Shown here one piece after another: positions 1-64,000 of a DNA stretch of 64,000 nt. Position 1 is the first letter of the stretch, and every line of letters begins with the position of its first letter. The stretch is from Nemertoderma westbladi. Lineage: Eukaryota; Animalia; Xenacoelomorpha. Position numbers and translations under genes: made by a program. The stretch lies in assembly GCA_032718475.1 (NCBI GenBank), contig JAUCBJ010001989.1, positions 4,761 to 68,760 on the forward strand, written 5' to 3'. The notes beneath the pieces were generated by a model. The model saw only the letters and a program-made list of their open reading frames with translations, was not told where the DNA came from and ran no database searches.

Positions 1-3000
1 ACAGTTCCAGGCAACAAACAGAACTTACACAAAATATCCGACAGGTACAGCCAACAAACAAAACTTACAAAAAATATCCGACAGTTCCAGCCAACAAACA
101 GAACTTACACAAAATATGGGACAGTTCCAGGCAACAAACAGAACTTGCACAAAATATCCAACAGGTCCAGCCAACAAACATAACTTACACAAAATATCCG
201 ACAGTTCCTGCCAATAACCAAAACTTACACAAAATATCCGACAGTTTCAGGCAACAAACAGAACTTACACAAAATATGGGGCAGTTCCACGCAACAAACA
301 AAACTTACAAAAAATATCCGACAGTTCCAGACAAAAAACAGAACTTACACAAATTATCCGACACTTCCATCCAACAAACATAACTTAAACAAAGGATTCG
401 ACAATTCCAGCCAACAATCAGAACTTACACAAAATATCCGACAGTTCCAGACAAAAACAGAACTTACACAAAATATCCGACAGTTCCAGACAAAAAACAG
501 AACTTACACAAAATATCCGACAGGTACAGCCAACAAATATAATTTATACAAAATATCCAACAGTTCCAGCCAACAAATATAATTTATACAAAATATCCGA
601 CAGTTCCATCCAACAACAGAACTTACACAAAATATCCGACAGGTATAGCCAACAAACATAATTTATACAAAATATCCGACAGTTCCAGGCAACAAACAGA
701 ACTTACACAAAAGATCCGACAGTTCCAGCCAACAATCAGAACTTACACAAAAGATGCGACAATTCCAGCCAACAAACAGAACTTACACAAAATATCCCAC
801 AGTTCCAGCCAATAAACATAATTTATAGAAAATATCCGACAGTTACAGCCAACAAACAGAACTTACACAAAATATGCGACAGTTCCAGTCAACAAACAGA
901 ACTTACACAAAATATGGGACAGTTCCAGGCAACAAACAGAACTTACACAAAATATGGGACAGTTCCAGGCAACAAATAGAACTTACACAAATTATCTGAC
1001 AGGTCCAGCCAACAAACAGAACTTGCACAAAATATGGGACAGTTCCAGCCAAAAAACAAAACTTACACAAAATATCCGACAGTTCCAGGCAACAAACAGA
1101 ACTTACACAAATTATCCGACAGGTCCAGCCAACAAACAGAACTTACACAAAATATCCGACAGGTCCAGCCAACAAACAGAACTTACACAAATTATCCGAC
1201 AGGTCCAGCCAACAAACAGAACTTACACAAAATATCCGACAGTTCCAGCCAACAAACAGAACTTACACAAAATATGGGACAGTTCCAAGCAACAAACAGA
1301 ACTTACACAAATTATCCGACAGGTCCAGCCAACAAACAGAACTTACACAAAATATCCGACAGTTCCAGCCAACAAACAGAACTTACACAAAATATGGGAC
1401 AGTTCCAAGCAACAAACAGAACTTACACAAATTATCCGACAGGTCCAGCCAACAAACAGAACTTACACAAATTATCCGACAGGTCCAGCCAACAAACAGA
1501 ACTTACACAAAATATCCGACAGTTCCAGCCAACAAACAGAACTTACACAAAATATGGGACAGTTCCAAGCAACAAACAGAACTTACACAAATTATCTGAC
1601 AGGTCCAGCCAACAAACAGAACTTACACAAAATATCCGACACTTCCAGCCAACAAACAAAACTTACACAAAATATCCGACAGGTCCAGCCAACAAACAGA
1701 ACTTACACAAAATATCCGACTGTTCCAGCCAACAAACAAAACTTACATAAAATATACGACAGTTCCAAGAACTTACACAAAATATCCGACAGTTCCAGCC
1801 AACAAACAAAACTTACACAAAATATCCGACAGTTCCAGCCAACAAACAAAACTTACACAAAATATCCGACAGTTCCAGCCAACAAACAGAACTTACACAA
1901 AATATCCCACAGTTCCAGCCAATAAACATAATTTATACAAAATATCCGACAGTTCCAGCCAACAAACAGAACTTACACAAAATATGGGACAGTTCCAGGC
2001 AACAAACAGAACTTACACAAATTATCCGACAGGTCCAGCCAAAAAACAGAACTTACACAAAATAACCGACACTTCCAGCCAACAAACAAAACTTACACAA
2101 AATATCCGACAGGTCCAGCCAACAAACAGAACTTACACAAAATATCCGACTGTTCCAGCCAACAAACAAAACTTACATAAAATATACGACAGTTCCAAGA
2201 ACTTACACAAAATATCCGACAGTTCCAGCCAACAAACAAAACTTACACAAAATATCCGACAGTTCCAGCCAACAAACAAAACTTACACAAAATATCCGAC
2301 AGTTCCAGGCAACAAACAAAACTTACCCAAAATATCCGACAGTTCCAGCCAACAATCAGATCTTACACAAAAGATCCGACAATTCCAGCCAACAAACAGA
2401 ACTTACACAAAATATCCCACAGTTCCAGCCAATAAACATAATTTATACAAAATATCCGACAGTTCCAGCCAACAAACAGAACTTACACAAAATAATGCGA
2501 CAGTTCCAGTCAACAAACAGAACTTACACAAAATATGGGACAGTTCCAGGCAACAAACAGAACTTACATAAAATATCCGACAGTTCCAGTCAACAAACAG
2601 AACTTACACAAAATATGGGACAGTTCCAGGCAACAAATAGAACTTACACAAATTATCCGACAGGTCCAGCCAACAAACAGAACTTACACAAAATATGGGA
2701 CAGTTCCAGCCAACAAACAAAACTTACACAAAATATCCGACAGTTCCAGGCAACAAACATAACTTACACAAAATATCCGACAGTTCCAAGCAACAAACAG
2801 AACTTACACAAAATATCCGACAGTTCCAGCCAACAAACAAAACTTACACAAAATATCCGACAGTTCCAGGCAACAAACAAAACTTACCCAAAACATCCGA
2901 CAGTTCCAGCCAACAAACAGAACTTACACAAAAGATCCGACAGTTCCAGCGATCAATCAGAACTTACACAAACGATCCGACAATTCCAGCCAACAAACAT

Positions 3001-6000
3001 AACTTACACAAAATATCCCACAGTTCCAGCCAATAAACATAATTTATACAAAATATCCGACAGTTCCAGCCAATAAACAGAACTTACACAAAATATCCGA
3101 CAGGTACAGCCAACAAACATAATTTATACAAAATATCCGACAGTTCCATCCAACAACAGAACTTACACAAAAGATCCGACAATTCCAGCCAACAAACAGA
3201 ACTTACACAAAATATCCGACAGGTACAGCCAACAAACATAATTTATACAAAATATCCGACAATTCGAGCCAACAAACAGAACTTACACAAAATATGCGAC
3301 AGTTCCAGTCAACAAACAGAACTTACACAAAATATGGGACAGTTCCAGGCAACAAACAGAACTTACATAAAATATCCGACAGTTCCAGTCAACAAACAGA
3401 ACTTACACAAAATATGGGACAGTTCCAGGCAACAAATAGAACTTACACAAATTATCCGACAGATCCAGCCAACAAACAGAACTTACACAAAGTATGGGAC
3501 AGTTCCAGCCAACAAACAAAACTTACACAAAATATCCGACAGTTCCAGGCAACAAACAGAACTTACACAAAATATCCGACAGTTCCAGGCAACAAACAGA
3601 ACTTACACAAAATATCCGACAGGTACAGCCAACAAACAAAACTTACAAAAAATATCCGACAGTTCCAGCCAACAAACAGAACTTACACAAAATATGGGAC
3701 AGTTCCAGGCAACAAACAGAACTTGCACAAAATATCCAACAGGTCCAGCCAACAAACATAACTTACACAAAATATCCGACAGTTCCAGCCAATAACCAAA
3801 ACTTACACAAAATATCCGACAGTTCCAGACAAAAAACAGAACTTACGCAAATTATCCGACACTTCCATCCAACAAACATAACTTAAACAAAGGATTCGAC
3901 AATTCCAGCCAACAATCAGAACTTACACAAAATATCCGACAGTTCCAGACAAAAACAGAACTTACACAAAATATCCGACAGTTCCAGACAAAAAACAGAA
4001 CTTACACAAAATATCCGACAGGTACAGCCAACAAATATAATTTATACAAAATATCCAACAGTTCCAGCCAACAAATATAATTTATACAAAATATCCGACA
4101 GTTCCATCCAACAACAGAACTTACACAAAATATCCGACAGGTACAGCCAACAAACATAGTTTATACAAAATATCCGACAGTTCCAGGCAACAAACAGAAC
4201 TTACACAAAATATCCGACAATTCGAGCCAACAAACAGAACTTACACAAAATATCCGACAGCTCCAGCCAACAAACAAAACTTACACAAAATATCCGACAG
4301 TTCCAGGCAACAAACAAAACTTACCCAAAATATCTGACAGATCCAGCTAACAAACAGAACTTACACAAAAGATCCGACAGTTCCAGCCAACAATGAGAAC
4401 TTACACAAAAGATCCGACAATTCCAGCCAACAAACAGAACTTACACAAAATATCCCACAGTTCCAGCCAATAAACATAATTTATAGAAAATATCCGACAG
4501 TTACAGCCAACAAACAGAACTTACACAAAATATGCGACAGTTCCAGTCAACAAACAGAACTTACACACAATATGGGACAGTTCCAGGCAACAAACAGAAC
4601 TTACACAAAATATGGGACAGTTCCAGGCAACAAATACAACTTACACAAATTATCCGACAGGTCCAGCCAACAAACAAAACTTACACAAAATATGGGACAG
4701 TTCCAGCCAAAAAACAAAACTTACACAAAATATCCGACAGTTCCAGGCAACAAACAGAACTTACACAAAATATCCGACAGTTCCAGGCAACAAACAGAAC
4801 TTACACAAAATATCCGACAGTTCCAGCCAACAAACAAAACTTACACAAAATATCCGACAGTTCCAGGCAACAAACAAAACTTACCCAAAACATCCGACAG
4901 TTCCAGCCAACAAACAGAACTTACACAAAAGATCCGACAGTTCCAGCCAACAATCAGAACTTACACAAAATATGCGACAGTTCCAGACAAAAACAGAACT
5001 TACACTAAATATCCGACAGTTCCAGCCAACAAACAGAACTTAAACAAAAGATTCTACAATTCCAGCCAACAAACAGAACTTACACAAAATATCCGACAGT
5101 TCCAGCCAATAAACATAATTTATAGAAAATATCCGACAGTTACAGCCAACAAACAGAACTTACACAAAATATGCGACAGTTCCAGTCAACAAACAGAACT
5201 TACACAAAATATGGGACAGTTCCAGGCAACAAACAGAACTTACACAAAATATGGGACAGTTCCAGGCAACAAATAGAACTTACACAAATTATCTGACAGG
5301 TCCAGCCAACAAACAGAACTTGCACAAAATATGGGACAGTTCCAGCCAAAAAACAAAACTTACACAAAATATCCGACAGTTCCAGGCAACAAACAGAACT
5401 TACACAAAATATCCGACAGCTCCAGCCAACTAACAAAACTTACACAAAATATCCGACAGTTCCAGGCAACAAACAAAACTTACCCAAAATATCTGACAGA
5501 TCCAGCTAACAAACATAACTTACACAAAAGATCCGACAGTTCCAGCCAACAATCAGAACTTACACAAAAGATCCGACAATTCCAGCCAACAAACAGAACT
5601 TACACAAAAAATCCCACAGTTCCAGCCAATAAACATAATTTATAGAAAATATCCGACAGTTACAGCCAACAAACAGAACTTACACAAAATATGCGACAGT
5701 TCCAGTCAACAAACAGAACTTACACAAAATATGGGACAGTTCCAGGCAACAAACAGAACTTACACAAAATATGGGACAGTTCCAGGCAACAAATAGAACT
5801 TACACAAATTATCCGACAGGTCCAGCCAATAAACATAAACTTACACAAAATATGGGACAGTTCCAGCCAAAAGACAAAACTTACACAAAATATCCGACAG
5901 TTCCAGGCAACAAACAGAACTTACACAAAATATCCGACAGTTCCAGCCAACAAACAGAACTTACACAAAATATGGGACAGTTCCAGCCAAAAGACAAAAC

Positions 6001-9000
6001 TTACACAAAATATCCGACAGTTCCAGGCAACAAACAGAACTTACATAAAATATCCGACAGTTCCAGGCAACAAACAGAACTTACACAAAATATCCGACAG
6101 TTCCAGCCAACAAACAAAAATTACACAAAATATGCGACAGTTCCAGACAAAAACAGAACTTACACTAAATATCCGACAGTTCCAGCCAACAAACAGAACT
6201 TAAACAAAAGATTCTACAATTCCAGCCAACAAACAGAACTTACACAAAATATCCGACAGTTCCAGCCAACAAACAGAACTTACATAAAATATCCGACAGG
6301 TCCAGGCAACAAACAGAACTTAAACAAAATATCCGACAGTCCCAGCCAACAAATAGAACTTCACAAAATATGCGACAGTTCCAGCCAACAAACAGAACTT
6401 ACATAAAATATCCGACAGGTCCAGGCAACAATCAGAACTTACACAAAATTTCCGACAGTTCCAGCCAACAAACAGAACTTACATAAAATATCCGACAGTT
6501 CCAGCCAACAAACATAACTTACATAAAATATCCGACAGGTCCAGGCAACAAACAGAACATACACAAAATATCCGACAGTTCCAGACAAAAACAGAACTTA
6601 CACTAAATATCCGACAGGTCCAGGCAACAATCAGAACTTACACAAAATTTCCGACAGTTCCAGCCAACAAACAGAACTTACATAAAATATCCGACAGTTC
6701 CAGCCAACAAACGGAACTTACACAAAATATCCGACAGTTCCAGCCAACAAACAGAACTTACATAAAATATCCGACAGTTCCAGCCAACAAACGGAACTTA
6801 CACAAAATATCCGACAGTTCCAGCCAACAAACAGAACTTACATAAAATATCCGACAGTTCCAGCCAACAAACGGAACTTACACAAAATATCCGACAGTTC
6901 CAGCCAACAAACAGAACTTACATAAAATATCCGACAGGTCCAGGCAACAATCAGAACTTACACAAAATTTCCGACAGTTCCAGCCAACAAACAGAACTTA
7001 CATAAAATATCCGACAGTTCCAGCCAACAAACATAACTTACATAAAATATCCGACAGGTCCAGGCAACAAACAGAACATACACAAAATATCCGACAGTTC
7101 CAGACAAAAACAGAACTTACATAAAATATCCGACAGTTCCAGCCAACAAACATAACTTACATAAAATATCCGACAGGTCCAGGCAACAAACAGAACATAC
7201 ACAAAATTTCCGACAGTTCCAGCCAACAAACAGAACTTACATAAAATATCCGACAGTTCCAGCCAACAAACGGAACTTACATAAAATATCCGACAGGTCC
7301 AGGCAACAATCAGAACTTACACAAAATTTCCGACAGGTCCAGGCAACAATCAGAACTTACACAAAATTTCCGACAGTTCCAGCCAACAAACAGAACTTAC
7401 ATAAAATATCCGACAGTTCCAGCCAACAAACAGAACTTACATAAAATATCCGACAGTTCCAGCCAACAAACGGAACTTACACAAAATATCCGACAGTTCC
7501 AGACAAAAACAGAACTTACACTAAATATCCGACAGGTCCAGGCAACAATCAGAACTTACACAAAATTTCCGACAGTTCCAGCCAACAAACAGAACTTACA
7601 TAAAATATCCGACAGTTCCAGCCAACAAACGGAACTTACACAAAATATCCGACAGTTCCAGCCAACAAACAGAACTTACATAAAATATCCGACAGTTCCA
7701 GCCAACAAACGGAACTTACACAAAATATCCGACAGTTCCAGCCAACAAACAGAACTTACATAAAATATCCGACAGTTCCAGCCAACAAACGGAACTTACA
7801 CAAAATATCCGACAGTTCCAGCCAACAAACAGAACTTACATAAAATATCCGACAGGTCCAGGCAACAATCAGAACTTACACAAAATTTCCGACAGTTCCA
7901 GCCAACAAACAGAACTTACATAAAATATCCGACAGTTCCAGCCAACAAACATAACTTACATAAAATATCCGACAGGTCCAGGCAACAAACAGAACATACA
8001 CAAAATATCCGACAGTTCCAGACAAAAACAGAACTTACATAAAATATCCGACAGTTCCAGCCAACAAACATAACTTACATAAAATATCCGACAGGTCCAG
8101 GCAACAAACAGAACATACACAAAATTTCCGACAGTTCCAGCCAACAAACAGAACTTACATAAAATATCCGACAGTTCCAGCCAACAAACGGAACTTACAC
8201 AAAATATCCGACAGTTCCAGCCAACAAACAGAACTTACATAAAATATCCGACAGGTCCAGGCAACAATCAGAACTTACACAAAATTTCCGACAGTTCCAG
8301 CCAACAAACAGAACTTACATAAAATATCCGACAGTCCCAGCCAACAAACATAACTTACATAAAATATCCGACAGGTCCAGGCAACAAACAGAACATACAC
8401 AAAATATCCGACAGTTCCAGACAAAAACAGAACTTACACTAAATATCCGACAGTTCCAGCCAACAAACAGAACTTAATCAAAAGATTCTACAATTCCAGC
8501 CAACAAACAGAACTTACACAAAATATCCGACAGTTCCAGCCAACAAACAAAACTTACACAAAATATGCGACAGTTCCAGACAAAAACAGAACTTACACTA
8601 AATATCCGACAGTTCCAGCCAACAAACAGAACTTAAACAAAAGATTCTACAATTCCAGCCAACAAACAGAACTTACACAAAAGATCCGACAATTCCAGCC
8701 AAAAAACAGAACTTACACAAAATATGGGACAGTTCCAGGCAACAAACAGAACTTGCACAAAATATCCGACAGGTCCAGCCAACAAACATAACTTACACAA
8801 AATATCCGACAGTTCCAGCCAATAACCAAAACTTACACAAAATATCCGACAGTTTCAGGCAACAAACAGAACTTACACAAAATATGGGACAGTTCCAGGC
8901 AACAAATAAAACTTACAAAAAATTTCCGACAGTTCCAGACAAAAAACAGAACTTACACAAATTATCCGACACTTCCATCCAACAAACATAACTTAAACAA

Positions 9001-12000
9001 AAGATTCGACAATTCCAGCCAACAAACAGAACTTACACAAAATATCCGACAGTTCCAGACAAAAAAACAGAACTTACACAAAATATCCGACAGGTCCAGG
9101 CAACAAACAGAACTTACACAAAATATGCGACAGTTCCAGGCAACAAATAGTACTAACACAAAATATCCGACAGTTCCAGACAAAAAACAGAACTTAAACA
9201 AAAGATTCGACAATTCCAGCCAACAAACGGAACTTACACAAAATATCCGACAGTTCCAGCCAACAATCAGAACTTACACAAAATATCCGACAGTTCCAGA
9301 CACAAAAAACAGAACTTACACAAAATATCCGACAGTTCCAGCCAACAATCAGAACTTACACAAAATATCCGACAATTCGAGCCAACAAACAGAACATACA
9401 CAAAATATCCCACAGTTCCAGACAAAAACAGAACTTACACTAAATATCCGACAGTTCCAGCCAACAAACAGAACTTAAACAAAAGATTCTACAATTCCAG
9501 CCAACAATCAGAACTTACACAAAATATCCGACAGTTCCAGACAAAAAACAGAACTTAAACAAAATATCCGACAGTTCCAGGCAACAAATAGAACTTACAC
9601 AAATTATCCGACAGGTCCAGCCAACAATCAGAACTTACACAAAATATCCGACAGTTCCAGCCAACAAACAGAACTTAAACAAAAGATTCTACAATTCCAG
9701 CCAACAAACAGAACTTACACAAAATATCCGACAGTTCCAGCCAACAAACAAAACTTACACAAAATATGCGACAGTTCCAGACAAAAACAGAACTTACACT
9801 AAATATCCGACAGTTCCAGCCAACAAACAGAACTTAAACAAAAGATTCTACAATTCCAGCCAACAAACAGAACTTACACAAAATATCCGACAGTTCCAGC
9901 CAACAAACAGAACTTACATAAAATATCCGACAGGTCCAGGCAACAAACAGAACTTAAACAAAATATCCGACAGTCCCAGCCAACAAATAGAACTTCACAA
10001 AATATGCGACAGTTCCAGCCAACAAACAGAACTTACATAAAATATCCGACAGGTCCAGGCAACAATCAGAACTTACACAAAATATCCGACAGTTCCAGCC
10101 AACAAACAGAACTTACATAAAATATCCGACAGTTCCAGCCAACAAACATAACTTATATAAAATATCCGACAGGTCCAGCCAACAATCAGAACTTACACAA
10201 AATATCCGACAGTTCCAGACAAAAACAGAACTTACACTAAATATCCGACAGTTCCAGCCAACAAACAGAACTTAAACAAAAGATTCTACAATTCCAGCCA
10301 ACAAACAGAACTTACACAAAATATCCGACAGTTCCAGCCAACAAACAAAACTTACACAAAATATGCGACAGTTCCAGACAAAAACAGAACTTACACTAAA
10401 TATCCGACAGTTCCAGCCAACAAACAGAACTTAAACAAAAGATTCTACAATTCCAGCCAACAAACAGAACTTACACAAAATATCCGACAGTTCCAGCCAA
10501 CAAACAGAACTTACATAAAATATCCGACAGGTCCAGGCAACAAACAGAACTTAAACAAAATATCCGACAGTCCCAGCCAACAAATAGAACTTCACAAAAT
10601 ATGCGACAGTTCCAGCCAACAAACAGAACTTACATAAAATATCCGACAGGTCCAGGCAACAACCAGAACTTACACAAAATATCCGACAGTTCCAGCCAAC
10701 AAACAGAACTTACATAAAATATCCGACAGTTCCAGGCAACAACCAGAACTTACACAAAATATCCGACAGTTCCAGCCAACAAACATAACTTACATAAAAT
10801 ATCCGACAGGTTCAGGCAACAAACAGAACTTACACAAAATATCCGACAGTTCCAGCCAACAAACATAACTTACATAAAATATCCGACAGGTCCAGGCAAC
10901 AACCAGAACTTACACAAAATATCCGACAGTTCCAGCCAACAAACATAACTTACATAAAATATCCGACAGGTCCAGGCAACAAACAGAACTTACACAAAAT
11001 ATCCGACAGTTCCAGCCAACAAACATAACTTACATAAAATATCCGACAGGTCCAGGCAACAAACAGAACTTACACAAAATATCCGACAGTTCCAGCCAAC
11101 AAACATAACTTACATAAAATATCCGACAGGTCCAGGCAACAACCAGAACTTACACAAAATATCCGACAGTTCCAGCCAACAAACATAACTTACATAAAAT
11201 ATCCGACAGGTCCAGGCAACAAACAGAACATACACAAAATATCCGACAGTTCCAGACAAAAACAGAACTTACACTAAATATCCGACAGTTCCAGCCAACA
11301 AACAGAACTTAAACAAAAGATTCTACAATTCCAGCCAACAAACAGAACTTACACAAAATATCCGACAGTTCCAGCCAACAAACAAAACTTACACAAAATA
11401 TGCGACAGTTCCAGACAAAAACAGAACTTACACTAAATATCCGACAGTTCCAGCCAACAAACAGAACTTAAACAAAAGATTCTACAATTCCAGCCAACAA
11501 ACAGAACTTACACAAAATATCCGACAGTTCCAGCCAACAAACAGAACTTACATAAAATATCCGACAGGTCCAGGCAACAAACAGAACTTAAACAAAATAT
11601 CCGACAGGTCCAGGCAACAAATAGAACTTCACAAAATATGCGACAGTTCCAGCCAACAAACAGAACTTACATAAAATATCCGACAGTTCCAGCCAACAAA
11701 CATAACTTACACAAAATATCCGACAGTTCCAGCCAACAAACATAACTTACATAAAATATCCGACAGGTCCAGGCAACAAACAGAACTTACACAAAATATC
11801 CGACAGTTCCAGGCAACAAATAGAACTTCACAAAATATGCGACAGTTCCAGCCAACAAATAGAACTTACACAAAATATCCGACAGTTCCAGACAAAAAAA
11901 CAGAACTTAAACAAAAGATTCGACAATTCCAGCCAACAAACAAAACTTACACAAAATATGCGACAGTTCCAGACAAAAACAGAACTTACACTAAATATCC

Positions 12001-15000
12001 GACAGTTCCAGCCAACAAACAGAACTTAAACAAAAGATTCTACAATTCCAGCCAACAAACAGAACTTACATAAAATATCCGACAGTTCCAGCCAACAAAC
12101 ATAACTTACATAAAATATCCGACAGGTCCAGGCAACAAACAGAACTTACACAAAATATCCGACAGTTCCAGGCAACAAATAGAACTTCACAAAATATGCG
12201 ACAGTTCCAGCCAACAAATAGAACTTACACAAAATATCCGACAGTTCCAGACAAAAAAACAGAACTTAAACAAAAGATTCGACAATTCCAGCCAACAAAC
12301 GGAACTTACACAAAATATCCGACAGTTCCAGCCAACAATCAGAACTTACACAAAATATCCGACAGTTCCAGACAAAAAACAGAACTTACACAAAATATCC
12401 GACAGGTCCAGGCAACAAACAGAACTTACACAAAATATGCGACAGTTCCAGGCAACAAATAGTACTAACACAAAATATCCGACAGTTCCAGCCAACAAAT
12501 AGAACTTACACAAAATATCCGACAGTCCAGACAAAAAACAGAACTTACACAAAATATCCGACAGTTCCAGCCAACAAATAGAACTTACACAAAATATCCG
12601 ACAGTTCCAACCAACAAATAGAACTTACACAAAATATCCGACAGTTCCAGCCAACAATAAGAACTTACACAAAATATCCGACAGTCCCAGCCAACAATAA
12701 GAACTTACACAAAATATCCGACAGTTCCAGCCAACAAATAGAACTTATACAAAATATCCGACAGTCCAGACAAAAAAACAGAACTTACACAAAATATCCG
12801 ACAGTTCCAGCCAACAAATAGAACTTACACAAAATATCCGACAGTTCCAGGCAACAAATAGTACTTACACAAAATATCCGACAGTCCCAGCAAACAAATA
12901 GAACTTACACAAAATATCCGACAGTTCCAGGCAACAAATAAAACTTACACAAAATATCCGACAGTTCCAGGCAACAAATAGTACTTACACAAAATATCCG
13001 ACAGTTCCAGACAAAAAACAGAACTTAAACAAAATATCCGACAGTTCCAGGCAACAAATAGAACTTACACAAATTATCGGACAGGTCCAGCCAACAATCA
13101 GAACTTACACAAAATATCCGACAATTCGAGCCAACAAACAGAACATACACAAAATATCCGACAGTTCCAGACAAAAACAGAACTTACACTAAATATCCGA
13201 CAGTTCCAGCCAACAAACAGAACTTAAACAAGAGATTCTACAATTCCAGCCAACAAACAGAACTTACACAAAATATCCGACAGTTCCAGCCAACAAACAA
13301 AACTTACACAAAATATGCGACAGTTCCAGACAAAAACAGAACTTACACTAAATATCCGACAGTTCCAGCCAACAAACAGAACTTAAACAAAAGATTCTAC
13401 AATTCCAGCCAACAAACAGAACTTACACAAAATATCCGACAGTTCCAGCCAACAAACAGAACTTACATAAAATATCCGACAGGTCCAGGCAACAAACAGA
13501 ACTTAAACAAAATATCCGACAGTCCCAGCCAACAAATAGAACTTCACAAAATATGCGACAGTTCCAGCCAACAAACAGAACTTACATAAAATATCCGACA
13601 GGTCCAGGCAACAATCAGAACTTACACAAAATATCCGACAGTTCCAGCCAACAAACAGAACTTACACAAAATATCCGACAGTTCCAGACAAAAACAGAAC
13701 TTACACTAAATATCCGACAGTTCCAGCCAACAAACAGAACTTAAACAAAAGATTCTACAATTCCAGCCAACAAACAGAACTTACACAAAATATCCGACAG
13801 TTCCAGCCAACAAACAAAACTTACACAAAATATGCGACAGTTCCAGACAAAAACAGAACTTACACTAAATATCCGACAGTTCCAGCCAACAAAAAGAACT
13901 TAAACAAAAGATTCTACAATTCCAGCCAACAAACAGAACTTACACAAAATATCCGACAGTTCCAGCCAACAAACAGAACTTACATAAAATATCCGACAGT
14001 TCCAGCCAACAAACAGAACTTACATAAAATATCCGACAGGTCCAGGCAACAATCAGAACTTACACAAAATATCCGACAGTTCCAGCCAACAAACAGAACT
14101 TACATAAAATATCCGACAGTTCCAGCCAACAAACATAACTTACATAAAATATCCGACAGGTCCAGGCAACAAACAGAACTTACACAAAATATCCGACAGT
14201 TCCAGGCAACAAATAGAACTTCACAAAATATGCGACAGTTCCAGCCAACAAATAGAACTTACACAAAATATCCGACAGTTCCAGACAAAAAAACAGAACT
14301 TAAACAAAAGATTCGACAATTCCAGCCAACAAACGGAACTTACACAAAATATCCGACAGTTCCAGCCAACAATCAGAACTTACACAAAATATCCGACAGT
14401 TCCAGACAAAAAACAGAACTTACACAAAATATCCGACAGGTCCAGGCAACAAACAGAACTTACACAAAATATGCGACAGTTCCAGGCAACAAATAGTACT
14501 AACACAAAATATCCGACAGTTCCAGACAAAAAAACAGAACTTAAACAAAAGATTCGACAATTCCAGCCAACAAACGGAACTTACACAAAATATCCGACAG
14601 TTCCAGCCAACAATCAGAACTTACACAAAATATCCGACAATTCCAGACAAAAAAACAGAACTTACACAAAATATCCGACAGTTCCAGCCAACAATCAGAA
14701 CTTACACAAAATATCCGACAATTCGAGCCAACAAACAGAACATACACAAAATATCCCACAGTTCCAGACAAAAACAGAACTTACACTAAATATCCGACAG
14801 TTCCAGCCAACAAACAGAACTTAAACAAAAGATTCTACAATTCCAGCCAACAATCAGAACTTACACAAAATATCCGACAGTTCCAGACAAAAAACAGAAC
14901 TTAAACAAAATATCTGACAGTTCCAGGCAACAAATAGAACTTACACAAATTATCCGACAGGTCCAGCCAACAATCAGAACTTACACAAAATATCCGACAG

Positions 15001-15112
15001 TTCGAGACAAAAAAACAGAACTTACACAAAATATCCGACAATTCCAGCCAACAAACAGAACTTACACAAAATATCCGGCAGGTACAGCCAACAAACAAAA
15101 TTTATACAAAAT
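1..15112. repeat. 40-bp satellite array, left part (runs off the window start)
   Basis: Tandem monomer ACAGTTCCAGCCAACAAACAGAACTTACACAAAATATCCG with recurring substitutions and shorter/longer variants; + strand is strongly A/C-rich. Confidence 0.98.
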
Positions 15113-15427
15113 TTACGAAAACTGGTGCGCGCCCTGGTCACTGGAGGTATCATAGCTTCAAATCTTTAAGGTGTGTGTAAACTGGATCTTTTACTAGTGA
15201 CCGTGTATATAATTAATTTCAGTTATATTGCGGCCAACAGGCCTTTAACGAACTGATAGGTACCTACCTACAAAGTGCAGTTGGCAGTCTGTATAGTAGT
15301 GAGTTTTGTAGGTAGGTACCTATCAGTCCGTTAAAGGCCTGTTGGCCGCAATATAACTGAAATTAATTATATACACGGTCACTAGTAAAAGATCCAGTTT
15401 ACACACACCTTAAAGATTTGAAGCTAT
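15113..15427. mobile_element. Fold-back/MITE-like insertion inside the satellite
   Basis: 123-bp inverted arms 15152-15274 and 15305-15427 (1 mismatch) with a 30-bp spacer; 39 bp of extra unique sequence on the left; AATTTATACAAAAT at 15099-15112 and 15428-15441. Confidence 0.85.
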
Positions 15428-18400
15428 AATTTATACAAAATATCCGACAGTTCCAGGCAACAAACAGAACTTACACAAAAGATCCAACAGTTCCAGCCAA
15501 CAAATATAATTTATACAAAATATCCGACAGTTCCATCCAACAACAGAACTTACACAAAAGATCCGACAATTCCAGCCAACAAACAAAACTTACACAAAAT
15601 ATCCGACAGTTCCATCCAACAACAGAACTTACACAAAAGATCCGACAATTCCAGCCAACAAACAGAACTTACACAAAATATCCGACAGGTACAGCCAACA
15701 AACATAATTTATACAAAATATCCGACAGTTCCAGCCAACAAATATAATTTATACAAAATATCCGACAGTTCCATCCAACAACAGAACTTACACAAAAGAT
15801 CCGACAATTCAGGCCAACAAACAGAACTTACACAAAATATCCGACAATTCCAGCCAACAAACAGAACTTACACAAAATATCCGGCAGGTAAAGCCAACAA
15901 ACATAATTTATACAAAATATCCGACAATTCGAGCCAACAAACAGAACTTACACAAAATATTCGACAGTTCCAGCCAACAAACAAAACTTACACAAAATAT
16001 CCGACAGTTCCAGGCAACAAACAGAACTTACACAAAATATCCGGCAGGTAAAGCCAACAAACATAATTTATACAAAATATCCGACAATTCGAGCCAACAA
16101 ACAGAACTTACACAAAATATCCAACAGTTCCAGCCAACAAATATAATTTATACAAAATATCCGACAGTTCCATCCAACAACAGAACTTACACAAAAGATC
16201 CGACAATTCCAGCCAACAAACAAAACTTACACAAAATATCCGACAGTTCCATCCAACAACAGAACTTACACAAAAGATCCGACAATTCCAGCCAACAAAC
16301 AGAACTTACACAAAATATCCGACAGGTACAGCCAACAAACATAATTTATACAAAATATCCGACAGTTCCAGCCAACAAATATAATTTATACAAAATATCC
16401 GACAGTTCCATCCAACAACAGAACTTACACAAAAGATCCGACAATTCAGGCCAACAAACAGAACTTACACAAAATATCCGACAATTCCAGCCAACAAACA
16501 GAACTTACACAAAATATCCGGCAGGTAAAGCCAACAAACATAATTTATACAAAATATCCGACAATTCGAGCCAACAAACAGAACTTACACAAAATATTCG
16601 ACAGTTCCAGCCAACAAACAAAACTTACACAAAATATCCGACAGTTCCAGGCAACAAACAAAACTTACCCAAAATATCTGACAGTTCCAGCCAACAAACA
16701 GAACTTACACAAAAGATCCGACAGTTCCAGCCAACAATCAGAACTTACACAAAAGATCCGACAATTCCAGCCAACAAACAGAACTTACACAAAATATCCC
16801 ACAGTTCCAGCCAATAAACATAATTTATAGAAAATATCCGACAGTTCCAGCCAACAAACAGAACTTACACAAAATATGCGACAGTTCCAGTCAACAAACA
16901 GAACTTACACAAAATATGGGACAGTTCCAGGCAACAAACAGAACTTACACAAAATATGGGACAGTTCCAGCCAAAAAACAAAACTTACACAAAATATCCG
17001 ACAGTTCCAGGCAACAAACAAAACTTACCCAAAACATCCGACAGTTCCAGCCAACAAGCAGAACTTACACAAGAGATCCGTCAGTTCCAGCCAACAATCA
17101 GAACTTACACAAAAGATCCGACAATTCCAGCCAACAAACAGAACTTACACAAAATATGGGACAGTTCCAGGCAACAAACAAAACTTACCCAAAACATCCG
17201 ACAGTTCCAGCCAACAAACAGAACTTACACAAAAGATCCGTCAGTTCCAGCCAACAATCAGAACTTACACAAAATATCCGACAATTCGAGCCAACAAACA
17301 GAACATACACAAAATATCCGACAGCTCCAGACAAAAACAGAACTTACACTAAATATCCGACAGTTCCAGCCAACAAACAGAACTTACATAAAATATCCGA
17401 CAGGTCCAGGCAACAAACAGAACTTACACAAAATATCCGACAGGTCCAGCCAACAAACAGAACTTACACAAAATATCCGACAGTTCCAGCCAACAAACAA
17501 AACTTACACAAAATATTCGACAGTTCCAGGCAACAAATAGAACTAACACATAATATCCGACAGTTCCAGGCAACAAATAGAACTTCACAAAATATGCGAC
17601 AGTTCCAGCCAACAAATAGAACTTACACAAAATATCCGACAGTTCCAGGCAACAAATAGAACTAACACAAAATATCCGACAGTTCCAGGCAACAAATAGA
17701 ACTTCACAAAATATGCGACAGTTCCAGCCAACAAATAGAACTTACACAAAATATCCGACAGTTCCAGGCAACAAACAGAACTTAAACAAAAGATTCGACA
17801 ATTCCAGCCAACAAACGGAACTTACACAAAATATCCGACAGTTCCAGCCAAAAATCAGAACTTACACAAAATATCCGACAGTTCCAGACAAAAAAACAGA
17901 ACTTACACAAAATATCCGACAGTTCCAGCCAACAATCAGGACTTACACAAAATATCCGACAATTCGAGCCAACAAACAGAACATACACAAAATATCCGAC
18001 AGTTCCAGACAAAAACAGAACTTACACTAAATATCCGACAGTTCCAGCCAACAAACAGAACTTAAACAAAAGATTCTACAATTCCAGCCAACAAACGGAA
18101 CTTACACAAAATATCCGACAGTTCCAGCCAACAATCAGAACTTACACAAAATATCCGACAGTTCCAGACAAAAAAACAGAACTTACACAAAATATCCGAC
18201 AGTTCCAGCCAACAATCAGAACTTACACAAAATATCCGACAATTCGAGCCAACAAACAGAACATACACAAAATATCCGACAGTTCCAGACAAAAACAGAA
18301 CTTACACTAAATATCCGACAGTTCCAGCCAACAAACATAACTTAAACAAAAGATTCTACAATTCCAGCCAACAAACAGAACTTACACAAAATATCCGACA

Positions 18401-21014
18401 GTTCCAGCCAACAATCAGAACTTAAACCAAATATCCGACAGTCTAGATAAAAAACAGAACTTACACAAAATATCCGACAGTTCCAGCCAACAATCAGAAC
18501 TTACACAAAATATCCGACAGTTCCAGCCAACAAATATAATTTATACAAAATATCCGACAGTTCCATCCAACAACAGAACTTACACAAAATATCCGACAGT
18601 TCCAGTCAACAATCAGAACTTACACAAAATATCCGACAGTCCAGATAAAAAACAGAACTTACATAAAAGATCTGACAATTCCAGCCAACAATCAGAACTT
18701 ACACAAAATATCCGACAGTTCCAGCCAAAAACATAATTTATACAAAATATGCGACAGTTCCAGCCAACAGATATAACTTACATAGCATATCCGACAATTC
18801 CAGCCAATATACATAAACTTACACAAAATATCCGACAGTTCCAGCCAACAAATAGGACTTACACAAAATATGCGACAGTTCCAGACAGCAGATATAACTT
18901 ACATAGCATATCCGACACTTCACGCCAATAAACATAAACTTACACAAAATATCCGACAGTTCCAGCCAACATATAGGACTTACACAAAATATCCGACAGT
19001 TCCAGCCAATAAACATAAACTTACACAAAATCGACAGTTACAGGCAACAAATAGAACTTACACAAAATATCCGACAGTCCAGACAATAAACATAAACTGA
19101 CACAAAATATCCGACAGTCCAGACAAAACAACAGAACTTACACAAAATATCCCACAGTTCCAGGCAACAAATATAACTTACACAAAATATCCAACAGTTC
19201 CAGGCAACAAATAGGACTTACACAAAATATCCGACAGTCCCAGCCAATAAACATAAACTTACACAAAATCGACAGTTCCAGGCAACAAATAGGACTTCCA
19301 CAAATTATCCGACGGTTCCAGGCAACATATAGAACTTACACAAAATATCCGACAGTTCCAGGCAATAAACATAAACTTACACAAAATCGACAGTTACAGG
19401 CAACAAATAGAACTTACACAAAATATCCGACAGTCCAGACAAAAAAACAGAACTTACACAAAATATCCCACAGTTCCAGGCAACAAATAGAACTTACACA
19501 AAATATCCGACAGTTCCAGCCAACAATAAGAACTTGCACAAAATATCCGACAGTTCCAGCCAACAATAAGAACTTACACAAAATATCCGACAGTCCCAGC
19601 CAACAATAAGAACTTACACAAAATATCCGACAGTTCCAGCCAACAAATAGAACTTACACAAAATATCCGACAGTCCAGACAAAAAAAACAGAACTTACAC
19701 AAAATATCCGACAGTTCCAGCCAACAAATAGAACTTACACAAAATATCCGACAGTTCCAACCAACAAATAGAACTTACACAAAATATCCGACAGTTCCAG
19801 CCAACAATAAGAACTTACACAAAATATCCGACAGTCCCAGCCAACAATAAGAACTTACACAAAATATCCGACAGTTCCAGCCAACAATAAGAACTTACAC
19901 AAAATATCCGACAGTTCCAGCCAACAATAAGAACTTACACAAAATATCAGACAGTTCCAGCCAACAAATAGAACTTACACAAAATATCCGACAGTCCCAG
20001 CCAACAAATAGAACTTACACAAAATATCCGACAGTCCCAGCCAACAATAAGAACTTACACAAAATATCCGACAGTCCCAGCCAACAATAAGAACTTACAC
20101 AAAATATCCGACAGTCCCAGCCAACAAATAGAACTTACACAAAATATCCGACAGTCCCAGCCAACAATAAGAACTTACACAAAATATCCGACAGTTCCAG
20201 CCAACGATAAGTACTTACACAAAATATCCGACAGTTCCAGCCAACAATAAGAACTTACACAAAATATCCGACAGTCCCAGGCAACAATAAGAAGTTACAC
20301 AAAATATCCGACAGTTCCAGCCAACAAATAGAACTTACACAAAATATCCGACAGTCCAGACAAAAAACAGAACTTACACAAAATATCCGACAGTTCCAGC
20401 CAACAAATAGAACTTACACAAAATATCCGACAGTTCCAACCAACAAATAGAACTTACACAAAATATCCGACAGTTCCAGCCAACAATAAGAACTTACACA
20501 AAATATCCGACAGTCCCAGCCAACAATAAGAACTTACACAAAATATCCGACAGTTCCAGCCAACAAATAGAACTTACACAAAATATCCGACAGTCCAGAC
20601 AAAAAAACAGAACTTACACAAAATATCCGACAGTTCCAGCCAACAAATAGAACTTACACAAAATATCCGACAGTTCCAGGCAACAAATAGTACTTACACA
20701 AAATATCCGACAGTCCCAGCAAACAAATAGAACTTACACAAAATATCCGACAGTTCCAGGCAACAAATAGAACTTACACAAAATATCCGACAGTTCCAGG
20801 CAACAAATAGTACTTACACAAAATATCCGACAGTCCCAGCAAACAAATAGAACTTACACAAAATATCCGACAGTTCCAGGCAACAAATAGGACTTACACA
20901 AAATATCCGACAGTCCCAGCCAACAAATAGGACTTACACAAAATATCCGACAGTTCCAGCAAACAAATAGAACTTACACAAAATATCCGACAGTCCCAGC
21001 TAACAACCGACAGT
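15428..21014. repeat. 40-bp satellite array, right part
   Basis: Same monomer; ends abruptly at ~21014. Confidence 0.98.
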
Positions 21015-21814
21015 ATTTGTCTCGGTCCGTAATCTTCCGATAATCAATAATTGTGGCTTCAGCAGTAAATATATTGCGGAAATTAATTCGTAACAAAGCA
21101 ATCTTTGAATCGATCAAACTATAAAACAGAAGAAATTAAAAATATTAATTTAAATATAAATATAAATATAGAGGGCGGTGCACTCGATTTTCGAATTTTG
21201 ATATATTTTTAAAAATGACCCAATAAAAATTTAAAAAATTTAAAAAATAATATACTTTTTGCGCCAATACACATATATATTTTTGAACAAAAATGCATAC
21301 ATTAGGTCCTATCTTAGATATTTGTATCTCCGCAAAATCAATTAAACAATTAATGACAATTAAATGCTTTCTGCGTCAAATAAATTTCAACCCTTTCGCA
21401 CGTAATTCAAGATTCTATGTGCTCCCCCAAAAACATAAAGTAAAATCACATATATCTAAAGTCTGTCGGTCTTTCTGTCAGTTTGTCTGTCAAGACTTAA
21501 GAAGAATAAAATCTACTATCGTTTGGGGGTTTTAAGGGTTTGTAATTTCATTTCTGATGTCAGTTTTCACGTTTACATAAATCTTGTCTGTCTGTCTGTC
21601 GGTCTGTCTGTCAGTCTGTACTACTGTACAACTTGGTTGGCATTACGCCATATACCTAACACTAATAATACTGTCTACAAAGTGCAGAAGTAGTAGAACG
21701 ACATCCAGACTCGATAATACCTACTGTAACATTTGCCTAAATGCGCTAAAAACAGCAATATAGTAATAGTTAAGCACATAATATGATCTACAAACCCATA
21801 GAGTTAAATACAAA

Positions 21815-21892
21815 CCCGTGACGCATACGCCGGCGTCATAGTGCATATGGTGGAGACGCATATACGCCTGTATCATAGGTCCGAACGGTTAA
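21815..21892. mobile_element. Possible piggyBac-like terminal fragment
   Basis: Two GACGCATA motifs, ending GGTCCGAACGG|TTAA; no matching opposite end found. Confidence 0.3.
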
Positions 21893-22148
21893 AGTATGGT
21901 TAGAAAGTACTAGCAGTAATTAAATTTACCGGTAAGTTGTTGGGTAAGTTAAACTAATAATGATATCATTACTAATTGGGATCCCAAGAAAAGATTGCTC
22001 CATTTCCTATAGCTCCTACTGTCTCAAAGTAAATCTCAATAAAAAAAACGGCGTCATAAATCTCAAAATATGCAATAAGTTCAGTGTACTATTTATTATA
22101 CTTACAGTATATATTACAATATTAGATTATCTTTAATGAGTCGCAAAC

Positions 22149-22319
22149 CTCTTTATTTGAGCATCAGAAATGAGTGAATATTGATCGTTATTATTTACAA
22201 TGAATATGGCGATAGTCAATGTGGAAGACACCGGTGTGGCATATTGGCATTCAAATATTCGAGTTTCTATACGTTCCACATTCACAATGTATTCTGTACC
22301 GAAAGCCAATTCCAAAGTC
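22149..22319 (-). CDS. Giant cadherin-like gene, exon 20 (C-terminal part of MAD/SEA-like domain 7); 3' boundary uncertain
   Basis: Acceptor tattcctag, phase 2 matches exon 19; (R)TLELAFGTEYIVNVERIETRIFECQYATPVSSTLTIAIFIVNNNDQYSLISDAQIK; ends at a weak donor ag|gtttgc or reads on to TAA at 22133. Confidence 0.75.
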
Positions 22320-22454
22320 CTAGGAATAGAAAAAAAGGGGCGAATAAAAACAAAGTATATTTAATTTATTATTTTATATTTATTCATTCAATATTATATT
22401 CCTCATTGTAATTAAATATATTATTGGCGACTACCTATACTACTAGCAACATAC

Positions 22455-22731
22455 CTTTCTATTTCGAATCGTTTTTGGTAGGAATCAATAGGAGCGATGT
22501 TGGTATGTATTAGTATACTGGTACTATCTCCACTAAGACCAACCACAACCTGGGCGGGTTCACTTTCTTTGCCCGTATCATCAGTGGCCACTGCTTCTAT
22601 GACATATACTGCACCCTCGTCACTGCTTTGGAACGCTTTCACATTTCTTATCAACCCAGTTTCATACATAATTTCAAATGGTGCTGTATTTGGGTTGTTT
22701 AGAGTGTAGAATATATTATTTGCTCGGGGCA
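22455..22731 (-). CDS. Giant cadherin-like gene, exon 19 (cadherin repeat and start of MAD-like domain)
   Basis: cttcttag|..|gtatgt, phase 1 to 2; NIFYTL..FEIMYETGLI..YVIEAVATDDTGKESEPAQVVV. Confidence 0.9.
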
Positions 22732-22995
22732 CTAAGAAGATAAAATGTAGTATTAGACAAAATATTCTAATAAACTACATATACGTTCGCAGAACACTTT
22801 ATACATGTCGTTTGTAGGCTCTATCTATATCTTACTGTATTTTGCCCAGATTATAATAATTTTGTTGGTAGGCTTAGGGTATTTCGAGCGCCATATTCAT
22901 TTATCAATCAATCCATATAAATTGAAATATTTGAAATTAACTTTAAAACTATTTAGTTCAGTTTATATGAATAACACAATACATGGTTCGATGCA

Positions 22996-23825
22996 ACTAC
23001 TACTACGATCGGCATGCTGCATTGCAGCTGCATTATATATATCTTACATATATATTAAGAAGGCTGTGCCGACTTGTCGACGAAATTGCGCCGCCACAAC
23101 TCCCTATCACCCATGACATTTGCTAGATCATCCGCATATTCATGGCCAGTGTCTTTAAAGATGCGTCTCAAGAACGTTATGGGCTGTCCACCAAGCTTAC
23201 TCGCTCCATGAGGGCGCCAAAGCACGAGATTATGCACTGGCTGGTCATCACGGCGAAAGCAATGTCCTGCAAAGCGGGGGCGGTGCCGTTCAAGTGTCAA
23301 GCTATGGGAGATTAATGGAACTCCTCCAATTTTGTATAGAGTCTGATTGGAGATGTGTTCATTGTACTTCACAAAATGAACACGGCGCAACGTTCTTGTG
23401 AATGTGCCATCCAGAGATTTGGTATCCTCTGCAGTTAGAGCCCAGCAGCATGGACTCCCATATAAGAGAACTGGTACTACTACTACCATAAATAATCGAA
23501 CCTTAAGGTTCCGTTGTATTCTATGGGACTTCCAAATCCTAGACAGACTATTTAACGCTGCCCATGCCTTCCCCTTACGTATCCGAAGGTCTTCACCTGA
23601 CTTTCTGATCCATGATCCCAAGTAGCAGAAGTCATCCACGTGCTCAGCAAGCCGTCCCTAGAGCTTATGGCCTTACGATCAGACATTTATTGAGGGCTGT
23701 CAAGGTTCACTGTCATACTTTTGGTCTTCTTGGAGATTACAAAAAGACAAACACTAGAAGCAACCTCGTCCAATGAGCAGAGGAGCCTTTGGGCTCCCTC
23801 TAGTGATTCTAACAGTACCCCTAAG
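22996..23825 (-). mobile_element. Degenerate 5'-truncated RTE-like LINE, same family as 37213-38420
   Basis: DDFCYLGSWIRKSGEDLRIRKGKAWAAL..RFAGHC; shared 3' end GATCGGCATGCTGCATTGCAGCTGCA (+ strand) and (TAG)n tail; indels upstream. Confidence 0.9.
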
Positions 23826-23936
23826 TGGTACTGTCAGTAGTAACCTAAATAATACCCTAGACAATGATTTTTCGTCAATAGACTCACCCCACCCCCCCCC
23901 CCCCCCCCCCGTATTAGAATTGTGTTTCTTACTCAC

Positions 23937-24098
23937 CCAACAAATCAGAATCAACCGCTGATAAACGGATTACGCTGCTGTAGGCTGGCGACATTATCTG
24001 CATGGAACCAACGTAGGGAATATTTTCAGCTGGAAATACTGGCGGTGCGTCATCCACATTGGTAACTATGACAACCAATTGAGCGACATCGCGTACCA
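23937..24098 (-). CDS. Giant cadherin-like gene, exon 18 (cadherin linker); absent from the ORF track
   Basis: cccatcag|..|gtgagt, phase 1 to 1; VRDVAQLVVIVTNVDDAPPVFPAENIPYVGSMQIMSPAYSSVIRLSAVDSDLL contains NVDDxPPVF and AxDxD motifs. Confidence 0.92.
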
Positions 24099-24807
24099 CT
24101 GATGGGAATAAAATAATGTTATATAAGTTATAAGTTATAAATATTAATTATTAATTTTCAATATTTAATTTAATAAGTCTGGCAGTTCGTTTCCAGCTAC
24201 TCATTTTAACTATCGTATACGTAAAATCTTATAATATCGCTTTCTCGCAAATAATTTAACCTTCGGGTATAACGCCCCCTAGCGGTGTCCTGGATAACCG
24301 CCTAGTGATAAACGTTCTCATAAAAAGGCAACCAATGCTGCAGTACATATCTGCTAAATTTTAGTTTGAAAAGTCTGAGTCTGATTGTGTAATTTCTGGA
24401 GCGGTTTTGCCACTCCAGCTAACCGAAATAATTGCCCAAATGAATGTAAAATACACAGTATAACAATAACAAAATAGCCCAAATTTATTACATATTACGC
24501 ATTCACGCAAACATTAAATTATAAACGCGTGAAACAAGGCTCAAGATAGCGACGGTTCATGCCCCCCTACGGATTTCCCAGGACAGTATACAGATGGTCT
24601 GCGTAATGTAAGTACTTGGTTTAGTATCTATTCTGGTGTACCGAAACAGGCCTAAATCCTATGCTGAGTCCAATGGACGCTGCTACTGAATTATGGATAC
24701 TCACATTGACCCGTCATATAAAGTCACCTACCGTAAGTTATACGTACATTATACGCCTCCTGTCCTCCGGGATTATATTATATCGAATTGCAATAATTTT
24801 GTATTAC

Positions 24808-25019
24808 CTGCACCGTCCCGCAGTGCGATAGATAATGAATATTCTTTCCCACTTTCATAATCTAAAGACTTTTTGAGAACAACTTGGTTATTGTCTATAT
24901 GGAATATATTGAAAGGGTTTCCATTGGATATCTCGTAGACGGACCCGGTAGGTGGGTCGGGTAGTTTATCGCCGATCGGTTTGTCAGTGCTAACAGACTC
25001 GGGTACGTGAATCATTCCT
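24808..25019 (-). CDS. Giant cadherin-like gene, exon 17 (cadherin repeat)
   Basis: ttttgcag|..|gtaata, phase 2 to 1; IHVPES..YEISNGNPFNIFHIDNNQVVLKKSLDYESGKEYSLSIALRDG. Confidence 0.92.
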
Positions 25020-25302
25020 CTGCAAAATGTACAAAATTATTATTCTAAGGTCGGGGAAAAAATAGACGGAAAACAAATTATAAAGGTAGTATAAAGGTCT
25101 TACTGTAGTATAAATTTTATAAATTTTATAAAGTTTCTCATGAGAACGGCTGAGCGAATAATAGTTGCTAAAGAAAGAAAATATAAGGGTTTCACATATA
25201 AAGGTAGCATCAAAGAGGGTACACAATTAAGCAACACATATTTTAATTTAGTTTAATTAAATTAATTAAACTAATACGATAATACTAAATGCAATAACGA
25301 CA

Positions 25303-25945
25303 ATGGCCTTAGACCTACAAAAACATCCGATCCCGGCAGTAGCTATATTAAATTCTGCTTCACAAGTTAGGCCTGATGTGTGTAGGTTCTTCTACTGGCT
25401 CAAGTCCTACCTGTCAAAAAGAGGTCAAACTGTAGTCGTTAGCAAAATACAGACTATTGTACAAAAATTAGCCCGTGGTGTCCCGCAAGTTAGTATATTT
25501 GGTCCCCTACTTTTCGTATGCTATGTAAATGATATGATAGATCTCGATTTTCCAACCGGTTTACAGGCCGACGAGAGTGCTCTTATTTTCTCTCATACAG
25601 ATCCTGTCCATATTTCTCGATGGTTAAGTGGAGTACTACAACACTGTGGTGCGTGGTTTGTTTAAGCTATCCTTTCACTACGGTAATACGTAATGTATTT
25701 TTTTTGGATCCAAACGAAAGTAAAAATATGTGAATAAGTTCGAAGACATTTGTGAGTAGTTTGAAGTGGATTAAGCATGGTGAAAAATATTTTCTCGAAA
25801 GTTAACAGTAAACTTAAGTTACTTTTCAGAACTATAAATAGTGTAAATACCGATTTCTCACAAGTTGCTTTGCTCTTCTTTAATACAAAATCATCTAGAA
25901 TATGCCTGCAATTCTTGGTAGGAAGGCTTAACCAAACACCAATGT
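25303..25945 (+). mobile_element. Degraded CR1/L2-type LINE reverse transcriptase fragment
   Basis: WLKSYLSKRGQTV..GVPQVSIFGPLLFVCYVND..ADES; later KVNSKLKLLFR..SLIQNHLEYACNSW with stops and frameshifts. Confidence 0.8.
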
Positions 25946-26194
25946 AAATTCCAATTACGGTTTAAGTGTGATTTATGATATGTACTTCATGCAAATAGAT
26001 ACATATTTTTCTTGGGGTCTGGACAAATTTTAATTAATTTCGTTTTATATCAGTTTTATAGCTTGAATAATAATGTATTTGTAACCAAGTAACATAAAGG
26101 ACCCCCTTGGAAATAAGCTGCAAATATTTAGAGGTAATCCTATAGGTTATGTTGGACAGACAATAGCTACTGTATATACATTGTTTGGTGTATT

Positions 26195-27085
26195 GACCCC
26201 CCCTTTCGTCACAAATCGTCACGAAATGGCTACCCCCCCTACCCCCCTCCCCTATGTCACGTCACACTATATAAAATTAAATGATTACTCTTATAATATT
26301 AGAACAATAAATCTGGAATAAATTTGTCAACTATAAACTATAGCTATAATGCTCCCATGGGCACGACAGGTGGTCTATAATGCTTATAATGGCCATTGGT
26401 CTATCAGCTACTGGGTGTGGGTTCGCAGGGGATTGATAATCAAAAAGGGTTTTGGAACTACCGCTAACTTGAAGGGATATAAGATTTTTAGTAAAACTTT
26501 CGATGCAAAGTAAAGATGACATTCTTTACAAACACAATCTCTAATTTTACCAATTATGGAAGGGCAGTAGAGGTTGTAAGGTAAGATTTTAAGAGACAGG
26601 GGGGAAACTGGACGCAAAACCCGCCTTGGCGAAAATATCCCGCCTCAATGTTAAATTCTCAATTTAGGGAAAGGAGGAGGTTACAGTGGCACGTTATTTT
26701 AACCAAAACAATAAACTAAGCACAATAGAACAGGTTACAGTTTTATTTTTGAGAATAATCAGCTGTTATTTGCGTCCAATTTCCCCTGGAGCGGGATTAA
26801 TATTTATTACGTCCATTCCTCCCCCCCCCCCCCCCCCCCCCACATGGAGTTTTAATGGTTGTCATTGGAAGAGGTAATCGTTTAATAGTAAACACGTTAA
26901 TAGTATACACGTTTAATAAGTATACAAGTATACACGTTATGTATTTAATATACAGTAATTTTATCGGAAACTTATAATGTGACGTCACGATATTGCGGGC
27001 ACCCCCCCTCCCCCTCGTCACAAATCGTCACGAAATACCAAACCTCCTCCTCCCTGTCCAGCGTGACGTCATTTATGGATGACCC
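26195..27085. mobile_element. Truncated DNA transposon relic (Zator- or PIF-like terminus)
   Basis: Right end CGTGACGTCATTTATGGATGACCC; direct repeat TCGTCACAAATCGTCACGAAAT at ~26206 and ~27015; internal degraded minus-strand PYNLYCPS..CVCKECHLYFAS; left end missing. Confidence 0.55.
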
Positions 27086-27279
27086 TTTATTAGACATTAT
27101 AGTCACACGAAAAATGCTAAAATATAAGATATACGAAATTTTGTTTTGATTGTATTTCTATAATGTTTTTTTTGATTGCAGTGAAAAATGAGTTTGCGGA
27201 TCTCATGCGCTTTTGGGGTGCATTATAATATTATTGATTTTCGTCAGTTGAAAGATGATATACCCAGAGATTTACTAAC

Positions 27280-27507
27280 AGGAATATTATTCCATTGGTG
27301 TCTTGTGATACACAAGGTTGGTTCACTGCATCCTTGAACAATGTAATATCGAGTGGTTGTTTGCCAATAACCTTTTCCATACTCTGCACGATATCATCTT
27401 TCCAACCCGGCACGTTTTCTTCAGTCGATGTGAAATGATCCACCAAATTGGTCACCAAGTCGCATGATGTGGCTGTGCAGCTCACCCCGTGCATCAAAAT
27501 CATTACC
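27280..27507 (-). CDS. Giant cadherin-like gene, exon 16 (C-terminal half of MAD-like domain 6)
   Basis: ttttgaag|..|gttagt, phase 2 to 2; VMILMHGVSCTATSCDLV..PCVSQDTNGIIF; joins exon 17 in frame. Confidence 0.8.
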
Positions 27508-27673
27508 CTTCAAAAAATGTGTTTTAATACTAGTTATCTTTATATATAGATACAGCTCCGGTCAGGGTAAAATATTCTAGGACTTAAAATCCAAACATTA
27601 AGTAAACACACCCACATATAAATATATAATACATCATATATATCTTTTATCCTACAATTATTTGAAACACTAC

Positions 27674-27858
27674 CTGGATGGATCTGGTATGTTGCATTCC
27701 GTATCGTAAACTGGAAGTATTCGATCTATGGACATTGATGTGAGCGCGAAATTAGTCTGAAGTATTTCTTCCAGGGCAGTTTGATGGTTCATTACATCAG
27801 TTGGTGTAGCTCCGGACAATTGAAATTGAACTCTGTCAGCTTCAGTAACGACTAAAAT
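27674..27858 (-). CDS. Giant cadherin-like gene, exon 15 (N-terminal half of MAD-like domain 6)
   Basis: tttgcatag|..|gtagtg, phase 0 to 2; ILVVTEADRVQFQLSGATPTDVMNHQTALEEILQTNFALTSMSIDRILPVYDTECNIPDPS. Confidence 0.88.
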
Positions 27859-28054
27859 CTATGCAAAAAAGAAAATGCATTAGATATTAGGTACTTCCAT
27901 TTTACTCGCCTTTCTAACATGTGGGGCATAATTTCTAGACAAATCACTTCCAGGCTAATTTATTAGGCATAAATCTGGCGATGGTCTAGTTCGGTTAGAT
28001 TCTCTTGCAATTTACCTGTTTTCTAGAAGAAGGCACTATAACTATGAAAATACG

Positions 28055-28388
28055 TGAGGTGGTCAGTGTGTGTTGTAGAACTATGTGGTGGTCAGTGTAT
28101 GTGGTAGAACTATGTGGTGGTCAGTGTATGTGGTAGAACTATGTGGTGGTCAGTGTGTGTGGTAGAACTATGTGGTGGTCAGTGTGTGTGGTAGAACTAT
28201 GTGGTGGTCAGTGTGTGTGGTAGAACTATGTGGTGGTCAGTGTGTGTGGTAGAACTATGTGGTGGTCAGTGTGTGTGGTAGAACTATGTGGTGGTCAGTG
28301 TGTGTGGTAGAACTATGTGGTGGTCAGTGTGTGTGGTAGAACTATGTGGTGGTCAGTGTGTGTGGTAGAACTATGTGGTGGTCAGTGT
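28055..28388. repeat. 29-bp intronic minisatellite, ~11.5 copies
   Basis: GTGGTGGTCAGTGTGTGTGGTAGAACTAT, near-perfect copies; abuts the exon 14 donor. Confidence 0.97.
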
Positions 28389-28395
28389 TACTTAC

Positions 28396-28587
28396 CCAAA
28401 CTTTTGCGGTGTCCACCTTCTCTGCCTTTTCGTAAAGATCCACATCAAAATTATACGATTTTCCTGAATTATTTTCCATAGAGGTTATTAGATATATATT
28501 TCCATTGACAGGATTCAAACTAAAGGAACTGGATAAAGATGAACCATCAGCTAATTTGTAGGAAACATCGATAGTTGGAGTTGTCAC
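28396..28587 (-). CDS. Giant cadherin-like gene, exon 14 (cadherin repeat)
   Basis: tttatgtag|..|gtaagt, phase 0 to 0; VSYKLADG..FSLNPVNGNIYL..SYNFDVDL..DTAKVW. Confidence 0.92.
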
Positions 28588-28696
28588 CTACATAAAAAAT
28601 ACAGGTATATGGATATCTAGTGTTGTTGAAGAGCAATAACCGCAGATGAGGTTGAAGTAGAACCACTTGGATTTGAACCTGTTAAAACTTAACACC

Positions 28697-28763
28697 TGTA
28701 CCTGGATTCGAACCTGACATCTCTTACAATCCATGTGGTAACTCTCTTCCACTCAGCTCCCCA
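28697..28763 (-). mobile_element. tRNA-derived SINE head fragment
   Basis: Minus strand shows A box AGCTGAGTGG and B box GGTTCGAATCC at tRNA-like spacing; no clean cloverleaf. Confidence 0.55.
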
Positions 28764-28945
28764 TAATATGAAATGATCACAAACTTTGATGGCCTTGAAA
28801 GGAGAGAACAACACGGGTTAGCCATCAGAAAAACTATAAACTTAGGCTAAGCCCCAAATGACCAGGGTTAATATATTAAACCACATCTCATTCATTTCCA
28901 TCTTTAGTGATACCGGTACACATTAAATAAAACTGCAGTAACATA

Positions 28946-30339
28946 CCAGGTGTTCCACAATGTCACAGAATTAAAAATCTGTATTTCCTCCATTTGCATT
29001 GCGAAAAGTAGACACTCATCTGGGAAAAGTTGATATAAGTTTCTCTGCCATCAGCCACACTTTCCAGCACAGAATTCAGGTGTTGTTTGAGTACAACTTA
29101 TTTCATATCGTATTTTATATCGGTATTTTATATTGGTGCAATATAGAGGTGCCTTGGGTAATCCTTTGTCCAGCTGATGAGGTGTCGATATTACCGCGTA
29201 CTGGGTCTCAGACACCGAAACGCAACCATATTTTTGATAAAATTAATTATTTTTGCCCTAGTCCTACCCCTTTACGGCGACAAAATGTCATATATTTTTC
29301 CATAGAATATAGGCTTAGCTTTTGTGCAGTTTACTACCGGTATCATTTAGTGTATGGCGGTTAGGTTAGGGTTAGGGTGCGATACATACTTGTATGTTGA
29401 GCATGGTTTAATATATTTGTTTTTTGTTTATGTCATTCTTATTTGTATTGTTTGTGTTGTTTTTTGATGGCCTTAGGGCTGAGTACTACTTTGGGCGTAA
29501 TGTTTTGATTCTATGTTTTTTGTTAGTTTGGAGGGTATAAGACTCTAGGCTCTTACAATTAGATTTTATATCGGGTTGTTCCATCGGCTTTTCCATCTTT
29601 TCATTACTTTTGACTTTGCCACGATTAAGAAACATTTCTTTTTAGATGCCCGCGCTACTGATTTCTTAGGGCGGCCTGCACGCACACTCAGCAAGAATAT
29701 CCTTAAATTCTTGTGAAAAAGAAAATGGTCTTCCAGTTGTTTTCACCTTCCGGCAATTATGTGGATCTCGATTCCTAGTTTCGCTTTACAAAATCTTCAC
29801 TACGCATTACAGCATTATCTTCCCCGCGATCCACTTCCTTGATATTTGCACACCATTTGCCACAGAATCACGAGACTCTCTAAAAGAAACAGCTCTGATG
29901 CTATCAACCCAACCATACGCATTTCTTCAGAGTCATCGAAGATTGCACTGGAACTTGTGATTTTAATTACTTCTGTTAGGCCTAATTCAGTAAAATTAAC
30001 AAAGAAACACTAATACCGGTAACCTAATACTGTAATATATTGCAATACAGCAAAAGTCAGGCAGTAATAACGATTTAAACAGGGCTGCAAAGCTGATGAC
30101 TAACGCTGGATAAATTATATTTTTTTTTTTGTGATTAAATCAAAAATATTGAAAAATAAGATAGGTTTAACGAATTGCCTATAAAATTGTTTTACTTTAG
30201 TATTGGATCATCAATTTTTGCATGCTCAAAATTAAATTCTCTTTCGAATGGTATATTACACTAAGGTGCATGTCTGGCAGTTTTGGTTGGCCAGTGGGGG
30301 GGGGGGGGGGGGGGGGGGCAATCATTATGGAACACCCGG
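28946..30339. mobile_element. Non-autonomous Tc1/mariner-type element with probable nested insertions
   Basis: TA|CCAGGTGTTCCACAATG ... CATTATGGAACACCCGG|TA: 17-bp TIRs with 2 mismatches and a TA duplication. Confidence 0.65.
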
Positions 30340-30498
30340 TATAATACAGAAAAAGGCTAGGCCGACTGATTTATTTATTTACCTTCATGTAATCGATTTT
30401 TCGCGCCTCCGTAGGCAAACATACAAAATACACTTCCTCGGGACTCTGATTTTAATAACGAAATAATTATAATATAATTATTCCCCCTTTCCTTACTC

Positions 30499-31567
30499 AG
30501 TCGTAATATTTATCTCAAAATATTCGACGCAATATTCATCCCGAAAATATTCACCAAAATATTCTTCTAAGAATATTATCCCATATCTCACATTATGATT
30601 TATTGCCCCAACCCAGACATCCTTAGTCGTGGCGGGCGTGTCATCCTTGCCTGATCCGCCCAATACACTCCATCCAATGCACTATCCAGGGTCCATTGTT
30701 ATGCAATACACCCCTTCCCTTACACCGGCCCCCAGCACGCAGCCTATGGCCGCCACCCAATAGCAGTAGGAAGTGATTGACAAGTCACCTTCAAAACTCC
30801 ATCCAGGCACCAATATTAATTGGTCTATATTATTGAGTAATTATATTTAACATTATTTGAACGTAAAGTCTCTGCCTAGAAAGTCCACCCGCGCGCAGGT
30901 GATAATTTTGGGTCAACTCCATATTGACCCCACAGCAGGCTATAAATAGGGGCGCATCGGGACTAAAACTTCAAGAGTTTTCACTCTGCCTCAGGCATAA
31001 CTGTTGAGCCCTGCTCCTCAGTACAGCAGAGGTCCCTGGCCTAGAAGTCAGCTCCTCTGTTCCGAGTTGGGGCCATCTTTGTTGCTGGATCGGGCCTGCG
31101 GAAGGCATTGCGGTCGACAGTAACTTAAGACGATTCCGCCGTTGGTCGGCTGTACTATCTGGCCTAAAAGCCAGCTCTGTTCCAAGTTGGGGCCCTCTTT
31201 GTTGCTGGGTCGGGCCTGTGAAAGGCTTTGCGGTCGCCAGTAACGTAAGACGATTCCGCCGTTGGTCTGAGCACATTGGCTAGACAAGCCCGGAGCGCTT
31301 GTGTGCTCGCTATTGCCTACCAGGCAAAAGTGGCAGCGTCTCCACCGATTCGGCTCTCCTGCCCACGGTAGTGCTGGTGCACTGTCCGCAGGCTATATGT
31401 TTATTTGTGGTTCGCCCGAATAAACCTCTATGGTCTGAGAACAAATTGCAGCTAACCTTTTAAGTCCAATCGGTACCACCCCTGTTTGGACTCAGACGGC
31501 AACCTGCTGTTCTGCACTATCGCCAATAGTTCCAATAGCGTGAAGCTGCACCAAGTTTATTACGACT
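30499..31567 (+). mobile_element. Solo-LTR-like element
   Basis: GC-richer island bounded by perfect 10-bp inverted ends AGTCGTAATA/TATTACGACT; TATAAATAG at 30941; AATAAA at 31418; internal 120-bp-period duplication; no target-site duplication seen. Confidence 0.5.
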
Positions 31568-32535
31568 TTATTAGCCCATGACTTTTTCACGATTTATTAA
31601 GACGTTTTTCAAAACAATTGATTATTATTAGATTTTTTCCCTTTATTTGTATATTTTTTCCGGTGTATTTTTAGCAAAACAAAACGGCTAAAAATACGAT
31701 ATATTTTCTCTGCTTTTGGATTATTTAGATGCTATACTTTGGATCCTAACGGACCCAAAGCATCCCTCACCCGGTTTCTATCTTTTTCCTCATCCCAGAG
31801 GTTTTTCTACAGTGTTACAGTAAGCTAATTAATTTCTTTAGAAGGAAGCAATATACAGTATTATTTGGGAAGAATAGAAAATCACTGATGTTTTTGTACT
31901 ATATTGAAAAGTTGTGGATGTCCGTAAATAACAAGTCATTGAAGGACCGTGTTCAAGTGGAAATATTTATGTTAGCCGGAAAACCAAAACACTAAGCGAA
32001 AGTAGAGCTACCTGGAACCTTTTTGAGATTCAAGGCCGTTTTAGGAGCTTATCGTGCTAAGGAGAACGAGAAATCCATTACACTTCATTTATAGGGTACA
32101 AGTACCTGGAATCATAATTGTTGTTTTATTGGCAGGCTAATAAGCGTTTAAGTAGACCAACTAATCCTAACCAAAACAATAAACCAAACATAGATGTTCG
32201 AAATGTAAAACGAAATAATGTCAAACAAACATGCCTCAAATACTTAACTAAATAAGAGTACCTCATATTTTCAAATAGATTGCTGTGTGGTACTGGTCCA
32301 CTAAACAAACCAGAATAGGTCAGTACAGTAGGTAACCAAAACACTACACTAAAATATCTACAGAAACAGGCAACATAATAAGCTGCAAAGGTACTAACAC
32401 TACTGTTCCGGTATACTGTACTGCTGTAGGGGGACTGCCAGACAGCTGAGATGCTGATTCTAGAGATACTCATTTTCACATACACGCCACGGTATGGAAA
32501 TGTTTAACAGAATCAATTACTATAAATTATCTTAC

Positions 32536-32663
32536 CTGAACACTGGCAATATTTGTATAAGCAGGTGTATCACTAGATATTCCAAATATGTAGGGGTATA
32601 GGGACTTCTCAAAGTTTGGTGAGTCCTTTACAAGTACAACCGTTGCAATTGTCCTGGAAAGAC
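32536..32663 (-). CDS. Giant cadherin-like gene, exon 13 (cadherin linker)
   Basis: tattttag|..|gtaaga, phase 1 to 0; LSRTIATVVLVKDSPNFEKSLYPYIFGISSDTPAYTNIASVQ. Confidence 0.9.
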
Positions 32664-33921
32664 CTAAAATATAAAAGCAAATACGATAGATTGATTTATT
32701 TTTCCGTTAAGTAAAACAACACCAATGGGATTACCATGCACCATACGTACCAGGCTGACCAGGATTTGGAAGTGACATAAAATGCATCGGAAACGTAAGG
32801 TTCGACTGTTCCAACACTTCTGGGTGTCGATGCTGGGCTCTAACTGCTGGGGATACTAAATCTCTGGAAGGCACATTCACAATAATGCTACGTCGGGATC
32901 ACTGTGTCAAGTATAATCTAACCAGACAATATACAACATTCGAGGTGTCTTATTCACCCCCCCCCCCCCCCCCCACCAAACACAAAGCAGCCACCGCTTC
33001 ACAGGGCATTTGTTTTGCTGTGTAGACCATCCTGTACACAATCTTGTGCTTTGGCTGCCTCATGGAGATAATGGATGAAACAGTGCATGATTTTGTTGAG
33101 AGGACTCTGGAAGGACACTGGACTTGAAGTTGCGTATAATTTCGCAAAAGTCATCGGGAATATGGAGTTGTGGTGGGTCAATTTTTCAATAAGCTGGGAT
33201 AGCATTCTTAATGCAAGTTGTATTGCACCATGCAGATTGTGACTTGCATATAGTGGCAGCACAATTTTATTGTAAAGCCGGCATAGCAATCTCAATGTGC
33301 AGGTTCAATGCATCAGGCCGATTATATTAGTCGTATACGTGTACTAGGGGAGGGAACAGCCCGGAATTTTTCTAGGGTCCGGTTAAGACAAACAAATTAA
33401 TAATAGGTATAGAGCATTTAAGGAGGGTCTGTAATTTTTCAGCGATTTTAGGCGCAATTCACCATTCCAATGAAAACAAAGGTACAACTACGATATTAGC
33501 AATAGGCACCCCTATGATATTTTTAGGATGTTATACTTTTTCTAAGACCTCCTGCGTGCATTTTGGAATACAGTACTCTGGTACAAACTTTATACATTTC
33601 TGTCACTCTAGAACACGAGGAGCGCATGGAGGACCTCTACCAATGACTTGCCACCTTCTTCCTCGACTAAAACATCCTCATTTGTGAATCCGGAATCCCC
33701 ATATTGATGCCCCATGGCCTGCCCATAGCCAAAGAAGAAGATATGCAACCATCTTTAGAAAATCCACGTACGTGTTTGGAATGTCCCATTTTTTACAGCG
33801 AGGTGAAACTTTACTGGAAAAGTTTAAAACGCCTCATACTATTTGATTAAAAGACTTGACACAAATAGTTATAATGAGTGCTGATACAGTAAGTAACTTT
33901 ATACTGCGATTAGGCACATAC

Positions 33922-34130
33922 CTGTATTGGTATCCAAGATAAAATTCAAAACATGATTCGATGCGACATCGTAATCCAATGATTTAATCAAGGAAATCTT
34001 TCCATTGTTATCGACATTGAATGTGTCGCTTGTAGGGTCTATATGGTAACCTTCTATAGACGGGTTGGTTGGTAGTTGACCTATCACAGTTCCCGGGGAC
34101 TCATTCTCTTTAACCGTTATCTCTGGAGAC
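33922..34130 (-). CDS. Giant cadherin-like gene, exon 12 (cadherin repeat)
   Basis: atttcaag|..|gtatgt, phase 2 to 1; ITVKENESPGTVIGQL..FNVDNNGKISLIKSLDYD. Confidence 0.9.
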
Positions 34131-34702
34131 CTTGAAATGTAGATACAAAAATTGTATGTGATTATTAATGTTTAATATATTATATGAAAATTGTGCTATA
34201 TATCTATGCTCAAATTCATTAATGATTAATGAACATTGTTGTTGAATAATCTCACTTCACTTCAGTCACATGTTTCAATATTTCATAAACCCACTTCGCT
34301 TGTTCATAAAAGTATTTGCACATGAGACTACAGTAAAATAAAGTCCTTCTTTATACCCAATATAATAATAATAAAGCTGATCCCTGAATCTAACAAAAAC
34401 AAACTAAAACTTGGTGAACGGGTGCTGCAGGTATTAGCTGTTTCAGTTTTTCGTCCATCAAGCTGATTTTTTCGTTTAAAAAATATATTAGGATAAAGAT
34501 TGATTGAGCTATATAAAGTTGCAGTGACACATATTATAATGTAATACAACTTTTCCACTACCATGAAAGTGATCATGATCCACATTATTGTTGAAAAATC
34601 AACCTGACATAGCATTTTCCAGAACAAATTGATGGGTTCAATGGTGACCATGTGGTTCCGTTTTAATATTTAGTCTTTATTTTCTTCCATAATGCCACTT
34701 AC

Positions 34703-34804
34703 CAATTAACGGTGTGTCCATATCCGAGATCGCAAACTGTAGGCAGGGCGAAATTGAGAAAGTGTTTATCTTCTGGTAGAACCCGGTCTATTTCCACAGA
34801 TATA
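34703..34804 (-). CDS. Giant cadherin-like gene, exon 11
   Basis: tgttacag|..|gtaagt, phase 2 to 2; ISVEIDRVLPEDKHFLNFALPTVCDLGYGHTVN. Confidence 0.85.
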
Positions 34805-35195
34805 CTGTAACACAGAAATATGAATACTGAAATCAATTCGGAAGAAAATTTAGACCAACAACTATGGCTGGAGTCATCCATGTTCACAGTCAACTCATTA
34901 GCAGTAAACTATGTTGACAGGTAGTCGAAATAGCTGAATAAAATATACCACTAATATTGTTTACTGTCAGAATTTATAGGTATTGTGTGTATGCCCTCAA
35001 CCTACACCAGGAATGAATATGTTGTAATATATTCGTATGAATATTTGTATTCAAAATATGCACGGAAATACTTCATAAAATGTGTTCAGGTAGGGTGAGC
35101 ACATATATAGCAATTATTGAGTATCCTCTACCTGTGTACTTATAACCAAATGTTAAACAGCAGTTTTCACACTTAAAAAAGGAATTGAACACTAC

Positions 35196-35405
35196 CTTTC
35201 GCTAAATGGTAATAATCTTGATTGGATCTGTTGACCGGCTAGTATTACGGACTTGGTATCCTCCCTAGCATAAGCTACCACAGAAATGGTTGAAGTAGTG
35301 GGGTCATATTCGCACTGATCGGTTATGCCGGGAGTAATAGAAACACCCATCACGTTGACATGCAGCAAAGGTGGACTGCTCTTCTCTAAATAATATCTCA
35401 ATATC
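35196..35405 (-). CDS. Giant cadherin-like gene, exon 10 (MAD-like domain 5)
   Basis: tttaccag|..|gtagtg, phase 2 to 2; ILRYYLEK..HVNVMGVS..DQCEYDPTTSTISVVAYARED..ILAGQQIQSRL. Confidence 0.88.
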
Positions 35406-35694
35406 CTGGTAAAATTAAAACAAGAATAAGGATGATATTTAAATAATTAAAACCCTGACAAAAGCTTGTTATAGACATCTAAGTTTAACTTGTCCCATTT
35501 ACAAGTTCACTTACAGTAAATAAATGACAATTGTTAATGAAATTTGCCAAAAAATAAAAATATTGTGATACAATTTTGAGCATTAATATTCAAAGTAATA
35601 ATAATGTACAACCCATTTTATTTCAACAGAAAATAAGTACCGAAAAATATTAATTTATTATGTAGTAGATTTATAAGATTATTGATAAACTAAC

Positions 35695-35831
35695 TCAGTT
35701 ATAAATGACGAACTGCCATGTAGTAGTGCAGCTGATATGTCAGTCGTAACAGCTAACCGACTATCTCTATTATATCCACAGATACTCAATTCATCATGGT
35801 TAGGGGTTGTTACGCCATCACTAACGTCAAC
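35695..35831 (-). CDS. Giant cadherin-like gene, exon 9
   Basis: cattctag|..|gttagt, phase 0 to 2; VDVSDGVTTPNHDELSICGYNRDSRLAVTTDISAALLHGSSSFIT. Confidence 0.85.
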
Positions 35832-36189
35832 CTAGAATGTGAAATCATTTGAAAGTTAAAATTTTGAACTGTTTAAATGGAGTGGAGTTAATTAATTTAA
35901 ATTAAACAATAACAGTGGAGCGAAAACCATGTAACTTTTAAACGCCCATATCTGAGCTATTTTTCAAAGAATTTCGAATTGTGTTACATATTAGCAATCC
36001 TTATATGGCCAGCTTTCTATCAGTACCAACAATTAACTATAAGATTGAAGAATAACTGCAGTGTGGACAGGTGAACTAACACCTTTTTCAAACGCTTCTA
36101 GCTAAATATTGAGAGCATAAATATAAATATATAGAGAATATAGTGATAGAGATAAATTCTGGATCACACACGGAGGAGGAAAGAGAGCT

Positions 36190-36875
36190 ACAGCCTATGC
36201 TTTCCTAACTTCTGTGTCTTTTTTGCTACTCTCTATCCATAACCCAAAGTACTGGAAGTCGTCAACTTTCCTTAGTTAATTATTATCAATTGTGGTCAAA
36301 TTTCCATTAGCTTTAAAAGTCATGAATTCGGTCTTGGCAACATTCATATGCAATCCAACCTCCTTCGCAGCCCTCTCCACTTTATTCAGTAGAAGCTGTG
36401 CATCTGCTAGCATATTAGAGAGCAGGGCGATGTCATACACAAAGTCGGTGTCTGTGACTGTAGTTGCCGGATATCTACTTCTTCTGCGTTCTTGAAGTGT
36501 GAATCCCAGATCTTCACCCTTTGTGGCCGTCCTCATTGCGTAATCCAGCACAATTACAAATAGTAATGGTGCTGATGTGTCACCTTGCAGTACGCCAGCC
36601 AGGATTGAGAAGATCTCAGTCTCGCCATCGGGTGAGAGTACATACGTATGCTTCTGTGTCACAATATTAGTGTCACAATATAAGAATTCAGGCTAGAGAC
36701 AAATGCTTCTGTTATTCCATAAGCTCTTAGGTTTTCCAGCATTTTACCTCTAAGGATGGAGGTGAATGCTTTGTCCACAATCAGAACTTCAGGAAGGTTC
36801 TTTGACTTAATTCCTTCAACCAGCCTCCGTCATAACACTAGTATCTGAGCTATTGTTGATATATTTGGTCGAAAT
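36190..36875 (-). mobile_element. Degraded RTE-like LINE reverse transcriptase fragment (second subfamily)
   Basis: RRLVEGIKSKN..SPDGETEIFSILAGVLQGDTSAPLLFVIVLDY..TDFVYDIALL..KVDDFQYFG; catalytic motif mutated, stops present. Confidence 0.85.
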
Positions 36876-36945
36876 TATTAGTTAGAAATGAATGAACCCA
36901 GAAATGTACACAATAAATTACTTGTAATGCATAATATATACTTAC

Positions 36946-37092
36946 CCCACATACAATGCATGTGGGCTGTAGAAAAGGTGGTGTGTAAACCTCACCAGTT
37001 GTCGGATTTATTGAACTAGAGTCGCAACTATGGTCGTTAGTAGGACTGTAGAGAGAATATGTTAAACTGCTGATGTCATCTTTGTCAGTAGC
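36946..37092 (-). CDS. Giant cadherin-like gene, exon 8 (cadherin repeat)
   Basis: gaatacag|..|gtaagt, phase 0 to 0; ATDKDDISSLTYSL..SINPTTGEVYT..CIVCG. Confidence 0.92.
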
Positions 37093-37212
37093 CTGTATTC
37101 GGAAACAATAATATTACTAATGAACTCTCTACTATCATTCTATTTTGTTCAAACTGTGATACAATAAATGTGCCAGTCGTAACAGGATGGGTTTATTCTT
37201 CGTATTATATGT

Positions 37213-38420
37213 ACTACTACTACTAGGATCGGCATGCTGCATTGCAGCTGCATTTTTAAGAATGCTGTGCCGGCTTGTCAACAAAATTGCACCGCCACAA
37301 CTCCCTATCACCCATGACATTTGCTAGATCATCCGCATCTTTAAGGCCAGTGTCCTTTAAGATGCGTCTCAAGAAAGTCATGGGCTGTCCACCATGCTTA
37401 TTCACTCCATGAGGCTGCCAAAGTACAAGATTATGCACTGGCTGGTCCTCACGGCGAAAGCAATGTCCTGCAAAGCGGAGGCGGTTTTGTTCTAGTGTCA
37501 AGCTTGGGGGAACCAATGAGACACCTCCAATGTTATATAGTGTCTGGTTGGAGATGTGTGCATTGTACTTGACACAATGAACCCGGCGTAGCATTCTTGT
37601 GAATGTGCCATCCAGAGATTTGGTGTCCTCAGCAGTTAGAGCCCAGCATGGACTCCCATAGAGGAGTACTGGAACTACTGCTGCTCTAAATAATCGGACC
37701 TTAAGTTTCCGATTAATTCTCGGTGACTTCCAAATCCTGGAAAGCCTATTCAAGGCTGCCCATGCCTTTCCCTTACGTATTCGAAGGTCCTCACCTGACT
37801 TCCGGATCCATGATCCCAGGTAACAGAAGTCGTCCACATGCTCAAGCATACCATCCTTTGAGCTTATGCTCATCCGATCAGAGACTTGCTGAGGACTTTC
37901 AAAGTTAACGGTCAGAATTTTGGTCTTTCTGGAGTTAATAAAAAGACCAACACTAGAAGCAGCATGTTCTAATGAGCTGAGGAGCCGTTGGGCTCCCTCT
38001 AATGATTCTGAGAGTACTCCTAAGTCATCAGCAAAGTCTAGATCAGTTAGGTACTTGGCAGGATTTCCTCGACTTCTGGAGCCAGTAGGTGGAGTTATCA
38101 TCACCCCATCATCATTATGATGATCTAAGGACATGCGTAGAACATAGTCAACCACAATAATGAACAAGAATGGTGCAAGTGTGTCTCCTTGGAGGACGCC
38201 CCATAACACTTCAAATGGTTCTGTGTCACCGTCAACAGTAGACACAAATGTTGTCGAACCATCGTATACTGATCTGATTGCTGCAATAATTTCATCAGGA
38301 ATCCCATATAATGAAAGTATGCTGAACATACGTGAGCGAGAGACTGAATCAAAGGCCTTGAAGAAGTCAACAAAGATAACAGCCAGATGCCTGTCTTTCT
38401 TTTTTGATAATTCTTCATGT
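37213..38420 (-). mobile_element. Young 5'-truncated RTE-like LINE with an open RT frame
   Basis: Open frame FVDFFKAFDSV..GVLQGDTLAPFLF..LDFADDL..YLGS..RLRFAGHC; (TAG)n 3' tail; 11-bp TSD GTATTATATGT at 37202-37212 and 38421-38431. Confidence 0.95.
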
Positions 38421-38454
38421 GTATTATATGTGAATGTATTATATGTGAATGTAC

Positions 38455-38675
38455 CTTAACTGTAGCTATGGGCCCGTAGCTCGCCTTGGAGACTGCAACC
38501 AATGAAATAAGACTAGATGGGTCAAAGATGGGTCTCTCATCATCAATATTGATTACATAGACATCCAAGAATGTCGTGTAAGAGCATTGCATATTGTTGG
38601 CATAAACTTTGACCCTCATTGAAAGCAAAGGTGAAGTTTCATAGTCGAGCGGGATAGCCAATACCATTTCCGTAC
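38455..38675 (-). CDS. Giant cadherin-like gene, exon 7 (cadherin repeat and linker)
   Basis: tattgtag|..|gtacat, phase 1 to 0; PLDYET..VYVINIDDERPIF..IATVK. Confidence 0.93.
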
Positions 38676-39091
38676 CTACAATAAAATCCACAATATTAAT
38701 GTTAACAATTAATTATGGTATGGTAGATCACATAATAGACATTCTCGCAATGCCATAAACACGAAATGTATAAATATAAGATAAAAACTCTAGTTTATTG
38801 GCCCCGCTGCACTAATATAGATTGAGACCAATTACCAAAAACAAACAAAAAACACTTTTTTATCATTTTCGTTGGGCAAAAAGTAGCAAAGTCGAAAGTG
38901 ACATCCATGTGTGATCGAACTGGTTTTTCTCCAGATAATTTTTTGGTTTACAGTTTGCAATGCAAATCTCAATGAAACTAAGTTCAATAGAATAGTTATG
39001 AGTAGCGAATCTTGAAATATAATTTGATGGTAAAAAGTATTAATGGTAGAAACGAATATACATGGAATAATCGATATTAATTACAACAAAC

Positions 39092-39279
39092 CATGTCCAA
39101 TCGGTCCACCATTGGGTAAAATTGCAAAAAAATTATTAGAGTCGATATCACATCCATCAGTATCATCAATGATAGAAACACCATCAAGCAATTCTTTAGG
39201 AAATGCATGGGTGAAATCGAACACAATTGAGCATTTTATATCATCACACACTGGTGTATTCTCCGGTATGTATAAATCT
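39092..39279 (-). CDS. Giant cadherin-like gene, exon 6
   Basis: cattgcag|..|gtttgt, phase 2 to 1; DLYIPENTPVCDDIKCSIVFDF..NNFFAILPNGGPIGH. Confidence 0.88.
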
Positions 39280-40382
39280 CTGCAATGAAATACATTAACA
39301 TTATTCCATTCTATACTTTATACTTGAAACAATGAAATATATTTTATTAAATGTTACTAAAGGTTATTAAATTCGAAAAAGTTACACTTGTTCTTATGCA
39401 TCATATTATATTATCCTAACGAAACCCCCTTTTTGTATCTACCTTTATCTATCTGGTCATCAAAATATATATAAACTAAAGCATTCCAGCTATAGGTGCG
39501 GATTTAAATTATATATCGTTAAAAATATATAGCATTAAAAATTATTGCATTCGTCTTGTAAATCTGGTTGCCAAAATATACAGCTAATTGTCAGATTCCA
39601 CCCGATTTTATATTATTTTGTACAATCTTAAAAGATTTTAGCCCAATACAGAAAAACCATTTTCCCTGTACATGGTATAAACTATGAGTGCAAATAGTTA
39701 CACTGCACATAAAGTTTGTTGGTATGTAATTTCTGTATAGAAATTTCTGTGAGTTTAATAGTTTAGACCTAATGGTTTTGTATACTGCTGTACTGCTCAG
39801 GTAGGTTTTGACTGCTGTTCATGTTTATGTTTTGTATTCTAATAATTATTTCGATATATTTTTTGCTAGTTTATTACTCAATAAATTTAACTAACTAACT
39901 ACTTTGAGCGTCATATGTATCAGATGGTCTAAATCTGAAATTAGACTTGAATTTTATATCAGACAGAGTTTAAACCCAACACATCATAATCGTCAACACA
40001 ACAAGTCATCATCATTACACACTGCAAAATCTGATATTAGCATTAGAGATACAATACAAAGGAAGATTTTGGTGAATAAAATAACAATGTTGGATATGCC
40101 GCACATATAAGAATTAAATTTTATAGAGTTACAGCGTACCAGCTCTATCATGCATTACTTAAAGCAAGTCAGTAGTCAGAGATATCATTGGGTGATCATC
40201 ATGTTCACAATCTTGTGCTATGGCAACCTCCTAGCTCGAAACACACATGGTGGCCGGCCAATAACACTCCTTCAGCTGCTTTTCAAGCCTATTAATGAAT
40301 CAGCCTGCTGAATTGTTGCACAATATAACAGGTACTTCACAATTCGACCAATTATCTATATAAATATGTATTGTGTACTTAC

Positions 40383-40662
40383 ATGTTTGCAGCATTAACA
40401 TTACAGCATGTAGGAAGTTTCCCGAATGTTGGTAACACAGTAGTCGATACAACTGTAGTAGGACATGGCTCTGGTGTAGCAGGACAACTTATTGGTTGAA
40501 TTGTCGTTGGATCAACATCAATACAATCCACTGACACTACGACTGACCCATACCCAACACAACCAGTTCCTTTGCGAACGATAAGTTGGATAAAGGCATC
40601 CGTGTCGAAGCAGTTGAGTGGCTTTACCAAAGTAATATGCCCGTTGTTTAAAGTATAATAGT
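40383..40662 (-). CDS. Giant cadherin-like gene, exon 5 (completes the last 133-aa unit)
   Basis: ttctccag|..|gtaagt, phase 1 to 2; DYYTLNNGHITLVKPLNCFD..GCVGYGSVVVSVDC..CPATPEPCP..CCNV. Confidence 0.92.
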
Positions 40663-40931
40663 CTGGAGAAAGTTGAAATTTGTTAAACGGCAAGTATGCT
40701 TAGACTATAAAATTTTCATCATCATATGCTCAAAATATAGCATGAAAACCAACATAATGCAGCAAAGGTCTGAAAGAAAATATTTCTATACTAATATAGA
40801 TAGCAGGGCTGCTGATACAGCTAAAACTAATTGTAAATGTTATATATAAAGTAAGTAGTATGTAACAACATTACTACTGATGGTCAATTAATAATGTAAT
40901 TTATTTTTCATTAAATTACTAAATAACTTAC

Positions 40932-43900
40932 CATGGTAAAAATGGGAAGTATCCATAGAAACGAAAACATTCCTTCCTATCCACTCATTTAAATCTAGCA
41001 GCAAGATGTCAAAAACCCTTGATGGCACCTCAATTTGTGAATTAATTGTTGAGAGCTTGCAGCACTTGAGGGGTAAATTCGTTGTATAAGGAGTTGGAAT
41101 AGGTATTGTTATAGTAGCAGTACAACTTGTTGCACTATATGTAGTTGGACAGGATACCGGTGAAGTTATGGTTGTTGATTCAAAACAGTCAAAATTTATA
41201 TATACTGATCCATAACTGTGGCAGTTATTATTGGTAAATTTCAGTTGCAAATAATATTCTTTAGTATTAAAACAGTCCATTTCTTCCAACACAATTATTT
41301 TGTTGTCTTTTATAGCAAAATAATTGTTCTTTGAATCTTGGGTTATAAGATAAACTGAAGGCAGTTCTCCATTAAAAAATGTTGAAATGTCGAATAATGG
41401 GGTTGTTGGAGATGTATTTTCTGGAATAGATAATTCAGCTTGGAATGACGGAATATCACAGCATGGCCTAGGAAGTTTTGTTGCACAAGGAGTTGGAGTA
41501 GGTGTGGTTGCAGTAATAGGACATGAAGTTGCTTTATATGTAGTTGGGCATGATACTGGTGTAGTTATAGTTGATATATCCATGCAGTCTATATTTATAT
41601 TTACTGACCCATAACTGTTGCAGTTATTATTGGTAAATTTAAGTTGTAAATAAAACTCATTCATATCAGAACAGTCAAGTTCTTTAATCAAAACTATTAA
41701 ATACTCATTTAGAGCAATATAATTGTTCTTTGGATCCACATATATAAGATTAACTGAAGGAACTTTTCCTTGAAAAACAGTCGATATGTCCAATAATGAT
41801 GCTGTTGGAAATGAATTATCTGGAATTGATAATTCAGCGTGAAGTGATGGAATATCACAGCAGTGCCTGGGAAGTTTTGTTGACCAAGGAGTTGGTGTAG
41901 GTGTGGTTATAGTAGCAGGGCATGATGTTGCCTTATATGTAGTTGGACAATATACAGGAGTAGTTGTAGTTGTTGACTCGATGCAGTCTACAATAATATT
42001 TACTGATCCAAAGCTGTTGCAGTTATTGTTAGAGAATTTAATTTGCAAATAAAACTCTTTAGTCTCGAAACAATCAAGTTCTTTCATCAAAACTAGTAAA
42101 TACTGATTTAGAGTGAAATAATTGTTCTTTGAATCCATATTTATGAGATTAGCTAAAGGCGCTTCCCCTTGAAAGGCATTTGATATGTCCAATAATGATA
42201 TTGATGGAGAAGCATTGTCTGGAATAGATATTTCAGCATGGAATGACGGAATATCACAGCATGGGTGGGGAAGTTTTGTAGTATATTGAGTTGGAGTGGG
42301 TGTGGTTGCAGTAATAGGACATGAAGTTGCTCTATATGTAGTTGGACATGATACAGGAGTAGTTATAGTTGATACTTCAATACAGTCTATATTTATATTC
42401 ACTGACCCATATCTGTTGCAGTTATTATTGGTAAATTTAAATTGTAAATAAAACTCTTTCGCATCGAAACAGTCAAGTTCTTTCATCAACACAATTAAAT
42501 TCTGATTTAGAGCGAAATAATTATTCTTTGGATCCATATTTATGAGACTAGCTGAAGGTACTTTCCCTTGAAAGACAGTTGATATGTCCAATAATGATAT
42601 TGATGGAGATGCATTGTCAGGAATAGATATTTCAGCATGGAATGATGCAATATCACAGCATGGCCGAGGAAGTTTTGTTGCACAAGGAGTTGGAGTATGT
42701 GTGGTTGCAGTAATAGGACATGAAGTTGCTCTATATGAAGTTGGGCATGATACAGGAGTAGTTATAGTTGATATTTCAATGCAGTCTAGAATTATATTCA
42801 CTGAACCATAACTGTTGCAGTTATTATTGGTAAATTTAAGTTGTAAATAAAACTCTTTTGCATCAAAACAGTCAAGTTCTTTCATCAACACAATTAAATA
42901 CTGATTTAGAGCAAAGTAATTGTTCTTTGAATCTTGGGTTATGATATAAACTGAAGGCAGTTCTCCATTAAAAAATGTTGAAATGTCGAATAATTGGGAT
43001 GTTGGAGATGTATTTTCTGGAATAGATAATTCAGCTTGGAATGACGGAATATCACAGCATGGCCTAGGAAGTTTTGTTACACAAGGAGATGGATTAGGTA
43101 TGGTCGCCGAAATTGGACATGAAGTTGCTCTATAAGTAGTTGGACATGATACAGGAGTAGATACAGTTGATACTTCAATACAGTCTATATTTATATTTAC
43201 TGAACCATAACTGTTGCATTTATTATTGGTAAATTTAAATTGTAAATAAAACTCTTTCGCATCGAAACAGTCAAGTTCTTTCATCAACACAATTAAATTC
43301 TGATTTAGAGCGAAATAATTATTCTTTGGATCTATATTTATGAGACTAGCTGAATGCACTTTCCCTTGAAAGAGAGTTGATATGTCCAATAATGATATTG
43401 ATGGAGATGCATTGTCTGGAATAGATATTTCTGCATGGAATGACGGAATATCACAGCATAGGTGGGGAAGTTTTGTAGTATATAGAGTTGGAGTAGGTGT
43501 GGTTTCAGTAATTGGACATGAAGTTGCTCTATATGAAGTTGGGCATGATACAGGAGTAGTTATAGTTGATATTTCAATGCAGTCTAGAATTATATTCACT
43601 GAACCATAACTGTTGCAGTTATTATTGGTAAATTTAAGTTGTAAATAAAACTCTTTTGCATCAAAACAGTCAAGTTCTTTCATCAACACAATTAAATACT
43701 GATTTAGAGCAAAGTAATTGTTCTTTGAATCTTGGGTTATGATATAAGCTGAAGGCAGTTCTCCTTTAAAAAATGTTGAAATGTCGAATAATTGGGATGT
43801 TGGAGATGTATTTTCTGGAATAGATAATTCAGCTTGGAATGACGGAATATCACAGCATGGCCTAGGAAGTTTTGTTACACAAGGAGATGGATTAGGTATG

Positions 43901-46900
43901 GTCACCGAAATTGGACATGAAGTTGCTCTATAAGTAGTTGGACATGATACAGGAGTAGATACAGTTGATACTTCAATACAGTCTATATTTATATTTACTG
44001 AACCATAACTGTTGCATTTATTATTTGTAAATTTCAGCTGTAAATAAAACTCTTTCGCATCAAAACAATCAAGTTCTTTCATCAAAACAATTAAATACTG
44101 ATTTAGAGCGAAATAATTATTCTTTGGATCCATATTTATGAGACTAGCTGAAGGCACTTTCCCTTGAAAGAGAGGTGATATGTCCAATAATGATATTGAT
44201 GGAGATGCATTGTCTGGAATAGATATTTCAGCATGGAATGACGGAATATCACAGCATAGGTGGGGAAGTTTTGTAGTATATAGAGTTGGAGAAGGTGTGG
44301 TTTCAGTAATTGGACATGAAGATGCTCTATATGTAGTTGGGCATGATACAGGAGTAGATACAGTTGATACTTCAATACAGTCTATATTTATATTCACTGA
44401 CCCATATCTGTTGCAGTTTTTATTGGTAAATTTTATTTGTAAATAAAACTCTTTCGCATTAAAACAGTCAAGTTCTTTAATCAAAACAATTAAATAATTA
44501 TCATTTAGAACAAAATAATTGTTCTTTGGATCTTGGTTTAAGAGATTAACTAAAGGAAATTTCCCTTGAAAGACTGTTGATATATCAAATAATGGTATTG
44601 ATGGAGATGTATTGTCTGGAATAGATAATTCAGCATGGAGCGAAGGAAGATCACAGCATGGCTGGGGAAATTTTGTTGTATATGGAGTTAGTGTTGGTGT
44701 GGTTGCAGTTATTGGGCAAGAAATTGCTCTATATGTGGTTGGACAAGATACTGGTAGTGAGGATACGGGAATATTTTCACATTTAATATTAATCTTCACT
44801 GATCCATAGCCCCTACAGTTTAAATTTTCAAAAGATAGTTGAAGATACATGTCTTCTATATCGTTACATTCGAGTTGATTTACAATCATTAGTCTGTATG
44901 AATCTATTAGAAAGTATTCATTTTTTGGATCTCTGTTCCAGATCTTTATCGTGGTATTCGAGCCTTGAAAATACTTCGCAAAGTTATAAATAAGTGATGG
45001 TACACGAACAATCTGACCATAAATTGATAGTTCAGCATTGATTGTTGGTATTATGCAGCACTTTCCTGGAAGTTTTGTTGTACAAGGAGTTGGAGTAGGT
45101 GTGGTTGCAGTAATAGGACATGAAGTTGCTCTATATGTAGTTGGACATGATACAGGAGTAGTTATAGTTGATATTTCCATGCAGTCTATTATTATATTCA
45201 CTGATCCATAACTGTTGCAGTCATTAGAGCTAAATTTAAGTTGTAAGTAAAACTCTTTCATATCAGAACAGGCAAGTTCTTTCATCAAAACAATTACATG
45301 CTCATTAAGAGCAAAATAATTGTTCTTTGGATCCACGTATATAAGATAAACTGAAGGAACTCTTCCTTGAAAGACAGTAGATATGTCCAATAATGATGCT
45401 GTTGGAGATGAGTTATCTGGAATAGATAATTCAGCGTGAAGTGATGGAATTTCACAGCATGGCCTGGGAAGTTTTGTTGCACAAGGAGTTGGTGTAGGTG
45501 TGGTTATAGTAGCAGGGCATGATGTTGCCTTATATGTAGTTGGACAATATACAGGAGTAGTTGTAGTTGTTGACTCGATGCAGTCTACAATAATATTTAC
45601 TGATCCAAAGCTGTTGCAGTTATTGTTAGAAAATTTAAGTTGCAAATAAAACTCTTTGGTCTCAAAACAGTTAAGATTTTTTACCAAAACAATCATGTAG
45701 TCTTTTAGAGAAAAATAAATGTTCTGAGGCTCTGTGATTAAGAGATAAACTGAAGGCAGGTTTCCTTGAAGAGCTGCTGATATGTCAAATAATTGCGCTG
45801 CCGGATTTGTATTTTCTGAAATAGAGATTTCAGCACTGAAAGAGGGAAGGTCACAGCAGCTTATTGGCAAATTTGTTGGACATGGAGTTGGGGGAAGCAT
45901 TGTAGGCAAAACCTCAGATGCAGGACAAATCAATGGACAGATAGGTCGCAGCAGCACTTCAGAAATAGATATTGGAAATCGATCAGGTTCTAGAATATTA
46001 CTACTTTTTAGTGCATCTTCAAGTTGAATACTGGTAGCAAGCTTCTGGTTTGATTTATCAATTGCAGTCAAAATAATTGCATTTGTAGACAACAATGCAT
46101 TACAATCTTTGTCATAATGTTGCTTTATTGCATATATAGCTGTTTGATATGAATTAGTAATTTCAGCATTTATTGCTTCTAAAAATCCATTCTCATTAGA
46201 TGCAATTTCATCTCTACCTTCATTTGTAAGCAATATTAATTGGTATTCTTCATTTGTTACACACATATCAATCATAACAGTATTGCTTTCTGAAGTTCCA
46301 ATATCTGTTGCTTTGGTTTCACATTGGAAGCATTCACCTTTTAGTGTTGTAATATAATCGGAGGTTCGCAGTATGCCAGAAGTTTTATCAATAGCAAATA
46401 ATGAACATTCAGTTGAGCTTTGTAGACTATATTCTGTTTTTCCATTGCCAACTATATCAACATCACTTGTAGTTAGTGCCGCTATAAAACTATATGGAGG
46501 TAGACAAGCATCAAAAGTAAATTGATAAAGGCCCTCAAATTGTGGTGGATTATCATTTGTATCCAGAATGCTAATGTCAATAACAGCTATAGATATGCAT
46601 AATTCACCAATTAGATTTATTTTAATTGTATGCCTATTCTTAATTTCATAATCAGAACCTTTTATATCAATAGCTTTATTGCGAACTACAAAGTTATCAA
46701 AATCATTTCCACCATCAACTTTTTCAATTGTAATACTTTGCAAAGAAGCCAAGTTATCAAAATCATGAACTTCAACAAATTGTGAATTTTCAGTTACTTC
46801 TGCAGTTTCATATAACCCATGGCACCAGTCTGGAAGAGGAGATGAACACTTACTGAAACATTTTACTGCATCATGATGGTCGATGTAATTCAATCCAATG

Positions 46901-49900
46901 TCAAGCAGTTCTTTAGTTGTATCAGTCAGATCACTGCTTAGTATTGTATATATCTGTTTGGAGGTCATCAGTACATACTTATCACTGGAAGTAAAATCAC
47001 CTAAACGTACTGCAGTAAATTCAATAGTGCTTTCACCAGCTTTGGGGTTACAACTTTGGTCATAACGTAGAGCTACATTTCTAATCATAATGTTGCGAAA
47101 TGATTCTAAACTTAATGTACGTGAAAGTATTTGTTTTACTTCAGATATCGAATTTTCAACATCTTTTAGTGGATTATTGAAATGCACACCAGCCACATTT
47201 GCATCAGTATGAATACAAAGATTAGCATTGGTATTTTTTGTGTGACCATTGGCATCCACAACCTGTGGTGAGCATAATTTGCATATACCAATGTCAGTTG
47301 AATCAGCCTCACTATCCATACGAACCATACCTGTACTCCCATGGACAGAAAATGGTAAACAATTTGGTAAACTGTAAGTGAGAGTATCTTTAGGATCAAC
47401 ATCTTGGGCAACAAGTTTAACAACATCAGTTCCCAATTTGTCACATTTATTAGCAACACCAAAAAATGTATTCTCAGTAAACCGCGGAAATTCATCGTTT
47501 ATATTTCTCACAATTACAGTCACTGTAGCAAAACGTATACAATGCTGTAACAACACTTTAACACTAAGAACGTATTGAATTTCACCTGTATCAAAGTCAA
47601 GTGGAGTAAGTGTTACAATTTTATTTGGATTTTCTACACCAAATAAACCTTGTATGTCCCCTTTAACAATTTCAATTTCAGTTACACCTTCTACATTTAT
47701 AATTCCAACTTCAGTATCAGCACTATTTTCTACTACATTGAATGTTTCATAAATAGCATCTGAAAAGATACATGATAACATTGGAGTTGTAGTAGGGCAC
47801 AGTACTGGCTCAGCTGTTGTCATTAATTCATAATAATTTATATTTATATTCACTGACCCATAACTGTTGCAGTTGTTGTTGGTGAATTTAAGTTGCAAAT
47901 AAAACTCTTTAGTATCATAGTAGTCGAGTTCTTTGTTCAAAAATATTATATAGTCCTTTACAGCAAAATAATTGCTCTTTGGATCTGGGTTTATGAGAAA
48001 AACTGAAGGCAGTTTTCCTTTAAAGGCTGTTGATATGTCCAATAATGATGTTGCTGGAACTGTGTTGTCTGGAATAGATAATTCAGCATGGAGTGAAGGA
48101 ATATCACAGCATGGCCTAGGAAGTTTTGTTGTACAAGGAGTTAGAGTAGGTGTGGTTGCAGTAATAGGACATGAAGTTGCTCTATATGTAGTTGGGCATG
48201 ATACTGGTGTAGTTATAGTTGAAATTCCAATACAGTCTATATTTATATTTACTGAACCATAACTGTTGCAATTATTAATGGTAAATTTCAGTTGTAAATA
48301 AAACTCTTTCACATCAAAACAATCATGTTCTTTAATCAAAACTATTAAATTCTCATTTAGAGCAAAATAATTGTTCTTTGTATCAGGGTTTATCAGATTA
48401 ATTAAAGGCATTTTCCCTTGAAAGGAAGTTGATATGTCCAATAATGATATTGATGGAGATGTATTGTCTGGAATAGATATTTCAGCATGGAGTGAAGGAA
48501 TATCACAGCATGGCCTAGGAAGTTTTGTTGCACAAGGGGTTGGAGTAGGTATGGTTGCAGTAATGGGACATGAGGTTGCTCTATAGGTAGTTGGGCATGA
48601 AACTGGTGTAGTTATAGATGATATATCAGTACAGTCTATAATGATATTCACTGACCCATAACTGTTGCAGTTATTATTGGTAAGTTTCAGTTGTAAATAA
48701 AACTCTTTTATATCAGAACAGTCAAGTTCTTTAATCAAAACTATTAAATACTCGTTTAGAGCAAAATAATTGTTCTTTGTATCAGGGTTTATGAGATTAA
48801 TTAAAGGCATTTTCCCTTGAAAGGAAGTTGATATGTCCAATAATGATATTGATGGAGATGTATTGTCTGGAATAGATAATTCAGCATGGAGTGAAGGAAT
48901 ATCACAGCATGGCCTAGGAAGTTTTGTTGCACAAGGGGTTGGAGTAGGTATGGTTGCAGTAATGGGACATGAGGTTGCTCTATATGTAGTTGGGCATGAT
49001 ACTGGTAGTGATGATATGGGAATATTTTCACATTTAATATTAATCTTCACTGATCCATAGCCCCTACAGTTTAAATTTTCAAAAGATATTTGAAGATATA
49101 TGTCTGTGATATGATTACATTCTAGTTGATTAACAATCATTAGTCGGTATGAATCCATTAGAAAATATTCATTTTTTGGATCTCTGTTCCAGATCTTTAT
49201 CGTGGTATTCGAGCCGTGAAAATACTTAGCAAAGTTATAAATAAGTGATGGTACACGAACAATCTGACCATAAATTGATAGTTCAGCATTGATTGTTGGT
49301 ATTATGCAGCACTTTCCTGGAAGTTTTGTTGTACAAGGAGTTGGAGTAGGTGTGGTTGCAGTAATAGGACATGAAGTTGCTCTATATGTAGTTGGACATG
49401 ATACAGGAGTAGTTATAGTTGATATTTCAATGCAGTCTACATTTATATTCACTGACCCATAACTGTTGCAGTTATTATTGGTAAATTTCAGGTGTAAATA
49501 AAACTCTTTCATATCAGAACAATCAAGTTCTTTCATCAAAACAATTAGATACTCATTAAGAGCAAAATATTTGTTCTTTGGATCTTTACTTACAATATTA
49601 ACTAAAAGTAATTTCGCTTGAAAGACTGTTGATATGTCAAATAATGGTATTGATGGAGATGTATTGGCTGGAATAGATAATTCAGCATGAAGTGAAGGGA
49701 TATCACAGCATGGCTGGGGAAGTTTTGTTGCACAAGGAGTTGGAGTAGGTGTGGTTGCAGTAATAGGACATGAAGTTGCTCTATATGTAGTTGGACATGA
49801 TACAGGAGTAGTTATAGTTGATATTTCAATGCAGTCTACATTTATATTGACTGACCCATAACTGTTGCAGTTATTATTGGTAAATTTCAGTTGTAAATAA

Positions 49901-52900
49901 AACTCTGTAGCATCAAAACAGTTAACTTCTTTCATCAAAACAATTGAATACCCGTTTAGAGCAAAATAATTGTTCTTCAGATCTGGATTTATGAGATTAA
50001 CTAAAGGCACTTTCCCTTTAAAGATAGTTGATATGTCCAATAATGATTTTAATGGAGATGCATTGTCTGGAATAGACATTTCAGCATGGAATGACGGAAT
50101 ATCACAGCAAGGTTTCTTTGGAAGTTTGGTTGTACATGGAGTTGGTGTTGGTGTGGTTGAAGTTATTGGACAAGAAGATGCTCTATATGTGGTTGGACAA
50201 GATACTGGTAGTGAGGATACGGGAATATTTTCACATTTAATATTAATCTTCACTGATCCATAGCCCCTACAGTTTAAATTTTCAAAAGATAGTTGAAGAT
50301 ACATGTCTATTATATCGTAACATTCGAGTTGATTAACAATCATTAGTTGGTATGAATCCATTAGAAAGTAATCATTTTTTGGATCTCTGTTCCAGATCTT
50401 TATAGTTGTATGCGAGCCATGAAAATACTTAGCAAAGTTATAAATAAGTGATGGTACTCTATCAATCTGACCATATATTGTCAATTCAGCATTGATTGTT
50501 GGTATTATGCAGCACTTTCCTGGAAGTTTTGTTGTACAAGGAGTTGGAGTGGGTGTGGTTGCAGTAATAGGACATGAAGTTGCTCTATATGTAGTTGGGC
50601 ATGATACAGGTGTAGTTATAGTTGATATTTCGATGCAGTCTATATTTATATTCACTGAACCATAACTGTTGCAGTTATTATTGGTAAATTTCAGTTGTAA
50701 ATATAACTCTTTCATAACAGAACAGTCAAGTTCTTTTATCAAAACAATTAAATACTCATTTAGAGCAATATAATTGTTCTTTGGATCTGGATTTATGAGA
50801 TTAACTAGAGGAACTTTCTCTTCAAAGACAGTTGATAAGTCAAATAATGATGTTGCTGGAATTGTATTGTCTGGAATCGATAACTCAACATGGAGTGAAG
50901 GAATATCACAGCATGGCATAAGGGGTTTTGTTGCACAAGGAGTTGGAGTAGGTGTGGTTGCAGTAATAGGACATGAAGTTGCTCTATATGTAGTTGGGCA
51001 TGATACAGGTGTAGTTATAGTTGATATTTCGATGCAGTCTATATTTATATTCACTGAACCATAACTGTTGCAGTTATTATTGGTAAATTTCAGTTGTAAA
51101 TATAACTCTTTCATAACAGAACAGTCAAGTTCTTTTATCAAAACAATTAAATACTCATTTAGAGCAATATAATTGTTCTTTGGATCTGGATTTATGAGAT
51201 TAACTAGAGGAACTTTCTCTTCAAAGACAGTTGATAAGTCAAATAATGATGTTGCTGGAATTGTATTGTCTGGAATCGATAACTCAACATGGACTGAAGG
51301 AATATCACAGCATGGCATAAGGGGTTTTGTTGCACAAGGAGTTGGAGTAGGTGTAGTTGCAGTAATAGGACATGAAGTTGCTCTATATGTAGTTGGGCAT
51401 GATACTGGTGTAGTTATAGTTGATATTTCAATGCAGTCAATTTTTATATTCACTGACCCATAACTGTTGCAGTTATTATTGGTAAATTTCAGTTGTAAAT
51501 AAAACTCTGTAGCATCAAAACAGTTAACTTCTTTCATCAAAACAATAAGATACTCATTTAGAGCAAAATAATTGTTCTTTGGATCAGGGTTTATGAGATT
51601 AACTAGAGGAACTTTTCCTTGAAAGACTGTTGATATATCTAATAATGGTATTGATGGAGATGTATTGTCTGGAATAGATAATTCAGCGTGGATTGATGGA
51701 ATATCACAGCAAGGCTTTGGAAGTTTGGTTGTAAAAGGAGTTGGTGTTGGTGTGGTTGAAGTTATTGGACAAGAAGATGCTTTATATGTGGTTGGACAAG
51801 ATACTGGTAGTGAGGATACAGGAATATTTTCACATTTAATATTAATCTTAATTGCTCCATAGCCCCTACAGTTTAAATTTCCAAAAGATATTTGAAGATA
51901 CATGTCTGTTATATCATTACATTCGAGATGTTTAACAATCATTAGTCGGTATGAATCCATTAGAAAGTATTCATTTTTTGGATCTCTGTTCCATATCTTT
52001 ATGGTGGTATCCGATCCAGAAAAATATTTAGCAAAATTGTACAATAATGAGGGTACACGTTCAATCATACCATTGATTGTCAATTCAGCATTGAGAGTTG
52101 GAATTGCACAGCACTTTATTGGAAGATTAGTTGTACACGGAGTTGGTGTCGGTATGGTTGCAGTGGCAGGACAAGATGTTGCTCTATATGTAGTTGGACA
52201 GGATACAGGAGTAGTTAGAGTTGTTGCCACAACACAGTCTGTAATTACATTTACTGACCCATAACTGTTGCAGTTATTGTTGAAGAATTTAAGTTCCAAA
52301 TATAATTCTTTATTATGAAAACAATCAAGTTCTTTAATCAAAACTATTAAATAGTTATTTAGAGCAAAATAATTTTTCCTTGGATCAGGGTTTATGAGAT
52401 AAACAGAAGGCAGCTTTCCAGTGAAAAATGTTGAAATGTCCAATAATGATGTTGCTGGAACTACATTGTCTGGAATAGATAATTCAGCATGGAGTGAAGG
52501 AATATCACAGCATGGCCTAGGAAGTTTTGTACTATATGGAGTTGGAGTAGGTGTGGTTGCAGCTATAGTACAAGGAGATGCTCTATATGATGTTGGACAA
52601 GATACTTCTGGCAAAGTTGCAGAAATTAGTTTACACTTAATATTGATCTTTACTGATCCATAACCTATACAGTGGAAATTTGAAAATGAAAGTTGAAGAT
52701 ACATGTCTTCTATATCATTACATTCGAGTTGCTTAACAATCATTAGTCTGTATAAATCTATTTGAAAATATTCATTTTTTGGATCTCTGTTCCATATCTT
52801 TATAGTGGTATCCGATTCAGGAAAATACTTAGCAAAGTTATAAATAAGTGATGGAACACGAACAATCTGACCATAAATTGATAGTTCAGCATTGAGAGTT

Positions 52901-55900
52901 GGTATTATGCAGCAATTTCTTGGAAGTTTTGTTGTACATGGAGTTGGAGTTGGTATGGTTGCAGTAATAGGACATGAAGTTGCTTTATATGTAGTTGGAC
53001 ATGATACAGGAGTAGTTATAGTTGATATTTCAATGCAGTCTATATTTATATTTATGAACCCATAACTGTTGCAGTTATTGTTTGCAAATTTAAGCTGTAA
53101 ATAAAATTCTTTTGTAACATAACAGTTAAGTTCTTTCATCAAAATAATTAAATACTCATTTAGAGCAAAATAATTGTTCTTTGGATCAGGATTTATGAGA
53201 TTAACTAGAGGAACTTTTCCTTGAAAGACGGTTGATATGTCAAATAATGATATTGATGGAGATGTATTGTCTGGAATAGATAATTCAGCATGGAGTGAAG
53301 GAATATCACAGCATGGCCGGGGAAGTTTTGTTGCACAAGGGGTTGGAGTAGGTGTAGTTGCAGTAACAGGACATGAAGTTGCTCTATATGTAGTTGGGCA
53401 GGATACTGGTGTAGTTATAGTTGATATATCCATGCAGTCTATATTTATATTCACTGAACCATAACTGTTGCAGTTATTATTGGTAAATTTCAGTTCCAAA
53501 TAAAACTCTTTTATATCAGAACAGTCAAGTTCTTTTGTTAAAACAATTAAATACTCATTTAGAGCAAAATAAATGTTCTTGTGACCAGGATTTATGAGAT
53601 TAATAAGGGGAACTTTTCCTTTAAAGACAGTTGATATGTCCAATAATGATATTGATGGAGATGTATTGTCTGGAATAGATAATTCAGCATGGAGTGAAGG
53701 AATATCACAGCATGGCCGAGGAAGTTTTGTTGTACAAGGAGTTGGAGTTGGTGTGGTTGCAGTAATAGGACATGAAGTTGCTCTATATGTGGTTGGACAT
53801 GATATGGGAGTAGATACAGTTGATACTTCAATACAGTCTATATTTATATTCACTGAACCATAACTGTTGCAGTTATTATTATTGGTAAATTTCAGTTGTA
53901 AATAAAACTCTTTCACATCAAAACAGTCAAGTTCTTTCATCAAAATGATTAAATGCTGATTGAGAGCAAAATAATTATTTTTTGGATCAGGATTTATGAT
54001 ATTAACAAGAGGAACTTGACCATTAAAGATTGTTGATATGTCTAATAATGATATTGACAGAGATGTATTGTCTGGAATCGATAATTCAGCATGAAGCGAA
54101 GGAATATCACAGCATGGCCTAGGGAGTTTCGTTACGCAAGGAGTTGGAGTAGGTGTGGTTGCAGTAATAGGACATGAAGTTGCTCTATATGTGGTTGGAC
54201 ATGATATGGGAGTAGATACAGTTGATACTTCAATACAGTCTATATTTATATTCACTGAACCATAACTGTTGCAGTTATTATTATTGGTAAATTTCAGTTG
54301 TAAATAAAACTCTTTCACATCAAAACAGTCAAGTTCTTTCATCAAAATGATTAAATGCTGATTGAGAGCAAAATAATTATTTTTTGGATCAGGATTTATG
54401 ATATTAACAAGAGGAACTTGACCATTAAAGATTGTTGATATGTCTAATAATGATATTGACAGAGATGTATTGTCTGGAATCGATAATTCAGCATGAAGCG
54501 AAGGAATATCACAGCATGGCCTAGGGAGTTTCGTTACGCAAGGAGTTGGAGTAGGTGTGGTTGCAGTAATAGGACATGAAGTTGCTCTATATGTAGTTGG
54601 ACATGATACAGAAGTAGTTATAGTTGATATTTCCATGCAGTCTATATTTATATTCACTGAACCATAACTGTTGCAGTTGTTATTGGTAAATTTCAGTTCC
54701 AAATAAAACTCTTTTATATCAGAACAGTCAAGTTCTTTTGTTAAAACAATTAAATACTCATTTAGAGCAAAATAAATGTTCTTGGGACCAGGATTTATGA
54801 GATTAACTAGGGGAACTTCTCCTTTAAAGACAGTTGATATGTCCAATAATGATATTGATGGAGATGTATTGTCTGGAATAGATAATTCAGCATGGAGTGA
54901 AGGAATATCACAGCATGGCTGGGGAAGTTTTGTTGCACAAGGAGTTGGAGTAGGTGTGGTTGCAGTAATAGGACATGAAGTTGCTCTATATGTGGTTGGA
55001 CATGATATGGGAGTAGATACAGTTGATACTTCAATACAGTCTATATTTATATTTACTGACCCATAACTGTTGCAGTTATTATTATTGGTAAATTTAAGTT
55101 GTAAATAAAACTCTTTCACATCAAAACAGTCAAGTTCTTTTGTTAAAACAATTAAATACTCATTTAGAGCAAAATAAATGTTCTTGGGACCAGGATTTAT
55201 GAGATTAACTAGGGGAACTTTTCCTTTAAAGACAGTTGATATGTCCAATAATGATATTGATGGAGATGTATTGTCTGGAATAGATAATTCAGCATAGAGT
55301 GAAGGAATATCACAGCATGGCTGGGGAAGTTTTGTTGCACAAGGAGTTGGAGTAGGTGTGGTTGCAGTAATAGGACATGAAGTTGCTCTATATGTAGTTG
55401 GACATGATACTGGAGTAGTTGTAGTTGTTGACTCAATGCAGTCTACAATAATATTTACTGATCCAAAGCTGTAGCAGTTATTGTTAGAAAATTTAATTTG
55501 CAAATAAAACTCTTTGGTCTCAAAACAGTTAAGATTCTTCACCAAAACTATCATGTAGTCTTTTAGAGTAAAATAAATAATTTTTGGCTCCGTGATTAAG
55601 AGATAAACTGAAGGCAGGTGTCCTTGAAGAGCTGCTGATATGTCAAATAATTGCGCTGGTGGATTTGTATTTTCTGAAATAAAGATTTTAGCACTGAAAG
55701 AGGGAAGGTTACAGCAGCTAATTGGCAAATTTGTTGGACATGGAGTTGGGGGAAGCATTGTAGGCAAAACCTCAAATGCAGGACAAATCAATGGACAGAT
55801 AGGTCGCAGCAGCACTTCAGAAATAGATATTGGAAATCGATCAGGTTCTAGAATATTACTACTTTTTAGTGCATCTTCAAGTTGATTACTAGTAGCAAGC

Positions 55901-58473
55901 TTCTGGTTTGATCTATCAATTGCAGTCAAAATAACTGCATTGGTAGACAACAATGGATTACATTCGTTATCATAATGTTGCTTTATTGCATATATAGCTG
56001 TATTATATGAATTAGTAATTTCAGCATTTATAGCAGCTAAAAATTCACGCTCATTTGATGCAATTTCATCTCTACCTTCATTTGTAAGCAATATTAATTG
56101 GAATTCTTCATTTGTTACACACATATCAATCATAACCGTATTGCTTTCTGAAGTTCCAATATCTGTAGCTTTGGCTTCACATTGGAAGCAATCGCCTTTT
56201 AGTGTTGTAATATAATCTGAGGTTCGCAATATGCCAGATGTTTTTTCAATAGCAAATAATGAACATTCAGTTGAGCTTTGTAGACTATATTCTGTTTTTC
56301 CATTGCCAACTTTATCAACATCACTTGTAGTTAGTGCTGCTATAAAACTATGTGGAGGTAAACAAGCATCAAAAATAAATTGATAAAGGCCTTCAAATTG
56401 TGGTGGATTATCATTTGTATCCAGAATGTTAATGTCAATAATAGCTATAGATATGCATAATTCACCAATTAGATTTATTTTAATTGTATGCCTATTCTTA
56501 ATTTCATAATCAGAACCTTTTATATCAATAGCTTTATTGCGAACTACAAAGTTATCAAAATCATTTCCACCATCAACTTTTTCAATTGTAATACTTTGCA
56601 AAGAAGCCAAGTTATCAAAATCATGCACTTCAACAAATTGTGTGTTTTCAGTTACTTCTGCAGTTTCATATAACCCATGGCACCAGTCTGGAAGTGGAGA
56701 TGCACACAGAGTGGCGCATTTTGCTGCATCATGATGGTCGATGTAATTCAAACCATTATCAAGGAGTTCTTTAGTTGTATCAGTCAGATCACTGCTTAGT
56801 ATTGTATATATCTGTTTGGAGGACATCAGTACATACTTATCACTGGAAGTAAAATCACCTAAACGTACTGCAGTAAATTCAACAGTGGTTTCACCAGCTT
56901 TGGGGTTACAACTTTGGTCATAACGTAAAGCTACATTTGTAATCATAATGTTGCGAAATGATTCTAAACTTAATGTACGCGAAAGTATTTGTTTTACTTC
57001 AGATATCGAATTTTCAACATCTTTTAGTGGATTATTGAAATGCACACCAGCCACATTTGCATCAGTGTAAATACAAAGATTAGCATTTGTATTTTTTGTG
57101 TGACCATTGGCATCCACAACCTGTGGTGAGCATAATTTGCATATACCAATGTCAGTTGAATCAGCCTCACTATCCATACGAACCATACCTGTACTCCCAT
57201 GCACAGAAAATGGTAAACAATTTGGTAAACTGTAAGTAAGAGTATCTTTAGGATCAACATCTTGGGCAACAAGTTTAACAACATCAGTTCCCAATTTATC
57301 ACATTTATTAGCAACACCAAAAAATGTATTCTCAGTAAACCGAGGAAATTCATCGTTTATATTTGTCACCATTACAGTCACTGTAGCAAAACGTATACAA
57401 TGCTGTAACAACACTTTAACACTAAGAACGTATTGAATTTCACCTGTATCAAAGTCAAGTGGAGAAAGTGTTACAATTTTATTTGGACTTTCTACACCAA
57501 ATAAACCTTGTATGTCCCCTTTAACAATTTCAATTTCAGTTACACCTTCTATATTTATAATTCCAACTTCAGAATCAGCACTATTTTCTACTACATTGAA
57601 TGTTTCATAAATAGCATCTGAAAAGATACATGATAACATTGGAGTTGTAGTAGGGCACTGTACTGGCTCAGCTGTTGTCATTATTTCATAATAATTTATA
57701 TTTATATTCACTGACCCATAACTGTTGCAGTTGTTGTTGGTGAATTTAAGTTGCAAATAAAACTCTTTAGTATCATAGTAGTCAAGTTCTTTGTTCAAAA
57801 ATATTATATAGTCCTCTACAGCAAAATAATTGCTCTTTGGATCTGGGTTTATGAGAAAAACTGAAGGCAGTTTTCCTTGAAAGACTGTTGATATGTCCAA
57901 TAATGATGTTGCTGGAACTGTGTTGTCTGGAATAGATAATTCAGCATGGAGTGAAGGAATATCACAGCATGGCCTAGGAAGTTTTGTTGCACAAGGAGTT
58001 GGAGTAGGTGTGGTTGCAGTAATAGGACATGAAGTTGCTCTATATGTAGTTGGACAAGATACTGGCGCATGTGTTGTTGATATCATTATTTGACATGCAA
58101 TGTTGATCAGCAGAGATCCATGCTGAAGGCAATTTCCTTTTTCAAATGAGAGTTGAAGATAAATTTCATTAACATTATGGCAATTAAGATCTCTTACAAG
58201 AACCAGTCTATTGAAATCTATTTCAAAGAAGTCGTTTTTAGGATCTCCATTACCTATATTTATAGTTACATCAGATTCCGATATATAGTCACCAAAATCC
58301 AAGATTGTAGATAGCGCATAACTGTCAGGCACATTCAGTTCAGAGTTCAGTGTAGTCATGCTGCAACAGTTGGGTGGTTGGGAGGTTGGGCATGGTGTAG
58401 GTCCAATCACGGTCTCTGGTGCTGTGATGCTCACTACCAAATACCCACTTCTTATTGGGTCAACAGTCTCTGC
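40932..58473 (-). CDS. Giant cadherin-like gene, exon 4: 17,542-bp exon with ~35 Thr/Pro/Cys plus degenerate-cadherin units and four cadherin-cadherin-MAD modules
   Basis: Uninterrupted frame; acceptor aattttag|GCA (phase 0), donor CAT G|gtaagt (phase 1); cadherin motifs VVEN, LDFD, NINDEFPRF, AQDVD, DYE, DTNDNPPQF. Confidence 0.95.
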
Positions 58474-58579
58474 CTAAAATTAATTGGCATGAATTATTTC
58501 CGTAAATCACATTAATAGGATATTAGGTAATTAAAGATTGCACTCGACATACTGACTAACAGGGGGCTATTGTATATAT

Positions 58580-58709
58580 ATATAAAATAAACAGGTAAAA
58601 CCTAGTCTTAAACGTGATTGTTAATATGAGCGTTAATGTCCTGATACTATGTTTTTTGTTGGTTGGTGGGGTTTAAAAGACTCTAGGTTTTACCTGTTTA
58701 TTTGATATA
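58580..58709. mobile_element. Short MITE-like inverted-repeat element
   Basis: AAATAAACAGGTAAAACCTAG..CTAGGTTTTACCTGTTTATTT; internal CTATGTTTTTTGTT..AAGACTCTAGG also occurs at ~29510-29550. Confidence 0.65.
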
Positions 58710-60003
58710 AGGATATTAGGTGAAATATTACTATACACATTTTAATGGAGTATCGAGTACATAATGGCTATAAAATATATTACTGTATTATAATCTAAAT
58801 AGTAGCACTTCATTCATTCATTACTTCAGAGTATATTTCTTAGTAAAATCCTCCAATCAGCAATCAGAAAGCAGCATAGCCACACTGTAAGCTTTGAGAA
58901 TAAGGCACATTAATTAGGTATTGTGAAGTTGCATTACAACTGTATGGTTGACTTTTCAATAGGTACCGGTATGTTATGATAATATGGTATGTTATGTTAA
59001 TATTCTAATAGAATATTTTTTTGTTGTATCTTTTACTTTCAATACTGTATACGAATAATACTACTAGCTATCATAATAACTATTTATATTTCGTTATTCA
59101 CTGAATTAGAAATAAATTTTGAGTCAATTAATATAATTATTACATCGCCCATGTGAAGAATTTGTGTTTTCACTTTTATTGTTTTTGGTTAGATGCAGCC
59201 CTTCTGAAACCAGTGGTTTTATTGAAAACCTGGTATTCTTCACATGTGGGTAAACTGCAAATTAAAAAATATAACAGCAGACATTCTGGTATACTTCTAT
59301 GGTGGCACTGAAGGGCCAACAATGAATGTTCCGTGCGCCACGACTTGTTACATGAAACAACTCGACAGAAACTACTCGTCTCGGAAATTTGAGATAGTAT
59401 TAACTTTAGAATAAATATATATATTGCTACAAATTTGCAATACCATATTTGGATACTCTGAACAGTTCCGATGCTGTAATGGTAGTGTATCGGTAAAGAC
59501 CATATCAGTGGCTGCCTACACCAAACCGAATCATACCTCTGCATTGGTATCATAGTTCTGAGAAGAATACAAGCAACTATTAAATTGTTTCAACATATCA
59601 CACATACAACTAAAGTATTACGTCCGAGCGTTCTGGTAATGGACAGTAGGGTGGTGAATTTTTTTAATTTTTTTTTTCGATTTCATTGTTCTACCGGTGT
59701 TTGAAAAGTAGTTACAAGAAATAAAGTACCATTTAGCTACCTACAGTACTGTATAGTGTTGAATTGAATTGAATTGAGTTTTCGTATGTGATCACACGTT
59801 GGCAACGTTGGTTATGTGAAAAAGTTGCCAAATGGTAAAAAAATATATTTCTCTCAATTTCAACTATACTTCGGATCATCCCAAGGAGGTTAAAATTTTG
59901 AGCATTCGTGTTGCACCACGATGAAAGTTATAACAATGTAACACATTGATGAAAGATCAATGACTCAGGAAAGAAGATCCTGCATGCATCAAATGTCATC
60001 CAA

Positions 60004-60230
60004 TGTATGGGGTGCCATGGGCTTCGAAAAATATGAAAATGTCGGCGACTGGTTTAGATTTCGGCTTCGATTTCGGCTTAGATATTTAAGCCAACCTCTA
60101 AGCCGAAATCTAGGCCGAAATCTAGGCCGAAATCTAAGCCGAAATCTAGGCCGAAATCTAAACCAGTCGCCGAGAATCTAAACCATTCGCCGACATTTTA
60201 ATATTTTTGAAGCGAATGGCGGCCCATACA
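60004..60230. mobile_element. Nested MITE with internal 12-bp tandem repeats
   Basis: TIRs TGTATGGG..ATGTCGGCGA..GGTTTAGATT and AATCTAAACC..TCGCCGACAT..CCCATACA; (RGCCGAAATCTA)n in both orientations. Confidence 0.8.
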
Positions 60231-60405
60231 AATGGGTCCACAGTTTGTTAGATACAAACATTTTCATTTTGAGATCATGGGAACTAGTGCCACAGGCACA
60301 AGGCCAGAACCTGCCCCTGGTGCTGCAAGTGACTCACATTCTCCATTTTTGTGATCGACTACTTCTCGTTCTCCTACTGCATTGATATTATGCTTATTTG
60401 AACCA

Positions 60406-60561
60406 CAATGATCAATTTAGTGGGGTTAGACGCATTCAAATTATATAGTAGTGATTAGTTCTCTAGTTTTTGTACAAAATGTCTGGAATGGGTGTACAAA
60501 AATTCAAGAACTAATCACTCTACTCTTGTTTTGAAGGTGTCTACACCCACATTGAGCATTG
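60406..60561. repeat. Degenerate ~155-bp palindrome
   Basis: AGTGATTAGTTCT..TTTTTGTACA and TGTACAAAAA..AGAACTAATCACT, with matching outer arms. Confidence 0.7.
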
Positions 60562-60861
60562 CTGAGTGTGTCTATTCTTTATTCCTTGAGATAATTCGAA
60601 TTCAAATTTGGCACACCAGTAGAACAATGATATTGAAAAAATAAAAGATGCACCACCCTAGAGACTAGGACTAGGACAGAATACATTAAGAATACTATTA
60701 CTATCATGCTGTTAAATTAAATATGCCTTATACCAACAATGAATTAACTTTATTTCACAGCGCATTGAATGCCCACTTGAAAATAAATTATTATTATGTT
60801 ATTTATGTACATTCTAGTAGATATTCCTACAGAAGCTTTTCTTCAACTTTGTTCAACACAC

Positions 60862-60959
60862 CTTTACAGTTAGAGCAACATCATTGATTAAGACCTCATT
60901 GATAGTTATTTCTCCGCTGTTTTCTTGAATTTCGATTCCTGTTGTATCAGTTGGAAATA
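60862..60959 (-). CDS. Giant cadherin-like gene, exon 3
   Basis: tgtttcag|..|gtgtgt, phase 1 to 0; FPTDTTGIEIQENSGEITINEVLINDVALTVK joins AETVDP of exon 4. Confidence 0.85.
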
Positions 60960-61189
60960 CTGAAACAATTTAATAAATAAATATATACATATAATACACA
61001 TTTTATAGAATCAAATATGCTTGCTACTCATGAACTCTTCAAAACTATTATTGCCCTAATATCCAATATTTATTACACTGCATACTGCAAATAAGGCACA
61101 AAATCTATACATTTGAAATTCGATCACATCCATTCACTCAAATTGGATTCACCCACATGAAAAATGGATTATTTGTGCGGTCCACTTAC

Positions 61190-61332
61190 CTGAAGCAATA
61201 GAATATTTGACTCCACTACCATTAGCTTTGATTTCCGTAACCGTATCACCAGTTGTTAAACTTGTGTACTTGTCAACGTTTATGGGAACTTGCGACGACT
61301 CATCATATATTGCTACATAGCTTATGGAGCAC
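61190..61332 (-). CDS. Giant cadherin-like gene, exon 2
   Basis: tatttcag|..|gtaagt, phase 2 to 1; CSISYVAIYDE..GDTVTEIKANGSGVKYSIAS. Confidence 0.88.
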
Positions 61333-61442
61333 CTGAAATATTAAAAGTTATCAATTATAGCACGTATAATATGCTATCAGATCAGTTCCTGACATCTATA
61401 GATAAGTTATGTTATATAGTGCTTAAGTATAATTAGAACATT

Positions 61443-61692
61443 AATAATAATAGTTATTATTATTATTTATATAGCGCTTTTCTACACTCTTCAGACTCAA
61501 AGCGCTTTTATTATTTACCCCAGCAAAGCCAGGTTCCCATTATACCGCCGGGTTGGCGTAAGCACTAATGTCTAAGGGGCTCTTGACTAGGGACACAGCA
61601 GTGCGAAAATTCTACAGCTTTTAGTCGGATTCGAACCTGCACCACCAAACACTTTTGTGTAAGCAGTTCAGGCGCCATATCCACTCGGACAA
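61443..61692 (-). mobile_element. tRNA-derived SINE with L2-like tail
   Basis: Minus strand: GTCCGAGTGG (A box), GGTTCGAATCC (B box), TGTGTCCCTAGTCAAG core-like motif, tail AAGCGCTTTGAG..AAAAGCGCTATATAAA(TAA)n. Confidence 0.82.
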
Positions 61693-61711
61693 TACACATT
61701 GCAGCACATAC

Positions 61712-61818
61712 CGTAATAAACCACTTGGACATGTTCCAAACTGGAGCGTCAATGTTTCATCCCCTGGTTCTTGAATGTTAATCGTAACTGATGTTGTAGC
61801 AGTGTTACCAAAGGAATC
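61712..61818 (-). CDS. Giant cadherin-like gene, first exon visible in the window (an internal exon; gene continues upstream)
   Basis: gaaaacag|..|gtatgt, phase 0 to 2; DSFGNTATTSVTINIQEPGDETLTLQFGTCPSGLL resembles the last strands of a cadherin domain. Confidence 0.82.
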
Positions 61819-62084
61819 CTGTTTTCATAAGATGATAAATAGTAATTAGAAATGTATGAAAAGGATGAAACTATGGTGTCTACTGGAACTATATGGTACC
61901 GCAATGGTATGCATGCCTCATTATTAGCATGATAATTCTTGTGAGAATGGTGAACCACCACGTATCTTCACTTCATCCAGCATAGAACAAAATCATACAC
62001 ATTCTGATAGTTATATGATAGCAGTAGTGGCTGGCAATTCTAATGCTCCATGCCTGGCCATGTACTTTGTTTTGACGACATGAT

Positions 62085-63400
62085 ATTATATATATAAATA
62101 TTTATTATTGACAAACCATTTACAATATTAAACATAAAACAGTGCATCATAAACCTAGTTGATTGTCCAAAAATACATTACACAAAGAAAGTCTCACAAA
62201 AGTATTCCTAACTACTTTATTCTAACACCCTTCTCTTTACAATGATACAATTTCTAATAAAAATTACCAGCAAAAGCATACTGTTAGACAAATAATCTTG
62301 ATCTCAATGAGCTAAAATTAACCATTTTCACATACTAAGTGCTTACTAAATGACAAAAAGTACTTAACCGACCTAAGTAGCAAAATACTATAACTTTTTA
62401 TTCTAACCAACAAAATCAGATTTACAAACATTATATTATAAGTTCAACCAAAATTAGAAAAACAATAAACAATTACATGTCTATCTCGAACCTAGACAGA
62501 ATCTCGAATATAGCCCTTGTCTGTATACTAAATTCGCAAACTTCCATAAAAGCCCGCAAAGAAGAGAAATCCAACGGACTCAGATGTTGCTATATGGTTT
62601 CTAATACTGTCGAGTGTGGACCCAACTGAGTCATGTTGGCCCAATAATAATTTTTCACATGCACGACCCATAGGGGTTTGATACAATATGTACAAGTTGT
62701 GTGCAGCAAATATTTGCGGCTTGTGCAGTAACTCATCCTCCAATATCTTGTTTAAGTAATCTGATGCTTTAGAATTTAATTCTTCAGTGGGGGTATGTTA
62801 GACTCTATAAATAAGTTATCGTGGTAAACAGTTTTTTCTGCCCTAATTGATGCGCATAACATTTCGGTATATAGCTTACAAATTGGAGAAGTGTCTCCTC
62901 CAATAAACGACTCAGATCCATAGAAAATCGCAGAAATAATCCCAGCTCGAAATACCATTAATTTCATCCATAGTGTGCTACTATAGTGTTGAGCAATGAA
63001 TGACAAAAATTTAGACATGTGTTTCTCTTTGTCTGCTGCATGTGCCACTATAGCACCTTCCACACCCCCTTTTTGAACTACAGGTGATCCTAAATAAATA
63101 TATTTAGAGCAGTTTTTAATAATTACTGGGCTAGTGGCATATTTTGGGAACAGAACAAATATAGCTTCAAAGTCAGAGGGTGAAGATGAGCCGAACACCA
63201 TAAACTTAGTTTTAGACGTGTTTCAGATCATGCCGCATTGAGCCCAAAATTTTAAGACAATTTTTTTTACTTCTGAGATTAGAAAATGCCTTGTTTGCTT
63301 TGTTAGCATTGTATCCTTTGCCATGAAGTGTGCAGCATCGTGGTGTATGTACCATCAAAGCAACTAACTGGTGTCTTCACAGTGAGAGCCCAACAGATAG
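62085..63400 (-). mobile_element. Degraded LINE, 3' portion
   Basis: KYIYLGS..MKLMVFRAGIISAIFYGSESF is typical post-RT sequence; AATAAA and a (TA)n tail near 62090-62108; boundaries approximate. Confidence 0.6.
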
Positions 63401-64000
63401 CAGCACACATTCTACAACTGCGCTGCCTGAATTATATTTACCTTTCGAGAAGGTGTGATTCCTTCTGATTTCCACAAGTCTGATAATTTATTTAATGCAG
63501 AACGTAATGCAGCTTTTCCATTCCTTTAGCATTTAGAGGTCTTCAGGATATCTCCAAAAGCAAGATCCTAGGAAGACTTTCCACACGAATAAACACAATG
63601 ATACCCAATGACCTGCTGGATGAATTCATCTGTACAGTCAGAGTTTTCCACATCTAAATCAATATTTTGGTTGTTGTATCGTAGAATTGACAAACAATGA
63701 TGCACAAAAGTACCAGAATGGGTTTCAGGGTACTACTACGTTTTCGAAACCAATTGGTTGCCATATTGGAGCCATTCAACAAAGAGAAATTGTCAGCCAG
63801 GGACATAATTCATATACTTCTTCTGACATCAGATATGTCCGATCTGTGACTTATGGCCATAGTAACTAACCTCAGCTATAACGTTCACGATTCTCTGATC
63901 TGGTGAAGAGAACACATCTTTGGTGCGAATAATTCCCAAACTGAAAAACAAGGAATGGAATTACTACATAGGTACAATCAACCTGTAGTTACAGTGCCTA

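What the first reader, a model, noticed from the sequence alone, without database searches (positions are those of the whole stretch)
22149..61818. A ~7,000-aa (partial) mosaic cadherin/mucin-like protein with an architecture I do not recognise
Seen: 20 minus-strand exons join in frame with every splice phase matching (20,939 nt). Order: divergent cadherin-like domain(s), 2 repeat units, 2x[EC-EC-MAD], 20 units, 2x[EC-EC-MAD], 13 units, 3x[EC-EC-MAD]. Known: giant cadherins (Fat, Dachsous, CDH23, Celsr) use continuous Ca2+-linked EC chains. Inference: ECs here come only as pairs capped by a MAD-like domain, or singly between Thr/Pro/Cys spacers. That suggests an extended, O-glycosylated, disulfide-linked matrix, adhesive or filament protein rather than a conventional cadherin.
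Basis: partly seen in the sequence, partly recalled or inferred. Interest (0 to 1): 0.9.

Follow-up and report, generated by a model that had tools for sequence, protein, structure and literature searches.

The report
Giant cadherin rebuilt as mucin-like tether
A spliced gene, likely from an invertebrate animal, encodes a cadherin relative of over 7,000 residues in which 35 domains of predicted cadherin fold that lack calcium-binding motifs alternate with threonine/proline/cysteine spacers, and the normally single membrane-adjacent module appears seven times, likely forming a very long, sugar-coated cell-surface tether.

Summary
Confirmed. Two more in-frame exons flank them (63940-63871, 21118-21008), giving at least 7,039 aa, open at both ends. 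One exon is 17,542 nt. Two spliced contigs of run X5 tile the giant exon's end to exon 22731-22455, so the gene is transcribed as modelled there. The layout is 2 units, 2 modules, 20 units, 2 modules, 13 units, 3 modules. The unit's globular domain has a predicted cadherin fold (Z 11.5, 2.2 Å) but no calcium-linker motifs; cysteines occupy those positions. The seven MADs (five distinct) form one family that matches the terminal MADs of CDH23-like cadherins, and each follows a pre-MAD-type EC. Each module is therefore likely a copy of a cadherin's C-terminal EC-EC-MAD cassette. The repeats are under purifying selection (dN/dS about 0.4). No orthologue was found, only generic cadherins (21-37% identity). 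Best reading: a lineage-specific, probably membrane-anchored, glycosylated and disulfide-braced tether about 0.4-0.6 µm long. The signal peptide, membrane anchor, organism and function are not determined.

The parts
21008..63940 (-). Partial gene, 22 exons in the window, 7,039 aa (about 777 kDa), open at both ends. Exons: 63940-63871, 61818-61712, 61332-61190, 60959-60862, 58473-40932, 40662-40383, 39279-39092, 38675-38455, 37092-36946, 35831-35695, 35405-35196, 34804-34703, 34130-33922, 32663-32536, 28587-28396, 27858-27674, 27507-27280, 25019-24808, 24098-23937, 22731-22455, 22319-22149, 21118-21008
63871..63940 (-).
   Evidence: AG/GT ends, phase fits, no stop; weak EC profile score of 7.5 bits
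58411..63939 (-). N-terminal divergent EC-like domains (aa 1-160), spread over exons 1-5
40932..58473 (-). Giant exon of 17,542 nt (5,847 codons) holding 34 whole units, the start of unit 35 and four EC-EC-MAD modules
57652..58410 (-). Units 1-2 (Thr/Pro/Cys linker plus EC lacking calcium motifs)
55786..57651 (-). Modules A and B, each EC-EC-MAD (MAD1, MAD2)
47794..55785 (-). Units 3-22 (133-135 aa each; a divergent subtype at units 10, 12, 16, 19)
45928..47793 (-). Modules A' and B' (MAD3, MAD4), 94% identical in protein to A and B at an offset of 3,286 codons
40532..45927 (-). Units 23-35
34714..40531 (-). 36th linker plus module C (EC-EC-MAD5), split over small exons
27285..34713 (-). Module D (EC-EC-MAD6); its EC-EC linker lacks the calcium motifs
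21010..27284 (-). Module E (EC-EC-MAD7), the most CDH23-like; likely the true membrane-adjacent end
21008..21118 (-). Its donor is uncertain (21008 or 20978), or it reads to a stop at about 20975
1..21006 (.). 40-bp satellite (526 copies) that starts flush with the last exon; probably intronic, hides the 3' end of the gene

Best explanation
[quoted passage not shown] Inferred origin: the C-terminal EC-EC-MAD cassette of a CDH23/PCDH15-type cadherin was copied in tandem into five distinct modules. A linker plus the first EC of such a cassette was then amplified into 35 units inside one exon, and a block of about 950 codons was duplicated, giving seven modules. Inferred mechanism: in the units a disulfide replaces the calcium clamp, so they would stay folded without calcium. 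The Thr/Pro linkers would be O-glycosylated stiff spacers. The MADs would clamp two chains in parallel at seven points, as MAD12 does once in PCDH15, and could unfold as serial shock absorbers. Spare linker cysteines would cross-link the chains. Estimated length 0.36-0.61 µm for the part in the window.
For: Shown: open frame and splicing; dN/dS median 0.39 over 562 of 595 unit pairs and 0.41 between module copies; 0 of 35 units have DxNDN-like or AxDxD motifs, and Cys sits at the LDRE and DxNDN positions. Those two Cys are lost together in units 2 and 22 (one event), whereas the PTPC Cys is lost alone in 8 of 35 units. Predicted: unit domain of cadherin fold (pLDDT 65-86; Foldseek E 3e-10; Z 11.5, rmsd 2.2 Å over 91 residues to CDH23 EC9). 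MAD identity: a profile of 17 outside sequences, built without window sequence, scores MAD7 26.3 bits and MAD2 13.3 bits (0 of 300 shuffles each). With the other window MADs added to the outside set, all five distinct MADs beat 300 of 300 shuffles. Five of the top nine structural matches to the MAD2 model are PCDH15 or CDH23 MAD entries. All five second ECs score 22-39 bits on a pre-MAD EC profile against -1 to 4 for four of five first ECs (E1 18.7), and the unit profile prefers first ECs. From print: MAD12 dimerises PCDH15 and is predicted to be mechanically weak, and known MADs occur once, after the last EC (10.1101/460097).
Against: No signal peptide or membrane helix lies in the window, and the last exon could read to a stop just inside the satellite. 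The structural support for MAD is weak (Z 5.0-5.4, tied with unrelated RimP proteins, on a model of mean pLDDT 33), and the second model left MAD2 at low confidence. MAD1 and MAD3 do not match the outside profile alone (28 and 102 of 300 shuffles reach their score); Pfam and profile-profile comparison found no MAD match. Disulfide pairing, glycosylation, dimerisation, location and function are all untested. The organism is unknown.
Confidence: 0.5

Rival explanations
1. It is a secreted matrix, mucus or glue protein with no membrane anchor, polymerised through free cysteines.
For: 326 Cys, 26 N-glycosylation sequons and linkers of 57% T+S+P. An odd Cys count in 8 of 35 units would leave a free thiol. 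The last exon can read on to a stop 12 codons into the satellite. No membrane helix in 7,039 aa.
Against: MAD7 and the EC before it match the membrane-proximal end of CDH23-like proteins. A GTAAGT donor lies two bases before that stop, so the exon can splice onward. Pfam found no VWD, cystine-knot or other gel-mucin domain in the stretches scanned.
Confidence: 0.25
2. It is a specialised link protein of microvilli, cilia or hair bundles that still binds a partner cadherin through N-terminal ECs (CDH23/PCDH15 or CDHR2/CDHR5 style), the repeats only setting its length and elasticity.
For: The cassette derives from this class. The top hit, a Nematostella 'cadherin-23/Fat4-like' protein, also lengthened its ectodomain by recent tandem repeats (303-aa EC triplets, one MAD, membrane helix). 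CDHR5 combines ECs with a mucin-like repeat in intermicrovillar links (PMC8691648).
Against: The N-terminus is outside the window. The N-terminal ECs present are highly divergent (7-10 bits on an EC profile). There is no orthologue to anchor the comparison.
Confidence: 0.15
3. The architecture is partly an assembly artefact: the second 2x[EC-EC-MAD] block and some units are a falsely joined second haplotype or mis-expanded repeats.
For: The two blocks differ by only about 4% of bases (74 changes in 640 codons), while X5 differs from the window at 0-2.5% of exon bases. No contig spans the giant exon, and short-read contigs mix the two copies' alleles.
Against: The frame stays open over 17.5 kb. 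Similarity at the duplication offset ends after about 950 codons and the unit order differs beyond it. Alleles of both copies occur among runs X1-X3. Even if true, five distinct modules and the unit arrays remain.
Confidence: 0.08

Closest known systems
CDH23, PCDH15 and PCDH24/CDHR2 (MAD-bearing cadherins of tip links and intermicrovillar links)
   Same: EC repeats followed by a ferredoxin-like MAD. The pre-MAD EC and MAD7 align with CDH23 EC27-MAD28.
   Different: These have one MAD after a continuous calcium-linked chain of 9-27 ECs (10.1101/460097 section 20; PMC8691648 passages). Here there are seven MADs, six of them internal, never more than two linked ECs in the arrays and modules, and 35 mucin-spaced ECs without calcium motifs.
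Nematostella vectensis 'cadherin-23 / protocadherin Fat 4' XP_048581438-44 (top phmmer hit, P0121/P0269)
   Same: Giant ectodomain grown by recent internal tandem duplication, ending in a pre-MAD EC, MAD and membrane helix.
   Different: Its repeat is an EC triplet with no linker, no Cys and no internal MAD; identity is 29%.
CDHR5 (mucin-like protocadherin)
   Same: ECs combined with Thr/Ser/Pro-rich repeats (PMC8691648; 10.1101/2023.02.22.529570, passages).
   Different: 4 ECs and one juxtamembrane block of 4 x 31 aa; spacers are not interleaved with ECs and no repeated MAD is described.
Dystroglycan, with the IG2_MAT_NU module repeated 2x in arthropods, hemichordates and placozoans and 6x in Nematostella
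   Same: A precedent for tandem copying of a membrane-proximal Ig-like plus maturation-region module next to a mucin-like region (PMC4582122, passages). That the module is cadherin-like plus SEA-like is my recollection.
   Different: No dystroglycan family match in Pfam. The modules here have two true ECs with calcium motifs, and the mucin-like part is split into 36 short Cys-containing linkers.
Fat, Dachsous and CELSR giant cadherins
   Same: Large size; they fill the search results at 21-37% identity over single ECs.
   Different: Continuous EC chains; in Fat and CELSR one MAD followed by EGF/LamG domains (10.1101/460097).

Membership tests
Cadherin superfamily | Two or more tandem EC repeats of seven-stranded Greek-key fold | tested here: met
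   Pfam Cadherin above its cut-off in both halves of the giant exon and in exon 25019-24808; PDB sequence hits to protocadherins; predicted unit fold matches ECs
Cadherin superfamily | Calcium-binding linker motifs (LDRE, DxNDN, DxD) between ECs | tested here: inconclusive
   Near-canonical in 4 of 5 distinct module pairs (A, B, C, E), absent in D and in 35 of 35 units; motif names recalled; binding not measured
CDH23/PCDH15/PCDH24-type MAD cadherins | A ferredoxin-like MAD after a pre-MAD EC | tested here: met
   MAD7 26.3 bits and MAD2 13.3 bits on an outside profile; all five distinct MADs are one family; second ECs are of pre-MAD type; weak structural support
CDH23/PCDH15/PCDH24-type MAD cadherins | One continuous EC chain with a single MAD at its end | tested here: not met
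   Seven MADs; ECs occur in pairs or singly
CDH23/PCDH15/PCDH24-type MAD cadherins | Membrane helix and cytoplasmic tail after the MAD; adhesive N-terminal EC1-2 tip | not testable with these tools
   Both ends lie outside the window and no genome is held
Fat / CELSR | Long continuous EC chain, then MAD, then EGF and LamG domains | tested here: not met
   No continuous chain; no EGF or LamG hit in the stretches scanned; what follows MAD7 is unknown
CDHR5 (mucin-like protocadherin) | Four ECs plus one juxtamembrane T/S/P repeat block | tested here: not met
   About 51 EC-fold domains and 36 interleaved linkers
Dystroglycan | IG1-S6-mucin-IG2-MAT-NU layout with a Gly-Ser maturation site | tested here: inconclusive
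   No Pfam dystroglycan match in the stretches scanned; no direct alignment to dystroglycan was made
Mucins | Long P/T/S domain, with a self-cleaving SEA (GSVVV motif, recalled) or VWD/cystine-knot domains | tested here: not met
   P/T/S-rich stretches are only about 39 aa each (57%); no GSVVV in the MAD sequences read by eye; no VWD or cystine-knot Pfam hit
Mucins | Dense O-glycosylation | not testable with these tools
   Inferred from composition only

The most novel reading that the evidence does not exclude
A new class of cadherin-derived structural rope: two chains zipped in parallel by seven MAD clamps and hinge-like interchain disulfides, with calcium clamps swapped for disulfides in 35 domains. 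It would form a calcium-independent glycosylated filament about half a micrometre long whose MADs unfold one after another as built-in shock absorbers, turning the tip-link's membrane-adjacent domain into a repeating building block.
Probability: 0.25. Interest if true: 0.8.

Novelty: new variant of a known kind. Interest (0 to 1): 0.58.

Why it matters
In the papers read, MAD occurs once per cadherin, after the last EC, where it dimerises PCDH15 and is proposed as a weak elastic element. A natural protein with seven MADs in series offers a test of whether dimerisation and unfolding are intrinsic to EC-MAD cassettes away from the membrane. The units are a natural example of a cadherin-fold domain that seems to have traded calcium sites for a disulfide, which can be tested on a 95-residue fragment. 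The gene also shows how a 17.5-kb exon can be built from one cassette, and no orthologue turned up in large protein collections, so such genes may be under-annotated.

Tried and rejected
No genome is held, so the gene ends could not be reached. The run search listed no RNA holder; X5 came in by species label and proved spliced. X4 and X6 added nothing, and X5 has no contig over most of the giant exon, which shows nothing either way. Orthologue searches: 239 hits among 7,981 candidates, the 120 listed all generic cadherins; 0 of 7,987 for the unit region; 1,532 hits, the 150 listed at 26-32% identity; 0 of 178 pattern matches confirmed in metagenome contigs. None of 295 fetched proteins had two MAD-profile hits of 10 bits or more, but that profile also found only 3 of the 7 MADs here, so the test is weak. 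The ESM Atlas gave cadherin clusters under 0.9 for the units (lead only) and nothing for MAD2. Earlier scan notes: none. Pfam 'Resistin' (E 1e-24) is rejected: it is a sum of many 33-aa matches covering a third of the model, inflated by the repeats. PDB sequence searches with the unit and MAD profiles found nothing significant. The single-sequence fold of modules A-B failed (pLDDT 33). An alignment with whole cadherins scattered the query, so no dimer prediction was sent. An intronic reverse transcriptase did not place the organism (best hits unnamed, 42-56%). One of the 17 outside 'MAD' rows (P0232) is probably not a MAD; it was in the profiles and dropped. Rfam found nothing. Nine paper searches listed no description of this layout; the library lacks most subscription papers and no supplements were read.
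Full report
Observation. The minus strand holds a stop-free frame of 5,861 codons at 58473-40891. I rebuilt the gene by coordinates. Twenty-two exons from 63940 to 21008 have AG/GT ends and matching phases and give no stop. The two extra exons continue an EC-like domain at the 5' end and complete the last MAD at the 3' end. The model is 7,039 aa, about 777 kDa, and open at both ends.

Transcription. The run search listed no RNA holder, but run X5, labelled 'DNA?', has a 1,280-nt contig that joins 40932 to 40662 across a GT-AG intron and continues from 40383 into the first bases of exon 39279. DNA runs X1-X3 read straight through that intron. A second X5 contig of 1,887 nt places exons 22475-22731 and 27280-27506 exactly 374 nt apart, the length of the two exons between them; the total lengths fit the other exons. 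Fifteen of 21 junctions fall in the tiled interval: 2 shown directly, 3 by exact spacing and 10 by total length only. The giant exon's 3' end is thus spliced to the three downstream modules. The four upstream and two last junctions have no transcript evidence here.

Anatomy. Cys-Cys pairs mark 35 units of 133-135 aa in blocks of 2, 20 and 13, plus a 36th linker leading into module C. Each unit is a linker of about 39 aa (27.5% Thr, 9.6% Ser, 19.9% Pro, 7.1% Cys) and a 95-aa domain. Pfam does not recognise that domain. AlphaFold2 on a 31-row alignment folds it as a seven-stranded sandwich at pLDDT 65-86, with the linkers at low confidence. Foldseek's listed top hits are all cadherins (best E 3e-10), and VIA-align gives Z 11.5, rmsd 2.2 Å over 91 residues to CDH23 EC9. 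None of the 35 units has DxNDN-like or AxDxD motifs, and cysteines sit where the LDRE and DxNDN acidic residues would be (motif names recalled). Those two cysteines are lost together in units 2 and 22, which are duplicates and so one event. The linker's PTPC cysteine is lost alone in 8 of 35 units on several branches. I infer an intradomain disulfide in place of the calcium clamp, and spare thiols in the linkers.

Modules. The paired ECs are recognisable cadherin repeats. Pairs A, B, C and E keep near-canonical calcium-linker motifs; D does not. The domain after each pair is MAD-like on three lines of evidence. First, a profile of 17 terminal segments from outside cadherins (one probably not a MAD) scores MAD7 at 26.3 bits and MAD2 at 13.3 (0 of 300 shuffles each), MAD4 at 8.3 (3), MAD6 at 3.5 (6), MAD5 at 1.5 (8), MAD1 at 2.5 (28) and MAD3 at 0.8 (102). 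Second, in leave-one-out tests the five distinct MADs recognise each other (0-8 of 300 shuffles with window sequences only, 0 of 300 with the outside set added). Third, five of the nine best structural matches to the MAD2 part of a low-confidence model are PCDH15 or CDH23 MAD entries, at Z 5.0-5.4 and tied with unrelated RimP proteins. Against this, Pfam, hhalign and a PDB profile search found no MAD match, and the second model did not fold MAD2. The second EC of every module scores 22-39 bits on a pre-MAD EC profile, against -1 to 4 for four first ECs and 18.7 for E1; the unit profile prefers first ECs (3-13 bits) to second ECs (1 or less). So each module is likely a copy of the C-terminal EC-EC-MAD cassette of a CDH23/PCDH15-type cadherin, and the units derive from a linker plus first EC. 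MAD7 with the extra exon aligns to the end of CDH23 MAD28 over 77 residues, though not significantly by pairwise score alone (54 of 1,000 shuffles). This suggests a membrane helix follows. No helix is in the window. The last exon either splices at 21008 or 20978, or stops at about 20975.

Selection and assembly. Median dN/dS is 0.39 over 562 of 595 unit pairs (33 dropped for dS under 0.02 or saturation), and dN 0.030 against dS 0.074 between the two module blocks; all length changes keep the frame. Runs from two studies cover 29-30 of 30 bins of the giant exon. No contig spans it, so a false duplication of the second block is not excluded; that would change the counts, not the design.

Relatives. 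Three protein searches found only generic cadherins at 21-37% identity, or nothing for the units, and the metagenome scan found nothing. The top hit is a Nematostella 'cadherin-23/Fat4-like' protein with 40 ECs in 303-aa triplets, one MAD and a membrane helix: a parallel case of tandem growth without linkers or internal MADs. None of 295 fetched proteins showed two MADs, in a test of low power. The organism was not identified; an invertebrate animal is inferred from the MAD-type cadherin, the introns and the LINE fragments.

Mechanism. Shown: gene structure, splicing of the 3' part, repeat layout, motif loss and purifying selection. Predicted: the folds. Inferred: membrane anchor, O-glycosylation, disulfide pattern, MAD-driven parallel dimers and elasticity. 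The last two are borrowed from PCDH15, where MAD12 induces parallel dimers and is predicted to be mechanically weak (10.1101/460097: passages and section 20). With about 4.5 nm per EC (recalled), 3.5 nm per MAD and 3-10 nm per linker (assumed), the part in the window would span 0.36-0.61 µm. I put an anchored tether or spacer at 0.5, a secreted matrix or glue protein at 0.25, a partner-binding link cadherin at 0.15 and a partial assembly artefact at 0.08.

Comparison with what is known. MADs are described once per protein, after the last EC, in PCDH15, CDH23, PCDH24, FAT and CELSR. CDHR5 joins four ECs to one juxtamembrane mucin-like block (PMC8691648 and 10.1101/2023.02.22.529570, passages). 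Invertebrate dystroglycans repeat their IG2_MAT_NU module two to six times (PMC4582122, passages), the nearest precedent for copying a membrane-proximal module. Passages of PMC3899209 and PMC13245172 showed no such layout in anemone CDH23 or ctenophore cadherins. Nine searches listed no description of repeated EC-EC-MAD or of Cys/Thr/Pro-spaced ECs. Most subscription papers are outside the library and no supplements were read, so a mention in a genome paper's supplement is possible.

Verdict. Real, transcribed and under selection. It is a cadherin-superfamily member but fails membership of each named subfamily tested, so I file it as a new variant of a known kind. Interest 0.58: giant lineage-specific repeat proteins are common in invertebrates (own knowledge), but seven MADs in series and a calcium-to-disulfide swap in 35 cadherin-fold domains would surprise a cadherin specialist and can be tested on small fragments.

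Noticed in passing
window 1-21006: A 40-bp satellite of 526 copies (87% matches) starts flush with the last exon. Its unit carries a GTAAGT donor-like site on the gene's strand (412 occurrences) and no acceptor-like site. It looks like an exon/intron junction amplified into an array of at least 21 kb; the first copy reads in frame as a short hydrophobic stretch.
   Followed up: partly
window 15075-15434: The only long non-satellite island in the array; by eye it contains an inverted repeat of about 275 bp (about 15150-15420), possibly a hairpin or MITE-like insertion, not an exon.
   Followed up: partly
window 37259-38455, 36279-36692, 23058-23800 (minus strand): LINE reverse-transcriptase fragments in introns, on the gene's strand; the first is a 399-codon frame (PF00078 relatives at 37-56%) inserted right after an exon and very abundant in the DNA runs. 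RTE type is my recollection.
   Followed up: partly
window 62531-63222 (minus strand): Another degraded frame in the first intron that by eye resembles the C-terminal part of a retroelement protein; no Pfam hit.
   Followed up: no
window 28058-28388: A 29-bp minisatellite (11.4 copies, 99% matches) right after the donor of exon 28587-28396; a second case of a tandem array beginning at a donor site in this gene.
   Followed up: no
window 40567 (run X5): X5 carries a 3-base in-frame insertion in exon 40662-40383 and 0-2.5% base differences in exons, so it is another individual or strain.
   Followed up: no
protein P0269 (Nematostella XP_048581438): A 4,407-aa 'cadherin-23-like' protein made of about 12 near-identical 303-aa EC triplets, with annotated isoforms differing by whole triplets.
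   Followed up: partly
giant exon, units 11, 13, 26, 27, 29, 32, 33, 35: All 8 replacements of the linker PTPC cysteine are aromatic (6 Tyr, 1 Phe, 1 Trp); this may be mutation bias or packing.
   Followed up: no
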